Positions 1-64,000 of a stretch of DNA of 64,000 nt are shown piece by piece (within the stretch, counting starts at the first letter, position 1; the number at the start of each line of letters is the position of its first letter). The translations under genes were made by a program, and so were the position numbers. The stretch comes from an uncultured Rubrobacteraceae bacterium (GTDB lineage Bacteria > Actinomycetota > Rubrobacteria > Rubrobacterales > Rubrobacteraceae). Under the pieces are notes generated by a model. That model was not told where the DNA came from and did not search any database. It saw only the letters and a program-made list of their open reading frames with translations. The stretch spans positions 1 through 64,000 of the forward strand of contig CAWHLD010000020.1 in the NCBI GenBank assembly GCA_963830075.1. Direction: 5' to 3'.

Positions 1-27
1 CTGCCCGCTCCTCGGGCGGCAAGCGGG

Positions 28-873
28 TTGCTGGAGGGGCTGGGATTCGTGGTGGCGATCACCCTCTTGCCCTTCCTGCTGCTGCTGTTCCCCACAGGGC
101 TGTTGCCGTCTCAGCGCTGGCGCCCCGTAGCGTGGATAGTCCTGGCGGCGGGGGCTACGGGGGTGACTCTCGGCCCCTTCTTGAGCGAGGACAGCGTCCT
201 CATCATCGCCGTGGTGATGATCCTCATTATCGGCAGCGGTCTCTCGGCACTCTCCCTTGTAGTCCGCTACCGTGGGGCAAGTGGGGTTGAACGCCAGCAG
301 CTCAAGTGGTTTGCGTTCGCTGCCGTTCTACTTGTTGCAGTCCCCATCGCCGACCTGCTCGGCCTCCACAGACTACTCGGCAATGGGTTGTTGTGGACCC
401 TACTCGACAACGTGACCCTGACAGGCCTCTATGTAGCCGTCGGCATAGCTATCCTTCGCTATCGCCTCTACGAGATAGACATTATCATCAACCGCACCCT
501 AGTCTACGGTACCCTCACGGCCGCGCTGATCGCCCTGTACTTCGGCGCCATCGTGGTGTTGCAGAGAGGGTTTGTCGTCTTTGCCGGGCAGCAGTCCACC
601 CTCGCGGTCGTGGCTTCAACCCTCCTGATCGCGGCCCTGTTCAACCCCCTGAGGAGGCGCATCCAGTCCTTCATCGATCGTCGGTTCTACAGGAGCAAGT
701 ACGACGCCCAGAAGACGCTGGAAAGCTTCGGAGCCCGACTGAGGCAAGAGACGGACCTGGACGATCTCGGTGCGGATCTCGTATCCGTGGTCAGGGAGAC
801 CATGCAGCCCGCGCATGTGGCGTTGTGGCTGCGGGAACCGTCCGGGTTGACGAAGCCGGAGGTGGGTAAGTGA
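28..873 (+). CDS. Polytopic membrane protein, paralog 1. Its C-terminal cytoplasmic module (RRRIQSFIDRRFYRSKYDA...ETMQPAHVALWLR) is shared with the downstream gene. The frame is open to the window start, so the gene may begin upstream.
   Basis: Long hydrophobic ORF, no in-frame stop before position 28, about 60-aa C-terminal block nearly identical to ORF 870-2096; 4-nt overlap (GTGATG) with next gene. Confidence 0.6.
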   Translation: MLEGLGFVVAITLLPFLLLLFPTGLLPSQRWRPVAWIVLAAGATGVTLGPFLSEDSVLIIAVVMILIIGSGLSALSLVVRYRGASGVERQQLKWFAFAAVLLVAVPIADLLGLHRLLGNGLLWTLLDNVTLTGLYVAVGIAILRYRLYEIDIIINRTLVYGTLTAALIALYFGAIVVLQRGFVVFAGQQSTLAVVASTLLIAALFNPLRRRIQSFIDRRFYRSKYDAQKTLESFGARLRQETDLDDLGADLVSVVRETMQPAHVALWLREPSGLTKPEVGK

Positions 874-2096
874 TGGCCCGTGGCTACCCATCCCGCCTCG
901 CCTGGACCCTGTGGGTACTCGCGCTCCTGCTGTTGCCCGGCGTGATTCTGCAGCTGTCTCTGAACTGGGTCGGGCCGACGGACTTCCCTTTCGCAATCGG
1001 GTTCATCGCGGTCCAGCTAGGTTGCGCGACCGCCGGCGCGATCATTAGCTCCAGACTTCCGGGGAACGCCGTTGGTTGGATCTTCCTGGCGATCGGAGTC
1101 CTGCTCGGGCTGTTGTTCGCCGCTGGCGCCTACGCCAAGCTGGCAGTCGACATGGGTTCTCCTCTGCCGGGTGGTTGGATCGCCGCCTGGATAGGCTCCT
1201 GGATCTTTATTCCGACGGCGTTCGGTCTTCCACTGTTCCTCCTCTTGCTCTTCCCGGATGGCCGCTTTATCTCGAAGCGCTGGCGGTTGGTGGGCTGGTT
1301 GCTAGGGCTCCTCGTGGTCTTCGCCGCCGCGTCGAAGGCCTTCGCGCCCGGACGGATTCCGCCCGGTATAGAGAACCCGCTAGCTCCTGGCGGCACAGCC
1401 GGGGACGTATTCGAAGTCCTGAGTCCCTTGACGGATGCCCTCGCTTTGCCCGCCTTCGCGCTGGCCGTCGCCGGACTCGCCGTCCGCTTGCGGAGATCCC
1501 GCGGCGTCGAACGCCAGCAACTCAAGTGGTTCACCTATTGCGCGGCTTTCGTGGGCACGGGCCTTGGCGCGGGGGTTTTTGTCTCCGGACCGGTCGGCGG
1601 TCTGGCGTTCCTCGTAGGGCTGCTGGCGCTGGCCGGGCTGCCGGTCGCGGCTGGCATCGCGATCCTGCGCTACCGCCTCTACGACATAGACGTGATCGTC
1701 AACCGCACCCTCGTCTACGGCTCGCTGACCCTCTCGCTGGTGGCGCTCTACATCGGCAGCGTGGTCTCCTTGCAGTACGTTTTCCGCACCCTGACCGGGG
1801 GAGGTTCGCAACTGGCTATCGTTGCTTCCACCCTGGTGATCGCGGCGCTTTTCAACTCCCTCAGGCGCCGCATCCAGGCCTTCATAGATAGGCGCTTCTA
1901 CCGCAGGAAGTATGACGCGAGAAAGACCCTCGAAGCCTTCTCCAGCAAACTACGAGAGGAGACGGACCTGGATGCCCTGAACGACGAACTGGTCAGGGTA
2001 ATTAGGGAGACGATGCAGCCGGCCCACGTCTCGTTGTGGCTGCGACCAGATCACGGTCCTAGGAGGGCCGGGGGTATCAGAGAACCGCGTGGCTAG
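870..2096 (+). CDS. Polytopic membrane protein, paralog 2, carrying the same conserved C-terminal module (RRRIQAFIDRRFYRRKYDA...ETMQPAHVSLWLR)
   Basis: 408-aa ORF with multiple TM-like hydrophobic stretches and C-terminal identity to the upstream ORF. Confidence 0.6.
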   Translation: MMARGYPSRLAWTLWVLALLLLPGVILQLSLNWVGPTDFPFAIGFIAVQLGCATAGAIISSRLPGNAVGWIFLAIGVLLGLLFAAGAYAKLAVDMGSPLPGGWIAAWIGSWIFIPTAFGLPLFLLLLFPDGRFISKRWRLVGWLLGLLVVFAAASKAFAPGRIPPGIENPLAPGGTAGDVFEVLSPLTDALALPAFALAVAGLAVRLRRSRGVERQQLKWFTYCAAFVGTGLGAGVFVSGPVGGLAFLVGLLALAGLPVAAGIAILRYRLYDIDVIVNRTLVYGSLTLSLVALYIGSVVSLQYVFRTLTGGGSQLAIVASTLVIAALFNSLRRRIQAFIDRRFYRRKYDARKTLEAFSSKLREETDLDALNDELVRVIRETMQPAHVSLWLRPDHGPRRAGGIREPRG

Positions 2097-2127
2097 AGTG
2101 CCACGCGCAGATTTGCTTCCCCGTCCG

Positions 2128-2215
2128 CCCCAATCGTTGCGCTAAACACCACGCTCGGCGTTGTCCCAACTTGCGTGGGCCCACCTGAAGGCGGTGGGAG
2201 CAACCTGCACCCGGA
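2128..2215 (+). repeat. Dispersed repeat family 1, copy A. Core is GGCGTTGTCCCAACTTGCGTGGGCCCACCTGAAGGCGGT, followed by a long-loop hairpin at 2192-2253.
   Basis: Near-identical core also at about 4105, 7725, 15005 and 16120, all in the same orientation. Confidence 0.7.
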
Positions 2216-2299
2216 AGTGCCTCCTTAGGGTCCCAGGGTAGTTGCTCCCACCGACATTCGTACGCAAGGCGTCCGATTCCCTGTGTTCAACACTCACCG

Positions 2300-2775
2300 C
2301 TAAACGTACCGACGAACCAACCTCCGGTACCTGAAGTACTCGTCTCCGAACACTCCCTCCAGGGTGCGCTCTTCTCGAAGCACCTCCCGGTGGGTGATCC
2401 CTCCCACCAGCAGAAGCGATAACAACATCCACGAGTTTCGTGTGATGAGCGCAGCTCCAAGATACAGCAAGGTCCAGCCGACGTACATCGGGTTGCGGCT
2501 TCTGGCGTAAGGCCCCGTCGAAACGAGTGCGGAGGGTCGCTCCAGGTTGGCATCGGAGGCGGCCCGCACCGCCCAGGCCGACAAAGCGACTCCGGCTCCC
2601 ACTAGGGTCCATCCGACGCCGCTATGCAGTCACCTGCTCCCGGGCAGTCTCCACGGGCGAGCGAGGTACAGTGCCGTGCTGAAGAGGATCCCGGCCACAT
2701 GTGGCTCGGGAAGCGGGACGTTGTCCCACCTCCACGAGGTTGTGGTCTCGTCCTTCGGTTCGCCGCTTCCGACCA
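2300..2775 (-). pseudogene. Isoprenylcysteine carboxyl methyltransferase / phospholipid methyltransferase-family protein (ICMT/PEMT-like) interrupted by an in-frame TGA at 2630-2632
   Basis: C-terminal part has the family motif LVSTGPYARSRNPMYVGWTLLYLG...EERTLEGVFGDEYFRYRR. The upstream ORF (..HVAGILFSTALYLARPWRLPGSR*) is in the same frame, 30 nt away, separated only by the TGA. Confidence 0.55.
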
Positions 2776-2835
2776 TCGTCAAGTCCCTCTCGGTTATGGG
2801 AGTTCTCGACGAGAGCCTAGCAAAGGCACCTACAT

Positions 2836-2890
2836 TGCGTTGTCCTAACCGGCGCCGGCCGAGGCGGGGTCGGTCGCGGCAACGGCGCCC
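2836..2890 (+). repeat. REP-like imperfect palindrome family 3, copy a (GCGTTGTC...CGGCCGAGGCGGGGTCGGTCGCGGCAACGGCGC)
   Basis: Related copies at 5053-5108 and 13017-13062 with the same arms (GCCGTTGTCG...CGACAACAGCGC). Confidence 0.55.
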
Positions 2891-3047
2891 GCCAACGCCG
2901 CGTATCCGAGCGGTGAGGGCTGGAACGTCTCGTGGGGTGTCGCGAGGTTTGACTTGGTAACGAAGACGGTCTGAGGGCAAACAGCTTGCGCCGATTTTGT
3001 CGGCGCTCTATCTTAGGACACGAGAGAGACGTATAAGGGAGAGTGAC

Positions 3048-3911
3048 ATGACACCGCCGGCCGAGATATCAGGGCAGCATGAAACGGCACGCCAGCAAAG
3101 TAGGTCTGCTTGGGGCGCTGTAGCTTCCGGCTGGTACGCTCAGCGCGAAGACATCTGGAAGGCCTCTCGTCCAGTCACAGAGTGGATGGTCCGAAGGCTC
3201 GAACCGCAGCCTGGGGACATAGTGCTCGAACTAGGAGCTGGCCTGGCCGACACCGGGCTCATGGCGGCGCCTCTGGTGGGCCAATCGGGACGTGTCATAG
3301 TTACGGATTTCACTCCCGAGATGGTCGCTGCGGCTCGCCGAAGGACGGAGGAGCTGGGCGTGCGGAACGCGGAGTTTAGGGTACTTGATGCCGAGCGAAT
3401 GGACCTCAAGACGGATAGTGTCGACGGCGTCCTCTGCCGCTGGGCCTACATGCTGATGATCGATCCCTCTTCGGCTTTCGCGGAAACCCGGCGCGTGCTG
3501 CGTCCTGGGGGTCGGCTAGCTTTCTCGGTCTGGACCGCCCGCGAACGCAACCCGGCTCTCTCGCTCGTGGGCGGGGTACTGGAGTCACAGGGGCATATCC
3601 CGCCCCCCGATCCCAAGGCGCCCACCGCCTTCGCCATGGCCGACCCGGGGCGCATCCGAGAGCTCGTGGTGGGTGCCGGCTTCGCAGAGCCCGAGATAGA
3701 GGAGATTGCCTTCCGTTGGCCTTTCGCCAATCAGGATGCCTACTGGCGCTATCTGACCGAGACGGCCGCGTCCACCTCGCCCGTGCTGCGGGCCCTTTCT
3801 CCCGAAGCGCAGAAAGCGGTTCGGGAGCAGGTGCAGGAAGCGGCTCGACCGTACCGAGCTGGCGAGGGCTACGACTTCCCGGCTGTATGCCTTAACACCG
3901 TGACGCACTAA
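3048..3911 (+). CDS. Class I SAM-dependent methyltransferase
   Basis: Motif I VLELGAGLADTG, acidic loop VTDFTPEM, motif post-I/II pattern; 288 aa. Confidence 0.75.
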   Translation: MTPPAEISGQHETARQQSRSAWGAVASGWYAQREDIWKASRPVTEWMVRRLEPQPGDIVLELGAGLADTGLMAAPLVGQSGRVIVTDFTPEMVAAARRRTEELGVRNAEFRVLDAERMDLKTDSVDGVLCRWAYMLMIDPSSAFAETRRVLRPGGRLAFSVWTARERNPALSLVGGVLESQGHIPPPDPKAPTAFAMADPGRIRELVVGAGFAEPEIEEIAFRWPFANQDAYWRYLTETAASTSPVLRALSPEAQKAVREQVQEAARPYRAGEGYDFPAVCLNTVTH

Positions 3912-4089
3912 ACCTGAGCAACTCTACAGGTTCGTGTACCGTTGTCCGTAGGTAGTCCGGTTCGCGTTATCTCACCGCGATTCGCCTCGGCTCCGTCTCC
4001 TCGCGGTGCTTTCCTCCTGACGGAATGTCGCTGCTAGCGGCTAGAGTGCAATGTCCATTTGCACCTCGCCGTTTGCCTCGACCACTGCT

Positions 4090-4160
4090 CGGAACGTCAC
4101 GCAAGGCGTTATTCCAGCTTGCGTGGGCCACCTGAATGCGGTAGAAGCGACACTCCTTCG
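4090..4160 (+). repeat. Dispersed repeat family 1, copy B
   Basis: GGAACGTCACGCAAGGCGTTATTCCAGCTTGCGTGGGCCACCTGAATGCGGTAGAAGCGA. Confidence 0.65.
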
Positions 4161-4409
4161 CCCTCTCTCTGTGTAGCAACAAGACAGGTACAAAGGGGTG
4201 GCGCTACCCTCGGAGTTTTGTTACCTTGATTGCAAATCCCCCGGTGGGGAGCATAGGGAAAGGAGGTTGTGCTTTGGGGCGCCACTTTGACGGTTCTGGT
4301 TTTGGTGGCAGACATGGAACTGAGGCCCTCGAACCCTAAAGTACTCTCGGTCACGCGCTTCTGAGAAAAGACCACCAACCGCATGGTATATCCGCGAAAG
4401 GAGCGAGAA

Positions 4410-4892
4410 ATGACGACCGAAAATGAGGATCTGTACCTACTCGATGACCCGGTCGCGCAGGAGCTGCTGCACTCCACCAACCTCGCGCGGCTCGCCTACG
4501 TCTGGCGCGACGGGACGCCCCGCGTGGTGCCGATCTGGTTCCACTGGGACGGCGAGGAAATCGTGCTCGGCTCCCCTCCTAACGCCCCGAAGGTGGGCGT
4601 GCTGCCCGACAACTCGAAGGTTGCACTGACCATCGATCGCGAGGAGTTCCCCTACCACGCGCTGCTCGTTCGGGGGACCGCCCGCGTCGAGACGGTAGAG
4701 GGGGTCACCCCCGAGTACGAGGCTTGCGCCGAGCGGTACTTCGGTGAGGAGCAGGGACGCGAATGGGTGGAGGGGGTGCGGCAGATGTCCTCGCACATGA
4801 CCCGCATCAGCGTTAATCCGGAATGGGTGAGCATCCTGGACTTTGAGACGCGCTTTCCCAGCGCCATAGCGGAGGCGATGTCGGGTCAGTGA
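4410..4892 (+). CDS. Pyridoxamine 5'-phosphate oxidase (PPOX) family protein, probably F420/FMN-binding split-barrel
   Basis: LARLAYVWRDGTPRVVPIWFHWDGEEIVLGSP...VALTID pattern typical of the PPOX class; RBS AAGGAG before ATG 4410. Confidence 0.65.
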   Translation: MTTENEDLYLLDDPVAQELLHSTNLARLAYVWRDGTPRVVPIWFHWDGEEIVLGSPPNAPKVGVLPDNSKVALTIDREEFPYHALLVRGTARVETVEGVTPEYEACAERYFGEEQGREWVEGVRQMSSHMTRISVNPEWVSILDFETRFPSAIAEAMSGQ

Positions 4893-5052
4893 CCTGGGAG
4901 GGGGTCTCGTAGCTGTTAGGGCAGCGTGCATAAGGTTCGCTCGCCGGGTGTTGCGTGCCCGGGCGAACTTTGCCCGTCTCCCTTATGCCGCATCTACGTG
5001 ATGAACCTCGCCTCCATCACACCCTTAGCATCCAGACTGATCTTGAAGGCCA

Positions 5053-5108
5053 GCGCCGTTGTCGTAATCGGCGTCGACCGAGGACGGGTCGGTCGCGACA
5101 ACAGCGCT
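5053..5108 (+). repeat. REP-like palindrome family 3, copy b
   Basis: GCCGTTGTCGTAATCGGCGTCGACCGAGGACGGGTCGGTCGCGACAACAGCGC; arms are reverse complements. Confidence 0.55.
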
Positions 5109-5304
5109 CGCTAGCGTCTAGGTTGCGCATCGTAAGGGCAGCCGATGACGGGCATTCCGCTGATGGTCCCCTCACACCGTCTAGGTCTCTTGACTTTACG
5201 CCTCCGGCGACTATCATAGTTGTAGCAAATGTTGCTTTTGGCCTCGCCTCGCCGGCCGCGGTCCCGAAGGAACTGTTGGCCACAACCCAACCATAGGAGT
5301 AACT

Positions 5305-5516
5305 TGAGCGTTTACACCATCTACAGAGAAACCCAATCTTCGGACGATCCTGCAACGCGCGAAAGGCATTATGCAGGATGGGCCGCTAACCAGGACGACG
5401 CGGTACTTCGTGCCAACGAACTCTACGAGGGAAGAGATAGCATAGAAGCGGTATTGGTGATCGGTAACGGCCCGACGGAAGTCGAAGTTATCTACCGGGT
5501 AGACGGCAAAAATTAA
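5305..5516 (+). CDS. Small hypothetical protein (about 70 aa) inside a locally AT-rich island; TTG start after AGGAG
   Basis: ORF SVYTIYRETQSSDDPATRERHYAGWAANQDDAVLRANELYEGRDSIEAVLVIGNGPTEVEVIYRVDGKN. GC and third-position GC are far below neighbouring genes, so coding status is uncertain. Confidence 0.25.
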
Positions 5517-5927
5517 GGCATCGCGGGCCATCTGTCCGAGTCGCTGGGCTCAGCAACTGCTGTTAGGCTTTTGGGCCCCGTAAATAGGTCGGGCGGTGTA
5601 GCCGTCGAAATCTTTCAGCCGGGCGGAGACGTTCTCGCGGAGCCTCTCGCGTGGCATGTCCAGGACGTGCTCTTCGTAGAGGTGATCCTATAGGACGTTC
5701 ACCAGGCCGCTCTCGTCAGCGGCTGTAAGCATCGGGTCGCATGACGGACACTTCACGTTTATGGGATCGGGCATGCTGGCCACCTTTCCAGTCCTCCTCA
5801 TATTACCCGCCTGGGCCAGCCGCCATGGGCGTACTAACGGAAAGTTAGTGTAGGGGCGTTCGCCTCCAGCTACACGGTAGCAACAACGACCCCGTCTGCG
5901 CCTCCGCTCTGCGCATCTCAAGTGAAA

Positions 5928-6275
5928 CTACTGGATCTCGGCTCGCCCTTTGCTAGTAAGGCGAACGTCGTCGCCTATGACCGTCATGTTCTCCTCGCGT
6001 CCGATGATCCGGCTGGTGCTACCCGGCATCGCGCCCCCGGCCCGATAAGGTCGACCCGGATCGACGAAGCCTTCGTCCACGAGATGCCCGAACAGCTCGT
6101 AGGATCGGTCTTCGCTCAAGCCGATCTCGTCGCCTATGCGGGCGACCTCGGTGTCGGGGTCTACCTCGTCCCATCTGCCCTCGCGTTCGTGGATAGCCCT
6201 GAGCATGGCTTTTCGCTGATCGTCAGTAGTGTCATGGGGCTCCACACTGTCCTCCTCCGCTCGTCCCGCGACCAA
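5928..6275 (-). CDS. Hypothetical acidic protein (115 aa)
   Basis: Uninterrupted ORF with genome-typical codon bias; no recognisable motif. Confidence 0.35.
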   Translation of the reverse strand: MVAGRAEEDSVEPHDTTDDQRKAMLRAIHEREGRWDEVDPDTEVARIGDEIGLSEDRSYELFGHLVDEGFVDPGRPYRAGGAMPGSTSRIIGREENMTVIGDDVRLTSKGRAEIQ

Positions 6276-6505
6276 CTCTGAGGTTACCAGACCACACCAT
6301 GATCTACCCTGCCAGAGATGCCGCGCTGGCCCGCCCCTGCCTCCCCGAGAACCTCGTGCCTACTGCGCGCCGCGTGTGGTCAAGAAAGCCGCCGCTGCGC
6401 TGGTAGATCACCAAGGGGTCGTTGGGCGTTGAACGGGTCAACGCCTAACGAAGGCCAGGTCTTGGTGCTGGTCTCGAGGCTGGGTATCGCCGCCGAGAGC
6501 ACCTA

Positions 6506-6814
6506 CTACGCGAAACCGGTTATGGCGACGAGGGAGGACTTGGGCTCGTCGCCCCCGGGCCATGTGCTGCTCGGGCTATCCGGGCTCTCGCTCTCCTCGC
6601 CCGGGTGTTGGATCGTCAGGAACAGCGTCCTGCCGTCGGGGGTGAAGGCAGGTCCGGTCAGCTCAGCCTGCACGGGCCCGCTGGCAAACTGGAACACGTC
6701 TCCTCCGGAGACCCCGCCGTCTATACCGGATGGCATCACGAACGCCCCGTTGTTCTTGAAGGTGGTGTAGATGCCCGCGTTCACCTTGTCTGAGGAGATG
6801 TCGTTCCTCAGCAA
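6506..6814 (-). pseudogene. C-terminal remnant (about 100 aa) of a PhoX/DUF839-family phosphatase
   Basis: FTPDGRTLFLTIQHPGE...STWPGG matches the conserved C-terminal block of PhoX-type alkaline phosphatases. In-frame stop lies immediately upstream, so the roughly 450-aa N-terminal part is absent. Confidence 0.5.
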
Positions 6815-6881
6815 CCCTTCACAACACTGTGCAACAATCGCAAGCGTTCAACTCACGTGTGCATGGGTGCAGGCTGCGTCT

Positions 6882-6902
6882 GGATTCATCGCCGATTCAT
6901 CG
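6882..6902 (+). promoter_or_regulatory. Direct repeat GGATTCATCGC-CGATTCATCGT (two 11-nt units): candidate OmpR/PhoB-type response-regulator (PHO-box-like) site
   Basis: Same tandem 11-nt units (GAATTCATCGG-CGATTCATCAA) recur at 25038-25058, upstream of a second locus that contains a paralogous gene. Confidence 0.35.
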
Positions 6903-6980
6903 TCATGTTCTAGAAGAGTGGAGCAAGGACTGCATCGGCTAAAATTTGGAGCTTACTGTCCAGAGATAGAGAGGTGGCTT

Positions 6981-7613
6981 GTGACCTACCTAATCGTAGG
7001 CGGTTGTCTCGTGATCGTCATCTTGTTGGCTGGACTGTTCTGGGCTGGAGCACGAACAGGTACAGTAGTCCAAGACCAGAAGACATGGCTGGACTATGGA
7101 AACTTCTTCATTGTGGCTTCGGGTCTTGCGTCAGTTCTCATCGGCTTCCTCATCATTTTGCGGGTCGCTCCCCCTGCTGATGAGACTCAAGCGCTCGGTT
7201 TTCTAACCGCACTCTTCGGAGCGATCGCGGGTCTAGTCGGCACTTACTTTGGTGTTAAGCAAAGCGCCGATGCAAGAGAGGGGGCGGAAAAACTGGCAAC
7301 CCTCTCCAGCAGTGCCGGTACCACGGCGCCAACTATCACGATTGATCCCCCGACTGCGACGGTGGACGTAAATCAGCCCCATTTGGTGACCGCGACTGTG
7401 ACTAGCGTTGACGGATCGCCAACGGCAAATGAGGACGTGGCTTTTGCGGTCACCGATGGACCAGACATGAATGTTACGGGTACGGAAACGACCGACGGGT
7501 TCGGTCGAGCCGTCTTCACGTTCACCAACAACGGCGGTGCGGGAACCGATACGGTCGAGGCAACTGCTATCGGGGGAAAAGGCACAGCCACAGTCAAATT
7601 CGAAGCACCTTGA
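6981..7613 (+). CDS. Small membrane protein (2 TM) with C-terminal bacterial Ig-like (Big_2-type) domain
   Basis: TM block LDYGNFFIVASGLASVLIGFLIIL...LFGAIAGLVGTYFGVKQSADA is paralogous to ORF 26821-27294. C-terminus TATVTSVDGSP...VEATAIGGKGTATV resembles Big_2. RBS GAGAGGTGG before GTG. Confidence 0.5.
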   Translation: MTYLIVGGCLVIVILLAGLFWAGARTGTVVQDQKTWLDYGNFFIVASGLASVLIGFLIILRVAPPADETQALGFLTALFGAIAGLVGTYFGVKQSADAREGAEKLATLSSSAGTTAPTITIDPPTATVDVNQPHLVTATVTSVDGSPTANEDVAFAVTDGPDMNVTGTETTDGFGRAVFTFTNNGGAGTDTVEATAIGGKGTATVKFEAP

Positions 7614-7667
7614 GATCAGCGTCCCTCGTCCCCGAGAGCCCCGTTTTCAGGACTGCTCGAGCGCTAT

Positions 7668-7775
7668 CTCCATTACCGACTCGTTGTGTGTCCCGACCAC
7701 CGCGCGAAACGCCACGCGAGACGTTGTCCCAACGTGCGTGGGCCCAGACGGAGGCGGTAGAAGCGATCCCCGCCG
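7668..7775 (+). repeat. Dispersed repeat family 1, copy C (CTCCATTACCGACTCG...GAAACGCCACGCGAGACGTTGTCCCAACGTGCGTGGGCCCAGACGGAGGCGGTAGAAGCGA)
   Basis: Shares both the 5' CTCCATTACCGAYTCG block with copy D and the core with copies A and B. Confidence 0.7.
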
Positions 7776-7900
7776 GCGCCTCCGCCGCACGAGAAGGGAA
7801 GCCGACGACATTTACGGCAAAGGCGGTCCCCGCTCTATGGTAAGCACTACGGGCAAGGGCGAGATTCGAAGTTCTCCGAACGTGTTAATCTTCTAGCAGC

Positions 7901-8161
7901 CTAGCTCGACAACTCCGCCGCCATCAGCGTCAGGCCGCCGTCGACGACGAACGAGGCGCCGGGGACTTGGTCGGCCCGCGCTTGCCTAATTGCACGATCC
8001 ACGAAGCGGCCTACCGAGGTCGCCACCCTGGCCCCTTCCCCGGAACCCACCTCGCCGTTGAAGGTGTAAAGGTGGGTGAAGACGTTGTGGTTGGCCGCGG
8101 TCCCGCTCTCGAAGCATATCCACCGGCTGCGGCTCTCGCTGTCGCCCATGTCCGCCACCAA
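7901..8161 (-). pseudogene. C-terminal remnant of a short-chain dehydrogenase/reductase (SDR)
   Basis: Ends with ..VGRFVDRA...PGASFVVDGGLTLMAA, typical of an SDR C-terminus. The N-terminal 40 aa are unrelated and the Rossmann TGxxxGxG region is absent. Confidence 0.4.
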
Positions 8162-8217
8162 TCCGGGTCAGCCGGGGCGAGTGGATCGTCCAGATTGGCC
8201 CACCTCTGTCATTCGAG

Positions 8218-8540
8218 TCACTCGGTAACGAAATGGTCGCTGGCGTGTATGTCGACTTGTCGCAGCCGCCCGGCGCCGGAGTTAACGAACTTGTGCGCCA
8301 CCCCGCCCGGCATCACAACGACCTGGCCGCCCGTCGCCTCGATAACGTCGTCCCCGGCGGCGAAGGTCGCGGAGCCCTCCTGCACCACAAAGACCTCCTC
8401 GTAAGGGTGCCTGTGCAGCCTCGGGCCGCCACCCGGCGGCGCGTCTACGACGATGACCGAGACGCTTGCGCCGAGGAGGTGCCCCTGGAACTCGCCGACC
8501 TCTTCCCCGCGCGCCGGGTCAGCTATGCCGAGGACGCGCG
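8218..8540 (-). CDS. Cupin-domain protein
   Basis: HRHPYEEVFVVQEGSATF...GQVVVMPGGVAHKFVN two-motif cupin signature. Start is uncertain; it overlaps the end of the upstream hydrolase. Confidence 0.6.
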
Positions 8541-9377
8541 TCACGCCCCGCCCCCCGCCGACGGCTCCGCCCCCGGCGTGGGCGCGTCGAGGAACGGCGG
8601 GACCATCGCCAGCAGCCACTCGGCGCGGTCCAGGACCCCGCTGCCCGGCGGGATAAAGTGGGCGGTCCCGGGGAGCACCACGAGTCGGGACTCGGGGAGG
8701 CCGGCGAGGTCTCCCATGGCCCCGCCCCCGAGCAACCGGAACAGCTCGACGGCGTGTTCGAGGCGGATGGCGTCGGCGTCGCCGACGACGATCATGGTTG
8801 GCGCCTCAATCTCCCGGATGTCTTCGTCTGGCCAGGAGAAGGGCGTCATGTCGAGACGCTTCAGTTTCTCGACCAGCGTCGGAAAGTCCCCGGGGTTGGG
8901 CGCGACCTCTTTGTACGCCGCCTCGAAGGGGGACCCGGCGAACATCTCGGGCGTGATGGACGGGACCATCTCGTGCAGCTCGGGCTGCATGCCGTCGCTC
9001 GTGTAGGAGGCCGAGGCGATCACCAGACTACGCACCGAGCCCGGGTGGCGGATGGCGAGCTGGAGGGCGACCCCGCCGCCCATGCTGTAGCCGAAGGCGT
9101 CGGCCTCGTAGATCCCTAGGTGCCGCAGCAGGGCCGCCACGTCGTCAGCCATCCCCTCATAGGTGATAGGGCGGTCGATATCGGCGGTGCGCCCGTGCCC
9201 CTGCATCTCGGGGACGATCACCCGCCTGCTCTCGGCCAGGCCGGGCAAGATCGGCCCCATGGCGTCAACCGTCATGTAGGCGCCGTGCAGCAGGACCAGC
9301 GGCCGGCCTTCGCCGTGGATCTCGTAGTACATCCTGAGACCGTTCACCTCAGCGTAGTCTCCCTTGGTACCGTTCAT
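8541..9377 (-). CDS. Alpha/beta-fold hydrolase
   Basis: LVLLHGAYMT..., nucleophile elbow GYSMGGGVA, C-terminal His region; start at MNGTKGDYAEVNGLRMYYE. Confidence 0.7.
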   Translation of the reverse strand: MNGTKGDYAEVNGLRMYYEIHGEGRPLVLLHGAYMTVDAMGPILPGLAESRRVIVPEMQGHGRTADIDRPITYEGMADDVAALLRHLGIYEADAFGYSMGGGVALQLAIRHPGSVRSLVIASASYTSDGMQPELHEMVPSITPEMFAGSPFEAAYKEVAPNPGDFPTLVEKLKRLDMTPFSWPDEDIREIEAPTMIVVGDADAIRLEHAVELFRLLGGGAMGDLAGLPESRLVVLPGTAHFIPPGSGVLDRAEWLLAMVPPFLDAPTPGAEPSAGGGA

Positions 9378-9570
9378 CCGTTCCCCTTTCTGGTCACCGC
9401 AGGCGCGACGGGGCTCTCGCTCGTGGCCACCACGGTGTCGCTCACGTTGGCCCTCCTTCGTTGGCCTTTCCCGATCGTCTGGCAGCAGCATACGGTACCT
9501 GGCGGAACATGCACAGGGGAGGTTTGTGCCTACCGAGGTAGGTACGGGTCACGGACCGAGGGCCTTTGTT

Positions 9571-9608
9571 CTGCCGCACTAAGGAAGGTAGTTGCGGCGG
9601 AATGAATC
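9571..9608 (+). repeat. Hairpin repeat family 2, copy 1 (CTGCCGCACTAAGGAAGGTAGTTGCGGCGGAATGAATC)
   Basis: GTTGCGGCGGAATG(A/C)ATC block shared with copies at 11849, 12754, 13208. Confidence 0.6.
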
Positions 9609-9625
9609 AGCGACTGCGCTGCCCA

Positions 9626-10483
9626 TCAAGTTGCGGGTGGCACCATCGCATAGCGCGACGGCTCCAGCTCCATCTGGGCTACTTCGATGAACTGCCTCTT
9701 CCGACTGCCAATCCTGCCCTTATGGCCTATGTGCGGGTCCTTGTAGAAGTTGCCGCTGCCGATGAGCCAGAACAGCTTGTCGACGTTGTAGGGAGTGACG
9801 CCGACGTTGCGTGCCACCCTAGCCACTGCCTTGAACACCTCGTAGTCGCTGGTCCCCCAAGGGCAGAGCCCAAGTCCCTGGAAGATGTCCTTGACGTGAA
9901 CGTCTGGTTTGGAGAAGTTATCGTAGCCTAGCTCCTTTAGGAAGTCACAGGCCAAGGCAAACCCGATCCCCTCTATTTCTTGTGCCACAAGCAGAGGTAG
10001 CGCCGGCCTTGCCCGCTCGTCCTCGTCGAAGAAGTCGACCCACCCGTAGAAGTCTTCGGCAGAGGAGAATCGCGACAGGAACCTGGCACCGGAGAGAATA
10101 GACCTACAGTACCTAGGCCAGATGCTCCTCGGCGTGCTAGGCACGCTGCCCCTGGGTTTGAGTTGGTCCACTATGTCATCTAGGACGCCTTCCCAACCGG
10201 AGTGGTACTTCTCCAATACGCGCAAAGGATCGAAGTCGCACAGCACAGGACCGAGCCTATACACCCCACCGATCGAGCCGCCGATGACACCCGCGTTCAT
10301 GTTGCCGCTCTGCGCCGACTCCAGCATGCGCTCGTAGAGGCCCGCTAAGCTTTCAGGTCGCGGTCTCGAGAGGTGCAGATATTTCTCGATTAGCTCAGGT
10401 GTGATGCCACGTTCTGCTCCTGAGCGCAAGAGAAATTCTTTGGCCAGGGCGTAGGCAGCCCTATCAAGACCCTGTTGACTCAC
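9626..10483 (-). CDS. Hypothetical protein with possible HhH-GPD-like (DNA glycosylase superfamily) helix-hairpin-helix + Asp motif
   Basis: GIGFALACDFLKELGYDNFSKPDVHVKDIF resembles an HhH followed by a G/P-rich loop and Asp; the rest is unassignable. Confidence 0.3.
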   Translation of the reverse strand: MSQQGLDRAAYALAKEFLLRSGAERGITPELIEKYLHLSRPRPESLAGLYERMLESAQSGNMNAGVIGGSIGGVYRLGPVLCDFDPLRVLEKYHSGWEGVLDDIVDQLKPRGSVPSTPRSIWPRYCRSILSGARFLSRFSSAEDFYGWVDFFDEDERARPALPLLVAQEIEGIGFALACDFLKELGYDNFSKPDVHVKDIFQGLGLCPWGTSDYEVFKAVARVARNVGVTPYNVDKLFWLIGSGNFYKDPHIGHKGRIGSRKRQFIEVAQMELEPSRYAMVPPAT

Positions 10484-10536
10484 ATGCGATCACCTAATCC
10501 TGGAGGCATCCTGCCGATGCGCCTCGGAGCCCGACG

Positions 10537-11595
10537 CTAGGCCTCGCCGCTCAGATGTGGCCCGAGGAGCGAGAGGTCGGCCGGTCCCAGCCGGTCTGAG
10601 GCGGTCTTGGCCTGGTGCCAGAAGGGGTAGATCAGCGGCGGGGCGCTCACCTCGTCCAGGCGTCTGCGCTCCGCTTCGGTGAGCTCCAGCTCGGCGGCCC
10701 GGAGGTTGTCGGCCAGCTGTTCGTCGGTACGAGCGCCTATTATGACCGAGGCCACGCCTGCTCGGCCGAGAAGCCACGCGAGGGCCACCTGCGCCGCCGA
10801 TACGCCACGATCCTCCGCGATCTCGACCAGCACGTCTACGGTGTCGTAGAGCTTGTCGGTGTCATAAACGGGAGGCTCGTCCCAGCCCTCCACGTGCCGT
10901 CCCTCCTGGGCATCCCTGTCGCGCCGGTACTTGCCCGACAGCAGGCCACCGGCCAACGGGCTCCACACAAGGATAGGGCACTCCTGATCCACAGCGAGTG
11001 GCACTAACTCGTACTCGGCCTCTCTTGCCTGCAACGTGTAGTGGATCTGCTGGCTGACGTAGCGCTGCAGACCGAGCCTATCGGAGACCCCTAGCGCCTT
11101 CATCAGCTGCCAGCCGGAGTAGTTGGACGATCCCACGTAGCGTACCTTGCCGCTCTTCACGAGGGTGTCCAGCGCCTCCAGGGTCTCCTCCAGCGGGGTG
11201 AGTCCGTCCCATTCGTGGACCTGGTAGAGGTCGATGTGGTCGGTGCCTAGCCTCCTGAGGCTCTCCTCGCACTGGCGGATTATGTGGTGTCGGGAGAGAC
11301 CGGTGTCGTTGGGCCCGTCTCCTACTGACATGCGGACCTTCGTCGCGAGGAGTAGGTCGTCTCGGTGGCCCGCGATCGCCTCCCCCAGTATCTCCTCTGA
11401 CTCGCCCCCAGAGTAGATGTTTGCGGTATCGAAGAGGTTGACCCCCGCCTCAAGGCACATGTCCACCTGCCGCCTTGCTCCGGCAACGTCCGTCGCGCCG
11501 ACCTTGCTAAAGCCCCCCTGCCCCCCGAAGGTCATCGTGCCGAGGGTCAGGGCAGAAACGAACAGACCCGAGCGTCCGAGGCGGCGATACTCCAT
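10537..11595 (-). CDS. Aldo/keto reductase
   Basis: MEYRRLGRSGLFVSALTLGTMTFG, DTANIYSGGESEEILG, HIDLYQVHEWD, VRYVGSSNYSGWQ. Confidence 0.85.
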   Translation of the reverse strand: MEYRRLGRSGLFVSALTLGTMTFGGQGGFSKVGATDVAGARRQVDMCLEAGVNLFDTANIYSGGESEEILGEAIAGHRDDLLLATKVRMSVGDGPNDTGLSRHHIIRQCEESLRRLGTDHIDLYQVHEWDGLTPLEETLEALDTLVKSGKVRYVGSSNYSGWQLMKALGVSDRLGLQRYVSQQIHYTLQAREAEYELVPLAVDQECPILVWSPLAGGLLSGKYRRDRDAQEGRHVEGWDEPPVYDTDKLYDTVDVLVEIAEDRGVSAAQVALAWLLGRAGVASVIIGARTDEQLADNLRAAELELTEAERRRLDEVSAPPLIYPFWHQAKTASDRLGPADLSLLGPHLSGEA

Positions 11596-11848
11596 GGGAT
11601 CCTCCCTACATAATTGAACTATCGAGGTGCATGCTAGCCTAGCACGATGAGGACTCCATTGTGGTGTTGTGGTCGGCTGTCAGAGCCTCCCACCGCTTTC
11701 CCCATGGTGACCCGAATCCGAGCATCATTCAAAGCCACCTTGAAGCCCCTTTAAGTAGCGAGGATCATCCCGAGGGAGGGAAACACCCGCTACCGGCTCT
11801 TGAAGCCATCGAAACGACTCCTACACCTCGTCGCTAACCACTATTGAC

Positions 11849-11892
11849 TATTTCCGCCGCCCCTAGGAAGGGGGTTGCGGCGGAATGAATCG
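11849..11892 (+). repeat. Hairpin repeat family 2, copy 2 (CTATTTCCGCCGCCCCTAGGAAGGGGGTTGCGGCGGAATGAATC)
   Basis: Stem TTCCGCCGC / GCGGCGGAA around a 7-nt loop. Confidence 0.65.
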
Positions 11893-11959
11893 GTCGAGGT
11901 TAGCTGTTCCTGAGCGCAAGAGGCTGGGCCTCGTCTAAACCGGAGAACCCATGATGCGT

Positions 11960-12211
11960 CTATGCAGCGATGTCTTCCCTACCATCCTGACGCTCTCGCC
12001 GCATCCTCCCTAGCGCCTCGGCCAGCGCCTTACTCCGGAGGCCATGTTTCTCCTGAGTAAGCTCGCCGATGGCAAAGTATGCCTCCTGCTCGCGGGCGCA
12101 CGGCCCGCAGAAGGCCACGCCAAGGATCTCCACCTCTGCTCGACGTAGGCAAAGCTGCTCCATCTTACTACGCACCTGACAAGGTCCCAGCTTCGTCGTC
12201 GCCTCGTTCAA
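11960..12211 (-). CDS. Small hypothetical protein (CxxC-containing)
   Basis: ORF directly downstream of HU on the same strand; ..VAFCGPCAREQE..; weak support. Confidence 0.25.
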   Translation of the reverse strand: MNEATTKLGPCQVRSKMEQLCLRRAEVEILGVAFCGPCAREQEAYFAIGELTQEKHGLRSKALAEALGRMRRERQDGREDIAA

Positions 12212-12231
12212 GTGACCCCCTGCCTGGGCTC

Positions 12232-12501
12232 CTAGACCGCCTCTTTGAGGGCGTTGCCCGCGCTGAAGGCTGGAACCTTCTGGGCCGCGATCTTCATCTT
12301 CTGGCCGGTCTGGGGGTTCCTGCCCTCCCTGGCCTTGCGCTCCCGCACGGAGAACTTGCCGAAGCCCGTGATCTGCACCTCCTCGCCGGCCTTGAGCGCC
12401 TCGGTCACGACCTCCTCGAAGGCCGCGAAGTACCTCTGCACTTCCCCGGTGGGCACATCAGTCTCCTCTGCGATCCTCTCGATTAGTTCCTTCTTCTTCA
12501 T
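12232..12501 (-). CDS. hup: HU-family nucleoid-associated DNA-binding protein
   Basis: MKKKELIERIAEETDV...FEEVVTEALKAGEEVQITGFGKFSVRERKAREGRNPQTGQKMKIAAQKVPAFSAG is the canonical HU/IHF fold sequence. Confidence 0.85.
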   Translation of the reverse strand: MKKKELIERIAEETDVPTGEVQRYFAAFEEVVTEALKAGEEVQITGFGKFSVRERKAREGRNPQTGQKMKIAAQKVPAFSAGNALKEAV

Positions 12502-12753
12502 GGTCACCCTTTCTGTGGTCGCACCCGGCCCATTGGCGGGCCTGCTTGGGTTGCTTATCTTCCTGTTTATACGGGAGGCGGAACTCCTTGCCATCCCCTC
12601 GCTCCCGGTGGGTTTGGCGGGCCGGATGTTGTTGGGGCGTGCTGCGGGACACGTACCACATTTGGTGTAGCCGTCTCGGGAAGGTGAACGGGTAGAGCGG
12701 TCCCATCGCTCCTAAAGACTGTTGCTCGCGATGCTCGATGCTAATCGGCCCTA

Positions 12754-12797
12754 CTATTTCCGCCACTCCTAAGAGAGGGAGTTGCGGCGGAATGCAT
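12754..12797 (+). repeat. Hairpin repeat family 2, copy 3 (CTATTTCCGCCACTCCTAAGAGAGGGAGTTGCGGCGGAATGCATC)
   Basis: Same architecture as copy 2. Confidence 0.65.
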
Positions 12798-13016
12798 CCA
12801 TCAAGGGTCAAGGAGACCTTGGCCGCTTCAACAGCGGAGAGGGTATCCGCAACCAGGATGTGTTGGTCTGTTACGCGGCGCATTTCACGTACGACGTTCA
12901 CGAGCGGGAGGTGGGTCACATCGTAGGTCCCGTACTCCGACCGGCTCGGTGGTAGGCTGAGAAGGCACTCCCGTCTCAGTTACTCCGCTCGCTCCGATCA
13001 CGGCACGGAAGGTTAC

Positions 13017-13062
13017 GCCCGCCGTTGTCGCAATCGGCATCGGCCGAGGCGGAGCGATCCAT
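13017..13062 (+). repeat. REP-like family 3, copy c (partial)
   Basis: GCCGTTGTCGCAATCGGCATCGGCCGAGGCGGAGCGATCC. Confidence 0.4.
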
Positions 13063-13207
13063 GCAGGCGCTACATACGAACTTCGGAGAAACTTTCGTTT
13101 CCACGCACTCAGGTGAATAGAGGAAAGGATTTTGCCGAACGTTCTACTTGCACTTGAGGTACTGATAGAGGGCGCTTCATCTTGTAACATTAAGTTTTAT
13201 GTGCAAG

Positions 13208-13233
13208 GGTAGATTAGCGGCGGAATACCCCGC
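13208..13233 (+). repeat. Hairpin repeat family 2, degenerate copy 4
   Basis: GGTAGATTAGCGGCGGAATACCCCGCC. Confidence 0.3.
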
Positions 13234-13647
13234 CATCCTGGATAAGGGCAAACTCGCCGCGAGGCGGGGGCGCAAAGCCTAAGGACCTCGCCTAGCGCAG
13301 GAGGTAGCCGGGCTGCCGGAAGGAAACCATCGTGATCTTCTCACTCACATAAGTAACCAACACGGTACCCAGATACCGGTAGCCCGGTGACATTGCCGCT
13401 CCTCGAAGCCTAGACCCACAGACATACACATGGGGGGAAACCATGAATCTATCTGCTGTTTTGCACCTTGCCGTCCGGGCAAGAAAGAACACACTTGCTT
13501 GCTTGGTGACGGGAGTTGAAGCACCCTTTCACACGTTAGACGTCACTAAGAGGGCTTCTCTCTCGGTTTCGGAGGGGTGGCACGCTTGGGGGCCGGGAGG
13601 ATCTCGATTGCGCCGCGAACGATCGGGAACTGTTGAGGGGGGCTACG

Positions 13648-14766
13648 ATGCGTGAGATCCGAATCGTCTTTGCGGGCGCCGCGCTGGCGGTATTTACGGT
13701 CTGTGTCGCTACGATCTCGGCGGGCGCCCAGGTGACGGGCGACGGGTCATCGGCTCCAGAAGATGGCACGCAGCAGGTTTCGCAGGGGACGGTCACCGGG
13801 GCTTCCCAATCCAAGCTAGACGCGGTCAGCCGCGACGTGGCCGAAGAGGAGCGGCTTCCCGACTACTCACAGGTCGTAGGCGACACCTCGGACAGGCGCT
13901 TCGCCGCTCCTGGATGGCACAAGGGTGCGACCGACGTACTTGCCCACGGCGGCTCCTTCGCCTTCTCGGACGCCGACACAAACGACGCGAAGGATCTGCG
14001 CTTCAGGCTGAAGGTTCCAACCTCTAACGACTACACCCTCTACGCGTGGTGGCCCGACACCGAGGGGAACAGCACGGTCGCCCGCTTCGGCGTGAGCACC
14101 TCCTCGGGGACGAAGTGGACGACGGTCGACCAGACCAGAGACGGCGGCTACTGGGTCCAGATCGGCACCTACGACATGAGGGCCGGCGACTACGACGCCG
14201 TGCGCCTTTCTCCCGGGGACGGCTCGGGCCGGGTTGTCGCCGATGCCGTGGCCCTCGTCAGGGGCGTTGCATCACCGCCGCCCGACGACCTCGCCCCGGT
14301 TGATGGCGGACCGCTGAGCGCCGGCGTCTCCCTGGACATCGACGAGGCCACCTACAGCGCCGCGAGACGCTCGGGTCGCGTCAAAGGGATCCGGCTGGTC
14401 CGCCGTGGCAGAGGTCATATAGGCACCCGCTACCGTCTCTCCCCGCCGGCCCCTTGCATAGCGTACAGGGTGGAAGATTGCTCCTGCTTCACCAAGTTCA
14501 CCCTCAGGCGCTTCAAGTACATACCCGACTCCCCAGTCCGGCAGTTCCAAAACGGGCACAGGGTCAGGTCGAGGTCCAATCTGAAGCGCGGGGATCTGGT
14601 CTTCTTCAAGGAAAGAGGTCGGAATCGTCCCATAACCCACGTGGGAATCTTCAGCGGCAACGGCCGCATCCTCCACGCCTCCGCATACTGGGGCAAGGTC
14701 GTCGAGAAGAAGATGAAGTACATCAGGGGCTACTATGGCGCCAGGCGGATACTCCCGCGCATCTAG
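13648..14766 (+). CDS. Secreted NlpC/P60-family peptidoglycan endopeptidase with N-terminal signal peptide and an N-terminal domain of unknown function
   Basis: Signal peptide MREIRIVFAGAALAVFTVCVATISAGAQV. C-terminus has NlpC/P60 Cys-His-His pattern (IAYRVEDCSCFTKF...ITHVGIF...ILHAS). RBS GAGGGGGG. Confidence 0.7.
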   Translation: MREIRIVFAGAALAVFTVCVATISAGAQVTGDGSSAPEDGTQQVSQGTVTGASQSKLDAVSRDVAEEERLPDYSQVVGDTSDRRFAAPGWHKGATDVLAHGGSFAFSDADTNDAKDLRFRLKVPTSNDYTLYAWWPDTEGNSTVARFGVSTSSGTKWTTVDQTRDGGYWVQIGTYDMRAGDYDAVRLSPGDGSGRVVADAVALVRGVASPPPDDLAPVDGGPLSAGVSLDIDEATYSAARRSGRVKGIRLVRRGRGHIGTRYRLSPPAPCIAYRVEDCSCFTKFTLRRFKYIPDSPVRQFQNGHRVRSRSNLKRGDLVFFKERGRNRPITHVGIFSGNGRILHASAYWGKVVEKKMKYIRGYYGARRILPRI

Positions 14767-14952
14767 CGGCGAGCCTTTCCCGACCCGCGCACGCTTCCCT
14801 TCTGGCCAGCACTGGAGCGCGCATGGGCTTCGGGGTTTCCTTCGAACGCCGGATATGTGGACCACTCGGGTTCTTCGCGGCCTTCCGGAAAGCCAGGGAG
14901 ACGCACAATCCCGACGATACGAGCGCTAGGAGTTAGTGGCTAGAGCGTGACC

Positions 14953-15035
14953 TCCATTACCGATTCGCCGTGTAACCCGATCATCGCCCGGAACGCCAGA
15001 CTCGGCGTTGTCCCAACTAGCGTGGGCCCATTCTC
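14953..15035 (+). repeat. Dispersed repeat family 1, copy D; it abuts and overlaps the start of the methyltransferase fragment
   Basis: CTCCATTACCGATTCG...GGAACGCCAGACTCGGCGTTGTCCCAACTAGCGTGGGCCCA. Confidence 0.7.
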
Positions 15036-15430
15036 ACGAAACACTGCTGTGGGCTAGCAAGGGACACGGATCCCGCCACACCTTCAACTACGACCTTATA
15101 AACAGCAGAAACCCGGACGCCCAGGTCTCCTCCGTCTGGCGCATCCCCGTCGTGCCCATGAGGGAGAAGCTCCACGGCCGCCACCCCACCCAGAAACCCC
15201 TGCGCCTCGTCCGTCGCACCATCCTGGCCTCGACGGGGGAAGGCGACCTCGTCTTCGACCCTTTCTGCGGGTCTGGGACGACGGGGGTGGCGGCCAAGGA
15301 ACTGGGGCGCTTTTTTGTGGGGGCTGAGATGGAGGAGGAGTATGCGGAGCTCGCGGCGCGCAGGATAAAGGCTGCGGTGCGCGGGGGAGCATTAGGAGCG
15401 CTCCCCGACCTTAGCCCCCAGGATGGCTAG
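15008..15430 (+). pseudogene. C-terminal half of a CcrM-like (beta-class, N6_N4_Mtase family) N6-adenine DNA methyltransferase. The N-terminal DPPY half is missing.
   Basis: AHSHETLLWASKGHGSRHTFNYDLI...HPTQKPLRLVRRTILASTGEGDLVFDPFCGSGTTGVAAKELGRFFVGAEMEEEYAELAARRIKAA aligns to CcrM ..[58 protein letters not shown]. No DPPY motif is found upstream. Confidence 0.65.
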
Positions 15431-15473
15431 ATGCTGGGTGCTCCGTCCCTGTCCTCTTGGCGTGTCTCGCCTA

Positions 15474-15929
15474 CTATCCTGGGTTCCTTATCTCGCAGTT
15501 GCTGCGGATGGTGTCATCGCCCCTGTCAAAGAAGACTTTGTCATTCGCGCCTGGTCCGCAATTGACGGTGTCCCCGACGCCGTTCCCTTCCCGCACCCTT
15601 ATGATGTCGTTGCCTTCATCACCCCAGATGAAGTCGAGGTCGGGAGAGTTTTCGTTGTCCGTAATGGAATCGTTGCCCTCATCACCATAGATATTGTCGC
15701 TGACGCCGCCACCGGTAATGATGTCGTTTCCTTCCATGCCGACTATGTTGTGGAGGTTGTCGTCACCGGCAGTAAGCGTGTCGGCGGCCCTGGTTCCCAC
15801 GCAATCGGGAGCAAGTGTTCCACCTGCTCCAACAGCCCCTAGGCAAGTCCTGTTGACCGCGAGAGCCACCCCGCCCGCCATCGCCAAAACCACCACGGCT
15901 ACCACCAGTAGGAGCGCCACCCGTCTCAT
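15474..15929 (-). CDS. Secreted calcium-binding protein with RTX/hemolysin-type GGxGxD repeats
   Basis: Signal peptide MRRVALLLVVAVVVLAMAGGVALA; repeats GMEGNDIITGGGVSDNIYGDEGNDSI...GDEGNDIIRV. Confidence 0.6.
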   Translation of the reverse strand: MRRVALLLVVAVVVLAMAGGVALAVNRTCLGAVGAGGTLAPDCVGTRAADTLTAGDDNLHNIVGMEGNDIITGGGVSDNIYGDEGNDSITDNENSPDLDFIWGDEGNDIIRVREGNGVGDTVNCGPGANDKVFFDRGDDTIRSNCEIRNPG

Positions 15930-16067
15930 CCTCGTTCCCTTCCTTTGGAGCGCGGCACAGTCCCCGCTCTTTGAATGCAACGAATACACTATAGTTACGA
16001 ACCGTACCGGACGTATCACCCAAATAGACGATCTTTCCAGTCGTTTTGGCGGCTCCTTTTCGCGCCT

Positions 16068-16155
16068 GGAACGTCACGCAAAGGGCTACCTGGCAATCCG
16101 CCCCGATAACTGCGTGAAACGCCAGGCTCAGCTTTGTCCTGGCTTGCGCAAATAG
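16068..16155 (+). repeat. Dispersed repeat family 1, copy E (two partial units in tandem)
   Basis: GGAACGTCACGCAAAGGGCTACC...GAAACGCCAGGCTCAGCTTTGTCCTGGCTTGCGCA. Confidence 0.55.
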
Positions 16156-16403
16156 ATGCGACGCTGCCTCCTCGCGAGCTTCACGCTGCACCCAACTGCG
16201 GCTCTGTAGTGCGCGGGTTCGCGTCTCGTGGGCGACCCAACGATCTGCAGAAAATACAGGAAGCCTGGCACTGTGGTAAATCCGCATCCTGCGTATCATT
16301 ATCTACATGAGTGATTGGCAGTTCGCACTGGTAACCTGATTCGGACTGCGCAGTGTAGCAGTACGAGTCGAGCGGTTGGTCATGTGTCTGGAGGACGAGT
16401 TCT

Positions 16404-16673
16404 ATGTGTAGGAACATCAAGACGCTATACAACTTCGAACCCCCGGCAACCGAGGGGGAGATAAATGCCGCTTCCCTGCAATACGTGAGGAAGGTAACCG
16501 GCTTCAACAAGCCGTCCAGGACAAACGAGGCGGCCTTCTACTCCGCGGTCGAAGACATCGCGAGGATCTCCGAGCAGTTGCTCGCCTCGCTCGAAACCAA
16601 GGCACCACCAAAGGACAGGGAGGAAGAGGCGGCCAAGGCGAAGGCCCGCTCGGCCCTACGATTCGGCGGGTGA
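16404..16673 (+). CDS. DUF2277-family small protein
   Basis: N-terminus MCRNIKTLYNFEPPATEGEI..AASLQYVRKVTGF matches the hallmark start of DUF2277 proteins (recalled from memory). Confidence 0.55.
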   Translation: MCRNIKTLYNFEPPATEGEINAASLQYVRKVTGFNKPSRTNEAAFYSAVEDIARISEQLLASLETKAPPKDREEEAAKAKARSALRFGG

Positions 16674-16742
16674 TCTCACCGACCGTCGCCCCACCGGTCA
16701 GCTGGTACCTGTGAGGTCGCCAGGGACGCTTCCTCGAGCCCC

Positions 16743-17576
16743 TTAGCGCTTACCCGCCGCGGCTACCCTGTTCTTGCCCGCCCTCTTGGCCCGGTACAGC
16801 TCATCATCTGCCGTTTCGACGAGTTGCTCCAGGCTCGACACGTCGTTGGTGAGTGCGGCGACGCCTACCGAGACCGTTAAGACACTATCCAAAGGGGAAC
16901 CATTCTCGGTCATGCTCTCGAGCTCGATTCGGTGGCGCACGCGTTCGGCGACCTCGATGGCGTCTTCGATATCTCCGCCCATCAACACGACGAACTCCTC
17001 ACCCCCGTAGCGGGCAACCACATCGTCCGCCCGCGTCGCCTCACGCAGCACGTGTCCAACTCGGCGCAAAGCTTCGTCCCCGCTCCCGTGCCCGTAGAGG
17101 TCATTGTAGGACTTGAAGTCGTCCACATCGAGCACTGCGCAGGCGAGGGGGAGACCGTTTCTCTTGTAGAGTTCTATGCGACGCTCCGCCGCCCGGTGGA
17201 AGAACGATCTACTACCCAGACCGGTCAGGTGATCCATGTTGGCCGCCCTCCGCAAGGAGGAGATTTCCTCTCTCTCCGCCTGGCCCATCAGGTACAAAGC
17301 CAAACCCACGAAGCTTACGGCTATAAGTTCGACGAGGTCCGCGGCGGCGTCCTCTACCGTGCTCAGGCGAGAGAAATCCGCCCACATCTCAGCTATTTGT
17401 GCGGCCACGATCAGGGCAGCGGCGACGATGGAGATCTTTTGGGCGCGCCGGTGCGCGGTGAGCGTCAGCCTGGGCGCTACCCGCAACGCCAGGACGATCA
17501 CGACTATCCCCACGGCGGCGGTGAGTGCGTCGAAGGTGAACTCGAGGATGTGCGGCAGGGTTAGCGCGTTGACCAT
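16743..17576 (-). CDS. Membrane-anchored GGDEF-domain diguanylate cyclase
   Basis: N-terminal TM segments; MDHLTGLGSRSFF...VLDVDDFKSYNDLYGHGSGDEALRRV...RYGGEEFVVLM (GGEEF active site). Confidence 0.8.
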   Translation of the reverse strand: MVNALTLPHILEFTFDALTAAVGIVVIVLALRVAPRLTLTAHRRAQKISIVAAALIVAAQIAEMWADFSRLSTVEDAAADLVELIAVSFVGLALYLMGQAEREEISSLRRAANMDHLTGLGSRSFFHRAAERRIELYKRNGLPLACAVLDVDDFKSYNDLYGHGSGDEALRRVGHVLREATRADDVVARYGGEEFVVLMGGDIEDAIEVAERVRHRIELESMTENGSPLDSVLTVSVGVAALTNDVSSLEQLVETADDELYRAKRAGKNRVAAAGKR

Positions 17577-17624
17577 ATCATCCTGATGTTAGCAATAGTG
17601 CCCGCAAACCGCATACCAGAATCA

Positions 17625-17740
17625 GGAAAGTCGGGCGGCCGCAATGGAGCTGGGGCGCTTTTCGTGGGAGCGGAGATGGAGGAGGCGTATGCCGGGTTCG
17701 AAGCGCCACGCGGGCGTCCGAAAGCCTTCGCGAGTCTCTA
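17625..17740 (+). pseudogene. About 115-nt remnant of the 3' end of a second CcrM-like methyltransferase copy
   Basis: GGAGCTGGGGCGCTTTTCGTGGGAGCGGAGATGGAGGAGGCGTATGCC is about 80% identical to 15297-15345 (ELGRFFVGAEMEEEYAE). The frame is broken by a 1-nt indel. Confidence 0.5.
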
Positions 17741-18694
17741 GCGCCATCCGAGCGTTGCCAGCCCTAGCTTCTCGGCCTCTTCGCCGGTCATCTCCCAACC
17801 CAGGGCGCCCGCGTTCTGCCGCGCCTGGCGCCCGTTCTTGGCGCCGGGGATGGGGAGGGTGCCGCGCTGCGTGATCAACCAGTTCAGGGCCACCTGGGCG
17901 GGCTCCTTGTCGTGGGCCTGGCCTATCTCGCGTAGGATGTCTACCACCGGCTCGATCTTCTTGAGGTTTTTCTCGCTGAAGGCTCTACCCGCACGACGCA
18001 CGAGGCCCGAGGGCCTGTCTCGGCCAGGGCCGTACTTGCCTGTGAGAAGACCCTGGGCGATGGGGCTGTAGGCGATAAGCGTCACGCCGAGCTCCCGGCT
18101 CGCCTCGAGCACCCCGTTCGTCTCCGGTGCCCTCTGAAAGAGGCTGTACTCGACCTGGTTCGAGGCTAGCGGCACCCCATGGGAGGCGAGCCGTTCGTGC
18201 GCCCGTCGCATCTGGTCCGCGCTGTAGTTGCTGACGCCGACCCGGAGGACCTTGCCCTCTTTGACGGTTTCCGCGAGGGCGTCCATCAGGCTGTTTATCT
18301 TGAGGATCGGGTTTGGGAAGTGGATCTGGTAGAGGTCTATGGTCTCTATCCCGAGTCGCTCCAGGCTCTTGTCTACAGCGTTCGGGAGGGATCTCGCGCT
18401 AAAGCGGTAAGGTAGGGGCGCGAACTTGGTGGCTATCGCCGGCGTCGCTTCGAAGCCGCCCTCGCGCAGGATCTCGCCGATGATCCGCTCCGAGGCACCG
18501 CCGCCGTAGATCTCCGCCGTGTCAACAAGGGTGACGCCCTCAGTCATGCTCGCCCGGAAGGCCTCCCCCACGTCGCCACGGTCGTAATCCTTGCCGTACC
18601 CCCAGAGCCTGGCCGAACCCCATGCCCAGGCTCCGACACCGAGAGGAGCGACGTTCAACTCGTCCGCGAGACCAACCGTAAGCTCGCTCTGCAA
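17738..18694 (-). CDS. Aldo/keto reductase (second copy)
   Basis: GVGAWAWGS...DTAEIYGGGASERIIG...IDLYQIHFPNP...VSNYSADQ; TTG start after GAGGGGAG. Confidence 0.8.
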   Translation of the reverse strand: MQSELTVGLADELNVAPLGVGAWAWGSARLWGYGKDYDRGDVGEAFRASMTEGVTLVDTAEIYGGGASERIIGEILREGGFEATPAIATKFAPLPYRFSARSLPNAVDKSLERLGIETIDLYQIHFPNPILKINSLMDALAETVKEGKVLRVGVSNYSADQMRRAHERLASHGVPLASNQVEYSLFQRAPETNGVLEASRELGVTLIAYSPIAQGLLTGKYGPGRDRPSGLVRRAGRAFSEKNLKKIEPVVDILREIGQAHDKEPAQVALNWLITQRGTLPIPGAKNGRQARQNAGALGWEMTGEEAEKLGLATLGWR

Positions 18695-19034
18695 AACTTC
18701 TCCCCTCGTACCTCTACCCCGATTTGTAGTCGGGCGAGGCGTATCGGCATGCTCATGAGTGGAATGGTGTCGTTCGCACCAGACCACCGCTTCCACCTAA
18801 GACTATCGCAAGATCCCGAATCGATAGCGGTTCTAGCGAGACAAGGTCAGGGCTCCAGGCAGCCAGAGACCTTCCTCTTGTTTCTGTTCACCGGAGCTTG
18901 CAGAAGGCGTCGCTCCAAGATCCTGGCGCAACATCCTATCTGAAATCTTGTGTCAGAATGAGCTAGAGCGACCGGGCCCCCCGATTGCGGACCGCGATAT
19001 CTACGGGCGTGCACGGTTTCTTCGCGCGTAGCGA

Positions 19035-19502
19035 CTACTGGGTGGTGTCGGAGCTCGTTTCGTCTTCGGGTGCTGGGACGTGTTCCCCTACGCTTTGTTC
19101 GCTTGAACCTGCGATCTGTTCTTCGAGCCGCCGCAGCCGCTCTTCCAGGAGGACGAAATGCTCAGCGACCTCTTTCCTGAAGTCTTCGTCCGACATCGAG
19201 GTGCCTGACGAGAAGAGTTTGCTCGCGAAGCTTCCCCCCGCGAATCCCGAGGCGGCCCCAGCCAGCCCTGGAGCGGCCGCTGCTAGTCCCGAGGCGGTGC
19301 CTGCGAGCCCAGATACACCTCCCGAGCGGTCCGCCAGACGGTTAGCGTAGCCCTCGATCGTGCCGAGGTCCAGGGTGTTCCGTTTTGGCTTGTGGTCTCC
19401 TCCGCCGCGCTTCGCGCCGCCCCGCGTGCGTTGTTGCACACGTCCCCTGACGCGCCCCTCTGCGCGGCCCTGGGACCCGCTGCGTCTCTTGTTTCTCCCC
19501 AC
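19035..19502 (-). CDS. Hypothetical protein, basic N-terminus, Gly/Ala-rich middle, acidic coiled-coil C-terminus
   Basis: 155-aa ORF, divergent from the next gene. Confidence 0.35.
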   Translation of the reverse strand: MGRNKRRSGSQGRAEGRVRGRVQQRTRGGAKRGGGDHKPKRNTLDLGTIEGYANRLADRSGGVSGLAGTASGLAAAAPGLAGAASGFAGGSFASKLFSSGTSMSDEDFRKEVAEHFVLLEERLRRLEEQIAGSSEQSVGEHVPAPEDETSSDTTQ

Positions 19503-19685
19503 GCCTAACTCCTCCTTCTCGTGTTACAGCCTAACTTTAGGCTGTAGGATACCCTGTGTGACTTTGCCAGGGAGGTTTCTCCGCGAGAGCGTGTACCTTA
19601 CAGTATGGTGGGGTATACACGCTGCGCAAGGCGCGCTATCGGCAAGTATGCCGGACACGAGGGATAACACGAGGAGGAGAGGACA

Positions 19686-20174
19686 ATGACGGAGACAGGG
19701 AACGGCGGAGCTTTCCCAGAGCTATTCGGGGTCGTAAAGGATTATGCGCAGGGGGACCACGCGCATCAGATTCAGGCGCTCAGGGTCATCGCCGCAGCCT
19801 ATTTGCCCATGTACGAGGCGCCTTCCATGCCTGACGCAAGGGAGGTCATAGACGGCATACTGCTCAGCAACGGTTTCCTTCTCACGAGCCTCGAGACCGG
19901 GGGGATCGAACCCTCCAGCGTGGACGCCGTGGTGAGCGTGGCCACCTCCCGTCTCGATGAAGACGACCTGGAGTGGGGCGCGGGCTGCCTGATGGGCATG
20001 ATGGATGCCCTGAGGCAGAGGGCCCAGGAGGAAGGCTACGAGACCTTCGTGCTCGACGCCGAGGAGGTCCTCGACGGCCTCGAGACCATCCTGGCCGCAG
20101 ATATTGTCGAGGAAGTTGTCGAAGAAGCTCTCGAAGAGGCCCTCGACGAAGCCCTCGAAGACGAGAACCTCTAA
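19686..20174 (+). CDS. Hypothetical acidic protein
   Basis: 162-aa ORF ending in a highly acidic tail (EEVVEEALEEALDEALEDENL). Confidence 0.4.
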   Translation: MTETGNGGAFPELFGVVKDYAQGDHAHQIQALRVIAAAYLPMYEAPSMPDAREVIDGILLSNGFLLTSLETGGIEPSSVDAVVSVATSRLDEDDLEWGAGCLMGMMDALRQRAQEEGYETFVLDAEEVLDGLETILAADIVEEVVEEALEEALDEALEDENL

Positions 20175-20213
20175 AGACCGGGAGCGCGCACCGGCACCTA
20201 TCGTTTATATTAG

Positions 20214-21575
20214 GTGCCGGTGCTCGAGCTACCCGAAAACGCGCTTGTCGTCTTCCTCTCGGATTCCCACATCGGAGGCGACCCGGGCTGCGACGGGTTC
20301 GAGTCGCCAGCTGAATTGGAATGGCTTTTCGAGGGGCTCGCCGCGCGTGAGGGGCCGGTAGAGTTGATCCTGGCCGGGGACTTCTTCGACTTTCTCCTGA
20401 TAGGCGAGGTGCCCGAGGGGAAGAATCGGGCCTCTCTCACGGTGTCGCGCCCTGAGTACGAGAGCATGTTCGCGGCCCTAAGGCGTTTCCGGGAAACCGA
20501 GGGTAAGCGGGTCGTCTATCTGCCTGGCAACCACGACGCGGAGGTGTGGTGGAACCCTGGGATCCAGGAGACCTTGCGTACCCTGGGGCTCGTGGACGAC
20601 TTCGCCTACTACTACCTGGCCTCGATAGCTGTTGGAGGTGAGCAGCGTGTGATCTACTGCGAGCACGGGAACCAGTTGGACCCCGTTAACACCGTCGAGG
20701 ACTACCACGACGGTTTGGATACACCTCTCGGCCACCACGTCGTCATGGACTTCACGCGTCGTGTCGCGCCCTACGGGGAGATCTCACCCGGCCTCGACCT
20801 CGCCGAGATAAAGATGGTCTACCCGCTCGTGGCGATACCGTTCTGGGTCGCGAGCCGTTACTTCTATAATTTCGTCGGGAAGGTGATCAAATACCTCCTG
20901 ATCCCCCTGCTGGTGACCTACCTAATCTACAGGCTGGCCATCTTCGTCATCGCGTTTCGGCAAGGCTTCGGGTTGACGCTGTTCGGGGGTTACAGCGAGT
21001 TGCCCCAGGTACACCATCTATTCATCGAGATGAGTTTCTACAGCGTGGTTATCCTGGTCCTGTTCGCGATCTTCTTCGTCGTCATCAGGCACGCAGTGCG
21101 CAGAACCCTCAAGACGCTGGGCCCGAATCAGAGGTCGCACTATTCCCCGGCCGAGGCCTCCGTGAACAAGGTCAAAGCGATACTAACGAATGAGCAGAGA
21201 CCGCCCATGGACCAGTCCCTGGACCCCAAGACGGTTGACGTCTTCGTCTCGGGCCACACGCATCTGCCATCGTTCTCTGAGCTCCAGCGGCCGAACGGCC
21301 GGCGCTGCGCGCTGGTCAACTCAGGGTGCTATCTGCGCCAACTACAACCCGTCACACCGCGCCTGAAGGGCCCTCCTGTCTTTGTTTCGAAGTTCGTCCT
21401 GACCCACGTGCGGGTTTTCGTACAGGATGACGCGCTGCGCGTGGAGCTGTGGGAGCAGCCCAAGCCGGCACACCAGCGCCTGACCAGGCTCGAGCGGCTC
21501 CTCTCCTGGGGCAGGCGCCCGCCCCAGCCTCCTCCCGGCGCGAAACCCCGCATACTGGAGTCGACGAACCTGTGA
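20214..21575 (+). CDS. Calcineurin-like metallophosphoesterase with a 3-4 TM insertion
   Basis: VVFLSDSHIG, LILAGDFFD, YLPGNHDAEVWW, CEHGNQLD ... TM block ... VFVSGHTHLPS. Confidence 0.7.
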   Translation: MPVLELPENALVVFLSDSHIGGDPGCDGFESPAELEWLFEGLAAREGPVELILAGDFFDFLLIGEVPEGKNRASLTVSRPEYESMFAALRRFRETEGKRVVYLPGNHDAEVWWNPGIQETLRTLGLVDDFAYYYLASIAVGGEQRVIYCEHGNQLDPVNTVEDYHDGLDTPLGHHVVMDFTRRVAPYGEISPGLDLAEIKMVYPLVAIPFWVASRYFYNFVGKVIKYLLIPLLVTYLIYRLAIFVIAFRQGFGLTLFGGYSELPQVHHLFIEMSFYSVVILVLFAIFFVVIRHAVRRTLKTLGPNQRSHYSPAEASVNKVKAILTNEQRPPMDQSLDPKTVDVFVSGHTHLPSFSELQRPNGRRCALVNSGCYLRQLQPVTPRLKGPPVFVSKFVLTHVRVFVQDDALRVELWEQPKPAHQRLTRLERLLSWGRRPPQPPPGAKPRILESTNL

Positions 21576-23155
21576 GAAGAACCCTGACACCCCGTGGCCC
21601 GTTAATCGCCATCTTGCTCTGCATGTGTCCGGTTCTTTTCTCCTGCTCTTCAGAGGAACCCACGGATCAGGCCGGCCAACGTCGCTCCGGTGCAGAGCAA
21701 AGAGAGCAAGGCGGAGATTCTAAGGCTGGGGGTACCCGGGAACCTTCGACGAGCGCTGAACAATCTGGATCGCCAGCTGCCCTGGTTCCTATCGCCCACC
21801 TTGGCTCGACCCTGGAGAACGTTAGCCAGGAAGACCTCTCGGAGGCGCGGGACCTGGCCGTAGCGCGAGATTCACGCGCGGAAGCCTGGAATCTCCTCGG
21901 GCGTTCGGAGTTCGAGGACTTCGATTCCGTGGAGGCCGTGGTCGACCATGTAAGCACGACACCGGACGCATTGGGGCTCGTACCGTGGGACGAGGTGGGT
22001 CCCAGGGTCAAAGCTCTGTCCGTAGACGGCGAGTCGCTGCTCGACCCCGACGATGGTGCCGACGGTTATCCTCTCAGACCAGAAGGTGCGACGGTCCCCG
22101 ACCCCGAGGAGCTGCGACGCATGGTCGTGGGCGGTGACATCGTGCTCGACCGCGGGCAGTACTACACGGTCATCAGGCGGGGTATGGGGATAGACTTCCC
22201 GCTCGACGGGGGGTACGCTGCCATCACGAGCCGGGTGCCCGAACCGAGCGCCTACTCGGAAACGGGGACCATCCACCAGTTCACCGCCGAGCGCACAGGG
22301 GGAGCCGGCGAGGTCAGGGAGTACCTGTCGGGCGCAGACCTCACGATCGCAAACTTCGAGAACCCCGTTATAAGAAACTCCGTGTACCACCCCGATGCGA
22401 CGACCTTCACGGGGGACCTGAGGTTGATGCCCATACTGGACCAGGCTGGCATGGACGGCGTAACCCTGGGCAACAACCATATCCTCGATGCGGGGACCAC
22501 CGGGCTTGAGGAGACGATGGGACACCTGGATAGGGCAGGCATAGCCTACGCGGGGGCGGGCATGGATCTGGCAGAGGCCCGCGAACCCATGGTCTTTGAC
22601 CTCGGTGGGACGAAGGTTGGCGTCCTCTCCTACCTGGGCGTGCCGTCCTATGACTGGGCCTGGGCCACAGAGACGGCCCCGGGTACAGCGCCGCTCATCC
22701 AGAACGTAATGGAGGAAGACATAGAGCGCTTGCGGAAGCAGGTAGACCTCGTCGTCGTCTCGCCGCATTGGGGCGTTGAGTACATGGCGACCCCCGAGCC
22801 CGAACAGGTCGACCTGGCGCACGCCGCCATAGATGCGGGGGCCGACGTATTCATCGGCGGCCACGCCCACTGGCCCAAGGGAATCGAGATGTACGAGGGG
22901 AAGCCGATCTACTACGGCGTTGGCAACTTCCTCCTCGACCAGTCCTGGTCCGAAGAGACCTCGACCGGGATCTTCGCCGAGACCACGTTGTACGGCGACC
23001 GCGTAGTGCAGACCCGCCCCGTCCCCTTCATCATGCTCGACCGCGCCCAGCCCAACTTCCTCACGGCGAAGGGTGGCGGGAACAGGGCTTTGCGCAAGGT
23101 CTACGCTGCCTCACTAGGCCCGGAATTCGAGGCTTACGGGGGGCGAGCCCGCTGA
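21572..23155 (+). CDS. CapA/PGA_cap-family metallophosphatase-fold lipoprotein, with a roughly 230-aa low-complexity N-terminal extension
   Basis: Lipobox LFSC after a signal peptide. PGA_cap blocks: ADLTIANFENPV, VTLGNNHILDAG, VVVSPHWGVEY, FIGGHAHWPKGIEMYEGKPIYYGVGNF. GTG start overlaps the upstream stop. Confidence 0.7.
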   Translation: MRRTLTPRGPLIAILLCMCPVLFSCSSEEPTDQAGQRRSGAEQREQGGDSKAGGTREPSTSAEQSGSPAALVPIAHLGSTLENVSQEDLSEARDLAVARDSRAEAWNLLGRSEFEDFDSVEAVVDHVSTTPDALGLVPWDEVGPRVKALSVDGESLLDPDDGADGYPLRPEGATVPDPEELRRMVVGGDIVLDRGQYYTVIRRGMGIDFPLDGGYAAITSRVPEPSAYSETGTIHQFTAERTGGAGEVREYLSGADLTIANFENPVIRNSVYHPDATTFTGDLRLMPILDQAGMDGVTLGNNHILDAGTTGLEETMGHLDRAGIAYAGAGMDLAEAREPMVFDLGGTKVGVLSYLGVPSYDWAWATETAPGTAPLIQNVMEEDIERLRKQVDLVVVSPHWGVEYMATPEPEQVDLAHAAIDAGADVFIGGHAHWPKGIEMYEGKPIYYGVGNFLLDQSWSEETSTGIFAETTLYGDRVVQTRPVPFIMLDRAQPNFLTAKGGGNRALRKVYAASLGPEFEAYGGRAR

Positions 23156-23189
23156 CTATAATGTTCGGGGGCGAAGGAGGGCGGTTGGG

Positions 23190-24005
23190 GTGAGTCCAGA
23201 GCAGGACGTGGACGGCAGAGGTCGTCTGACCATTTGCCAGATCTCGGATATTCATTGTGGCAACGTGCGCTTCATACCGGACTTGCTGGACAGGACCATC
23301 GTCGAGATAAACCGGATGAACCCGACCGTGGTCGTGGTCTCCGGGGACCTCACCAACGCCGGATACAGGGAGGAGTTCGAGCAGGCCGCCGAGTACATCG
23401 ACCGTATCGAGTGCGAGCATATCATGGTCATACCCGGCAACCACGACGCTAGGAACGTAGGCTACCTCCACTTCGAGCGTCTCTTCGGCGAGCGCCGGTC
23501 GGTCCTCGATCTCGACCAGGTTATCCTCGTCGGGGTCGATTCTTCGGAGCCCGATCTCAACGACGGGCAGGTGGGTCGGGAGCACTACGAGTTCATCTCG
23601 GATACTTTCTCTGAGGCCGGAAACAAGCTGAAGATCTTCGTCGTTCATCACCACCTCATTCCACTTCCGGGGACGGGACGCGAACGAAATATCGTCTTCG
23701 ATGCGGGGGACGTCCTGCAAAGGCTCGTCGATGTGGGGGTCAACCTGGTCCTCTCCGGTCACAAGCACGTGCCCTACTCCTGGAAACTGGAGGACATGCT
23801 GATCGTGAACGCCGGGACCGCCTCGACCCTGCGCCTCAGGGGAGACACCCGCCCCTGTTACAACATCTTCGAGGTCGAGGACGGGCGGGTAGACGTTTTT
23901 CGCAAGTACCCGTTCAAGCGACGGGAGCTCGCGGTTAGCTTCGAGCCGAGCACGCAACGGTACCTGCGCCCTGAGGACACCGCTCCCGGCCAGACCTGGT
24001 CCTGA
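23190..24005 (+). CDS. Calcineurin-like metallophosphoesterase (cytoplasmic)
   Basis: ICQISDIHCG, VVVSGDLTNAG, VIPGNHDARN, VVHHHLIPLPG, LVLSGHKHVP. Confidence 0.75.
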   Translation: MSPEQDVDGRGRLTICQISDIHCGNVRFIPDLLDRTIVEINRMNPTVVVVSGDLTNAGYREEFEQAAEYIDRIECEHIMVIPGNHDARNVGYLHFERLFGERRSVLDLDQVILVGVDSSEPDLNDGQVGREHYEFISDTFSEAGNKLKIFVVHHHLIPLPGTGRERNIVFDAGDVLQRLVDVGVNLVLSGHKHVPYSWKLEDMLIVNAGTASTLRLRGDTRPCYNIFEVEDGRVDVFRKYPFKRRELAVSFEPSTQRYLRPEDTAPGQTWS

Positions 24006-24026
24006 AGGTGGGGCCCGTTGCCCGCA

Positions 24027-24056
24027 CGTAAGGGCGGTTCGCGAACCGCCCTTACG
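24027..24056. terminator. Perfect 15+15 palindrome CGTAAGGGCGGTTCG|CGAACCGCCCTTACG between convergent genes
   Basis: Self-complementary; a related palindrome sits at 55027-55056. Confidence 0.55.
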
Positions 24057-24065
24057 CGAATCGCC

Positions 24066-24881
24066 CTACGAGACCGCCTCGTCCCGCGGTTCTATGTAGA
24101 TCTCGTCTCCGACGGACAGTAGAAGGGCTCTGGCCGCGTTTCCCCTGTTTACCGCGAGGCTCAGGCGCCAGTGAGAATCGATGACCAGCACGAGGTCTCC
24201 GTTTTCCGATGACCCGAAGGTCTGCACGTACCTCGCGTCCATAACGTCGTCCCGAACCCTGATCTCCACAGAGGTGCCGTGGCGCAGGTCGATGTCATGT
24301 TGCGTGGCGGAGAGCCTGGCATTGCCAAAGCGGTCGATGTCGATTATCTCGGCCGCCAGGCCACCACCTTCAACTCGCCACGCTCCTGGGAAGTCGATCG
24401 TGGCCATGGACGCCGGGGTCACGCTTTCTCCCAGATCGGTGGGGTCGGTGCCGGCGGCAAGGTAGGCTGCCACTGGTGAGAAGATGTCCCGACCGTGGAA
24501 GCTATTCGAGACGGGATGGACGTGGTATTGCGGGTTCGTAAGCTTCACCGCCTGCACGATACCACCAAGGGCCTCGGCCGCGGGCAGGAGTAGCCCGTTA
24601 TCCGGTCCAACCAGGTAGGCCCCGCTGTGTGTTTCGGCGGTGAGGGCCCGCCTCGCGAGGTTGTCCTCGGGATCTATGACCGCAAGGTACACGGCATCTT
24701 CGGGCATATACCTGGTGGCGTGCCCAAGCGTCTCTGCTCCCCTGACCACGTCGAACTCGGGGATGCCGTGCGTCACGTCGATGATGGACACTCCCTGGGC
24801 GATGCCCATCATAACGCCCTTACAGATCCCCACGAGCTCCCCGGAGAGTCCGTAGTCGGAGATGAAGCAGATCGGTCTCAT
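24066..24881 (-). CDS. DUF62-family SAM hydroxide adenosyltransferase (SAM hydrolase / fluorinase-chlorinase superfamily)
   Basis: N-terminus ICFISDYGLSGELVGICKGVM...IIDVTHGIP typical of DUF62. Confidence 0.65.
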   Translation of the reverse strand: MRPICFISDYGLSGELVGICKGVMMGIAQGVSIIDVTHGIPEFDVVRGAETLGHATRYMPEDAVYLAVIDPEDNLARRALTAETHSGAYLVGPDNGLLLPAAEALGGIVQAVKLTNPQYHVHPVSNSFHGRDIFSPVAAYLAAGTDPTDLGESVTPASMATIDFPGAWRVEGGGLAAEIIDIDRFGNARLSATQHDIDLRHGTSVEIRVRDDVMDARYVQTFGSSENGDLVLVIDSHWRLSLAVNRGNAARALLLSVGDEIYIEPRDEAVS

Positions 24882-25037
24882 AGAGACAGTATAGACCGTC
24901 CCCGGAACGTCCCGGGTGCGCATGGGGTGTTATGGGCACGGATGGCATTGGCAGCCGCTAGAGACACAAGGTTAGATAGCGCGAGAACTCTAGCGATCTT
25001 CGACGAGGGAACGCATTTGTTCGGCGCCCCGTTTGTC

Positions 25038-25058
25038 GAATTCATCGGCGATTCATCA
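25038..25058 (+). promoter_or_regulatory. Second copy of the tandem 11-nt direct repeat (GAATTCATCGG-CGATTCATCAA)
   Basis: Matches 6882-6902 at 17/21 positions; sits about 80 nt upstream of the SGNH hydrolase gene. Confidence 0.35.
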
Positions 25059-25139
25059 AGGGCTGCTAAGACGTGGATCCGGACGTGGGACTCTGGTTTG
25101 TGATGCCCGTCCCTGGTGGCCCATTACAGGAGGAAGTAC

Positions 25140-26741
25140 ATGGCTAAAAAGCTGCCCGAGAGTATGTTGGATCCCAAGACGCCCGACGATGTCGTGGTCA
25201 CGGACAACCCACGCAGGCCGGTCGAGGATCCAACGCTCGGCATCCAGGTGGACCGTGACGCCGAAGGCAGGCCGCGCAACCGGCTCGTAACCATAGGCGA
25301 CTCCCTGACGCACGGGTTCCAGAGCGGCGCCATCTACAACACCGACATTTCGTGGCCCATGATCGTCGCCCGCGAGCTGGGCTGGCAGAGATACTTCCGG
25401 TATCCCAACTACTTCGGTCACGGGGGCCTACCGCTAAACGTGGAGTTCTTGATCCGTGGCCTCGAAGAGCGATTGGGGGACGAGACTAGCTGGTGGGAGA
25501 GCCCGCTCGCGCTGTTTAGGGCGCGCCAGTTTATGGACGATGTCGAAGACTACTGGGAGAGAGGGGCCGGCTCCACGGTCCCCAACATAAAGGGCATCAA
25601 CCACAACCTCGCCGTCTACGGATGGGACCTCAGGGACGCCCTGGTGACCACGGCCGAGACGCTGGAGGCGAAGGTACTCCAGTCAACGGACCACTTCTTC
25701 AAGCAGATCGTCGAGAATGCTAACGAGCGGGCGGCCCTGCGCGTCTTGAAGTCCGCGAAAGACGAAGACCAGGCCCTTACCGCCTTCGGGGCTGCGGTAC
25801 GCCTTGGCGAGGAGGGCACGCGGGAGGATCCAGGCCGGGGGGATGGTATAGAGACCCTCATCGTCCTTCTCGGGGCGAACAACGCACTGCCCAGCATGCT
25901 CAGCCTCAACGTGGTCTGGAGCCAGGACGGCTACGACGATCCGGAGCTAAAGGAACAGTTCACCGTGTGGAACCCGGTCCATTTCGAGGCCGAGCTCGAC
26001 CTCGTGGTCGAGGAGATCAAAAAGGTCAAGGCGCGGCACGTGATCCTCGGCACGGTTCCCCACGTAACCATCGCCCCTATAGCCCGTGGTGTAGGCTCGA
26101 AGATCCGGAGGGGCTCTCGCTACTACCCCTTCTATACCAGGCCCTGGATCGACACCGAGCACTTCGATGTCGGGAGCGATCCATACGTCACCGAGCAGGA
26201 GGCTCGCGCGATAGACAGCGCGATAGACCAGTACAACGACGCCATCACGGGGGCAGTCGAGGCGGCCCGCAACGACGGCCTCGACTGGTACCTGTTCGAG
26301 GTTGCCGGGCTGCTCGATCGGCTCGCCGCCCGCCGTTACATCGATGACCCTCAGGCGAGGCCGGAGTGGTGGCGCAAGTACGAGCTTCCACCCGAACTGA
26401 AAGCGCTCACCCCAGAGCCTGATTCCCGGTTCTTCGCCGCAGGACCGGAGGGACGCACCCAGGGCGGGCTCTTCTCCCTTGACGGGGTGCATCCCACCAC
26501 CATCGGGTACGGGATACTAGCCCAGGAGCTGATCGACGTGATGCAGCAACACGCCGGCGTAGAATTCTACCGCGGCGACGGCGTCACGAAACGGACCGGT
26601 CCAGTAAGGGTGGACTTTGGGCGTCTGATCTCACGCGACACCCTCATCTCGGACCCGCCGCGCTCCCTCTCCTCGGACCTGGCGCTCATAGCCTGGGTCG
26701 ACGAGGTGCTCGACGGAATAATGGGCCGTCTGCTCCTGTAA
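25140..26741 (+). CDS. Large (about 530 aa) SGNH/GDSL-family hydrolase with an inserted domain
   Basis: Block I GDSLTHGF, block III LLGANNAL, block V SLDGVHPT; RBS AGGAGG before ATG. Confidence 0.6.
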   Translation: MAKKLPESMLDPKTPDDVVVTDNPRRPVEDPTLGIQVDRDAEGRPRNRLVTIGDSLTHGFQSGAIYNTDISWPMIVARELGWQRYFRYPNYFGHGGLPLNVEFLIRGLEERLGDETSWWESPLALFRARQFMDDVEDYWERGAGSTVPNIKGINHNLAVYGWDLRDALVTTAETLEAKVLQSTDHFFKQIVENANERAALRVLKSAKDEDQALTAFGAAVRLGEEGTREDPGRGDGIETLIVLLGANNALPSMLSLNVVWSQDGYDDPELKEQFTVWNPVHFEAELDLVVEEIKKVKARHVILGTVPHVTIAPIARGVGSKIRRGSRYYPFYTRPWIDTEHFDVGSDPYVTEQEARAIDSAIDQYNDAITGAVEAARNDGLDWYLFEVAGLLDRLAARRYIDDPQARPEWWRKYELPPELKALTPEPDSRFFAAGPEGRTQGGLFSLDGVHPTTIGYGILAQELIDVMQQHAGVEFYRGDGVTKRTGPVRVDFGRLISRDTLISDPPRSLSSDLALIAWVDEVLDGIMGRLLL

Positions 26742-26820
26742 AGGTGGGGAACCACAAGAGCATCGCGCGAATATCTGCAGTTGGCAACCGGGCAAGTACG
26801 TGGAAGAGGAGGTTGATCTT

Positions 26821-27294
26821 ATGTTCATGATAGCTCAGGTGCAGGCGGCACAGATAACCCAGCCGACCGTGATAGCAATTCTCGCGGCATCTACGGTCGT
26901 AGTGGTCGCCATTATTGCGCTAATCGCCTATTTTGCGTCCAGAGTGCCTCCGAACCAGGAAGGCGGCCCGCTCCACTTCGGAAACTTCTTTGTCGTATCA
27001 CTGGGAATCGTAGCGGCCCTCATCGGATTCCTGGTCGCATTTCCGCTCGTCGTCAGCGGCGTGTTCGCGGACCCGACCCAAGTGATAGCGCTCCTTAGCG
27101 GCCTGTTCGGCACCATCGTCGGCCTGGTCGGTACCTACTTCGGCGTCAAATCCAGCGGCGACGCAAGCCAGAAGGCGCAAGAGCTGGCGCGGGCGATGTC
27201 CGGAACGCTTCCCGAGACCACCACAGATGGGACTGGCACCCCCGTAGCCAAGAAGCCTCTCGAGAAAGCGCCGCGGGGAAACGGTACGAAATAG
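26821..27294 (+). CDS. Small membrane protein, paralog of the N-terminal half of ORF 6981-7613
   Basis: LHFGNFFVVSLGIVAALIGFLVAF...LFGTIVGLVGTYFGVKSSGDAS vs LDYGNFFIVASGLASVLIGFLIIL...LFGAIAGLVGTYFGVKQSADA. Confidence 0.55.
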   Translation: MFMIAQVQAAQITQPTVIAILAASTVVVVAIIALIAYFASRVPPNQEGGPLHFGNFFVVSLGIVAALIGFLVAFPLVVSGVFADPTQVIALLSGLFGTIVGLVGTYFGVKSSGDASQKAQELARAMSGTLPETTTDGTGTPVAKKPLEKAPRGNGTK

Positions 27295-27309
27295 GACCTC
27301 GACTCCCGA

Positions 27310-27513
27310 CTACCCGAGGCCAGCCTCCCTTGCGCGGATAACGGCCAGTGCCCTATCCGCAACCTGTAGCTTGGTGAAGATGTCCGAAACGTGGTTCCTG
27401 ACCGTCTTGAGGCTGATGAAGAGCAACCCGGCGATCTCCTTGTCGCTCCGGCCCCGGGCGATTAGGGTCAGTATCTCCTCCTCGCGGGTCGTGAGTTCCA
27501 CGAAGGCTCGCAT
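27310..27513 (-). CDS. LuxR-type HTH domain protein (67 aa), possibly the C-terminus of a longer frameshifted membrane-anchored regulator
   Basis: EEEILTLIARGRSDKEIAGLLFISLKTVRNHVSDIFTKL is a canonical LuxR/GerE HTH. An overlapping upstream ORF (27353-27658) encodes a TM-like segment in another frame. Confidence 0.6.
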   Translation of the reverse strand: MRAFVELTTREEEILTLIARGRSDKEIAGLLFISLKTVRNHVSDIFTKLQVADRALAVIRAREAGLG

Positions 27514-28073
27514 CGGCGCGGTAGCAATAGAGCGTGCCCGTGGGGTCTGATGGGCCTGTTCCGGCGAACACGAAGGCCACGGCCCCCGACAACGCCCACA
27601 TCACCCCGGCGAAGACGCCCCCGAGGGCTCCCAACCGGATCACCCCTGACGAAAACATCTGTTCGTCTCCTTTCGCGGCTGTGCAGACTATGCGTGTACG
27701 ATCCGAGAGTTATCCTGCTCGGTTACTACGCGAATGCCAGGCCTGCAGTGTACGATGCGAGTCGTTTCCAAAGGTCTCCTTTCCACGTTGCTTCTGAAGG
27801 TACTCTATGGGGAGATCCGTTCCCGAGTCATCGGACGGATTCACGGGTTGGTCGGGAACTTTTTCCCGACCAACTTGTGATGAGCTACTCATGACGGCGG
27901 GACAATTCTTCCTCTAGTGTTCTTGTGTGCGCGAAGAGCGCGGGCCAGCGAGAAGGGAGCTCTAGCATGCTAGATCCATACGATGTCCACTCCCGGTGCA
28001 GGCTCTACCCTCAGGAGGCGAAGGGCCACATGGTGCTGTTGGGGTGCCGGTCAGCCAGGCTCGGAGGTGGGTG

Positions 28074-28400
28074 ATGCGGGTATTACTCAGCATTATCACA
28101 GCAGTTTTCTGGGTGGCGGCCACTATCTTCGTGGTCCTGGTGGCAATCTCCGGTTTCGACTTCGCCCTGTTGGAAGGGCGGCTGGGAAATAAAGGCCTGA
28201 GGATCTTGTATGGTACGTTGATAAGCGTGGTGCTCGTCAGTTCCGGCTCGATAACATGGTACGAGTTCAGATCCAACCCCCTAGAGGACTCCTCCGATTT
28301 TGGGGATTGGACCTGGAAAATGACCTTCTACGCTACCGTCTTCGGCATCACGTTGTTCTTGTCCTTCTTCTACATACCGAGTATGCTATTCGCCCTGTGA
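28074..28400 (+). CDS. Small polytopic membrane protein
   Basis: Three hydrophobic segments; RBS GGAGGTGG. Confidence 0.45.
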   Translation: MRVLLSIITAVFWVAATIFVVLVAISGFDFALLEGRLGNKGLRILYGTLISVVLVSSGSITWYEFRSNPLEDSSDFGDWTWKMTFYATVFGITLFLSFFYIPSMLFAL

Positions 28401-28603
28401 GCTCGCTGGTTCTCTGGTCGCCGGAGCTTGTAGAGGAGTGCGCCTTTTGAGCTTATGAAGGCTGGTGGCGACTAAGATATCCTACGAGGACGCATGGAGA
28501 CAAATCCAGGTGAATATTTGAGCTTCCGCGTGGGCGCTGCTTCAATCTCTACTCCTCGCTCGTTTGGCGTACCGCACGAGCGTTCCTGCATGAACGTGGC
28601 CGG

Positions 28604-29101
28604 ATGAGCCCGCTCGCCGCCGTCATCGCCGACACGCACATACCGCGTCGCGCGAAGGCTTTGCCGGAAGCTTTGAAACCTCACCTGGAGCGGGCAGACC
28701 TGATCCTGCACGCCGGTGACCTGATGGACCCAAAGCTGACCGACGAACTATCTTACTGCGCCCCGGTCAAGGTAGTTTGCGGGAACCTCGATCCTCCGGT
28801 GGCGAACCTGCCTGAGGCGCTCGAGTTCGAGTTCGGCGGCGTGAGGGTGGCCATGATCCATGACTCTGGCGCGAAGAGGGGACGCCGCAACAGGATGAGG
28901 CGGCGTTTCCCCGGGGCGCGGGTCGTCGTCTTCGGGCACTCGCACATCCCCTTGCTGGAGGACGAAGACGGACTCCTGCTGCTCAACCCCGGCAGCCCGA
29001 CCGACAGGAGGAGGCAACCGGAGCATACCTTCGCACTGCTCTGGGTGGAGGGGCGCGAAGTCACGGCCGAAATACTGGCCCTAGGGGTCGCTCGACGATA
29101 A
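28604..29101 (+). CDS. YfcE/MJ0936-family metallophosphoesterase
   Basis: AVIADTHIP, ILHAGDL, VVCGNLD, VVVFGHSHIP, LLLLNPGS. Confidence 0.75.
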   Translation: MSPLAAVIADTHIPRRAKALPEALKPHLERADLILHAGDLMDPKLTDELSYCAPVKVVCGNLDPPVANLPEALEFEFGGVRVAMIHDSGAKRGRRNRMRRRFPGARVVVFGHSHIPLLEDEDGLLLLNPGSPTDRRRQPEHTFALLWVEGREVTAEILALGVARR

Positions 29102-29174
29102 TGCTGCCCTCGGCCGGTGACCGTTTGCACGCTTCGCGTGTACGGGTGTTGACCTTTCACGTGACGTATCGTTC

Positions 29175-30764
29175 CTACGTCTTCGGGCGGTAGATCACCA
29201 TGTCGGCGACGCGGCCCGTTCTTTCGTAATGATCGCGTATCTCCCCGAGCATGCGTGGGGTCCACCTATCGCGCTTTATCTCCCTGGCGAAGGGGGGACT
29301 CCAGATCATGATCAGGGGAAACTTCTCTCCCTCGATGTCCTCGAGGATTGGTTCCTGGTTCCAGTCGCCGTCGCGGGCGAGCTGGGTCATCTCGAAGGGC
29401 TGGAAGTAGATCCTCTTTTCTTCCTCCGGCAATAGTCCCATGTAGTCATCCGTGAGTACGGGTCCATCCGCTTCAGCGACCATGCCGGACAGTTGCGCGA
29501 CCTCAGCCCGCTGGTCTATGACGTAGTTTTGAAGGCCCGCGGGGACCCGCGACGATTGGGTGAGCGCCAGTACCTGGACGGCGAGAAGCGCGACCAGGGC
29601 CGTCCGCAACCGAGGACGCCTACGCTGCCAGGCGATAAAAGCCCCGGTCGCGAGGCCGAGTGCCGCTGACAGCTCCAGCAGATAGTTTACGTCGGAACCG
29701 ACCTTGCCGACGAGCACCGCCGAGGGAATGCTGGCGACCAGGTACGGCGCGACGAGCCACCACGCGCGGTTGTCCTTGCGTGGCGTGAGCAGAAGGAAAG
29801 CGAGGGAGCCGAGCAGCAACAGGGGACAGGCCAGGAGGGCCCCGAGGGCGTTTAGACTGACCCGCTCCCAGCGGAAGTCGTTGAGGTTGGCGGTCACGGT
29901 GTTGAGGAAGAATCCGCCCTCGGTAAAGATATTCATCAACGCGAACAGGATCAAGCCCGCACCGCCCGCGATAGCGGCCGTCTGGAGGGCCCTGCGGCGC
30001 TGGCCCTGGGCCACGAGCCACACGAAGGCCGCGAGCGGCGCCGCCAGGATGTAGGTCTGGCGGGTATAGACGGCCGCGACGAGCAGCAGGGCCGAGGCGA
30101 AGACGCTCCAGCGTCTCTCGGGCCAGCGCGCGACGACGAACAGTCCGGCCCAGGAGAGCGCAAGCCCGAGTGAGTCGACCCTGGAGAGCGACGACCATCG
30201 CATCACGTAAGGAATGGCAGGGAAGATCAGACCCCCGGCCACGGCCGCGATGCGGTCCCTGGTGAGCGTGTGCAGGGTCAGCCCGACGAAGAGCGCCACG
30301 GCCGCGACGCTGAGGAGCGAGATGAGACGCCCGTACCAGAGCGCCGGCCCGAACAGCCACACGAAAGGCACCTGTGCGAGCATGAAGAGCGGGGGATAGT
30401 TGGTGATCACGTACGGCGGCGAGCCGAGATCTATTCTGTATATGCTCTGAAACTGCGCGAGCCTCACGGACTGGTCGAGCAGCGGACCCTCACCGTAGTT
30501 GAGCGGGTACGGAAAGGCGAGCGCTTCCCACCCATGCCGCAAGAAGAGCAGCGTCGCAATCCCCTGCGCCAGGAGCAAGAAGGTGGTTACGACCCCGAGC
30601 ATGACGCGGCGCCTACGCCCATCTTTCTGTGTCGCTTTCTCGAGGCCGGTACTCGTCGCCAGGTCCTTCCGTCTCCCTTGACTCAGGCTATGTATCCTAC
30701 CGCTTTTGGTGCCGGCGACGTACGATGGGCACCCGGCATTCTCCAGCGTGGCGTTCCGACGCAT
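29175..30764 (-). CDS. Polytopic membrane protein, probable GT-C-fold glycosyltransferase (PMT_2/ArnT-like), with a C-terminal extracytoplasmic domain
   Basis: At least 10 hydrophobic helices then a roughly 130-aa soluble C-terminus; family assignment is by architecture only. Confidence 0.35.
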   Translation of the reverse strand: MRRNATLENAGCPSYVAGTKSGRIHSLSQGRRKDLATSTGLEKATQKDGRRRRVMLGVVTTFLLLAQGIATLLFLRHGWEALAFPYPLNYGEGPLLDQSVRLAQFQSIYRIDLGSPPYVITNYPPLFMLAQVPFVWLFGPALWYGRLISLLSVAAVALFVGLTLHTLTRDRIAAVAGGLIFPAIPYVMRWSSLSRVDSLGLALSWAGLFVVARWPERRWSVFASALLLVAAVYTRQTYILAAPLAAFVWLVAQGQRRRALQTAAIAGGAGLILFALMNIFTEGGFFLNTVTANLNDFRWERVSLNALGALLACPLLLLGSLAFLLLTPRKDNRAWWLVAPYLVASIPSAVLVGKVGSDVNYLLELSAALGLATGAFIAWQRRRPRLRTALVALLAVQVLALTQSSRVPAGLQNYVIDQRAEVAQLSGMVAEADGPVLTDDYMGLLPEEEKRIYFQPFEMTQLARDGDWNQEPILEDIEGEKFPLIMIWSPPFAREIKRDRWTPRMLGEIRDHYERTGRVADMVIYRPKT

Positions 30765-30801
30765 CCCGCTCAGGGTTGTGCGGTAGGCCGCACCGTGTAG
30801 T

Positions 30802-32435
30802 ATGAAGTTCGGTGTCGCGCTGGAGAATGGGAGGAAAAGGTTTGGACAGTCTCGGGGAGAGGGCGCGGGATCTTACGGAGGGAATGGCTGGGGAAGACTC
30901 CGAGCAGTTCAGGATCGATGCCAGGGACTTTTTTCGGCGCGGGAGCGTGGCGGGACCACAGGGACGCGCATAGACCAGCAGACGGCCGCCCTCTCCGACG
31001 CGGCCGAGATCGTCAACCGCAGCTTCCCCACGCTCGAACCATCGGGGAGGTTCATCAACGCGATCTCGCCCGTCGTTATTCCGAACCGCCAGTCGCTGTT
31101 CTGGCGCCTGATGCCGATAGGGATGATGTTGGTATTCCTCGTCGTCGGCGTGTTGGTGACGCTGGGCATAGTCGGCTTCGCCGGCGGCGGGTTGGTGCTG
31201 GCGCTCTTCGGGCCTCACCTCTGGTTGCTTCTGGTCCTGCTTGCCTTCTTCTCCTGGTGGCGCCAGAGCGTCGTGATGGTCCCCGACGGCTGCAGGGCCG
31301 TCGTCACCCGGTTCGGGAAGCTGGAAGAGGTCGTCGAGGCCGGACGGAAGCTGCTCTTCAACCCCTGGAAGCAGGTCAGCTACATCGTCAACACCACGAG
31401 AGAGTATCCTTACAACGCCCCCATAAGGCAGGCCCCGACGGCGAGCCGGGTGAACGCGAGCGTAGACCTGTTCTTGCAGTTCAGGATCGAGGACCCTGCT
31501 TAGTTCATCTTCACGGTGGGCGGGGTCAAGGGTTTCTCGGACAAGCTGGAGAACGCCATTAGCGAGGTAACGCGAGCCCTTATCTACGAGCAGCGCGCGG
31601 AAGACATCTACGATCTCGTCGGAGAGAGCACCCAGAAATTCCTCGACTCCTTGAACGAGCAGTTCCTGCCAGCCGTGCGCTTTACGAACGCGAACATAAC
31701 GCACGCTGAGCCGTCGAGATGGTCAGGGTGGTGAAGGAGGCTTACACCTACGAATACGAGCTCAGGCTCCGCAAAGAGCAGTACGAGGGCGAGCTCAGGG
31801 GTGAGCTGGCTTCGCTCAGGGAGACGCGCTCGGCGATTAGCGCCGAGATAGCGACCTTCCAGGCCCAGATCGACACCGCCCGCGAACGCGAGACGAACCG
31901 CGCCAACGCCAGCGCCCGCGAGCGGATGGTCGAGGCCGAGAGCGAGGCGAACGCGAACGCCGCGCTTCTGGAGGCCCAGGCGCTGGACATCAGGGCCGTC
32001 AGCAGCGCGGCCGCGCCGGAGGTCCTGGAGTACCGTTTCCAGCAGGACGTCCTCGACCGGCTCGCCGCGGTCGCCGACAACCTGCCGCAGGTGGTCCAGA
32101 TCGGGGCCACTGGCGGCGACGACGCGGTTGACTTCTTGCAGATCTCGCGTCGGATGATCGGGACCGGGGGCGAGCCCCTGTTTACGCCCGAGGACATGCA
32201 GGCTATACGGGACAGGATGGAAGAGATACAGGCGCGCATCCGCGAGCGTGCCAGCGAGCTCGAAAACCTCCCCGATGGACACGTGACACACCCCGAAGAG
32301 CCGCAGCAAATCGAAGACGAGAACGCCGACAGGATCGAGGAGATCCGGCAATCCGTAACGGATGAGGCCGTGCGCGAGCGCGTCGAGGGGATCGGCCACG
32401 AGCGAGACCCTCAGGCCGAAGGAGATGACCGATGA
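30802..32435 (+). pseudogene. SPFH/band-7 (stomatin-prohibitin-HflK/C-like) protein with a long coiled-coil C-terminus. It is interrupted by an in-frame TAG (31501-31503) and a frame change near 31700-31735.
   Basis: TM region plus VVTRFGKLEEVVEAGRKLLFNPWKQV...FLQFRIEDPA*FIFTVGGVKGFSD... aligns with the paralog ..FFLKFRIVDPLAFVRVIGASNFDL... Continuation ..EAYTYEYELRLRKEQ (different frame) aligns with the paralog ..ELAAYEREWELTRKQ. Confidence 0.55.
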
Positions 32436-33391
32436 CCGACACGATAGAGTCGCAGCTTCAGGCGCAATCCGGCGCCAGGATGCAGGAGTTCTCCAAGATC
32501 AAAGAAGTCGTCTCGGGTTGGTCTGGGGTCAGGCAGTACCTGAGGGGCGGGGACGAGGGCCAGATCGTGCCCGTCGTTATACCGAAGGATCGCAGGCGTT
32601 ACGGCTGGCTGTTCCTGCTCGGTATATCTGTCTACATGCTCGGCTTCGCACTCTTCTCAGGGAGCGCATTTCTCACCGTCGTGGCGGGCCTGGTCGCGAT
32701 CTTGGTCCTCGTCCTCGCTCTGCTGTGGCGGGGCGCCATCGTCGAGATAGAACAGGGGACGACGGGGGTGCGCTCGCGCTACGGGAGGATCGAAGGTATC
32801 CTCTCGCCGGGTCGTCACTACCTCTGGCGGCCGTGGGACAGGGTCGAGTTCGTGGTGGACACGGCGACGGAGATTCCCTATCTCGCGCCCGTAGCCGACT
32901 GCCCGACGCGGGAGAACGTGCCGCTGAAAGCGATAGAGTTCTTCTTGAAGTTTAGAATAGTCGACCCGCTGGCCTTCGTGCGCGTCATCGGGGCCTCGAA
33001 CTTCGACCTGGTTCTCTCCAGCGCGGTGCAGGATGCGATCCGTCAGCGCAGCCGTCAGGTGAGCACGGAGAAGGCCTACGACCTGCGCGGCAGCGACGTC
33101 GGGGACATGCAAGTGTACCTGAACCGCCAGCTTGCGCATTATGGTGTCCGTATCCTCGGCGCGAACATCCCCGACGTGCAGCTCCCCGACCAGTACCAGC
33201 AGCACCTCGCCACCCGCGAGCGCGTGGCCAAGGAGCTCGCCGCCTACGAGCGCGAGTGGGAGCTGACCCGCAAGCAGCGCATCGACACGCTGCTGATGGA
33301 GATCGAACGTTCCAAGAAAGACCGCGCCGCCCGCCTGATAGAGGTAAAGGAAGCCCTCAACCGCGCCCGCCAGGATGTCGCGCATGCTTGA
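32432..33391 (+). CDS. SPFH/band-7 family membrane protein (paralog 2)
   Basis: N-terminal TM region; SPFH core GAIVEIEQGTTGVRSRYGRIEGILSPGRHYLWRPWDRVEFV...FRIVDP...; 319 aa. Confidence 0.7.
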   Translation: MTDTIESQLQAQSGARMQEFSKIKEVVSGWSGVRQYLRGGDEGQIVPVVIPKDRRRYGWLFLLGISVYMLGFALFSGSAFLTVVAGLVAILVLVLALLWRGAIVEIEQGTTGVRSRYGRIEGILSPGRHYLWRPWDRVEFVVDTATEIPYLAPVADCPTRENVPLKAIEFFLKFRIVDPLAFVRVIGASNFDLVLSSAVQDAIRQRSRQVSTEKAYDLRGSDVGDMQVYLNRQLAHYGVRILGANIPDVQLPDQYQQHLATRERVAKELAAYEREWELTRKQRIDTLLMEIERSKKDRAARLIEVKEALNRARQDVAHA

Positions 33392-33737
33392 GGAGCAGGA
33401 GACCGAGGCCCAGCGCGTGCGCCTGGAGATAGAGACGCGCGGCCGCGCCGCCCTCACCGAGGCGGAGAACGAGGCCACGGCCCTCCATCACCTCGGCCAG
33501 GCCCACAGGGACAACCGCGCCGTGGTCCGCTACGAGCTCGCCCGCCGCAGGGTCGAGGTCGGCGAGAAGCTCATGCAGCGCGCCCCGCGTCCCGTCCTGA
33601 TCCGCGGCGACGGCGGCGAGCAGTCGGCGCTCTCAACCCTGATCCTCGCGCAGCTCCTCCCGCAACTGACCCAGAACGGCTCGAAAGTGCAGAACGCCCG
33701 TGAGGTCCTACGCGACCTCGACGGCGGCGAAGGATAG
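33375..33737 (+). CDS. Coiled-coil protein homologous to the C-terminal part of the SPFH1 ORF; overlaps SPFH2 by 17 nt in another frame
   Basis: VVRYELARRRVEVGEKLMQRAPRPVLIRGDGGE vs SPFH1-region VLEYRFQQDVLDRLAAVADNLPQVVQIGATGGD. Confidence 0.45.
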   Translation: MSRMLEEQETEAQRVRLEIETRGRAALTEAENEATALHHLGQAHRDNRAVVRYELARRRVEVGEKLMQRAPRPVLIRGDGGEQSALSTLILAQLLPQLTQNGSKVQNAREVLRDLDGGEG

Positions 33738-33771
33738 TCTTCCGGCAGGGGCGACGAGCAACGGCAGGCGG

Positions 33772-35328
33772 CTACCCCTTCTTGGCCCCGTTCACCCCGT
33801 ATTCGAGGCCATCTACCAGGGCCTGCCAGGAAGCTTCTATGATGTTCTCGGAGACGCCAACGGCGCCCCACATCCGCTTGCCGTCTGTCGAGTCAATAAG
33901 TACGCGGGTCGTTGCGGCGGTGGCCCGATGCTCGTCGAGGATGCGTACCTTGTAGTTGGAGAGGTGAATCTCGGTAAGCTCGGGGTAGTGCGGCCCGATG
34001 GCTTTTCTGAGCGCCTGATCCAGGGCATTTACCGGGCCGTTGCCCTCGGCGGTGGAGATAACCCGCTTTCCGTCCACAAAGAGCTTTATCGTGGCCTCCG
34101 TGGTCGTCTCCCCTCCGGCACGCTTCTCGGAGATGATCCTGAACGTCTCTAGCTCGAAGAGCGGCCTGTCCTCACCCGTGGTCCTTCCGATGAGCAGCGC
34201 GAGCGACGCGTCCGCGGCCTCGTAATGATACCCCTCGTACTCGCGCTGCTTTATGGCCCCGAGGACCTCAGTTGCATCCCCCGCCTCGAGCCCAAGCTCC
34301 TCGGCCTTGGCCCTGATGGAGTTCTTGCCCGAGAGCTCTCCGACAGGCGTCCGGCGCACGTTCCCCACTGCCTCGGGCGCGACGTGTTCGTAGGTCGCCG
34401 GGTCTTTGGAGATGCCGTCCACGTGCAGACCGCCCTTGTGGGCGAAGGCGCTCCTGCCGACGTAGGGACGGTGCGTGTCCGGCGTCAGGTTCATGAGCTC
34501 GGAGACGTAGTTGGAGACCTCCGTCAGCCGCCATAGCTCCCCGTCTTCCATTACCTTGAGACCCATCTTGAGCTGCAAGTTGGCGATGGTCGTGACGAGG
34601 TCGCAGTTTCCGCACCGTTCCCCGACACCGTTGATCGTCCCCTGTACTTGCGTGGCCCCCGCCTCTATCGCCGCCAGCGCGTTCGCCACGCCGCACCCCG
34701 AATCGTTGTGCGTGTGGATGCCGATTTCTACGTCGGGGAACTCGCGCACTGTTCGGGCGACTATGGCTTTCAATTCGGTTGGGAGCGTGCCACCGTTGGT
34801 GTCGCAGACGACCAGCGTCGTCGCCCCCGCCTCGGCCGCGGCGCGTAGCACCGCAAGCGAGTACGCTGGGTCGTCCCGAAAACCGTCAAAGTAGTGCTCG
34901 GCGTCGAAGATGACCTCTTTGCCCGCGTCAGACAGGTAAGTGACGGTGTCGCGCACGGACTCGAGGTTCTCCTCAGGCGTGGTTCTCAAGACCTTCTCGA
35001 CGTGCAACTTCCAGCTCTTGGCAACGATGCAGGCAACAGGCGCGGAGAGGGAGGGGAGGAGCGTGACCGCGGGGTCGTGCTCCGCCCGGCCGCCCGGACG
35101 CCGCGCCCGCGTGAAGGCGACCAGCTTCGCGCGAGAGAGCGAAGAGGGGTCGAAGCCTTCGAAGAACTCTAGGTCTTTGGGGTTGGAGGCCGGGAAGCCA
35201 GCTTCGATGTAATGGATTCCCAAGGCGTCTAGCTCGCGGGCTATGCGGGTCTTGTCCTCGGCTGTCAGGCTCACGCCCTCGCGCTGGGTTCCATCGCGTA
35301 GCGTCGTATCGAAGAGCGTTATGCTCAT
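33772..35328 (-). CDS. cimA: (R)-citramalate synthase / LeuA-family type 2 (2-isopropylmalate synthase homolog)
   Basis: [22 protein letters not shown] (the RDGTQ variant typical of the CimA/LeuA2 clade), HTHNDSGCGVANALAAIEAGA, C-terminal LeuA dimerisation/regulatory domain. Confidence 0.65.
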   Translation of the reverse strand: MSITLFDTTLRDGTQREGVSLTAEDKTRIARELDALGIHYIEAGFPASNPKDLEFFEGFDPSSLSRAKLVAFTRARRPGGRAEHDPAVTLLPSLSAPVACIVAKSWKLHVEKVLRTTPEENLESVRDTVTYLSDAGKEVIFDAEHYFDGFRDDPAYSLAVLRAAAEAGATTLVVCDTNGGTLPTELKAIVARTVREFPDVEIGIHTHNDSGCGVANALAAIEAGATQVQGTINGVGERCGNCDLVTTIANLQLKMGLKVMEDGELWRLTEVSNYVSELMNLTPDTHRPYVGRSAFAHKGGLHVDGISKDPATYEHVAPEAVGNVRRTPVGELSGKNSIRAKAEELGLEAGDATEVLGAIKQREYEGYHYEAADASLALLIGRTTGEDRPLFELETFRIISEKRAGGETTTEATIKLFVDGKRVISTAEGNGPVNALDQALRKAIGPHYPELTEIHLSNYKVRILDEHRATAATTRVLIDSTDGKRMWGAVGVSENIIEASWQALVDGLEYGVNGAKKG

Positions 35329-36398
35329 ATCACACCCTCTCCCGCCGCGACCCATTTGCTGACGGCGTTCTTTACTTCCTCGGTCGTCTTCGTTCCACCG
35401 AGGTCGGGGGTAAGGAAGTGGGCCTCCAGGGCGACGGAGACGCCCTGCTCGATGGCCTCGGCCACGTCGGGGCGGCCAAGGGAGTGGCGGAACATCATCG
35501 CCGCCGAGAGGATGGTCGCGTAGGGGTTGGCCTTGCCTTCCCCTGCGATGTCGGGGGCCGAGCCGTGTACGGGCTCGAAGATGCCAGGGGAGCCCGGCTT
35601 GCCAAGAGACGCGCTCGGAAGCATCCCCATCGAGCCCGGGAGCATCGCCGCCTCGTCTGAGAGGATGTCGCCGAAGAGGTTCTCGGTCAGCAGCACGTCG
35701 AACCTTCTCGGGGACTGGACGAGGTACATGGCCGCGGCGTCGACCAGGATGTGGTCGATCTCCACCTCAGGGTAATCCTGGGCCACCTCCGTAACTACCT
35801 TGCGCCAAAGCCGGCTCGTCGCCATGACGTTGGCCTTGTCCACGCTCGTCACCCGGCGCTTGCGTCGTTTCGCGGCGTCGAAAGCGACCCGGGCGACCCG
35901 CTCTATCTCCCCCCGCGTGTATACGCTGAGATCGCTGGCCCTATCCTCGCCTTCCTCCTTCTCCCCGAAGTAGGCCCCGCCCGTTAGCTCGCGCACGATC
36001 AAAACGTCAACCCCCTCGACGACCTCGCGCTTGAGGGGCGAGGAACCGAGCAGCGCCGGCAACGCCTCGACAGGCCTCAGGTTTGCGAAAGCCCCGAGAT
36101 GTTTTCTTAGCCTCAGTAGCCCAGCTTCCGGGCGCACGGGGGCGTCGTCGAAGTCGGGGTGGCCGACTGCGCCGAGCAGGACCGAGTCCGACGCACTGGC
36201 GGCGTCCAGGGTCTCCGCGGAGATGGGCTCGCCCTCTTCGCGGATGGCCGTGCCCCCGATCCTGCGTTCCGTGTAGCGCATTTCGATGCCGAAGTGGTCA
36301 GCCGCCGCGTCGATGATCTCGCGCGCGGCCCCGACCACCTCGGGACCGATGCCGTCGCCGGGGAGAAGTAGTATGTCGAAAGAGTCTCGGGCGCTCAT
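35325..36398 (-). CDS. leuB: 3-isopropylmalate dehydrogenase
   Basis: ILLLPGDGIGPEVV..., LGSSPLKRE, NLFGDILSDEAAML, SAPDIAG. Confidence 0.9.
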   Translation of the reverse strand: MSARDSFDILLLPGDGIGPEVVGAAREIIDAAADHFGIEMRYTERRIGGTAIREEGEPISAETLDAASASDSVLLGAVGHPDFDDAPVRPEAGLLRLRKHLGAFANLRPVEALPALLGSSPLKREVVEGVDVLIVRELTGGAYFGEKEEGEDRASDLSVYTRGEIERVARVAFDAAKRRKRRVTSVDKANVMATSRLWRKVVTEVAQDYPEVEIDHILVDAAAMYLVQSPRRFDVLLTENLFGDILSDEAAMLPGSMGMLPSASLGKPGSPGIFEPVHGSAPDIAGEGKANPYATILSAAMMFRHSLGRPDVAEAIEQGVSVALEAHFLTPDLGGTKTTEEVKNAVSKWVAAGEGVI

Positions 36399-36670
36399 CG
36401 TGGCCCGACGACCCTGAAAGCCCTCGCCGGAAAAGCCCCGAAGTTCCTGACCTTGACGGGCACCGCGAAGAAGCGGGCACCCTGGTCAGGGTGTCCTTCG
36501 AGGCCGCGCATGTGCTCTACGATGGGTATCTCCTCTCCAAGCAGTACCGTGTGTACCGGCCTGCGTCCGTCGTCCGTGTCGTCGATGTCGAGGCGAAAAT
36601 CCCGGCCATGTAGCCCGCCCCCGTTCGAGAAGTCGACCTCGAAGTCAAACTTTACCCGTCGGTCCTCCAT
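36395..36670 (-). CDS. Small hypothetical protein, translationally coupled to leuB
   Basis: 91-aa ORF overlapping leuB start by 4 nt. Confidence 0.35.
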   Translation of the reverse strand: MEDRRVKFDFEVDFSNGGGLHGRDFRLDIDDTDDGRRPVHTVLLGEEIPIVEHMRGLEGHPDQGARFFAVPVKVRNFGAFPARAFRVVGPR

Positions 36671-36674
36671 ACGG

Positions 36675-37454
36675 CTACCGTTCCCCTCCTGGCAAGAACT
36701 CCGGCCTCGACGCCAGCCACTGGCTGCCGCCGGGACCTAATGCGTCTGCCAGCAACTCCTCGGCCCGATCTTCATCAACTATCTCGTCTTCTTCCCAGAG
36801 GGCGTGAAACAAGCGGTCCAAAAAGCCTTCCCCGAACTCATCGATGGCGGCGTCGCCGAGCAGGAGTAGCAGGTTCTGGAAGGACATTTGAGCCTCGGTG
36901 CTCATCTGGCCGCGGAACTGACGCACCGTGAACCCGGGCTCCTCCTCTATCTGCGATAGATGTTCGTCTAGAGGAAGACCAGACTTGCGAGCGATCGCCG
37001 CCGAGGCGGCCTGGGGGACGAATTCGCCCAGCCACGCCGGGGTTCTCACTACCTCCCGTCCGAGCAGGAAGGCGTGGGCCAACTCATGCCAGACCGTCAG
37101 GGGTAGCGTGGCGGCGGTCCTCGGTTCGAACACGGACGAGAGCTCTTCCGGCAGCACCAGGGCCGGTGGCTCGACCGAACGCGTGAAGTAGGGAAGCCCC
37201 TGCGGGTAGGGCCGCGCGTTCTCGCGCGGCGCGTCTTTCCAGTCATCGTCGGCGACGAGGAGTGCCATGATCCCCGGCGGGTCGACAGAGAGGATACCGT
37301 CGAGCGTGCTATAGCCCTCGCCAAGATAGCTCTGGACTTCCCTGGCCTTCCCGGTAAGCCGCGGGGCGTGGAGAAGCGGGATTCCCCCGCCGAGGCGTGT
37401 GTAGCCTGCCAGGGTTGCTTCCCGGATGGCTACGGCGCTACCTGTGCGTCCCAC
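36675..37454 (-). CDS. Hypothetical protein with HExxH motif (WHELAHAFL), possible Zn-dependent hydrolase, embedded in the leu operon
   Basis: 259-aa ORF between leuA and leuB; single HELAH motif; start uncertain (overlaps leuA end by about 25 nt if GTG 37454 is used). Confidence 0.4.
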   Translation of the reverse strand: MGRTGSAVAIREATLAGYTRLGGGIPLLHAPRLTGKAREVQSYLGEGYSTLDGILSVDPPGIMALLVADDDWKDAPRENARPYPQGLPYFTRSVEPPALVLPEELSSVFEPRTAATLPLTVWHELAHAFLLGREVVRTPAWLGEFVPQAASAAIARKSGLPLDEHLSQIEEEPGFTVRQFRGQMSTEAQMSFQNLLLLLGDAAIDEFGEGFLDRLFHALWEEDEIVDEDRAEELLADALGPGGSQWLASRPEFLPGGER

Positions 37455-38971
37455 CTGGCTCCGACCATGCCTGCCGTGTAGACGTTGACGGCCCGCACGT
37501 AGGCGCGCGCCGCCGCCTCCACGACGTCCTGGGAGAGGCCGCGTCCGGCGTAATCGCCGCCCTCGAACTCGACAGAGACCCTGACCTCGCCGAGGGCATC
37601 CTTGCCGCCCGTAACGGCGTCGATGCGGAAGTCCGTCAGACGGCCCCTGATGTTCGTGGCGGCGTCGATGGCTCGGAAGACCGCATCGACCGGCCCTTCG
37701 CCCTCAGCCTCGGCCTCGAACGTGCCGTGCTCGGCGTGCGAGATCGTCACGGCGGCCCGGCTCTGGCGGCCCGTCGCGGCGACGACGCGGAACGACTCGA
37801 GGACGAACTTGCCCTCGAAGGAGCCAACCTCGTCGGCGGCTATCGCTTCGAGGTCGGCGGCGGTCACGGTCTTCTTGTGGTCGGCTATCTCCTTGAAGCG
37901 CGTGAAGGCCCGCTTGAGAATCTCGCCCTCGACGTAGTAGCCGAGCTCTTCGAGAGCGTCCTTGAGGGCGTGGCGGCCCGAGTGCTTGCCGAGGAAGATG
38001 TTCGTCCCTTCCAGCCCGATATCCTTCGGCGTCATGATCTCGAACGTCCGCCTATCCTTGAGCACACCGTCCTGGTGAATCCCCGACTCGTGCAGAAAGG
38101 CGTTGCGCCCGACGATGGCTTTGTTCGGAGGCACCTCGTAGCCCGTGATGTTCGAGACCATGCGGCTCGTGTTGGCGAGCTGGCGGGTCTCTACGCCGAC
38201 GTCGGCCCCGTAGAAGTCAGAGCGCGTGGCGAGCGCCATCACGACCTCCTCCAGGGAGGCGTTACCGGCCCGCTCCCCGATGCCGTTGACGGCGACCTCT
38301 ACCTGGCTAGCACCGACCTCGACGCCGGCGAGCGAGTTGGCGACGGCCATCCCTAGGTCGTCGTGGCAATGGACCGAGAGGACGCGCTCCTTTAGACCGG
38401 GCACCCGTTCTACGAGCTCCTTCAGGAAGGCCGTGAACTCGACCGGCGTCGTGTAGCCTACGGTGTCGGCGATGTTGATCACGTCGGCCCCCGCCTCTAC
38501 CGCCGCTGCGACTACTTCGGAGAGGTAACCTATGTCCGTGCGTGTCGCGTCCATCGGCGAGAACTCGACGTTCTCGCAGAGGTTCTTGGCGAAGGCGACC
38601 GCCTCGCCAGCCCGTCTCAAAATGTCCTCGCGGTCCGAGCGCATCTGGTGTTCTATGTGAAGATCGGAGGTTCCGACGAAGGTGTGGATGCGCGGCTTAT
38701 CAGACCACTGCACGGCCTCCCAGGCGCGCACGATATCCTGTTCGTGGATGCGGGCGAGGCCGGCGATCCTAGGCCCCTTCACCTCCGAAGCGATGCGGGA
38801 GACGGACTCGAAGTCTCCCTCGGAGGTAATGGGGAAGCCTGCCTCTATCACGTCAACTTTCAGGCGGGCGAGCTGGCGGGCTATCTCCACCTTCTCCTCT
38901 ACCGACAGGGAGATACCGGGCGACTGCTCGCCGTCGCGGAGGGTTGTATCGAAGATCTCTACTCGACGCAT
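37430..38971 (-). CDS. leuA: 2-isopropylmalate synthase
   Basis: [69 protein letters not shown]-terminal regulatory domain. Confidence 0.9.
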
Positions 38972-39067
38972 GTCTCTCTCATCCTCTCTACGTTGAAATG
39001 GAACCGCGGCCTTCTAGGGTCGGTGGCCGCTGGGCGTAAGCCCGGCTAGAGGCCGGGACGGATAATT

Positions 39068-39091
39068 CGCCCTGGGGCCACCCTGGTTAGT
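39068..39091 (-). promoter_or_regulatory. T-box-like core (mRNA sense AACCAGGGUGGCCCCAGG) within the roughly 320-nt leuA leader (38972-39293)
   Basis: 11 of 14 matches to the T-box consensus AGGGUGGNACCGCG, correct strand and position. Flanking hairpins CCCGGCCUCUAGCCGGG and GCGGCC..GGCCGC precede the RBS. Confidence 0.3.
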
Positions 39092-39293
39092 CGTAGGATG
39101 AAGAGAGAGGAGGACAAGGTGTTAGAGGTCGCCTTTCATGTGGGGCGGGAGTATCGCAAAAAGGTGGCCTGTCCGCAAGCTATCCCAGCGTGCGCAGGCA
39201 ACGGAGGACGATAAAGGCGACGGCTATGACCGCTATCGTAACCCGGATGGCCCGGCCGTCGTTCGCACGATACCGTCCTCTTCATGGTCTTCC

Positions 39294-40250
39294 CTAGCCC
39301 GCCGCGCGTTCTGCGACCTCGACGGCCACAGTCCAGTCGGCGTACTCGTTCCAACCGCCGCGGGCGGCCTTGAAGTAGAGTTCCTGCAATCGCTCTGCGA
39401 CGGGCCCGATGCTGCCCGTCCCGATGGGACGGTCGTCGACCTCGACCACGGGTGCGATCTGGAACCCCGTTCCTGACAGGAACACCTCATCAGCGGCGTA
39501 GAGCTCCGTCCTGCCCACCTCGCGCTCGACCACCGGCATCCCGAGCTCTTTGCCGGCGAGCTCCATGACGGCGTCGCGCGTTATGCCTTCGAGGATATCT
39601 GCCGTGACCGGAGGTGTGATGATCTGTCCCTTCCTGACGAGGAAGATGTTGGCAGCGCTCGCCTCCGAGACCTGGCCGTCCTGGGTGAGGAAGATGGCGT
39701 CGTCGTAGCCCGCCCTGTGCGCCTCGTCGACGGCTAGCGCCGTGTTGACGTAGGAGCCGGTGCACTTGGCGCGCGCCGGGATGGCGTTGTCCGGTGTGCG
39801 ACGCCAGGAGGAGAAGCATACCCTGAGGCCTGTAAGCTCCACGTAGTTGGCCATCGGGACCGTAAAGATCGAAAGTTCGGACTCCCCTTTGAGGTTCACG
39901 CCCACCGATTCGACGGACTTGAAGGCCAGAGGCCTAATGTAAGTGTCCTCGCGTGGGGCGTTGCGCCTAAGTATCTCCAGCGTAACGTCGCATAGCTCCT
40001 CCACGCTGATCGGCAGGTCTATACGGAGCAGGCGGCAGGACTTCTCGAAACGCTCGTAGTGCTCGCGCATCTTCAGGACCTGCAACGTCCCGCGCTCCTC
40101 GCTCCAATACGCCCTGATGCCCTCGAAGACCCCGGTTCCGTAGTTCAGTGCGTGGGTCGCGGGGGAGAGGCGTATCTCGCCCATCCTGACCAGTTCTCCA
40201 CCGTGGTAGGCCCACTCGGCGTCGGACGCCGCGAACGCTTTACGACTCAT
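39294..40250 (-). CDS. ilvE: Branched-chain amino acid aminotransferase
   Basis: [14 protein letters not shown], class IV aminotransferase pattern, ..EVFLSGTG.. Confidence 0.85.
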
Positions 40251-41260
40251 ATGCTTTCACCTCCAGCGGGTGTCTCGATGCCCTCGGCCGCGAGCGCCCG
40301 CAACTCCTGTCCTACCTTCTCGACCTGCGACTCGGCCTCACGCCGGCGCATCGCGAGGAAGCTCGACCCGCCGGCCTGGTTCTCCAAGACCCAGTCTTTC
40401 GCCCATTTGCCGCTCTGGATATCGTCGAGGATGGTGCGCATCCTCTCTTTGGCGGCATCGTCGATGATCTTGGGCCCGGCGGTGTAGTCGCCGTACTCCG
40501 CGGTGTTCGAGATCGAATACCGCATCCCAGCGAGGCCGCCCTCGTAGATCAGGTCGACGATCAGCTTCAGCTCGTTTACGCACTCGTAGTAGGCGAGCTC
40601 AGGCTGGTAACCCGCTTCGACTAGCGTCTCGAACCCGGCCTTGAGGAGCGCCGTCAGCCCCCCGCAGAGGACAGCCTGTTCGCCGAAGAGGTCGGTCTCC
40701 GTCTCTTCCGCAAAAGTTGTCTCGATTATCCCGGCCCGGCCGCTACCTATGGCGCGGGCGTAGGAGAGGATCACATCCCTCGCCTGCCCTGAGGCGTCGT
40801 TTTCTACAGCGAACAGCGAGGGCATTCCTTTTCCTTCGACGTACAGGCGCCTGAGCACGTGGCCTGGTCCCTTGGGGGCGACGAGACCGAGGTCCACCTC
40901 GGGGGGGACGGAGATCTGGTTGAAGTGGATGTTGAAGCCGTGGGCGAAGAGCATGAGGTCGCCCTCCGACAGATTAGGCCCGACCTCGGTGGCGAAGACG
41001 GCCGGCTGCCTCTCGTCGGGGAGGAGCATCATCACTACGTCCGCATCCCTCGCCGCGTCGGCAATGGTCTTGACTGTCAGTCCGTCCTCTTCGGCCTTCG
41101 GCCAGCTCTTCGAGCCCTCGTAGAGCCCGACGGTAACGTCGCAACCCGACTCCTTCAGGTTCAGAGCGTGGGCGTGGCCCTGGCTGCCGTAGCCGAGGAC
41201 CGCGACCTTGCGGGCCGTGATCTCATCCCCGATATCTCCCTCGCGATAAACCCGCGCCAT
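40247..41260 (-). CDS. ilvC: Ketol-acid reductoisomerase
   Basis: [22 protein letters not shown], ..[10 protein letters not shown].., C-terminal knotted domain. Confidence 0.9.
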
Positions 41261-41719
41261 CTAAACCCCTCCCCTGGCTTCCGGACGGGCCACAGGACCG
41301 AGCCGGACTACGTCGTCTACGCCCTCGCCCAGAGAGGCGAGAAAGCTGTCTATTCTCTCAGTTTCACCCGACGCCACGACCATCCCACCGTTCTCGTGGG
41401 CTTCGATGCCTGACTGTCCCGCGGCCGCATGCCAGTCTTCCCGAGTCTGGACCAGGATGATTTCTATCGTCTCTGAAGGTCCCGCTTCGCTTACGTCTTC
41501 GAGCGCCGAGATGAGGGCCGTATAGCGCTGCGCCGACTCGGGCGGGCAGTCGAGCAGGATTGTGGCCCGCATTCCGTCCTCGTCGCGCCCGAGGGTGAAG
41601 CCGGCCACGGGCATGCGCTTGTTCTGGAGCGTCATCAGGAGCCGGTTGAGGGCGAGCATCCCGCCCGTAAAGCTGACCTCGACGGTGTTCAGGGCGACGC
41701 CGGTGGCGGGCTCAGGCAC
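41261..41719 (-). CDS. ilvN: Acetolactate synthase small (regulatory) subunit, divergent
   Basis: 152-aa ACT-like ORF between ilvB and ilvC; C-terminus ..GETERIDSFLASLGEGVDDVVRLGPV resembles the ilvN/ilvH tail. Confidence 0.55.
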   Translation of the reverse strand: MPEPATGVALNTVEVSFTGGMLALNRLLMTLQNKRMPVAGFTLGRDEDGMRATILLDCPPESAQRYTALISALEDVSEAGPSETIEIILVQTREDWHAAAGQSGIEAHENGGMVVASGETERIDSFLASLGEGVDDVVRLGPVARPEARGGV

Positions 41720-43427
41720 CGTCTTCCTCGATCATCTCGTTGACCGACATGCCGGAGGGGATCATGGGGTAGACGTTGGCCTCGGAATCGATGTGGAAAT
41801 CGAGGAAGGTGCAGCCTTCCTGCTCCTGCGCCCACCGCACCGCTCCTTCGACGTCGTCGCCCTCGCGGACCGTACGCCCCGAGAGACCGTATGCGGCGGT
41901 AAGCTGCTCGTAGTCAGGGCTCGTAATGGGAGTCTCCGAGTAGCGACGGTTGTGGAAGAACTGCTGCCACTGGCGGACCATCCCGAGGTAACCGTTGTTG
42001 AGGACGGCGACCTTTATGTTCAAGCCGAACTCTCTGATCGTGGCGAGCTCCTGGATGTTCATCTGGATGCCGCCGTCGCCGGCGATGACCCAGACGGGAT
42101 CTTCGGGATACGCGAACGCTACGCCCATCGCCGCCGGCAGCGCGAAGCCCATCGTGCCGAGGCCGCCGCTCGTTATGTGGCTGTTGGTCTTCGTGAACTC
42201 GAAGAACTGGGCCGCCCACATCTGGTGCTGCCCGACGTCGGTGACGAGGCGAAGTCCTGGGCCGGCCGCAGCCTTTATTGCGTCCATGACCTGTATCGGT
42301 CCGTACTCGTCCCTTGCAGAATCTTCTCGCCGCCTCTCGGGCTCCTGGGTCTTCGCGAGCTCTTCGCGCCACCGCGCGCACCCTTCGCCTTCCTCAGGAG
42401 CGTTGTCGAGGTGGCTGAGGATCGAGCGCACCGCAGCCTTTGCGTCGGCAGCTATACCTATGGTCGGCTTGATGACCTTGCCGAGCTCGGATGGGTCGAC
42501 GTCGATGTGAACGACCTTCGCGTTCGGGGCGAACTTGTGGGCCGCGCCCGTGATCCGGTCGTCGAAGCGCATCCCGACGGCGAAGAGGAGGTCGGAGCGG
42601 TCTATGGCGCGGTTGACGCTCGCCTGCCCGTGCATCCCCGGCCATCCAAGGTAAAGTGGATGATCGTCAGGAAAGGCGCTAATGCCTAGCAGCGTCGTCA
42701 CGACGGGGATGCCGGTTCTCTCGGCGAGCAGCCTCAGCTCCATCTCGGCGCCCCCGAGCGTCACGCCGTGTCCGGCCAGGATCAAGGGTCGCTTCGCGCT
42801 CTTGAGGAGCATCGCCGCCCGCTCCAACCCGGGCGCCTCGACCGAGGGTGGGACTTCCTTCAAACGCCGGTAGCCGTTGTCATTGCAGGCCGCGAACTGC
42901 ACGTCTTTGGGGACGTCGATCAGGACTGGCCCCGGCCTGCCAGAACGCGCGATCTCGAACGCCCGCCGCATCGTAGGGTAGAGCTCATCCGGATCCTCGA
43001 CCAAGAACGAGTGCTTGGTGAAGGGCAGCGTCATGCCCATCACGTTCGTCTCCTGGAAGGAGTCCTTGCCGAGGGCCGGCCTCCCGACCTGGCCTGTGAT
43101 CGCCACGAGAGGCACCGAGTCCATCTGCGCCGTGGCGAGCCCGGTAACCAGGTTCGTCGCCCCCGGTCCGCTCGTCGCCACGACTACCCCCACTCGCCCC
43201 GTCGCCCTTGCGTAGCCGTCGGCGGCATGGGCGGCGGCCTGTTCGTGGCGGGTTAGGACGTGCCTTAGAGGGTAGTCGGGGAGGGCGTCGTAGAAGGGCA
43301 TGATCGCACCCCCCGGGTACCCGAAGAGGTATTCGACCCCTTCGTCGAGTAGCGCCTCGCACATGGCCTCGCTGCCTGTACGCGGCCTGTATTCTATGTC
43401 GAAAGTGTTGAATGCTGTGTTTTCCAC
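41712..43427 (-). CDS. ilvB: Acetolactate synthase large subunit (ThDP-dependent)
   Basis: GSEAMCEALLDEGVEYLFGYPGGAIMP, ..GPGATNLVTGLATAQMDSVPL.., ThDP motif GDGGIQMNIQELAT...NNGYLGMVRQWQ. Confidence 0.9.
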   Translation of the reverse strand: MENTAFNTFDIEYRPRTGSEAMCEALLDEGVEYLFGYPGGAIMPFYDALPDYPLRHVLTRHEQAAAHAADGYARATGRVGVVVATSGPGATNLVTGLATAQMDSVPLVAITGQVGRPALGKDSFQETNVMGMTLPFTKHSFLVEDPDELYPTMRRAFEIARSGRPGPVLIDVPKDVQFAACNDNGYRRLKEVPPSVEAPGLERAAMLLKSAKRPLILAGHGVTLGGAEMELRLLAERTGIPVVTTLLGISAFPDDHPLYLGWPGMHGQASVNRAIDRSDLLFAVGMRFDDRITGAAHKFAPNAKVVHIDVDPSELGKVIKPTIGIAADAKAAVRSILSHLDNAPEEGEGCARWREELAKTQEPERRREDSARDEYGPIQVMDAIKAAAGPGLRLVTDVGQHQMWAAQFFEFTKTNSHITSGGLGTMGFALPAAMGVAFAYPEDPVWVIAGDGGIQMNIQELATIREFGLNIKVAVLNNGYLGMVRQWQQFFHNRRYSETPITSPDYEQLTAAYGLSGRTVREGDDVEGAVRWAQEQEGCTFLDFHIDSEANVYPMIPSGMSVNEMIEEDGA

Positions 43428-43801
43428 GGTTTGCCCCGTTCGTAAAGAGTGAACTTTGTCTCGGCCTTGCCGAAGAGCGGGGCTTGCCCGTCTTGCGGCT
43501 ACTTCAGGCGGACCGGAGAGCGCCGTCCCGGCCCGCCCGGCTAATTAGTCGTAGGGCGGAGGGTACGGCTACCGTGGATACTCGCGGGTGGATCGGGGGG
43601 GCGAGCAGGCGTGAGATCTTGAGCATCAAACCCGAGACCTTCCTATGCGCTGTTTTGGAGACTGTTCTCAAAAGCCCTCGCTCGTCTGTTCCGCAAGTGG
43701 CCAGAAGGGTTACACAACGGTAGAGGGTTGTCAAGGCGCATATAGCTTCGTCGCCGAAAAACCCAGCAACGAGGGGGCGTACCGTCTGCTAAACGTGCAG
43801 C

Positions 43802-44086
43802 TTACCTGGCCGCCCTGAACTCCAGGTGCTTGAGGCGAAACTCGTGTCCCGTAAAGATGAGTGCCTGCTCCGCGTTCATTCCGGTCTCGCGCAGCCTCTC
43901 ATACTCCGCAACGAAGGCTACGGTGTTGAGGTCGCCCTCAAGCATAGCCAGGGCTTCCATGTCCGTCGCCGGCACCGGTATCGTCTCCGTGCATCTCGTC
44001 TTGGGGTTGTACCAGTACATCCATCTCTCCTTCCCGTCGAACGGATGATACCAACCAGCCGTCCCGCACAGGTTAAAGTGCGACAA
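43802..44086 (-). CDS. Small Trp-rich hypothetical protein between thrB and ilvB
   Basis: 94-aa ORF with genome-typical codon bias. Confidence 0.35.
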   Translation of the reverse strand: MSHFNLCGTAGWYHPFDGKERWMYWYNPKTRCTETIPVPATDMEALAMLEGDLNTVAFVAEYERLRETGMNAEQALIFTGHEFRLKHLEFRAAR

Positions 44087-44450
44087 ATTTCCGGTTAACG
44101 ACCGGTTAAGTCGTGTGGTAAGCCTGGCGGCGGGGAGGAAGTGGGTAGAACGGCCGCCAGGCTACTTATCCCGAAAGCAATGAGAGAACCGCAATACGCG
44201 GGAGACAGGCGGTGTTCGCCTCCGGGACCGAAACCAGGGTACACGCTCGCCGCAGCACCCGTGTTAAACGGGGACAAACCCGACGTTAAAGTTGGGTGAA
44301 ATTCAGGCATCTGGGCTTCTCAAGAGTGAGTTCGACGGGAAGGTGAGGCCCTCAATTACGATCCAACCGACCCAGGAGCGACTGCAGTAGTGGACAACTT
44401 CGGACGCTCTTCGCTTTTCGGGAAGTGGGGACACGGCTGCCGAAGCCAGG

Positions 44451-44477
44451 GATTGCGGAAGGTGGCCTTCCGCAATC
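44451..44477 (-). terminator. Perfect hairpin GATTGCGGAAGG-TGG-CCTTCCGCAATC immediately 3' of the thrB stop codon
   Basis: 12-bp perfect stem starting 3 nt after the thrB stop; no U-tract, which is common in high-GC genomes. Confidence 0.45.
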
Positions 44478-44479
44478 TG

Positions 44480-45412
44480 CTAAATGACCGGTACGGGAGC
44501 CTGGGAGATCATCGCTTCAGGCGGCTCGACGCGGGCCCCGGCCAGGTCAACGTCGAGCGCCCAGGACTTCGCCGTGACGCCCCGCGCCTCAAAGGCTCTT
44601 TGCATCGCCAGGGCTATGATAGTCGCGTATTCCTCGGGGGCGAAAGCGAGGACGGTGGGGCCCGAGCCCGAGAGGCTCGCGCCATAGGCGCCGTTCGCGA
44701 GCGCTGCGTCTATGACGTCTTCGAGGCCGGGGATGAGGTGGGAGCGGTAAGGCTGGTGCAGCCTGTCCTGCATGGCGACGCGCAGGAGATGGTATTCACC
44801 GGTCGCCAGGGCCCCGAGTAGGAGCCCTGATCTACCTACGTTGAAGGCGGCATCGCGGTGGGGGACGGAGTCGGGGAGGGCGCGGCGGGCCGCAGTGGTC
44901 GAGACGGCGAAGTCGGGGACGGCGACAACCGCCTTGAGGCCTTTCGGTTCGAGGCGCACGGCGCTCACGCCGACGGGGGTGAGGGTTCCTATCACGAGCC
45001 CACCGAGTAGCGCGGGGGCGGCGTTGTCCGGGTGCCCGTCTAGCTCGCAGACGATGTTGAGTAGGTCGGGGGGTGCGATCTGCCCCCCGAACAAGTCGTT
45101 CGCGGCCACGGCCCCGCCAACGAGCGCGGCCGCGCTTCCGCCCAGGCCCCTAGTGGGAGGGATATCATTCTCCTGAACGAGACGGAAATGGACATCCGAC
45201 TCGCCGACGATCTCGGCCACGAACCTGGCTGCCCGGTAGGCGGGATGCGCGGGCCCGCGTGGGATAAGGTGCGCCCCCGCACCACGCACCTCGACCGTCG
45301 GGTGGGGCGACCGGTCGAGGCCTATCCTCATGCTAAGGGAGAGTGCGAGTCCTACCGCATCGTAGCCTGGCCCCAGGTTCGCCGAGGTAGCAGGGACCCG
45401 GACGGAGATCAC
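44480..45412 (-). CDS. thrB: Homoserine kinase
   Basis: VRVPATSANLGPGYDAVGLAL (GHMP kinase motif), 310 aa. Confidence 0.85.
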   Translation of the reverse strand: MISVRVPATSANLGPGYDAVGLALSLSMRIGLDRSPHPTVEVRGAGAHLIPRGPAHPAYRAARFVAEIVGESDVHFRLVQENDIPPTRGLGGSAAALVGGAVAANDLFGGQIAPPDLLNIVCELDGHPDNAAPALLGGLVIGTLTPVGVSAVRLEPKGLKAVVAVPDFAVSTTAARRALPDSVPHRDAAFNVGRSGLLLGALATGEYHLLRVAMQDRLHQPYRSHLIPGLEDVIDAALANGAYGASLSGSGPTVLAFAPEEYATIIALAMQRAFEARGVTAKSWALDVDLAGARVEPPEAMISQAPVPVI

Positions 45413-46479
45413 TACCTCTCCATTCGTCCAACGACCGCTTCGAACGTCGCCGGTACGGGGTCTGGGAGTTGCACTCGGCCAAGGATCACATCAGGGTCCT
45501 TGAGCCCGTGCCCGGTGAGAACGCTGACGACGATGCCTTCCGGCGCCCTGCCCTCGCCGGCGAGCTTGATGAGGCCCGCTATCCCCGCCGCCGAGGCCGG
45601 CTCGCAGAAGACGCCCTCCTCGTGGGCGAGCATCTCCTGGGCTGCAAGGATCTCCGCGTCCGTCACGCTCTCCATGCCGCCACCCGACTCGCGCGCGGCC
45701 GAAAGTGCCCCTTCTTTACTCGCCGGAGAACCTATCCTGATGGCGCTCGCAACCGTCTCGGGGTCCTCGAAGTCGTGGCCTGCCACCAGCGGTGAGGCGC
45801 CCTCGGCCTGGAAGCCGAGCATGCGTGGGGCCGAGTCGGCGCGTCCCGCATCTCTCCACTCAGAGAAGCCCTTCCAGTACGAGGTGATGTTCCCCGCGTT
45901 GCCAACCGGCAGGGCAAGGGCGTCGGGGGGTTTGCCGAGGGCTTCCGCGACCTCGAAGGCGGCGGTTTTCTGGCCCTCGATGCGGTCGGGGTTCACCGAG
46001 TTGACCAGTGTCACGTCTCCGAGTACTTCGACGATCCTCTGCGAGAGCTTCAAGGCGGCATCGAAGTTGCCCTCGATCTGAACTATCCTCGCCCCGTGGG
46101 CGAGGACCTGAACGGCCTTGCCTAGCGCGATCTTGCCCGCGGGCACGACGACGAAGCACTCGACGCCGGCCCGTGCAGCGTAGGCCGCGGCGGATGCCGC
46201 CGTGTTGCCCGTCGAGGCGCAGACGCAGGCCCTGCTACCCTCCGCGACGGCCCTGCTCATGGCCACCGTCATGCCGCGGTCCTTGAACGAGGCCGTCGGG
46301 TTCATCCCCTCGAACTTCAAGAACAGGCGGGCGCCAACGCGTGCCGAGATCCTTGGCGCTTCGATCAGGGGCGTTTCGCCCTCACCTATCGTGGCGATAG
46401 CGTCGTCGGGTATCTCGGGCAGCCACCCACGATACCTCTCTATAACACCCTGCCTGAACACCCGCGCCTGAACGCCCAA
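45412..46479 (-). CDS. thrC: Threonine synthase
   Basis: PLP-lysine motif FKDRGMTVAMS, ..STGNTAASAAAYAARAG.. Confidence 0.85.
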   Translation of the reverse strand: MGVQARVFRQGVIERYRGWLPEIPDDAIATIGEGETPLIEAPRISARVGARLFLKFEGMNPTASFKDRGMTVAMSRAVAEGSRACVCASTGNTAASAAAYAARAGVECFVVVPAGKIALGKAVQVLAHGARIVQIEGNFDAALKLSQRIVEVLGDVTLVNSVNPDRIEGQKTAAFEVAEALGKPPDALALPVGNAGNITSYWKGFSEWRDAGRADSAPRMLGFQAEGASPLVAGHDFEDPETVASAIRIGSPASKEGALSAARESGGGMESVTDAEILAAQEMLAHEEGVFCEPASAAGIAGLIKLAGEGRAPEGIVVSVLTGHGLKDPDVILGRVQLPDPVPATFEAVVGRMER

Positions 46480-46655
46480 TACAAACCTGGCCTTTCATAG
46501 AATGTCGGGCCGATCCAAAAGAGAACCGGAGAGTAAGAAAAGTATCACGCACAGGCGCACGGTTTCAACAGCGTGGCGACCCCACGCCTCGTCTTGTAGG
46601 CTACGTCTAGACAGGCATCAGGTATTTTCCTGTAGCCTCACAACAAAGGAGCACT

Positions 46656-47735
46656 TTGCACGGAAAGAAACCAACAATCCTCGTCACCGGCGGGGCTGGC
46701 TTTATCGGGGGCAACTTCGTCCTCGACGCGGTGGCCTCCGGGGACTCGGTGGTTGTCAACCTTGACGCCCTGACCTACGCGGGGAACCCCGACACGCTCG
46801 CCGGGATGTCTGAGAACCCGGATCATATCTTCGTACACGGAAGAATCGGGGACAGGGAGCTGGTCGACCGCCTGCTCGCCGGGTACCGTCCCTCGGCCGT
46901 CGTCAACTTCGCCGCGGAGACGCACGTCGACCGCTCCATAGACGGTCCGAAAGCCTTCGTTCAGACCAACGTGGTCGAGACACACGAGCTACTCGAGGCC
47001 TCGCTCTCCTACTGGGGGGCACTTGAGGGGGAGGAGCACGATGCTTTCCGCTTTCTGCACGTCTCGACGGATGAGGTGTACGGGACGCTCGGGCCGACGG
47101 GATACTTTACCGAGGAGAGCCCATTCAGGCCGAACTCCCCGTACGCGGCCTCCAAGGCGGCCTCCGACCACCTGGTGCGGGCCTACCATCACACCTACGG
47201 GCTGCCTGTGCTTACCACCAACTGCTCCAACAATTACGGACCCTACCATTTTCCAGAGAAGCTCATACCGCTCATGATCCTGACCGCCTTGCGCGGCGAA
47301 CCCCTGCCGGTCTACGGCGACGGGCAGCAGATCCGGGACTGGCTCTATGTGAAGGAACACTGCAAAGCGATAAGGGTCGTCCTGGAGCGCGGCCGTCCTG
47401 GCGAGACCTACAACGTCGGCGGCCACAACGAGCGGACGAACCTGGAGGTCGTCAGGACGATCTGCGCCCTGCTCGACGAACTGGCACCCGACTCGCCACA
47501 CGCGCCGCACGAGTCGCTCATCACCTTCGTCACGGACAGGCCTGGTCACGACAGGCGCTACGCCATAGATGCGGGGAAGATAGAGATCGAGCTCGGCTGG
47601 GTGCCCGAGGAGACGCTCGAGTCCGGCATGGAGAAAACCGTGCGCTGGTACCTGGAGAACAGGGAGTGGTGCGAGGCCGTGCTCTCGCGGGGCTACAGGG
47701 GAGAGCGGCTGGGTATCCGCGGGGGGGCGGCATGA
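46656..47735 (+). CDS. rmlB: dTDP-glucose 4,6-dehydratase
   Basis: [15 protein letters not shown], ..[15 protein letters not shown].. (YxxxK), 359 aa. Confidence 0.9.
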
Positions 47736-48613
47736 AGGGCATCGTGCTCGCCGGGGGGGCGGGGACTCGGCTGTATCCGCTCACCAGGGCCGTAAGCAAG
47801 CAGCTCCTGCCCGTCTACGACAAACCCATGATCTACTACCCCCTCACTACGTTGATGCTCGCGGGAATCAGGGACATACTCGTAATCTCCACCCCGGAAG
47901 ACCTCTCGCGGTTCGAAGAACTACTCGGCGATGGCTCGCAGTGGGGCGTCAACTTCGACTACGCCGTGCAACCAAGGCCGGAGGGGCTCGCCCAGGCCTT
48001 CGTCATAGGACGGGGGTTCGTAGGCTCGGAGAGCGTCTCGCTTGTCCTCGGGGACAACATCTTCTTCGGGCAAGGCTTCTCGGGTCTCCTGGAGCGCTCG
48101 GCTGGCAGGCAAGAGGGGGCTACCGTCTTCGGGTACTACGTCAGGGACCCCGAGCGCTACGGCGTCGTCGAGTTCGACGCCGACGGCACGGTCCTTAGCA
48201 TCGAGGAGAAGCCCGATAAACCCCGTTCGCACTACGCTGTGACGGGCCTCTACTTCTACGATAACAGGGTCCTCGACGTTGCCGCCGACCTGAAACCTTC
48301 GGCGCGCGGGGAGCTGGAGATAACAGATGTCAACGTGGACTATCTGGGGCGCGGAGAGCTTCAGGTCGAGCTCATGGGACGCGGGATGGCGTGGCTCGAC
48401 GCCGGCACGCACGAGTCGCTGCACCAGTCGGCCAACTTCATCGAGACCATCGAGCAGCGACAAGGCCTCAAGGTAGGCTGCCCCGAGGAGATCTCCTACC
48501 GCAAGGGTTATATAGACGGGGGTCAGCTCGAGCGCCTCGCCCACCCGATGAGGAAGAACGACTACGGTCGGTACCTGTTGGAGCTCCTCGGCAGCGAGGA
48601 GTTCGTTACATGA
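47732..48613 (+). CDS. rmlA: Glucose-1-phosphate thymidylyltransferase
   Basis: [38 protein letters not shown]; ATGA overlap with rmlB. Confidence 0.9.
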
Positions 48614-49170
48614 ACGTCCTAAAGACGGAGCTCCCGGGGGTCCTGATCGTCGAGCCCGACGTCTTCGGCGACGCCCGTGGCTTCTTTATGGAGACCTGGA
48701 ATGGCGTCCGCTACGAGGAGCAAGGCATCGAAGACCACTTCGTGCAGGATAACCTCTCGTTCTCGGCCCACGGCGTGTTACGCGGCCTCCACTTCCAGAA
48801 CCCCAAAGCCCAGGGCAAGCTCGTCTCCGTCTTGCAGGGCGAGGTCTTCGACGTGGCCGTGGACATCCGCGTGGGCTCCCCGACCTTCGGCCGGTGGGCG
48901 GGCGTTACCCTCTCCTCCGAGAACAAGCGCCAGTTCTGGGTGCCGCCAGGCTTCGCCCACGGCTTCGTAGTTACCGGCGAGAACGCGCTCTTCTCCTACA
49001 AATGCACTGAGTACTACGCCCCCGAACACGACGGTTCCATCCTGTGGAACGATCAAGGGATAGGAATAGAGTGGCCCCTCGAAAACCCCTCCCTCTCGGA
49101 CAAAGACCGCGCCGCCCCGCCCCTCGACGCGATGCCCGAAAAGCGGCTGCCGCGCTATGCGGAAGGCTGA
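48610..49170 (+). CDS. rmlC: dTDP-4-dehydrorhamnose 3,5-epimerase
   Basis: [21 protein letters not shown]...RGLHFQ...[18 protein letters not shown]; ATGA overlap with rmlA. Confidence 0.9.
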
Positions 49171-49636
49171 GATGAGCGATGCTGGTTCGTTCGGCCTACT
49201 GGGAGACCACCGCTACATGAGTCTGACCACGTTCCGCAGGAGCGGGGAGGCCGTGTCAACGACGGTCTGGTTCGCGCTCGTGGAGGGCAGAGCTTACGTG
49301 TTCACGAGCAAGAATTCGGGCAAGGTCAAGCGTATACGCAACAACCCGCGCGTAGCGTTGACGCCGAGCAATGTTAGGGGCAAGCCCAGGTCGCCGAGCA
49401 GCATAGAGGCTGGGGCCCGCCTCATGGGCAAGGACGAAGAGGAGATGCCCAACCGGGCCATCGACCAGAAGTACGGCTGGCAGTACAGGCTCTTCAACTA
49501 CGTGCTCGGGCTTCCGAAACCCCCCCCCCGAGCACGACTTCCTCGAGTTGCGGCCCGGGGGAGATCCAGGATAATCCGGTCGCCGGCCGTATGGGAGAAG
49601 GCACTTCCTCGAAGTTGGCGCCGCGGGCTTCGGTAG
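49157..49636 (+). pseudogene. PPOX-class (F420/FMN split-barrel) protein whose 3' end runs through a C10 homopolymer (49520-49529). The annotated frame gives an Arg-rich nonsense tail, while the -1 frame gives a plausible ending EHDFLELRPGGDPG*.
   Basis: LTTFRRSGEAVSTTVWFALVEGRAYVFTSKNSGKVKRIRNNPRVALTP is canonical PPOX. Beyond the C-run the translation becomes PRARLPRVAARGRSRIIRSPAV... Confidence 0.5.
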
Positions 49637-50835
49637 GAGCAAGCGCCCGCGGTTCGGGAAACGAAAACCGTCAAGAGGAGCGAAGGGTGAAACCGACCGA
49701 GGGTTCTTCGTGGCGAGAGAGGATCTGGCCCCGTATCCGCGTGCGCCACCGCCTGCGCTCGGGCGTCATTCTCTTGAGGGGCGGATGGTTGCAGATCCTC
49801 CAGACGGCTGTAGCCGCCTGCGCGGCGTGGTTTCTCGCGGTCTTGCTGCTGGGGGTGGACCGGCCCACCTTCGCCCCCATAGCGGCGGTTATCTGCCTGG
49901 GTCTCGCGGTGGCAGAGCGGGCCCGGCGCGCGATCGAGCTGACGCTCGGGGTAGCCTTCGGCGTCGCGATCGCCGACCTCCTCGTCTCCGGCGTCGGGGT
50001 TGGGCCCTTGCAGGCCGGCCTCGTCGTGGTCCTGGCGATGACCCTGGCCGTGTTCCTGGGGCGTGAGGAGACAGGTGTAAAGGAGGCCGCCATCTCCGCG
50101 ATGATCATCATGATAACCTTCCACTCCCCTGACGCCGGCCTGCCGCTGGAGCGCTTTCTGGAGGCCCTGATCGGGGGCGGCACGGCCCTACTCATAAACG
50201 CTCTGCTCCCCATCAACCCCGAGCGTATGGTAGAGGAGGCCGCCCACCCCCTCTTCGACGAGTCGGTGGCCGTACTCGAGGAGGTGGCTGGCGCGCTGGA
50301 GGGCGGCGACGCCGAGCGCGCCCAGAGCGCCTACTTGAAGGCCCGCGAGATCGACGCCAGGGTTGGCGGATTGAAGGAGGCCGTAGCTGCCGGCCGGGAG
50401 ACCGCGCGCCTCGCCCCGCCCCGTCGCAGAAGCCTCGGGCATCTCGAGCTCTACGCCGAAGCCGCCGATCAGATAGACCTGACGGTCCGCGACGTGCGCG
50501 CCTTGTCCCGCGCCGCGCTCAGCGTGGTACAGCCCGGTGATTCTTCCCCCGAGCCGCTCTCAGGGGCGGTTCGGGGGCTGGCCAGGGCGACCGAGGCCCT
50601 CGCCACATACCTCGAAACGTCAGGCGATCCGGAGCACACGCGCCAGCTCGCGCTGGAGGCCTCGAAGGAGGCCAGCGTGCTCTTGAGCGAACGCGAAGAC
50701 CTGGCAAGCAACCTCGCCGTCAACGCGCTCGTCGACCAGATCCACTCCTCTGCCGTAGATCTTCTCGGGAGCACCGGCATGGACCGGAGCGCGGCGCTGC
50801 AGGCCCTAGAGGAGGCCACAGGACGCGCTTCTTAG
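49591..50835 (+). CDS. FUSC/ArAE-family (aromatic acid exporter / fusaric-acid-resistance-like) membrane protein; start uncertain
   Basis: N-terminal 4-5 TM region LQILQTAVAACAAWFLAVLLLG... followed by a long cytoplasmic alpha-helical domain; architecture-based. Confidence 0.4.
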   Translation: MGEGTSSKLAPRASVGASARGSGNENRQEERRVKPTEGSSWRERIWPRIRVRHRLRSGVILLRGGWLQILQTAVAACAAWFLAVLLLGVDRPTFAPIAAVICLGLAVAERARRAIELTLGVAFGVAIADLLVSGVGVGPLQAGLVVVLAMTLAVFLGREETGVKEAAISAMIIMITFHSPDAGLPLERFLEALIGGGTALLINALLPINPERMVEEAAHPLFDESVAVLEEVAGALEGGDAERAQSAYLKAREIDARVGGLKEAVAAGRETARLAPPRRRSLGHLELYAEAADQIDLTVRDVRALSRAALSVVQPGDSSPEPLSGAVRGLARATEALATYLETSGDPEHTRQLALEASKEASVLLSEREDLASNLAVNALVDQIHSSAVDLLGSTGMDRSAALQALEEATGRAS

Positions 50836-50913
50836 GACGACTTCAGGCATCAGTAGGGTTTCGTAGCAAATCCGTTTGAACAGGATCGCTTTGTCGGGGT
50901 CCGTCGTTGGCAA

Positions 50914-51786
50914 TTATCGGTCGGTGCCGTCGCGCTTCTGCCCTGCGTTGGTCCCGAACAGCGAGGTTCCGAGCTTTGCGAGCGCGCGCAGGGTGAGCCC
51001 GGCGAGAACCGCCAGGCTGAAAACGCCCAGTGGTCCGTGCGTGCCGTGCTTACGGTGGTAGAGGAAGGCGCTCTTGTGGAGGAGCCAGACGGCCCTGGGT
51101 TTGCTTCGGCTGCTCGCACCGGTCTGGTGAATTATCTCGATGTGGGGCAGGTAGTAGACGAGCCATCCAGCAGTGCGGGCGCGGCGGCAAAGGTCGGCAT
51201 CCTCGAAATACATGAAGAAGCGCTCGTCGAGAGGTCCAACGTCTCGCAACGTCTCCCTGCGGATGACCATGCAGGCACCGGAGACCCAGTCGACCGGGGA
51301 AGGATGGGACTGGTCGGTGACGGCGGGAAACTGACTCTTTACGAGCGAGCTCTTGGGAAAGAGGCGCGTGAGGAGGGAGGTACGCCCGAGGAACCCCGAG
51401 AGGGCACTGATCTCCCGCCGCGCCGAGAGCTGGAGATGCCCGTCCGAGTCCAGGATCTTTGGTCCCCCGATGCCTGCCTTCTGGCTCTTCTCGAAGAATT
51501 CCTCTAGGCGCTCAAAGAAATGCCCTTCGACGACCGTGTCTGGATTCAAGAGAACGACCAGACCTCCGGTCGATGCGGCGATGCCCCTGTTGTGGGCGCA
51601 GGCGAAACCGAGGTTTTGTTTGTTCCGGATCAGACGCACGGACGACGGAAGCTCGGGCGGCTCGACGCTGTCGTTGTCCACGACAATGGCCTCGAAGTCC
51701 TCGTAGCCGGTCGCATATAGCGACTCGATGCAACGCAAGGTCAGGGGCCAGGAGGCATAATTGACGATAAGGACGGAGAACTTCAT
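50914..51786 (-). CDS. Family-2 glycosyltransferase
   Basis: FSVLIVNYASWP...EAIVVDNDS...(DxD) LLNPDT. Confidence 0.75.
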   Translation of the reverse strand: MKFSVLIVNYASWPLTLRCIESLYATGYEDFEAIVVDNDSVEPPELPSSVRLIRNKQNLGFACAHNRGIAASTGGLVVLLNPDTVVEGHFFERLEEFFEKSQKAGIGGPKILDSDGHLQLSARREISALSGFLGRTSLLTRLFPKSSLVKSQFPAVTDQSHPSPVDWVSGACMVIRRETLRDVGPLDERFFMYFEDADLCRRARTAGWLVYYLPHIEIIHQTGASSRSKPRAVWLLHKSAFLYHRKHGTHGPLGVFSLAVLAGLTLRALAKLGTSLFGTNAGQKRDGTDR

Positions 51787-52787
51787 CGTGCCACGCCCCC
51801 GTCCCTGAGCCGGCGCGCGATGCTCGCCGCCGCCGCGAGCGAGGATTGCCGTAGCAGCCTACGCACCTCGGCGTCCGATACTCGCTTCTGCTTCTGGATG
51901 CCTCCCCGCTTATCCAGCATCAGCGGCAGGTGACGCCACGCCCCCGCGAGCCCCTCCAGGTGCGCCCGAAAAGTGCCTGTCGCCGCCGCGGTTGCGAGAC
52001 GGGCGAGTTGACCGAGGAGGAAGAACGGCAGTATGTGGGGCACCGCGGAGAGGGGCAGGTCCTTGACCAGCATGCTGAGGGAGTTGCGTGTACCCAGCCG
52101 GGTCGCGGTCTCGCTTCGCTTGCCTCCGGTCGAGGCGCTTCCCATGTGGTAGACGACGGCGTCCGGAACGTAGAAGCAGCGATAGCCGGCGAGCTGGGCG
52201 CGGAAGCTCAGGTCCCCGTCCTCGCAATAAGAGACGAAGTCCTCGTCGAAGAGCCCGACCTCGTCGAAGAGTGCTTTCCGGTAAAGCGCCGCGGCGGCGC
52301 AGGCCCCGAAGACGTAGCCAGACGCGTCGAACTGGCCCCTGTCGCGCTCGCCGTGTCCGAGGCGGTAAGGGAGGCCGCTCAGGCGCATGGCGTCTCCCGC
52401 CCCATCTAGCACCCCGCGGTCGTGGAAGTCGACCAGCTTGCTCGCGAAGAAGCCGGACTCGGGGTGATCTTCTGCCGCGCGTACCAGCGCCTCGAGCCAA
52501 CCTCGGTCCTGCTCGGTGTCGTTGTTGAGGAGGACTACGTACTCTGCCTCGGACGCTTCGATGCCGGCGTTCACGGCCGCTGCGAAGCCCCTGTTCTCTC
52601 CCAGGGCAACGGTCTTTGTTCCTGGAAAATTCTCGGCAACGAAATCTAGCGAGCCGTCCTCGGAACCGTTATCCACCAGAACTGTCTCGAAGTCTCTAAA
52701 CGATTGATTTCCCAGGGAGCCCAGGCAGAGATCGAGAAAGCGTTCGCCGTTCCAGTTGGGGATGACGACCGTGACGCGGGCGGGCAC
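51783..52787 (-). CDS. Family-2 glycosyltransferase
   Basis: VTVVIPNWNGERFL...ETVLVDNGSEDGS...YVVLLNNDTE; 4-nt overlap with downstream GT2. Confidence 0.75.
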   Translation of the reverse strand: MPARVTVVIPNWNGERFLDLCLGSLGNQSFRDFETVLVDNGSEDGSLDFVAENFPGTKTVALGENRGFAAAVNAGIEASEAEYVVLLNNDTEQDRGWLEALVRAAEDHPESGFFASKLVDFHDRGVLDGAGDAMRLSGLPYRLGHGERDRGQFDASGYVFGACAAAALYRKALFDEVGLFDEDFVSYCEDGDLSFRAQLAGYRCFYVPDAVVYHMGSASTGGKRSETATRLGTRNSLSMLVKDLPLSAVPHILPFFLLGQLARLATAAATGTFRAHLEGLAGAWRHLPLMLDKRGGIQKQKRVSDAEVRRLLRQSSLAAAASIARRLRDGGVAR

Positions 52788-52792
52788 GGGTT

Positions 52793-54091
52793 TCAGGTAG
52801 CCGGGCCCGATTCTTCGCGAAGCCGGTCGTGGACCTGGACCGTCGTTGGCAGTTGGACCATGCCGCGCACCGGACGTCCTTCCGCGAAGATCTCGAAGGC
52901 CACCGGATTTTCATTGCGTCCCAGGAGGGTGTCACCTTCGCCCGAGATGGTGGCCTCGACGCTATATTGGCCGGAATGGAGCGGTAGACCGAAGCTGAAG
53001 TCCACCGCTACGACCTCGCCCTCCTCCCTCGCTCCGAGCGGAGCGTTCTCCGCCTCGGTCGAGGTCTCGAACAGGAGCGTCCCCGACCTGTCGCGTAGGA
53101 GAACGTTGAACGCGCTCTCATCCACGGCCTGCGCGTAGCGCGCGTGCACGCGGACGGTCAGGTTGCCCCCTGACGGCAATCGATCGGTGGGCTCGTTGGT
53201 CTCGTCGAGTAGTTCTACGTCCAGGACTCCGGCCTCCCCCGTGGCCCGCTGACGCCTCGCCTCGCCGTTTGGGGGGTCTGGCATATCTTCCTCGTCCTCG
53301 TGGGCTATCGTGTCGTCCAGTTGCTGGTCCCGCTCGGCGTTCTTGGTGGCCTTTTTGTTCTGGGCTTTCTCCAGCATGTCGCGGTACTCGCCGACCACCT
53401 CGTCCGGGGTGCCCCTGAGGATCATGTGTCCCCTGTTCAGCAGCACGGCGTCCGTGCAGAACCTGTTGACCATACCCATGCTGTGCGAGACGAACAGGAC
53501 CGTGGTCCCCGAGTCCCGCAGCTCGTACATCCTCTGCAGGGCCTTCTTCTTGAAGGCCGCGTCTCCGGCCGAGAGAGCCTCGTCGATCACCAGGATATCC
53601 GGGTCGACGTTGACCGCGACGGCGAAGCCCAGGCGCGACTTCATCCCGCTCGAGTAGGTCCTCACGGGCCGATCCATAAAGTCCCCGATGTCCGCGAACG
53701 CCTCTATCTCTTCAAACCGATCGAGTATCTCGTGGCGGTCTATGCCCAGGATCAGGCCGTTCATCATGGCGTTCTCGCGGCCCGTGAACTCGGGGTTGAA
53801 GCCCGACCCCAGCCCGAAGATGGCTGTCAGCCGGCCGTTAGTCTCGACCGTGCCCGTCGTAGGCTGCAAGACGCCCGAGATGATCTGCAGCAGCGTGCTC
53901 TTCCCCGCCCCGTTGCGGCCGAGGATGCCTAAAGTGGTGCCCGGCTCGACCTCGAGGTCTATGTCCTGGAGGGCCCAGAAATCCTCGCTGTGCTGCTTCT
54001 TGCCGAAGCTCAGGACCTCCCTCAGGCGCAACGACTTGCTGGAGGAGATCCTGTACTTCTTCCCTATCCCTTTGAGCGATATAGCGTTCAT
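52793..54091 (-). CDS. wzt: ABC transporter ATP-binding protein for polysaccharide export (Wzt/TagH-like), with C-terminal extra domain
   Basis: Walker A GRNGAGKST, signature SSGMKSRLGFA, Walker B ILVIDEAL. True start MNAISLKG overlaps the wzm stop (ATGA). The table ORF's 255-aa N-terminal extension overlaps wzm in another frame and is rejected. Confidence 0.8.
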   Translation of the reverse strand: MNAISLKGIGKKYRISSSKSLRLREVLSFGKKQHSEDFWALQDIDLEVEPGTTLGILGRNGAGKSTLLQIISGVLQPTTGTVETNGRLTAIFGLGSGFNPEFTGRENAMMNGLILGIDRHEILDRFEEIEAFADIGDFMDRPVRTYSSGMKSRLGFAVAVNVDPDILVIDEALSAGDAAFKKKALQRMYELRDSGTTVLFVSHSMGMVNRFCTDAVLLNRGHMILRGTPDEVVGEYRDMLEKAQNKKATKNAERDQQLDDTIAHEDEEDMPDPPNGEARRQRATGEAGVLDVELLDETNEPTDRLPSGGNLTVRVHARYAQAVDESAFNVLLRDRSGTLLFETSTEAENAPLGAREEGEVVAVDFSFGLPLHSGQYSVEATISGEGDTLLGRNENPVAFEIFAEGRPVRGMVQLPTTVQVHDRLREESGPAT

Positions 54092-54936
54092 CACAGGTGA
54101 TCCGCGAACTTGGGCTTGAGCCTGACGAACATCGCAAAGCCGACGATGAAGAGGGCCACGGAGAAGAGCGTAAAGTAGAGGGTCGCAAGCCCGCCCGGCA
54201 TGGTGCCGTAGAGGATCAGGCGCCTGTACGCCTCGACCAGGTACGCAAGCGGGTTGTAGTCCTCGATCCAACGCAGCGACTCGGGCAACCGGTCGGGCGG
54301 CCAGAGGATCGGGGTGACGAAGAACATCCCCCTTATGACTGGTCGCATGACCTCCCCAACGTCGGGCAGGAAGGTGCCAAGCACCGCCATGATGTATGTG
54401 AGCCCGAGGATGAAGATAAGCTGCAGCACCACGATGGCTGGCAGCACGAGTAGCGTCGGGTGCAACGTCCTGCCGAACAGGAGAAGCATGATCAGGAGCG
54501 CCCCGAAGCCGAAGATTTTGTCTACCATCGAGGCTATGGCGTTCGTGAAAGGCAGAATCTCCAGCGGGAACACTATCTTCTGTACGAGACCCGAGTTGCT
54601 CCTGATGCTGTTGAGGCCCTTGTTGAGTGCCTCGGAAAAGGTAAGGAAGGGGAGCAACCCGCAATACAGGAAGAGCCCGAAGTTGAGCGTCGGGTCGCCC
54701 TCTACCCCACGGTTCTTTATCCCGAACGCGTTGGAGAAGATGAGCGAGAGGAAGAACACCCAGATCAGTGGCCCTAATATCGCCCACGCGAAACCCAGAT
54801 AAGACCTTCTGTAAGCTCGGGTTACCTGCCGGTGTATGAAGTACCCGAGCAGCCACCGCCGGTGGTAGAAGGTGCCCAGGGCGTCGAAGAATGCGCCCCC
54901 GAGGCTCCTCTTTTCGCTGGAAGTGTATGTTGCCAA
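54091..54936 (-). CDS. wzm: ABC-2-type polysaccharide export permease (Wzm/TagG-like)
   Basis: 6 TM helices; FFDALGTFYHRRWLLGYFIHRQVTRAYRRSYLGFAWAILGP is the typical ABC-2 N-terminus. Confidence 0.75.
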   Translation of the reverse strand: MATYTSSEKRSLGGAFFDALGTFYHRRWLLGYFIHRQVTRAYRRSYLGFAWAILGPLIWVFFLSLIFSNAFGIKNRGVEGDPTLNFGLFLYCGLLPFLTFSEALNKGLNSIRSNSGLVQKIVFPLEILPFTNAIASMVDKIFGFGALLIMLLLFGRTLHPTLLVLPAIVVLQLIFILGLTYIMAVLGTFLPDVGEVMRPVIRGMFFVTPILWPPDRLPESLRWIEDYNPLAYLVEAYRRLILYGTMPGGLATLYFTLFSVALFIVGFAMFVRLKPKFADHL

Positions 54937-55026
54937 AAACGTTCCTCGTCTAGCCGATGCCGAAGGGTAGTGTAAACCCTGAGACCCAAAAATCTAGACG
55001 GGTAGACGTGTAGGGGGCCGTTCGCT

Positions 55027-55056
55027 GGTAAGGGCGCTTCGCGAAGCGCCTCTACG
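55027..55056. terminator. Palindrome GGTAAGGGCGCTTCG|CGAAGCGCC.. downstream of the protease gene; relative of the 24027 palindrome
   Basis: GGCGCTTCGCGAAGCGCC perfect 9+9. Confidence 0.45.
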
Positions 55057-56299
55057 GCACGGCCCTGGCGGCGTTGATCCTGCCGTGCCCGTAGCGTGGG
55101 TCGTCGCCGTCTGGCCCGAGATCCGTGGCCGTGGACTGTATGCGTTGGCGGATTTGATCCGCCGTCTCGCCCTCGGAGGCGAGCAGCCCGGCGAGGGCTG
55201 ACACGAAGGGGGCAGACTGGCTGGTACCGGTCTCCTCAGGGTAGCCCCCACCCGCGCCTGTGGACAGTATATCCGTTCCCGGCGCCGCCAGGTCCACCCA
55301 ACTACCGCGGCTGGAGAAGCCGGTGAGCCTGTCATTCTCGTTGGTGGCGCTGACGGCGATGACCGCAGGATAGGCCGCGGGATACCGCCGCGCCGTCGTC
55401 CCCTCGTTGCCGGCCGAGGCGACGATCACGACGCCTTTTGCGGAAGCGTCGTTGATCTTCGCCTCGAGGGCGCCGCTATACGGCCCTTCGAGCGAGAGGT
55501 TCAATACGTCGGCCCCCTGATTTACGCTCCAGTTGATGCCGGAGATCAAGTCCGAGTCCGTAGCTTCTCCTCTTGAGTTCATGACCTTGGCCACGAGCAG
55601 CTTGCAGGCCGGGCATCCCCCCGCCACGCCCCTGCCGTTGTCCGTGAGTGCGCCTGCTATGCCGGCCACGTGGGTGCCGTGGCCGTAGCCGTCGTTGGCC
55701 ACGGCACGGCCGTTGACGAAGTCTTTCTGAGCCGAGATCTTGCCTATGTCGGAATGATCCTGGTTTATCCCAGAATCGATGATGGCGATCTTCGCCCCGG
55801 TGCCCCTGGCGTCGTTCCAGGCGTTCGGGAACCCGGCTTTCCTTAGACCCCACTGGCCAGGGTCGCCGAACTTACGGTCGTCCGGTAGGAACGTAGCCTC
55901 GCGGATGTAGTTGTAGTCGGCGGCCTCGACGCGGGGATCTTCCCGAAGGTCCCCGAGCTCGGACTGCAGTTCCTGTTCTCTGGTTTCCCCCGACTGCTCG
56001 CTCATTACGCTAGGGAACGAGATGAGACGCACCTCTCCCGGAAGATCCTTCACAGTTTGCCCCCCCGACTCGCGGACGACGGACTGCCGGGTATCCTCTG
56101 ACGTTCCCGGCTCGTAGACGACCAGGAGTTCTCCTGCGACGTAAGTGGTGCCCTCGGGGTCCGCATCCGAGTTCGGCCGTTCCGGTGTCTCTCCCCGTGC
56201 TCCCGGCGCGAGCGCCAGAAGAAGGGTCGTGAAGAGCAACGCCGCGACGAGGACGGAGACCTGGCGACCATCGTGGCGTGAACCTCTTAAGTGACCCAA
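55052..56299 (-). CDS. Secreted subtilisin-like (S8) serine protease with I9 propeptide
   Basis: Signal peptide; catalytic triad blocks IAIIDSGINQDHSDI, HGTHVAGIAG, GTSQSAPFVSALAGLL. Confidence 0.8.
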   Translation of the reverse strand: MGHLRGSRHDGRQVSVLVAALLFTTLLLALAPGARGETPERPNSDADPEGTTYVAGELLVVYEPGTSEDTRQSVVRESGGQTVKDLPGEVRLISFPSVMSEQSGETREQELQSELGDLREDPRVEAADYNYIREATFLPDDRKFGDPGQWGLRKAGFPNAWNDARGTGAKIAIIDSGINQDHSDIGKISAQKDFVNGRAVANDGYGHGTHVAGIAGALTDNGRGVAGGCPACKLLVAKVMNSRGEATDSDLISGINWSVNQGADVLNLSLEGPYSGALEAKINDASAKGVVIVASAGNEGTTARRYPAAYPAVIAVSATNENDRLTGFSSRGSWVDLAAPGTDILSTGAGGGYPEETGTSQSAPFVSALAGLLASEGETADQIRQRIQSTATDLGPDGDDPRYGHGRINAARAVP

Positions 56300-56305
56300 C
56301 TCGGG

Positions 56306-57409
56306 CTACCTCCTTCTGTAGCGGCGGACCAGGCGCCGGTACCTCTCGTAGTTGAAGTGCGGGCCGGGACAACTGTGGGTCGATCCCGGCACCCGAGTGT
56401 GGCCGGTGATGTGATGGCGGTCCACAGGTATACCATGCCGCCTGCTCAGATGGGCCGCGAGCCGCGCCGAGGCGTGGTACATGGCGTCGGACCACGCCCC
56501 GCGGCGGCTCGCGTAGCCCTCGTGCTCTATGCCGATGCTGTGCTTGTTCCACTTCCAGTTGCCGGCGTGCCAGGCGATGTCCGCGTCGCGCACGCACTGG
56601 GCCACCTTGCCGCCCCTGCTCAGGACGTAGTGGGCCGAGACGTTCGCGTGGCGGTTCTTGAACCAGCTTATGGTGCCGGGGTAGGAGCCCTGCGCTATGT
56701 GAACGACGATCCTGTTTATGTTTTGAGATCTTTCGCGGTTGGCGTTGGTGAAGTTGCCCCAGAAGGCCGGTCTCCACTTGGCCTTCTTGTAGTCTGGGGT
56801 AGACGCGGCTGTATAAACTTGTGGCATCTCGACATCCTCCCACGGCGCGAGCTCTAACCGCTCTCCGGTCGAGATGGTCAACGAGGCCCCGCTCTTCAAC
56901 GTTTCGTAGACCTGCACAGCGTAGAGTATGTCGCCCCCGTACTCTGCCACCGCCTTCTGCCAGCCGTCCAGGTTCTTGGGCTTGTCCGCCCCCTGAATGC
57001 CCGCCAGCAGTGCCGTTCCGCCGCGGATATTCGCCGGCCTCGACGTCTTGAGCAGTTGCTCCGAGAGCCCGGTCAGGGAGGCGGCCCGGCCGAGGGTGTC
57101 CGTCCAGGGGTTTTGCACGAGTTGCATGATGCCGTAGGCTCCGCGCCCGCTGAGGTTTCCCGGCTCGTAGTCGCTTGCCGACGGCGGGGGCATCTCCCAG
57201 AGCGTGTTGACGTAGCCTATCGCCAGGAGCAACTCTACGGGAACCTGATACCCCCGCGCGGCTTCCAGGAACTCTTTTCTCAAGGAACCAGTCTGGGCGA
57301 GGACTCCTCCGGCTGTCCCCCCGAGCAACACCGCGCCCGCCAGGCCCGTGCCGCCGATCCTCAGGAAGTCCCGGCGGTCTATCGCCCCGAGTCCACTCTC
57401 AGAACTCAA
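56306..57409 (-). CDS. Tat-secreted peptidoglycan hydrolase: N-terminal SLT-like segment plus C-terminal N-acetylmuramoyl-L-alanine amidase (Amidase_2/PGRP) domain
   Basis: Tat motif RRDFLRIGG; GAYGIMQL; amidase_2 Zn ligands VVHIAQGSY..., AHYVL, AWHAGNWKWNKHSIGIEHEG, ITGHTRVPGSTHSCPG. Confidence 0.7.
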   Translation of the reverse strand: MSSESGLGAIDRRDFLRIGGTGLAGAVLLGGTAGGVLAQTGSLRKEFLEAARGYQVPVELLLAIGYVNTLWEMPPPSASDYEPGNLSGRGAYGIMQLVQNPWTDTLGRAASLTGLSEQLLKTSRPANIRGGTALLAGIQGADKPKNLDGWQKAVAEYGGDILYAVQVYETLKSGASLTISTGERLELAPWEDVEMPQVYTAASTPDYKKAKWRPAFWGNFTNANRERSQNINRIVVHIAQGSYPGTISWFKNRHANVSAHYVLSRGGKVAQCVRDADIAWHAGNWKWNKHSIGIEHEGYASRRGAWSDAMYHASARLAAHLSRRHGIPVDRHHITGHTRVPGSTHSCPGPHFNYERYRRLVRRYRRR

Positions 57410-57642
57410 TGTTGCCCCCTTGTGTTTTCACTTCCTTACGATCTTTACCGTGTCGGTGACCATGCCGCCTGAATGGGGGCTCTTGCCAGAGACCTGCACC
57501 CGGTAAGGATCGCCCGCGTCCAGGCCCGACAGGACAGACAGCGAGGCCAGCGCTCCGTGACGCAAGGTCCCCCCTCCAGGGACGACATCGTATCGAGACG
57601 ATAATCATTATGTGACAAAGCTCGAGAAAAATTAAGGGTTCT

Positions 57643-58749
57643 GTGACACACTTTTCGCAAGTTTTCGTGACGGAGGTTCGAGAATGGCTTTTGGCCGGAG
57701 ATCCAACGCCCTACCCTGGCCCCTTGGTGCGTACAATGCTTGAGGGCCTGAAGGCGCACTTTACCAGGCTCGGACGGGCCGCGCGGAGCGCAGGCAAGAG
57801 AAGCTCGACGCTCACCCGAATCTACAGCAGGCTCATCGGTGAACGCGAGCGGGCCTACCTTGAGTTGGGCCGTTTGAGAACCAGAGTAGCCGGACAGGGC
57901 TCAAGCTCGGTCGATCCGGGGAGGATGGTCTGGATCTTCGGTTCCGGACGGAGCGGAAGCACGTGGTTGCGTAGCATGATGGGAGAGCTAAGCGGCGCTA
58001 GGGTGTGGGAAGAACCGATGGTCGGGAGGCTCTTCGGTGAGTTCTACGCAAGGTCGCCCAAGGACAACTTGCGCTCCGCCGACTTCGTGATGGGAAATCC
58101 GATCAGGAGGGGTTGGATCCACTCTATAAGAAACTTCGTCCTGGACGGGGCCAGGTACTCCAACCCCCGTATCAGCGCTGGGGAGTACCTGGTGATCAAA
58201 GAGCCCAACGGCTCCGTCGGAGCCCCACTTCTGATGGAGGCTTTACCCGAGAGCTGTATGATCCTGCTTGTCCGCGACCCCAGGGATGTGGTCGCCTCCG
58301 TCCTGGACGCCGCGAGAGAGGGGGGCTGGCTGTACGAGAGCAGGGAGGGGAAGACCGGCGCGAGACGCAGCAAGCTGGACAGGAGGCCGAACGCTTTCGT
58401 GAGAGAGCGGGCGAGGGTGTACCGGCGGGGCGTCGAGAGCGCCTGGCGGGCCTACGATGCCCACAACGGACCGAAGGTCCTGGTCCGCTACGAGGATCTC
58501 AGGTCCGATACGTTGGGCGAGATGAAGCGCATCTACGCGGTCCTTGGCGTTCCCGTAGGGGAGGAAGAGCTTGGGCGGGCGGTCGAGAAGCACTCCTGGA
58601 AGAACGTGCCCGAGGCCGAGAAAGGCAAGGGCAAATTCTACCGCAGGGGGACGTCTGGCGGCTGGAGGGAGGACCTGACCCAGAAGCAGGTCGAGGTGGT
58701 AGAAAGGACGACCGCCTCCCTGCTGGAGAGGTTCTACCCCGAACCTTGA
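57643..58749 (+). CDS. P-loop sulfotransferase (PAPS-dependent family)
   Basis: 5'-PSB motif IFGSGRSGSTWL, 3'-PB region LVRDPRDVVASVL, C-terminal FYRRGTSGGWRE; start could also be the internal ATG near 57739. Confidence 0.7.
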   Translation: MTHFSQVFVTEVREWLLAGDPTPYPGPLVRTMLEGLKAHFTRLGRAARSAGKRSSTLTRIYSRLIGERERAYLELGRLRTRVAGQGSSSVDPGRMVWIFGSGRSGSTWLRSMMGELSGARVWEEPMVGRLFGEFYARSPKDNLRSADFVMGNPIRRGWIHSIRNFVLDGARYSNPRISAGEYLVIKEPNGSVGAPLLMEALPESCMILLVRDPRDVVASVLDAAREGGWLYESREGKTGARRSKLDRRPNAFVRERARVYRRGVESAWRAYDAHNGPKVLVRYEDLRSDTLGEMKRIYAVLGVPVGEEELGRAVEKHSWKNVPEAEKGKGKFYRRGTSGGWREDLTQKQVEVVERTTASLLERFYPEP

Positions 58750-59705
58750 ACACGCCCAAGGCATCGGTCGTGATCCTTACCTTCGAGGCCGGTCCTGGCT
58801 TCGAAGAACTGCTAAGGAGGGTTTTCTCTCAGAGCACCCACTTCGACTATGAGGTGCTCGTGATCGACTCCGGCTCGACGGACGGCACCGTCAGGCTCGC
58901 AGAGATCTACGGCGCCTCTGTGCACCGGATAGACCCAGACACGTTCGACCACGGCGCGACGCGCAACCTGGGCGCCTCGCTCTCACGCGGACGCTACATC
59001 GCTTTTCTCGTGCAGGACGCCCTCCCGGTAGACGATGGCTGGCTCGCGGCGATGGTGGATAACCTCGACTCCGGCGCGACGGTCGCCGGGGTGTACGGGC
59101 GGCAGATCCCACGCCCCGAGAGCAGCCCGCTGACCCGCGCCCTGATGCGGGACTGGCCCACCTCCGGCCAGGAACGCCGGGAACAATTCGCCGGTGGGCC
59201 AGATGCTTACGGTGCGCTGTCCCCGGCCACGCGACATTCTCTTTCTATCTTCGACAACGTGAGCTCCTGTGTGCGCCGCTCGGTGTGGGAGCACATCCCC
59301 TTCGAAAAGACGGCCTTCGGGGAAGACATCAGGTGGGGCAACGCCGTCGTCGAGGCGGGCTACGCTCTCACGTACGAGCCGCACTCGACCGTACTCCACT
59401 CGCACGAACGCGGCGCCCTCTACGACCTCAGGCGCCACTACGCGGACGGGCTCGTTCTCCAGGAACTCTTCGGGCTCGTCCCGACGCCGAACCTGGCGCG
59501 GCTGCTTCTGAACGTGATTGTGACCTCAGCGCACCTCTATCTCAGCAGGGACGGCGTGACGATCCTGGCTCCCCGTTTCCTTCCGCGTGCCATGAGATAC
59601 GCCCTCTTCTCACAGGCGGGCACCTACCTCGCGGCCCGTAGAGACAGGAAGCCGGACTCCCCGTTCTCCGTCAGGGCGCACAGGTTCCTCCTCAAGGGCA
59701 TCTAG
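58746..59705 (+). CDS. Family-2 glycosyltransferase (start TTG/GTG uncertain)
   Basis: SVVILTFEAGPGFEELL...EVLVIDSGSTDGT...FLVQDALP. Confidence 0.6.
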   Translation: MNTPKASVVILTFEAGPGFEELLRRVFSQSTHFDYEVLVIDSGSTDGTVRLAEIYGASVHRIDPDTFDHGATRNLGASLSRGRYIAFLVQDALPVDDGWLAAMVDNLDSGATVAGVYGRQIPRPESSPLTRALMRDWPTSGQERREQFAGGPDAYGALSPATRHSLSIFDNVSSCVRRSVWEHIPFEKTAFGEDIRWGNAVVEAGYALTYEPHSTVLHSHERGALYDLRRHYADGLVLQELFGLVPTPNLARLLLNVIVTSAHLYLSRDGVTILAPRFLPRAMRYALFSQAGTYLAARRDRKPDSPFSVRAHRFLLKGI

Positions 59706-59768
59706 AGATTCCGTATAATCCTTCTTCATGCACGCAGGACGCTACGCTAAGTCCCTTGAAACTCGCCG

Positions 59769-61139
59769 GTGAGGGTTCTCTTTACCACCCACCAGTTCTT
59801 CCCCGAGAGCCGTGCGGGCGTAGAGGTCGTTACGCTCGGGCTGGCGCAAGAGCTTAAGGCCCGTGGCCACCAGCCTTTCGTCCTGGCCGCCAAGCGGTCG
59901 GTTCCCCACAGCGACCTCAGGCCTGGGGGGACAGAGGATTACGAGTTCGACGGCATCCCTGTCCGCAGGATCGGACGCCCGGAGGAGGGCCTATCCCGAC
60001 CCTACGATCTCAACTACCGCAACGAGGATATGGCCAAAAAGGTCAGGGAGTACGTGCGGGAGGCGGCTCCCGACGTCGTCCACGCCATGCACCTCCAGGG
60101 ACTCTCGGCGAGCGTACTGCCGGTCTTCGAGGAGTTCGGGCTGCCCGTGGTCTTCACGGCCGCCGACTTCTGGCCGGTATGCCCGGTCGTGGACCTGAGA
60201 AGGCACGACGGCGCTATGTGCCGGGGACCAGATGTCGCCCACTGCGTCAGGTGCATCGCAAGCAGGAGCGCCGACCCCCGCGTCGTAAAGGCGTCCCGTC
60301 TCGTGCCAGGCACCGTCGCCGGGGCTGCCGGTCTGGTCTCCCGCACTGCCCTCTCGCGCCTCTCCTTCCCGCTGCGCCAGGTGGAGGCCGTGGGGGAGCG
60401 TCCCGGCTACATACGGGACCGTATGCAGAGCGTGGACCGCATCCTCGCCTACACGCACCTCACGCGGGACCTTCTCGTCGCCAACGGTATAGGAGGAGGA
60501 AAGATACAGGTCTCCCCCTACGGCATAGACGCCTCCCGCGTCGCCGAAGCCAGCTCGGAACGGCGCCCGTCCCTGACACTCCGGTTCGGGTTCGTGGGTA
60601 CCCTGGCGCCCCACAAGGGCCCCGACGTGCTCGTCCGGGCCTTCATGATGCTCCCGCCTGAAGTAGAGGCGACGCTCGCAGTCTACGGGAGCGAGAGGAG
60701 TTATGAGTCCTACGCCGCCGGTCTGCGCACCCTCGCAGAGGAGGACACGAGGATCTCCTTCCGCGGGCCTTTCTCGCGGGACGAGATCGGGGGTGTCATG
60801 GCGGATCTCGACGTCCTCGTGGTCCCTTCACGCTGGTACGAGAACGCCCCTGGTGTGATCTTCGAGGCCTTCGCCGCCGGGATGCCGGTGATCGCCACCG
60901 ACCTCGGGGGCATGTCCGAGTTCGTGAGGCCGGGAAAGAACGGCCTGCTCTTCACCCTCGACGACGCGGAGGACCTCGCCGGAAAGCTGGGCCGACTGGC
61001 CGGCGAGGAGCGTCTACTCGAGCGCCTGCGCGCGGGCATTGAACCGGTCAAGACCACAGGAGAGTACGCGGGCGAGCTGATAGACCTCTATGGTACGCTC
61101 CTGGAAGGCAAGAGGGATCGATGGACAGGCCGTGGATGA
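59769..61139 (+). CDS. Family-4 (GT-B) glycosyltransferase
   Basis: MRVLFTTHQFFPESRAGVEVVTLGLAQEL...; C-terminus EGFGLV-type ..NAPGVIFEAFAAGMPVIATDLGGMSEFVRPGKNGLLF. Confidence 0.75.
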   Translation: MRVLFTTHQFFPESRAGVEVVTLGLAQELKARGHQPFVLAAKRSVPHSDLRPGGTEDYEFDGIPVRRIGRPEEGLSRPYDLNYRNEDMAKKVREYVREAAPDVVHAMHLQGLSASVLPVFEEFGLPVVFTAADFWPVCPVVDLRRHDGAMCRGPDVAHCVRCIASRSADPRVVKASRLVPGTVAGAAGLVSRTALSRLSFPLRQVEAVGERPGYIRDRMQSVDRILAYTHLTRDLLVANGIGGGKIQVSPYGIDASRVAEASSERRPSLTLRFGFVGTLAPHKGPDVLVRAFMMLPPEVEATLAVYGSERSYESYAAGLRTLAEEDTRISFRGPFSRDEIGGVMADLDVLVVPSRWYENAPGVIFEAFAAGMPVIATDLGGMSEFVRPGKNGLLFTLDDAEDLAGKLGRLAGEERLLERLRAGIEPVKTTGEYAGELIDLYGTLLEGKRDRWTGRG

Positions 61140-61200
61140 GGTTTTGCGTGCAACTTGATAACCGAAAGAACTCAGGCCTTCACCCCTGCGGGAGGCTATC

Positions 61201-62049
61201 GTGAGGGTCTTGCTGACCGGCGCGGGAGGACAGCTTGGCCTAGAGCTAGCCGCGATGCTCCCCGGGCGGGGCCACGAGGTCGTCGCCCTCGACCGGGGCG
61301 GGCTCGACATAGCCGACGCCGGGGCCGTGGAGCGTGCACTTGGTGAGCACGAGCCCCGGATCGTCGTAAACGCCGCCGCCTACACCAACGTCGATGGTTG
61401 CGAGGAGGAGACGGACCTAGCGTACGCCGTAAACGCCCTCGGGCCGCGCAATTTGGCCCAGGCCTGTGGGCGGCATGATTGCGAGCTCCTGCACGTGAGC
61501 ACCAACTACGTCTTCGACGGTGAGGGCGAAAGACCCTACGAGCCCTTCGACCCCCCAACCCCGATCAGCGCCTACGGTCGCACCAAGCTCGCCGGGGAGG
61601 AGTACGTGATGCGGCTCATGAACCGCTGGTACGTGGTGCGCTCGGCCGGCGTCTACGGAGGGGGACACAACTTCGTGCGCACCATGCTGCGCGTGGCAGC
61701 AAAGCGCGACTCGCTCAAGGTCAAGGACGACGAGTTCATTTCGCCGACCTACGCCCGTGACCTGGCCGAAGGCATCGCCGGGACGATCGAGGGTGGTCGC
61801 TATGGTCTCTACCATCTGACCAACGCCGGGTCCTGCTCCTGGTACGAGTTCACCCGTGAGATCTTCCGCCTCGCCGGTGTCGAGACCGAGGTCATCCCTA
61901 TCCCCGGGTCGGAGTACCCCCTGCCGGCACAGCGCCCGGCCAACGGGGTTCTGTCGTCTCTCGGAAGCCCAGAGCTCCGTCATTGGAGCGAAGCGCTCGC
62001 CGACTACCTCGCCCAGGAGTCCCACGATGACGCGCGGGTGAGGCCCTGA
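61201..62049 (+). CDS. rmlD: dTDP-4-dehydrorhamnose reductase
   Basis: MRVLLTGAGGQLG...VVNAAAYTNVDGCE...YGRTKLAGE (YxxxK), 282 aa. Confidence 0.85.
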   Translation: MRVLLTGAGGQLGLELAAMLPGRGHEVVALDRGGLDIADAGAVERALGEHEPRIVVNAAAYTNVDGCEEETDLAYAVNALGPRNLAQACGRHDCELLHVSTNYVFDGEGERPYEPFDPPTPISAYGRTKLAGEEYVMRLMNRWYVVRSAGVYGGGHNFVRTMLRVAAKRDSLKVKDDEFISPTYARDLAEGIAGTIEGGRYGLYHLTNAGSCSWYEFTREIFRLAGVETEVIPIPGSEYPLPAQRPANGVLSSLGSPELRHWSEALADYLAQESHDDARVRP

Positions 62050-62075
62050 CACCGCCCGGCCGCAGGCCCATCGAG

Positions 62076-63131
62076 ATGCTCCGAAGGGCAAAGGCAACCC
62101 TGGACGACGCGACCGGCGCCCTCAGGTCGAAGGCCAGCAAGCAGGCCCGCAGGCAGCTCGCTCTCAAGGACGCGGAGATCTCCGCGCTCAGGAGGGAGCT
62201 GGCGCGTTTGCGCCCGGAGGGGCATGGCACGGACACGGGACGCGTGCCCGTGTTCTTCGTCGTCGGAAACCAGAAATCTGGCACCACGTGGCTAATGCGG
62301 ATGCTCGACGCGCACCCCGAGATACTCTGCAGGGGCGAAGGACGCTTCTTCGGGGCGAGCTGGAGGCAGAAGAGCCTGATCCAGAAAGACACGCGGAGGC
62401 CGCCAAGCTCGCTGTACAACGCCGTCCTGGACGCCGAGTACCTGAAGCTCTGGGTAGAGCGGTCCGTCTGGAGCAGGAACGACAGCGCGGCCGAGCACCT
62501 CGACAACCTCACCCGCATGGCTATCGACTACTTCCTAGAAGGTGAACTCCTGAAGAGCGGGAAGCGGGCCGTAGGGGACAAGTCGCCACTACTCACCCCC
62601 GAAACGATACACGAGATCTCCACCATCTACCCCGAGGCGAAGGTGATCCACATACTCAGGGACGGCAGAGACGTGGCCGTCTCAGCGGCGTACCACACCC
62701 GCAACTTCGGCAGGTCCAACAAGAGAAGCGAGGCAAATGGAGGCATGTTCCTGGAGGAACAACTCGAAAAACTCGCGGCGGAATGGGCCTCAAGGGTGGG
62801 CAAGACCGTAGCGGACGGCCCCGAGCTGCTCGGAGAGAACTACACCGAGGTTCGCTACGAGGACCTGCTGCAAAGCCCCGAGAAAGAGGTCCAGCGGCTT
62901 ACACGGTTCATCGGGGTTGACCCTGGCGAAGAGGCCGCGAGGCGGTGTGTTGACGCCGCCAGCTTCGAGAGGCTCTCGAAGGGTAGACAGAGGGGCGAAG
63001 AAGACCAGTCCTCGTTCTTCAGGAAGGGCGTGGCGGGCGACTGGAAGAATGTCTTCACCCAGCAAGACAGTGAGGTCTTCGACGAGGAGGCGGGCGAACT
63101 GCTCTCCAGGCTCGGCTACGAAACAGGCTAG
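62076..63131 (+). CDS. P-loop sulfotransferase (second copy, distinct sequence)
   Basis: 5'-PSB VVGNQKSGTTWLMRML, 3'-PB ILRDGRDVAVSAAYH, C-terminal FFRKGVAGDWKNVFT. Confidence 0.7.
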   Translation: MLRRAKATLDDATGALRSKASKQARRQLALKDAEISALRRELARLRPEGHGTDTGRVPVFFVVGNQKSGTTWLMRMLDAHPEILCRGEGRFFGASWRQKSLIQKDTRRPPSSLYNAVLDAEYLKLWVERSVWSRNDSAAEHLDNLTRMAIDYFLEGELLKSGKRAVGDKSPLLTPETIHEISTIYPEAKVIHILRDGRDVAVSAAYHTRNFGRSNKRSEANGGMFLEEQLEKLAAEWASRVGKTVADGPELLGENYTEVRYEDLLQSPEKEVQRLTRFIGVDPGEEAARRCVDAASFERLSKGRQRGEEDQSSFFRKGVAGDWKNVFTQQDSEVFDEEAGELLSRLGYETG

Positions 63132-63138
63132 TCCTCCG

Positions 63139-64000
63139 TCAACGCTCAATGGATGGGTAGAGCCTGCGTAGCTTCTTTCGGGCATCTGCTGTGGTAAAGC
63201 GCCAATTGACGCTCGCCGCCTTCCGGTTGCGCGCCTCACACCAGGCTCGCGCCTCCCTTCTCAACGTCTGCGCGTCCGGCACACGTCGCTTGCCCAGACA
63301 CTGCCTCACCAACACTGAGATCTCTATCTCGGCCATGTTCAACCACGAACCGTGCACCGGCGTGTAGCGGAACTCTATCCTCCTGCTGAGTCGGCGCGCG
63401 CGCTCGGCATCGAAGACCTCGTAGAAGGAGGCCGCGCTGTGGATGTTTAGGTTGTCCACCACCAAGCGTATCTTCTCGGCGCGCGGGTAGAGATCCTCGG
63501 CCAGGTGGCGCACGAACTCGGCGAACTCGCGTCCGCGCCGACGCTCGCGCACCTCCACACCTCGCCAGCCCGTGAGGGGTTCGAAGGCCACGAACAGGTG
63601 GGCCATGCCCCGCCTCTTGTACTCGTGGTCGCGGCGCTCAGGGACCCCCGCTCCGACGGACAACGCCTCGCGAACCTCGGCGAGGAGCTGGCAGGGGCGC
63701 TCGTCGAAGCAGACCACCGGGCGCTTCGGGTCGTAGGGTTCCTCGTAGAGGTCCAATACCTCCTCCATCCTCCAGACGAAGCGGCCGCTGTGTTTGGACG
63801 GGATCACCCAGCCCTTGACCAGGTGGGGCCGCAGTTCGTTTTTTTGAGCGTCTTACGGACCGTCTCGTGGGAGACCTCATCCACGATGCCCATCTCCACC
63901 GCCTTCTGTGCCAACAGTCTGAGGCTCCAGCGCTCCCTCCCTTCCGGAGCCTGTGAGCAGGCCAAAGCGATCAGGTGCGCCTCGGCCCTCCCGTCGAAGG
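63139..64000 (-). mobile_element. IS630-family (Tc1/mariner superfamily) insertion sequence, partial at the window edge. It has a complete DDE ORF B and a partial HTH ORF A joined through an A7 slippery site (63839-63845).
   Basis: ORF B: ..VCFDERPCQ..LVVDNLNIHS..YTPVHGSWLNMAEIEISVL... ORF A tail ..LRLLAQKAVEMGIVDEVSHETVRKTLKKNELRPHLVKGW reads through into ORF B only after a -1 shift at CTCAAAAAAAC. Confidence 0.8.

Follow-up and report, generated by a model that had tools for sequence, protein, structure and literature searches.

A stretch of DNA from an uncultured Rubrobacteraceae bacterium (Bacteria; Actinomycetota; Rubrobacteria; Rubrobacterales; Rubrobacteraceae) carries a short repeat several times within 14 kb, always in the same orientation, and one of the copies runs directly into a fragment of a DNA methyltransferase gene. 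What is this repeat, and why does it point in only one direction? The whole stretch that was analysed, here called the window, comprises 64,000 nt (GCA_963830075.1, contig CAWHLD010000020.1, positions 1-64,000 of the forward strand). It was compared with contigs of Rubrobacteraceae and related actinobacteria, obtained by a pattern scan and context look-ups and designated by L numbers. Comparison of these sequences makes it very probable that the repeat is the attachment site of large serine recombinase (LSR) elements inserting at a fixed point in a methyltransferase gene, and that its copies mark the cassette joints of a one-way array.

The repeat unit and its copies in the window

The 25-nt core GGCGTTGTCCCAACTTGCGTGGGCC occurred on the plus strand at four places with at most three mismatches (2157, 4105, 7720 and 15004), and none was expected by chance, as estimated from 100 dinucleotide-preserving shuffles. 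Repeat detection identified these four sites too, as a 92-nt family. The unit extended to about 115 nt (copy A, 2093-2205; copy B, 4041-4150; copy C, 7647-7766), longer than the 60-100 nt of the first-pass annotation. Eight copies were found, all on the plus strand, and the profile search revealed no further ones in the other 48 kb of the window. The five copies described earlier are all present and their common orientation was borne out, being uniform inside every locus, but three diverged copies, G, H and F, had been missed.

Along the plus strand the unit consists of an arm c, a near-invariant core of about 25 bp (CGTTGTCCCAACTTGCGTGGGCC), a crossover in CCCA(C) and an arm d. Arm c is the reverse complement of the last ~22 codons of an LSR gene together with its stop, and arm d comprises about 22 bp homologous to the LSR codons ..(K/E)WL(G/S)(R/P)G. 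The invariance of the core is partly due to the way in which the loci were fetched, namely by an exact pattern. The same holds for the low-entropy block of about 50 bp, in which the crossover dinucleotide was placed no more closely than within CCCAC.

Copies A, B and C are attP-type joints (c-d). The core of copy A spans 2159-2181 and its right (d) arm 2182-2205; in copy B the core at 4107-4129 has a 1-nt deletion (GGG-CCACC), and that of copy C lies at 7722-7744. Copy D (14940-15031) is an attR-type junction (c-b) with its core at 15006-15028 and the crossover within CCCAT at 15027-15031. Units A, B and D start with CTA and copy C with TCA, each a minus-strand stop codon. On that strand the tails read ..LLPPPSGGPTQVGTTPSVVFSATIGADGEANLRVAL in A (stop at 2093-2095), ..PTQAGITPCVTFRAVVEANGEVQMDIAL in B (stop at 4041-4043), ..GSLLPPPSGPTHVGTTSRVAFRAVVGTHNESVMEIALEQS in C (stop at 7647-7649) and ..GPTLVGTTPSLAFRAMIGLHGESVMEVTL in D (stop at 14940-14942). 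Copy E (16057-16148) is a decayed unit (..KLSLAFHAVIGADCQVALCVTF..), detected with nhmmer at E=5e-8 by the first profile and at 2e-14 by the iterated one, and its position matches that of an intact c-d copy in L002, upstream of the same DUF2277 block.

The three diverged copies share a variant core and are termed type-2. Copy G (2777-2868, core CGTTGTCCTAACCGGCGCCGGCCGAGGCGG, profile E=7e-4) forms the left edge of a SAM-methyltransferase cargo block shared with L009, L035 and L040. Copy H (4989-5087, E=1e-5) reads ..TTTALAFKISLDAKGVMEARFIT and a stop on the minus strand and has a homologue in L008, and copy F (12951-13049, E=3e-8) reads ..PPRPMPIATTAGVTFRAVIGASG.. on that strand. The type-2 variants are without an identified partner site.

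A dispersed intergenic repeat of about 100 nt might equally be a MITE, a REP element or an insertion-sequence end spread by a transposase. However, repeat detection in the window found no terminal inverted repeats at the units, and the checks proposed in the first-pass annotation spoke against such an origin: the ends of the units showed no target-site duplications, and folding of four copies on both strands gave z-scores between -0.73 and +0.74, with no fold signal and no prominent hairpin. Given also the strictly uniform orientation and junctions at one fixed nucleotide of one gene, we regard this origin as very improbable. The suggestion of a MITE or recombination hotspot that cut the methyltransferase was correct in that a recombination site split the gene; this site is, very probably, the attachment site of an LSR and not a MITE.

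The recombinase reading frame

Read on the minus strand, arm c carries a coding signature. Across 37 copies, conservation was highest at position 2 of the codons V, F, R, A and I and far lower at position 3, a signature seen in several well-aligned codons only, and the reading ends in Leu and a stop (CTC or CTT followed by TAG, TAA or TGA). A profile of this tail matched 166 cluster representatives among 1.84 billion, nearly all of them short ORFs, and in most the match was at or near the C-terminus. Such a clear signature, together with a 54-aa ORF with ATG start in copy C, would also suit a family of small protein genes (~40-55 aa) conserved for itself, or the conserved entity may be a structured RNA. 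Against the former, a conserved start codon is lacking, many copies have in-frame stops immediately upstream, and conservation starts mid-peptide, in a peptide that continues LSR ORFs. Against the latter stand the missing fold signal and the result of a search of Rfam 15 at gathering score, with zero matches at the copies; the sole Rfam match, a c-di-GMP-I riboswitch, lies elsewhere in the window, at 13237-13320. We hence give very little weight to this explanation in either form.

The link between repeat and LSR comes from homologous loci in other genomes and metagenomes. Intact LSR genes of 574-588 aa there terminate precisely at the junction; those of L037, L038 and L043 encode 555-583 aa with Resolvase, Recombinase and Zn_ribbon_recom domains (Pfam), and the best solved relative is the N-terminal domain of TP901-1 integrase (E=6e-18). 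In L037, L038 and L043 the intact LSR gene is convergent with, and overlaps, the 5' half of the methyltransferase gene (attL); L034 and L042 show the same convergent arrangement with decayed LSRs. The LSR C-terminus, ..SLEVTWGxDCxxWLGRG followed by the stop, is the exact junction in most full-length and many partial homologues. In P0386 (L035), P0372 and P0433, one ORF runs through ..WLGRG-PTQVGTTPGVVFRAIVGPETRVEIAVAL to a stop. ORFs that cross the c-d joint extend for about 30 residues past WLGRG, whereas integrated LSRs stop at that motif, the truncated gene at attL receiving its stop codon from the antisense of the methyltransferase codons TTC ACC.

In this arrangement, attP sits within the 3' end of the recombinase gene itself, and the recombinase ORF would be remodelled by its own reaction. 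Among the window ORFs tested by Pfam (1-30 kb) there was no recombinase, and both the LSR and attL are absent from the window itself; in this genome, the LSR and the methyltransferase 5' half are probably located leftward of window position 1. In an excised circle, the expressed LSR would have its tail of about 30 aa again. Neither an intact LSR-plus-tail gene nor a free circular form was found in our searches.

The split methyltransferase and its junctions

The target is the gene of a 271-aa CcrM-like beta-class DNA methyltransferase, and intact genes contain the empty site (attB). The intact protein P0038 (271 aa) and its gene in L032 read ..ACCGCCTTTACCCATGCACATGAA.., and insertion takes place at one fixed site between the codons for ..TAFTH and AHETLLW.., separating the DPPY half from the FxGxG half. 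In the window, the 3' half of the gene (15027-15430, plus strand) follows copy D and extends from H-S-H-E-T-L-L-W to the stop, with the FxGxG motif and without the DPPY half. It was recognized as N6_N4_Mtase (PF01555 positions 95-221, E=2.6e-31) and is 78% identical in nucleotides to the intact L032 gene from nt 413 onward. The first-pass annotation had copy D in frame with this fragment. The repeat does run straight into it, but the homology of copy D to the intact methyltransferase DNA begins only at CCCAT, 15027, and the common reading frame is incidental.

Four junction types exchange arms around one short common core, CCCA(C). The a-b type (attB) is present in L032, the c-d type (attP-type) in window copies A, B and C and in L035, the a-d type (attL) in L033, L034, L037 and L038, and the c-b type (attR) in window copy D and in L006, L009, L017, L019 and L025. 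Imperfect dyad symmetry was seen in attL and attR, not in attP and attB. The same junctions recur in protein matches. Among the 120 best matches to the C-terminal half, 57 contain the tested attR motif (..SQLAWAHAHE..), at least 20 more contain variants of it, and in 31 the junction is uninterrupted. Matches to the N-terminal half end in ..TAFTHLKAVE or ..TAFTQVKAT in 26 cases, while others end in ..TAFTHAQATRNN, which is the LSR-bearing attL read through.

Could the repeat nonetheless be methyltransferase debris, a piece of the gene that was duplicated and scattered, as had been proposed in the first-pass annotation? The plus frame of copy D is open into the methyltransferase, a BLASTP alignment extends into the left arm with 98% query coverage, and the reverse complement of the c-d unit has ACCGCCTTCA and CCCACGC in common with the gene. 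Yet blastn of the intact gene against A, B, C and copy D left of CCCAT gave no significant similarity, the plus frame has stops in A, B and D, and the coding signature of the conserved left arm is on the opposite strand. The short inverted matches are the expected look of half-sites bound by one recombinase. Moreover, the methyltransferase adjoins only 6 of 37 copies (pattern-selected, from Rubrobacteraceae contigs and the window), and an origin as debris can be considered most unlikely. A motif restricted to methyltransferase paralogues, or randomly oriented, had been named at the outset as the sign of a spurious element; the motif lies mostly outside such paralogues and its orientation is uniform within every locus, an outcome that favours a real element.

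According to the attachment-site explanation, integration into the methyltransferase gene (a-b) would yield attL (a-d) and attR (c-b), copy D being the attR. Copies A, B, C and the decayed E are then c-d joints between head-to-tail units stacked in one target, and the variants G, H and F are probably c-d joints too. The uniform orientation over 14 kb is explained because conservative site-specific recombination into a single polar site gives one orientation only. Against this explanation stands the fact that textbook LSRs join attP to no site but attB, a pairing that does not readily account for the multiplication of c-d joints.

Cargo, mobility and related systems

About 59 copies were found across Rubrobacteraceae and related actinobacterial contigs, window included; 30 of 30 adjacent pairs were co-oriented, with a median spacing of 1.8 kb (public contigs and window). 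The cargo units of the window, about 0.7-5 kb in size and without recombinase, encode a SAM methyltransferase, a PNPOx-family protein, a Big_1 protein, hydrolases and a riboswitch-controlled NlpC/P60 gene. The stretch 2852-3994 recurs in L009, where attR follows, and in L035 and L040 beside an LSR remnant, and copy E and the aldo-keto reductase block have their counterparts immediately behind c-d copies in L002 and L014. The array does not end at copy D: beyond it lie copy E, cassette-like blocks and a second, frameshifted 3'-end remnant of the methyltransferase (17629-17693, plus strand; SRAAAMELGRF / GALFVGAEMEEAYA).

Co-oriented repeats that separate small gene units bring to mind the attC sites of a chromosomal integron with a tyrosine IntI, and the likeness is operational: in both, small gene units are lined up in one direction and each is terminated by a copy of the recombination site. 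The features of integrons, however, namely a tyrosine IntI, folded single-strand attC, promoterless co-oriented ORFs and attI beside intI, were not found here. The units showed no single-strand fold and, on inspection, no RYYYAAC/GTTRRRY pair, the associated recombinase is a serine enzyme, and no tyrosine recombinase was among the tested window ORFs. In addition, cargo genes lie in both orientations and one has its own riboswitch, so that an integron is extremely improbable.

The units may have arisen by accretion and recombinase loss, and may still be excised or moved by an LSR acting from the attL end or in trans. Alternatively, the att sites are as described and the array is a fossil, an inert record of complete LSR elements that integrated repeatedly and decayed, with nothing mobilised today and the tail conservation inherited. 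This is possible, though less likely than not. LSR remnants of differing lengths occur beside some copies (171 aa in L035 and L040), the L034 LSR lacks its N-terminal domain and that of L042 is frameshifted, decay or frameshifting has affected copies E and B as well as several tails at other loci, and the failure to find a circular form fits as well. On the other hand, arm d is conserved for about 22 bp and then stops abruptly in 37 copies with unrelated flanks. Random deletions would not share an end base; either selection must have kept a half-site working, or the joining was site-specific. In addition, the same cargo block stands beside different junction types in different genomes.

A more far-reaching and rather unlikely reading would make the array an integron-like LSR platform for gene capture, seeded in the methyltransferase gene, in which recombinase-less cassettes are shuffled in and out and the site serves as an interchangeable last recombinase 'exon'. 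Two forms of the enzyme would result, a tail-less LSR from the integrated copy and one with a beta-hairpin tail of ~30 aa from the excised circle. The difference in tail would help to set the direction of recombination, and the methyltransferase would be restored if the array were excised as a whole.

With the attachment-site explanation, an unexplained repeat becomes a defined recombination system for which all four types of site are available. It offers a new LSR family, a putative attP of about 50 bp and, within a conserved gene, a naturally occurring attB; these can directly serve in tests and might become tools for genome engineering. It further suggests a mode of cassette-scale gene accretion in Actinomycetota, in which classical integrons are, to our knowledge, rare or absent. 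The DNA methyltransferase being split, methylation may switch with the insertion state. If the cassettes are immobile, the locus simply illustrates tandem island accretion at good resolution.

Among known systems, LSR-excised elements that interrupt genes are SPbeta/spsM and skin/sigK of B. subtilis, the Listeria comK prophage and the Anabaena fdxN element with XisF. As here, an LSR element lies inside a coding gene, and related genomes hold the exact uninterrupted allele. Those elements are single, large and prophage-like, and we know of no array of recombinase-less cassettes among them; their regulated excision, by which the gene is restored, is putative for the present array. The archaeal fuselloviruses (SSV1) have attP inside the recombinase ORF, which is partitioned by integration; our loci show the same organization, an attP within the recombinase ORF and a gene split by integration. 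In SSV1 the integrase is a tyrosine enzyme and the target a tRNA, whereas the enzyme here is a serine recombinase (Pfam), only its last ~30 residues are detached and the host supplies the stop codon.

The ssrA islands of Dehalococcoides and the composite SCC/SCCmec islands of staphylococci resemble the array in that a reverse-strand LSR gene adjoins attL and in tandem stacking in a single-copy target with direct-repeat bounds. Many of these islands, like the window units, are without an integration module, as reported for 15 Dehalococcoides ssrA islands (PMC3146451). The LSR is not a Ccr orthologue by score, reaching 79 bits against the NCBIfam CcrB cut-off of 900. Integration of SCC and the ssrA islands takes place at the 3' end of rlmH or ssrA without disrupting the gene, whereas here a methyltransferase is split in mid-ORF; their repeat has 20 bp, as opposed to about 115 nt with recombinase codons, and their units are much larger than those described here.

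In CIME accretion, known from the ICESt1 family of Streptococcus thermophilus, elements that kept their att sites and lost their integration genes pile up beside an incoming element at the same site (PMC5704250). The window likewise contains att-bounded tandem units, with eight co-oriented copies and no recombinase in the tested ORFs between them. ICESt1 and its CIMEs rely on tyrosine integrases and gene 3'-end targets, form arrays of two or three elements, and their cis-mobilisation has been demonstrated (PMC5704250); the present array involves a serine recombinase and a mid-gene target, and its cis-mobilisation is putative, indicated indirectly by the recurrence of one cargo block at different junctions. 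The array differs from these closest known systems, SCC, the ssrA islands and CIMEs, in the splitting of its target, in an attP within the recombinase ORF and in its cassette-sized units.

Repeat units and their coding left arm

The core GGCGTTGTCCCAACTTGCGTGGGCC is present at four + strand sites of the window at up to three mismatches (none expected by chance), and a repeat search of the window returned a 92-nt family at the same four sites, which confirms that the repeat family is real. By alignment the unit spans about 115 nt: a left arm of about 65-70 nt leads into the core, and copies A, B and C continue with the right arm CACCTGAAGGCGGTAGAAGCGA. Copy D instead continues into the 3′ part of an N6_N4 DNA methyltransferase (Pfam positions 95-221), which replaces the right arm, and copy E is a decayed unit that was recovered by profile search. 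Profile searches also revealed three diverged copies with a variant (type-2) core, G (2777-2868), H (4989-5087) and F (12951-13049), and no further copies elsewhere in the 64-kb window. The five copies of 60-100 nt described in the first-pass annotation are therefore real, the decayed copy E included, but the total is eight and the unit is longer; their single orientation was borne out, with 8/8 copies on the + strand. The type-2 core, GTTGTCSYAAYCGGCRYCGRCCGAGG, is 6 nt shorter than type 1. A shared cargo block has its left edge inside this core, and the minus strand of the type-2 units still encodes a peptide similar to that of the type-1 left arm, the recombinase tail.

A degenerate core pattern, run against a single genome of each species, gave 31 loci, of which 26 belong to Rubrobacter, Rubrobacteraceae or other Actinomycetota MAGs, and several contigs carried multiple co-oriented copies. 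From the combined set of pattern-scan loci, context look-up loci and the window, an iterated profile yielded about 59 copies on contigs of Rubrobacteraceae and related actinobacteria, with adjacent pairs co-oriented in 30/30 cases at a median spacing of 1.8 kb. Scanning viral contigs with the core pattern gave 0 matches.

The minus-strand translation of the copies is ..LLPPSGG-PTQVGTT-PSxAFRAVIGxxGExxMExAL*, without internal stops, and across 37 copies the left arm ends in Leu-stop (CTC or CTT followed by TAG, TAA or TGA). At several well-aligned codons position 2 was the most conserved and position 3 far more variable. Judged from this codon pattern, the conservation of the left arm is a coding signature and not a DNA or RNA motif. 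No conserved start codon was present in the peptide and in-frame stops often occurred just upstream, so that it represents the C-terminus of a larger product. When four copies were folded as single strands, neither strand scored better than shuffled sequence, and an Rfam scan of the whole window gave no match at the copies. At copy A, the CTAG at 2093-2096 provides both the stop of the + strand gene 873-2096 and that of the recombinase tail on the opposite strand.

The split methyltransferase gene

Homologues of the copy D fragment comprised intact proteins of 271 aa reading ..PPPNALHTAFTHAHETLLWASKG.. as well as many proteins of about 140 aa starting ..SQLAWAHAHETLLW. At the DNA level copy D matched the intact gene of a homologous locus (L032) from CCCAT onward only, and copies A, B and C did not match it at all. 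This argues against the proposal that the repeat is an internal methyltransferase segment spread around the region; the proposed joining of copy D to the methyltransferase holds in that the core is followed by the 3′ part, but the DNA homology begins only at CCCAT. A search with the N-terminal half returned reciprocal proteins of about 145 aa ending in ..TAFTHLKAVE or ..TAFTQVKAT, in which the methyltransferase 5′ half reads into the right arm of the repeat. Among the best 120 matches to the C-terminal side, 31 were intact, 57 carried the attR motif that was tested for, and a further 20 or more had variants of it; the best 120 on the N-terminal side included 17 intact proteins, at least 26 of the attL type and a class ending in ..TAFTHAQATRNN. 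The sequences of these homologues are those expected of one gene split at one fixed point. In this genome the methyltransferase is split between the DPPY half and the FxGxG half. Copy D is internal to the array, and a tblastn search covering the window and the first 31 loci detected no N-terminal half.

A second, frameshifted remnant of the methyltransferase 3′ end (about 65 nt) was observed at 17629-17693 (+), 2.2 kb to the right of the first. It directly precedes an aldo-keto reductase block that in another locus, L014, follows a copy with an intact right arm. A second, very common break point lies about 75 nt upstream of the first, between ..KLIN and VIRSxYKxxPPP, and was present in about 35 of the best 120 N-terminal matches (examples are the proteins P0188, P0182, P0234, P0233 and P0004, and L042 at 11361-11444). 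The remnant in L042 retains residues 116-143 only, which is the stretch between the two break points. Together these observations point to a different inserted element, making the gene a double hot spot.

The repeat as a recombinase attachment site

In locus L034 a decayed large serine recombinase (LSR) gene is located beside the attL junction on the opposite strand, with its 3′ end reaching into the junction. Searched as a profile, the minus-strand peptide gave 166 matches among 1.84 billion cluster representatives, nearly all of them short ORFs and most matched at or near the C-terminus; two, P0386 and P0372, are C-terminal LSR fragments that read in one frame ..SLEVSWGTHCHEWLGRG-PTQVGTTPGVVFRAIVGPETRVEIAVAL*. 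Searches with LSR sequences retrieved full-length enzymes (574-588 aa) that combine Resolvase, Recombinase and Zn_ribbon_recom domains; the majority end in ..WLGRG*, exactly at the junction. Since the LSR ends at the junction and the tail continues in frame, the LSR gene contains attP within its 3′ end. Arm c, the left arm of the repeat, is the LSR tail, and the right arm (arm d) is homologous to the codons for ..(K/E)WL(G/S)(R/P)G. An AlphaFold2 model of the LSR C-terminal region supports a beta-hairpin shape of the tail at moderate confidence (pLDDT 63-69), resembling the preceding hairpin LRVVCHKDRSLEVTWG; the model says nothing on function.

In three loci (L037, L038 and L043) an intact LSR gene converges on and overlaps the methyltransferase 5′ half, and its TGA stop is read from the strand complementary to the methyltransferase codons TTC ACC. 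On the element side these loci have HTH_3 repressors, Prim-Pol/PolA or NrS1-like primase-polymerase genes, or an Eco57I/MmeI-like restriction-modification gene. An Mrr-type restriction gene adjoins the methyltransferase on the host side of L038 (12214-13080) and the LSR element of L043 (1-4800) contains Eco57I/MmeI-like restriction-modification genes, so that defence genes are found on both sides of the insertion site. No LSR remnants were detected beside A, B or C: tblastn with the L034 recombinase fragments, covering the window and an earlier set of loci, matched L034 only. A metagenome scan for the LSR-type attP GCGTGGGCCCACGNCCAAGCCA returned three loci only, all remnants, and no free or intact LSR-plus-tail element.

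Four junction types surround a common CCCA(C). With a and b denoting the 5′ and 3′ sides of the methyltransferase, these are a-b in the intact gene (attB), a-d (attL), c-b in copy D (attR) and c-d in copies A, B and C (attP-type). Junctions from L033, L037 and copy D showed near-palindromic attL (ACCGCCTTCA-CCCACC-TGAAGGCGGT) and attR (GCGTGGG-CCCACGC) sites; the attP-type and attB sites are not palindromic. The junctions place the crossover dinucleotide within CCCAC, a position that dyad symmetry did not fix, and each core variant has its own palindrome of 6-10 nt, which lies left of the inferred crossover at a distance of 2-3 nt.

The repeat is thus an LSR attachment site and copy D an attR. 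Its uniform orientation is explained by conservative recombination into one polar target. The units of the window would be CIME-like cassettes, bounded by att sites and devoid of integration genes, that were accreted and may still be moved by an LSR located at the attL end. The attL and LSR of this genome are expected to the left of the window, as a methyltransferase 5′ half that ends in ..ACCGCCTTCACCCA and continues into arm d, the other strand encoding an LSR or its remnant; a look-up of window proteins (870-2096, 873-2096 and P0001) for DNA left of position 1 gave no record. Excised circles would encode an LSR that regains the tail of about 30 aa.

Cargo of the units and comparison with known systems

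No recombinase was present among the tested ORFs of the window units. Their cargo consists of two paralogous membrane proteins, a SAM methyltransferase, a PNPOx-family protein, a Big_1 protein, an alpha/beta hydrolase, an aldo-keto reductase, HU and an NlpC/P60 gene preceded by a c-di-GMP riboswitch. In other arrays the cargo comprises NmrA, SDR, sulfatase, PhoX, GH15 and PASTA proteins, and cargo genes occur in both orientations. In copies with unrelated flanks arm d is conserved over about 22 bp only, and the abrupt loss of similarity that follows argues for a retained half-site or site-specific joining and against random deletion. One and the same cargo block is found in differing surroundings: window positions 2852-3994 recur in L009, there followed by attR, and in L035 and L040, there adjoining an LSR remnant. 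The positions of copy E and of the aldo-keto reductase block at 17731-18823 have their counterparts in L002 and L014, immediately behind intact c-d copies.

Several further features of the units were observed. The leftmost visible unit (1-2096), to which related sequence exists in L003, L035 and L040, holds the membrane-protein genes in tandem (1-873 and 873-2096, +), with ~72% nucleotide identity over their C-terminal halves. The c-di-GMP-I riboswitch (13237-13320, +; Rfam RF01051, 54.8 bits) lies upstream of the Golvesin_C and NlpC/P60 gene 13633-14766, both inside the F-to-D unit, so that this cassette carries its own regulator. Two aldo-keto reductase paralogues of 352 aa are encoded on the minus strand, at 10537-11595 within the C-to-F unit and at 17738-18796 to the right of the second methyltransferase remnant. 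Three copies of a hairpin repeat, TTCCGCCGC..GCGGCGGAATGAATC, lie at 9569-9608, 11852-11891 and 12759-12798, just past minus-strand gene ends, and look like shared terminators. The short high-GC3 ORF 7901-8161 (-), just to the right of copy C, is probably a truncated SDR; the flank 7766-7962, which includes its 3′ end, is homologous to an SDR-gene flank after a copy in L025.

Literature searches, both on Rubrobacter and on 'integron-like' arrays of serine recombinases, yielded no account of this system. Membership of the Ccr family was rejected (79 bits with the CcrB model against a cut-off of 900). The ssrA islands of Dehalococcoides are tandem, with a reverse-strand LSR beside attL and direct repeats, and many have no integration module (PMC3146451); the architecture described here matches them in the LSR beside attL, the direct repeats and the recombinase-less units, and also matches SCC composite islands and the CIME/accretion model (PMC5704250). 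It differs in that the target gene itself is split by the insertion, attP is inside the recombinase ORF, the repeat unit is long and partly coding, and the units are cassette-sized. An attP within the recombinase ORF recalls SSV1, but the enzyme here is a serine recombinase. The system combines an integron-like scale with a self-remodelled recombinase gene.

Follow-up and report, generated by a model that had tools for sequence, protein, structure and literature searches.

Genetic organization of the glycan locus

The window analysed here is a stretch of 64,000 nucleotides from an uncultured Rubrobacteraceae bacterium. Two genes for PAPS-type sulfotransferases of Pfam Sulfotransfer_1 and Sulfotransfer_3, designated ST1 and ST2, were present on the + strand at positions 57643..58749 and 62076..63131, respectively, where a preliminary description had placed them. 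The genes between them, also on the + strand, encode a GT2-family glycosyltransferase (58746..59705; Pfam Glycos_transf_2, E=2.9e-17), a GT4-family glycosyltransferase with a GT-B fold (59769..61139; Pfam Glyco_trans_1_4, Glycos_transf_1 and Glyco_transf_4) and the dTDP-4-dehydrorhamnose reductase RmlD (61201..62049; NCBIfam TIGR01214, 301.8 bits, cutoff 224; Pfam RmlD_sub_bind, E=1.2e-92). The GT2 start overlaps the ST1 stop codon or lies within ~20 nt of it, rmlD ends 26 nt before the start of ST2, and no + strand terminator was found between ST1 and ST2. ST1–GT2–GT4–rmlD–ST2 form a closely spaced operon that is divergent from wzm, wzt and two further GT2 genes.

On the - strand, Wzm is the ABC-2 permease of a glycan exporter (54091..54936; Pfam ABC2_membrane) and is weakly similar to the NCBIfam entries for galactan Wzm and KpsM. 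Wzt is its ABC ATPase (52793..54094; Pfam ABC_tran and Wzt_C), which resembles TagH and galactan Wzt and has a carbohydrate-binding domain, Wzt_C, at its C-terminus (E=5.4e-20; 72 bits, cutoff 30). Downstream of wzt, on the same strand, are two GT2 glycosyltransferase genes (50914-51786 and 51783-52787; Pfam Glycos_transf_2 and Glyco_tranf_2_3) with sub-threshold matches to the TIGR01556 rhamnosyltransferase subfamily. The nearby rmlBAC block for dTDP-L-rhamnose synthesis (46656..49170, + strand; Pfam GDP_Man_Dehyd/Epimerase, NTP_transferase and dTDP_sugar_isom) consists of rmlB (46656-47735), rmlA (~47735-48613) and rmlC (~48620-49170). The glycan-locus setting given in the preliminary description was thus confirmed, with Wzm/Wzt, four glycosyltransferases and rmlABCD all present. 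Its term "rhamnan-type" was too strong, as the evidence reaches only a rhamnose-containing polymer.

Between wzm and ST1, the - strand encodes an S8 peptidase (55052-56299; Pfam Peptidase_S8) and a Tat-signal Amidase_2 peptidoglycan hydrolase (56306-57409; Pfam Amidase_2), neighbours that may have a part in the glycan system. Neither a priming transferase nor an LCP-type ligase was found in the window, and the operon contained no lipid or acyl-transfer genes. Genes for APS kinase, ATP sulfurylase and CysQ were found neither in the window nor in the regions examined around related loci. An IS630-family insertion sequence (63132..64000, - strand; Pfam DDE_3), with its transposase split at an A7 run, bounds the visible locus. 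When the tail of the window was compared with related loci by BLASTN, similarity ended at the ST2 stop codon. Because the element follows this codon directly, any content beyond ST2 is hidden in the window.

Sequence and structure of ST1 and ST2

In the HMM search that the preliminary description had proposed, both ORFs matched both Pfam families far above chance. ST1 matched Sulfotransfer_1 with E=4.4e-18 (66 bits, cutoff 22) and Sulfotransfer_3 with E=1.9e-17, and ST2 (351 aa) matched them with E=5.8e-31 and E=7.5e-31, respectively. ST1 and ST2 are bona fide members of these families with a sulfotransferase fold. The 5'-PSB motif is GSGRSGSTW in ST1 and GNQKSGTTW in ST2, and the 3'-PB motif is RDPRDVVAS in ST1 and RDGRDVAVS in ST2. 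Both motifs had been noticed before. A third PAPS motif, previously unmentioned, is FYRRGTSGGWRED in ST1 and FFRKGVAGDWKNV in ST2, and all three align with the solved structures of SULT2B1b and SULT1A. The PAPS-contact motifs were invariant over dozens of orthologues, as was, in both families, a Glu about 20 residues past the P-loop.

The two proteins had been called unrelated, but they match the same Pfam families, align over ~330 residues with 27% identity (E=1e-15) and share ~29 columns that are invariant in both orthologue groups. As judged from these alignments, ST1 and ST2 are distantly related paralogues.

The ST1 ORF opens with GTG at 57643. Among homologues, conservation starts at Met32 (ATG, nt 57736), and most called homologues have 328-340 aa, so the basic, helical region before the P-loop is ~65 aa long when counted from Met32. 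The ATG at 57736 is likely the true start, which would give a protein of 337 aa. The ~90-aa extension claimed before relied on the upstream GTG. Nor is an extension peculiar to ST1, as ST2 also has a basic, helical one of ~57 aa. No clear transmembrane segment or signal peptide was found in either protein, so both are most likely cytoplasmic.

The AF2 models of ST1 (pLDDT 72.5) and ST2 (pLDDT 74.4) matched nothing but sulfotransferase structures. In Foldseek, the best matches of both were human TPST1 and TPST2 (PDB 3ap1, 5wrj and 9wwe; E=1e-8 to 1e-9, TM-scores 0.5-0.6, 16-22% identity), followed for ST1 by cytosolic SULTs, Stf9 and Stf1. The nearest solved structures were thus protein-tyrosine and small-molecule sulfotransferases, and none was a carbohydrate sulfotransferase. 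Alignment with the TPSTs covers the P-loop region, the K-x-P segment and the Glu that follows the P-loop by ~20 residues. The alignment of ST2 with TPST2 runs from the P-loop and includes the "CGEETR" segment, whose second Glu corresponds to the invariant Glu of ST2, and ST2 "GDKSP" lines up with TPST2 "CNKDP". However, the C-terminal halves of ST1 and ST2 are closer to cytosolic SULTs, and their RKGxxGDWK motif resembles that of the SULTs, unlike TPST1/TPST2, which also differ in being Golgi membrane proteins with peptide substrates.

The NCBIfam equivalog search gave no match for ST1 or ST2. The sole named bacterial family matched by ST2 was NoeE (NF052394). The score was 41.7 bits, whereas the cutoff is 500, and ST2 is therefore not a member of that family. 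NoeE is the Nod-factor sulfotransferase, which sulfates fucose, a 6-deoxyhexose.

Conservation in related loci

Of 30 related loci, almost all have the order ST1–GT2–GT4–rmlD–ST2 beside Wzm/Wzt, with 56-85% identity. These loci come from uncultured MAGs, and those with an organism name were assigned to Rubrobacter, Rubrobacteraceae or Actinomycetota. The GT2 orthologue comes after ST1 in the related loci, the position of the GT4 gene is conserved, and most relatives have amidase genes at the same place. The dN/dS was 0.13-0.29, similar to that of rmlD, which indicates purifying selection.

Downstream, most relatives have four to five extra sulfotransferase-type genes (one sub-threshold sulfotransferase-like gene and three to four in tandem). 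Relatives have 5-7 such genes per locus, which fall into separate conserved orthologue groups. Locus L027, which lies in the same chromosomal frame, contains six sulfotransferase genes and also the rmlBAC block. In L002 and L027, a gene for a secreted type-I sulfatase with the C-x-P-x-R motif adjoins the locus. A methyltransferase is also encoded at the relatives' loci. The content of sulfotransferases and glycosyltransferases varied between loci in a serotype-like manner. Such variability is typical of surface polysaccharide loci.

Proposed function of ST1 and ST2

The locus probably directs the synthesis of a rhamnose-containing envelope glycan that is sulfated in the cytoplasm and exported by an ABC transporter. 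RmlA-D would produce dTDP-L-rhamnose, and the GT2 and GT4 enzymes would assemble the glycan on a lipid carrier. The full chain would be made, and sulfated by ST1 and ST2 acting as PAPS-dependent O-sulfotransferases, at the cytoplasmic face of the membrane, the side on which PAPS is available. Wzm/Wzt would export the chain, with Wzt_C probably reading a feature of the chain end, and the chain would lodge in the Gram-positive envelope. Since ST1 and ST2 are old paralogues, each with its own orthologue group, they most likely differ in their acceptor sites. That ST1 and ST2 modify the glycan built by their own locus is a prediction well supported by genomic context. The sulfated glycan proposed in the preliminary description has gained support from the operon context, the conserved gene order, dN/dS, the extra paralogues and the sulfatase; it is still a prediction, and no PAPS-synthesis genes were seen in the window or in the regions examined around related loci.

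An alternative acceptor would be a glycolipid or small glycoside, such as a sulfated rhamnolipid-like or trehalose-type lipid modelled on the mycobacterial sulfolipids, with the adjacency of Wzm/Wzt being coincidental. The mycobacterial Stf9 and Stf1 and small-molecule SULTs among the structural matches of ST1, the weak match of ST2 to NoeE, and the divergent transcription of wzm/wzt, with hydrolase genes between them and ST1, are consistent with this. We consider it unlikely, as the operon lacks genes for lipid or acyl transfer, the glycosyltransferases, rml genes, Wzm/Wzt and sulfotransferases travel together in all relatives, and the serotype-like content points to a surface polysaccharide.

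ST1 and ST2 might instead sulfate only the non-reducing end, as a chain-terminating cap read by Wzt_C; with about one sulfate per chain, the product would then not be a sulfated polysaccharide. A parallel would be the capping of E. coli O8/O9a chains by methyl or phosphate, where Wzm/Wzt likewise comprise an ABC-2 permease and an ATPase with a Wzt_C domain. The O8/O9a system has a Wzt carbohydrate-binding domain, the terminator WbdD and complete cytoplasmic assembly before export, and its caps are methyl or phosphomethyl groups. In ABC-dependent O-antigen systems Wzt_C binds terminal modifications; we know of no sulfotransferases in systems of the O8/O9a type, and the host here, unlike E. coli, is Gram-positive. 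The N-terminal helical extensions of ST1 and ST2 and the methyltransferase of the relatives would suit a cap. In Aeromonas salmonicida, a gene with a sulfotransferase domain adjoins wzt and no sulfate was observed in the O-antigen repeat unit (PMC4483657), as would fit a sub-stoichiometric cap; this case therefore also shows that genomic context alone can mislead. We nevertheless regard a sulfate cap as quite improbable, as 5-7 genes per locus in separate orthologue groups go well beyond the needs of a cap, the methyltransferase is as good a candidate, and nothing ties Wzt_C to sulfate.

It is very unlikely that ST1 and ST2, like TPST or RaxST, sulfate protein or peptide tyrosines, with an envelope or secreted protein as the substrate. 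The top Foldseek matches of both models and the alignment of ST2 with TPST2 speak for such a role, but the TM-scores and identities are low, and the C-terminal half is more SULT-like. In addition, the operon encodes neither a candidate for the peptide substrate nor a dedicated secretion apparatus, its other members are glycosyltransferases and rmlD, and several paralogues per locus suit glycan diversity better. Least probable by our estimate is that ST1 and ST2 are non-functional or PAPS-independent relics, whether for lack of APS kinase in the organism or through disruption of the locus by the IS630 element. No PAPS genes were seen in the regions examined and the element directly follows ST2, but both ORFs are intact, the PAPS-contact motifs are invariant, dN/dS is ~0.2 and the element lies outside the coding sequences.

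Comparison with known sulfated polysaccharides

The sulfated polymer had been called likely undescribed, against a list of known cases that was too narrow. Cobetia marina, Vibrio, synechan and, as a prediction, Actinoplanes offer earlier examples. C. marina has a capsule of rhamnose (as Rha-2-sulfate) and mannose that is exported by an ABC transporter, and one cluster holds its rml, sulfotransferase and PAPS genes (PMC11766843). Strain KMM 1449 resembles the system predicted here in its rhamnose-containing polymer, in a cluster that includes rmlBDAC and in which sulfotransferase genes adjoin rhamnose and glycosyltransferase genes, and in ABC-dependent export after cytoplasmic assembly (PMC11766843). 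However, Cobetia is a Gram-negative gammaproteobacterium with a group-III KpsMT/KpsED exporter and a Kdo-lipid primer, in contrast to Wzm/Wzt with Wzt_C, and its cluster includes cysNC, cysD and cysQ, which the Rubrobacteraceae locus lacks (PMC11766843). For the Cobetia capsule, chemical analysis has proven both the structure and the position of the sulfate (PMC11766843), whereas the Rubrobacteraceae glycan is predicted; our literature search returned no chemistry for any Rubrobacter glycan. A sulfated capsule has also been described in Vibrio (PMC11641403).

The xss cluster of Synechocystis PCC 6803, which produces synechan, likewise combines two sulfotransferases of distinct subfamilies with many glycosyltransferases (PMC8205485), compared with up to seven sulfotransferase-type genes in the relatives here. 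Synechan contains rhamnose and experimentally shown sulfate, whereas the sulfate here is predicted, and the cyanobacterial cluster is plasmid-borne and of the Wzx/Wzy type rather than ABC-dependent (PMC8205485). Among Actinomycetota, the wps-1 EPS cluster of the actinomycete Actinoplanes missouriensis encodes two sulfotransferases and a methyltransferase, and its sulfated polysaccharide is likewise a prediction (PMC13390465). It belongs to another actinobacterial class, is Wzx/Wzy-dependent and linked to the sporangium matrix, and its sulfotransferases fall into Gal/GlcNAc and heparan-sulfate-type InterPro families, unlike ST1 and ST2 (PMC13390465). Marine bacteria and cyanobacteria are thus known to make sulfated polysaccharides of the predicted kind, and the present locus predicts, rather than proves, a sulfated cell-envelope polysaccharide in a soil Rubrobacteraceae bacterium.

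Identification of ST1 and ST2 as Sulfotransferases

The two ORFs ST1 (57643-58749, + strand, 368 aa) and ST2 (62076-63131, + strand, 351 aa) were compared with the Pfam families Sulfotransfer_1 (PF00685) and Sulfotransfer_3 (PF13469), and membership was defined as a score above the curated gathering threshold of 22 and 27 bits, respectively. ST1 reached 66 bits (E=4.4e-18) and 64.7 bits (E=1.9e-17), and ST2 reached 108.3 bits (E=5.8e-31) and 108.5 bits (E=7.5e-31), respectively. Both ORFs were far above the cutoffs. No NCBIfam equivalog fitting ST1 or ST2 was found. ST1 had no NCBIfam match, and the same was true for ST3, ST4 and ST6, which belong to the tandem sulfotransferases located 3' of ST2 in related loci, and for hypA, a gene at the opening of the block downstream of the ST2 orthologue. 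ST2 scored 41.7 bits against the Nod-factor NoeE equivalog NF052394, which has a cutoff of 500.

The 5'-phosphosulfate-binding P-loop (PKSGTTW-like) was GSGRSGSTW in ST1 and GNQKSGTTW in ST2, and the pattern G..SG.TWL was invariant in both orthologue groups and aligned to the P-loops of SULT2B1b and SULT1A. The 3'-phosphate-binding strand-loop-helix was RDPRDVVAS in ST1 and RDGRDVAVS in ST2, with R-D-x-R-D...S invariant in both groups and matching RNPRDVVVS of SULT2B1b on alignment. These two PAPS-binding motifs had already been noted in both ORFs and were confirmed by alignment to solved sulfotransferases. The third PAPS motif, the C-terminal RKGxxGxWK nucleotide-binding motif, was present as YRRGTSGGWRED in ST1 and FRKGVAGDWKNV in ST2; in solved SULTs, the segments aligned with it read FLRKGVCGDWKNHFT and FMRKGMAGDWKTTFT. 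All three motifs aligned with the matching segments of solved SULT2B1b and SULT1A.

ST1 and ST2 had been described as unrelated, but BLASTP aligned them with 27% identity over about 330 residues (E=1e-15), which ruled this out, and a joint alignment of 46 orthologues gave 29 invariant columns common to the two groups. ST1 and ST2 are old paralogues of one family.

An N-terminal extension of roughly 90 aa had been assigned to ST1. This length was an artefact of using the first in-frame GTG, as conservation among 12 homologues started only at Met32 (MLEGLK...) and called homologues were mostly 328-340 aa long. The true start is likely at nt 57736 (Met32), which would leave an extension of about 65 aa, comparable to that of ST2 (about 57 aa). 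Both extensions were basic, with 14 K+R within the first 65 residues, and were modelled by AlphaFold2 as two long helices each with low confidence. A transmembrane anchor was also considered and rejected: the hydropathy analysis showed no clear transmembrane segment in either extension, and the highest 19-residue value (1.6) was located inside the core domain.

Predicted Fold and Active Site

The AlphaFold2 models of ST1 and ST2 had mean pLDDT values of 72.5 and 74.4, respectively, with confident cores. Both models showed the sulfotransferase alpha/beta fold, and the best 50 Foldseek matches in the PDB for each model were sulfotransferases or the sulfotransferase-fold retinol dehydratase. TPST1 and TPST2 were ranked first (E=1e-8 to 1e-9, TM 0.5-0.6, 16-22% identity), followed by cytosolic SULTs; the ST1 model also matched mycobacterial Stf9 and Stf1. 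The alignment of ST2 with TPST2 ran from the P-loop through CGEETR (CRGEGR in ST2) and CNKDP (GDKSP in ST2), and the C-terminal half of ST1 and ST2 was closer to cytosolic SULTs. A Glu about 20 residues past the P-loop was invariant in both orthologue groups, and in ST2 it aligned with the second Glu of CGEETR, which would correspond to E99, the putative catalytic base of TPST2. The catalytic base is a His in cytosolic SULTs and a Glu in TPST and heparan-sulfate enzymes. As modelled, the fold proves the sulfotransferase class and does not identify the acceptor.

Organization of the Locus

Five co-directional ORFs were located on the + strand at 57643-63131: ST1, a GT2 glycosyltransferase gene (about 58746-59705), a GT4 glycosyltransferase gene (59769-61139), rmlD (61201-62049; NCBIfam equivalog TIGR01214, 301.8 bits against a cutoff of 224) and ST2. 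The stop codon of ST1 overlapped or nearly abutted the GT2 start, the gap between rmlD and ST2 was 26 nt, and there were no + strand terminator-like sites between ST1 and ST2. Overall, scanning 57300-63400 for promoters and terminators was uninformative: no promoter was called, and the 2 terminator-like sites, both on the minus strand, were fewer than shuffled sequences gave.

Upstream of this operon, Pfam identified rmlB, rmlA and rmlC (46656-49170, + strand), and on the same strand a gene for a FUSC-like membrane protein. Together with rmlD, the dTDP-L-rhamnose pathway was complete in the window. On the - strand, two GT2 genes (50914-52787), wzt (52793-54094; ABC_tran and Wzt_C, the latter with E=5.4e-20) and wzm (54091-54936; ABC2_membrane) were found together with genes for an S8 peptidase and an Amidase_2 peptidoglycan hydrolase (56306-57409). 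The ABC-2 permease, the ATPase with Wzt_C and the adjacent GT2 genes fit an ABC-transporter-dependent (Wzm/Wzt) pathway of glycan assembly. In NCBIfam, the ATPase was similar to TagH and the mycobacterial galactan Wzt, the permease to the galactan Wzm, and the GT2 genes showed weak similarity to a rhamnosyltransferase subfamily. The preliminary description of the polymer as rhamnan-type exceeds the data; the pointers to rhamnose are rmlABCD and this weak similarity.

A priming phosphoglycosyl transferase or an envelope ligase (LCP or O-OTase) was not present among the scanned window genes; the genes for these functions may be located outside the window, which is common in such systems. When the window and the related loci L001-L026 were searched by regex in all six reading frames for motifs of APS kinase, ATP sulfurylase, CysD and CysQ, the single match was off-frame and due to chance, and Pfam detected no PAPS-supply genes among about 50 window ORFs.

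An IS630-family element (63132-64000, - strand) began directly after the ST2 stop codon and ran off the window end. Homology to the related loci ended exactly at this stop codon, and the element may be polar on downstream genes of the locus. Its transposase was found in two frames, split at an A7 run near 63810-63830 (LKKTNC... in place of LKKNELRPHLVKGW...); programmed slippage or the loss of 1 nt would account for the split.

Farther upstream in the window, thr, ilv and leu genes were present and no glycan-related ones. One ilv-leu block contained two LeuA/HMGL-type paralogues (33772-35355 and 37430-38971, - strand), probably an isopropylmalate synthase and a citramalate synthase. A PGA_cap (CapA-like capsule synthesis) protein was encoded at 21449-23155, with three genes for metallophosphoesterases on its flanks (20214-21575, 23190-24005 and 28604-29101), and a SAM hydroxide adenosyltransferase with SAM_HAT_N and SAM_HAT_C (DUF62/fluorinase-chlorinase-related family) was encoded at 24066-24923 (- strand).

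Comparison with Related Loci

Close homologues of ST1 and ST2 numbered in the hundreds in metagenomes, and the named ones belonged to Rubrobacter sp. or Rubrobacteraceae MAGs. The scan of species-representative genomes yielded 24 loci with 56-80% identity, all of them in MAGs labelled Rubrobacter, Rubrobacteraceae, Rubrobacterales or Actinomycetota, with no cultured species among them; six further loci were added from contig look-ups. Gene-order mapping showed the order ST1-GT2-GT4-rmlD-ST2 in nearly every locus of sufficient length, and this conserved block was divergent from the amidase genes and Wzm-Wzt-GT2-GT2. Sulfotransferase genes were clustered with glycosyltransferase and export genes in the window, and the cluster was kept in related loci. 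Amidase_2 peptidoglycan amidases were always located between wzm and ST1 (3747-5270 in L001), and one of them carried a Golvesin_C domain in relatives. This position may link an autolysin to the wall polymer.

In most relatives, the series 3' of ST2 opened with a sub-threshold sulfotransferase-like gene (P-loop GFHRSGTS) and continued with a small ORF, a methyltransferase gene, two GT4 genes and three or four tandem sulfotransferase genes. Sulfotransferase-type genes thereby numbered five to seven in each locus. The tandem sulfotransferases were 48-73% identical among themselves; their identity to ST2 was about 25%, and ST1 could barely be aligned with them. They had no N-terminal extension. 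The downstream series was seen in L001 (11618-20547), L002, L008, L017, L019 and L028-L030.

Locus L027 shared the frame of the window (thrB-thrC-rmlBAC-GT2-GT2-Wzt-Wzm-S8), and its operon (10001-21745) was remodelled, with six sulfotransferase genes, one encoding a 588-aa double-domain protein, and a sulfatase gene. The latter (19193-20629, - strand) encoded a type-I sulfatase with a signal-like N-terminus and the C-x-P-x-R formylglycine motif CCPSR. L002 also contained a sulfatase gene (20721-21062) adjoining sulfotransferase genes. The remodelling of L027 suggests serotype-like hypervariability of the locus. In L018, two sulfotransferase P-loops (FFVVGHGRSGTTW) were located in one open frame (about 1270 aa; about 13300-16400, - strand), with a third copy beside it. 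This frame may encode a fusion of several sulfotransferases or may have arisen in assembly. A small MazE-antitoxin-like ORF was located between the operon GT2 and GT4 genes in L028 and L029 (7445-7702), and a gene for a GSDH-PKD protein was inserted after ST2 in L028-L030.

Discussion

ST1 and ST2 are best read as the enzymes that sulfate the rhamnose-containing glycan made by the locus. Both enzymes look cytoplasmic, where the donor PAPS is located, and in an ABC-transporter pathway the entire chain is completed on the cytoplasmic face and exported afterwards, so sulfation ahead of Wzm/Wzt export would be mechanistically coherent. The maintenance of ST1 and ST2 as separate orthologue groups would fit different acceptor positions or sugars. 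A cautionary parallel for sulfation read from gene context is the ABC-dependent O-antigen cluster of A. salmonicida, in which a sulfotransferase-domain ORF adjoins wzt and the polymer was found without sulfate (PMC4483657).

Four less likely explanations were weighed. The first is that sulfation serves only as terminal capping. With its Wzt_C domain, Wzt would recognise some feature of the chain end, for which sulfate, methyl (from the methyltransferase of relatives) or something else are candidates; the number of sulfotransferase genes in most relatives speaks against a cap only. The second is that the acceptor is a glycolipid or a small glycoside; here the clustering with glycosyltransferase and Wzm/Wzt genes points to an exported chain. 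The third is that the sulfotransferase genes have no function. The Nei-Gojobori dN/dS values against 11 orthologues were 0.13-0.29 for ST1, 0.17-0.25 for ST2, 0.12-0.24 for rmlD and 0.20-0.41 for the two glycosyltransferases; ST1 and ST2 are constrained at least as much as the rest of the operon. The fourth, peptide tyrosine sulfation, would fit the TPST matches, and Pfam detected no peptide-substrate or secretion genes of a TPST/RaxST-type context in the operon.

The predicted sulfation of the rhamnose-containing glycan has precedents that were missing from the short list of bacterial sulfated glycans first drawn up. For the capsule of Cobetia marina KMM 1449, a rhamnose/mannose polymer, sulfation (Rha-2-sulfate) is proven by its structure; the polymer is exported by an ABC transporter, and the cluster holds rml, sulfotransferase and PAPS genes (PMC11766843). 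A sulfated Vibrio capsule and its gene cluster have been published (PMC11641403), the synechan xss cluster also contains two sulfotransferases, of distinct subfamilies (PMC8205485), and a sulfated EPS with two sulfotransferases was predicted in 2026 for the actinomycete Actinoplanes missouriensis (PMC13390465). Among bacteria, sulfated polysaccharides have been stated to be essentially confined to cyanobacteria (PMC8205485, PMC13390465), but the structures from marine gammaproteobacteria show a wider distribution. In the literature searched, we found nothing specific on sulfated polysaccharides, cysC or assimilatory sulfate reduction in Rubrobacter and no glycan chemistry for any Rubrobacter; the sole item on Rubrobacter sulfotransferases was an unrelated R. 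radiotolerans homologue screened for phenol sulfation.

The sulfated-glycan locus is a solid, testable, timely and well-supported genomic prediction that brings no new principle and no surprise in principle. What is new here is the uncultured, Gram-positive lineage Rubrobacteraceae, the Wzm/Wzt export with Wzt_C, and the number and variability of the sulfotransferase paralogues in relatives. A much wider proposal is speculative and, in our estimate, rather improbable: that soil and desert Rubrobacteraceae are coated with a rhamnose-containing wall polysaccharide whose sulfation is heavy and variable, through two to seven paralogous sulfotransferases in each locus and serotype-like variation. 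Being free of phosphate, this polymer would functionally replace wall teichoic acid, and as a shell that holds water it would contribute to desiccation tolerance; Wzt_C and the neighbouring autolysins would read it in its sulfated or methylated form. Among the cell-wall glycopolymers of Gram-positive bacteria, it would be the first with sulfate.

If the prediction is true, ST1, ST2 and the tandem sulfotransferases ST3-6 would be a set of uncharacterised glycan sulfotransferases of use in enzymology and in the engineering of sulfated polysaccharides. The trait would then reach into a deep lineage of actinobacteria that is prominent in dry soils, and the glycan would be a concrete candidate both for a hydration layer and for an anionic polymer of the wall.
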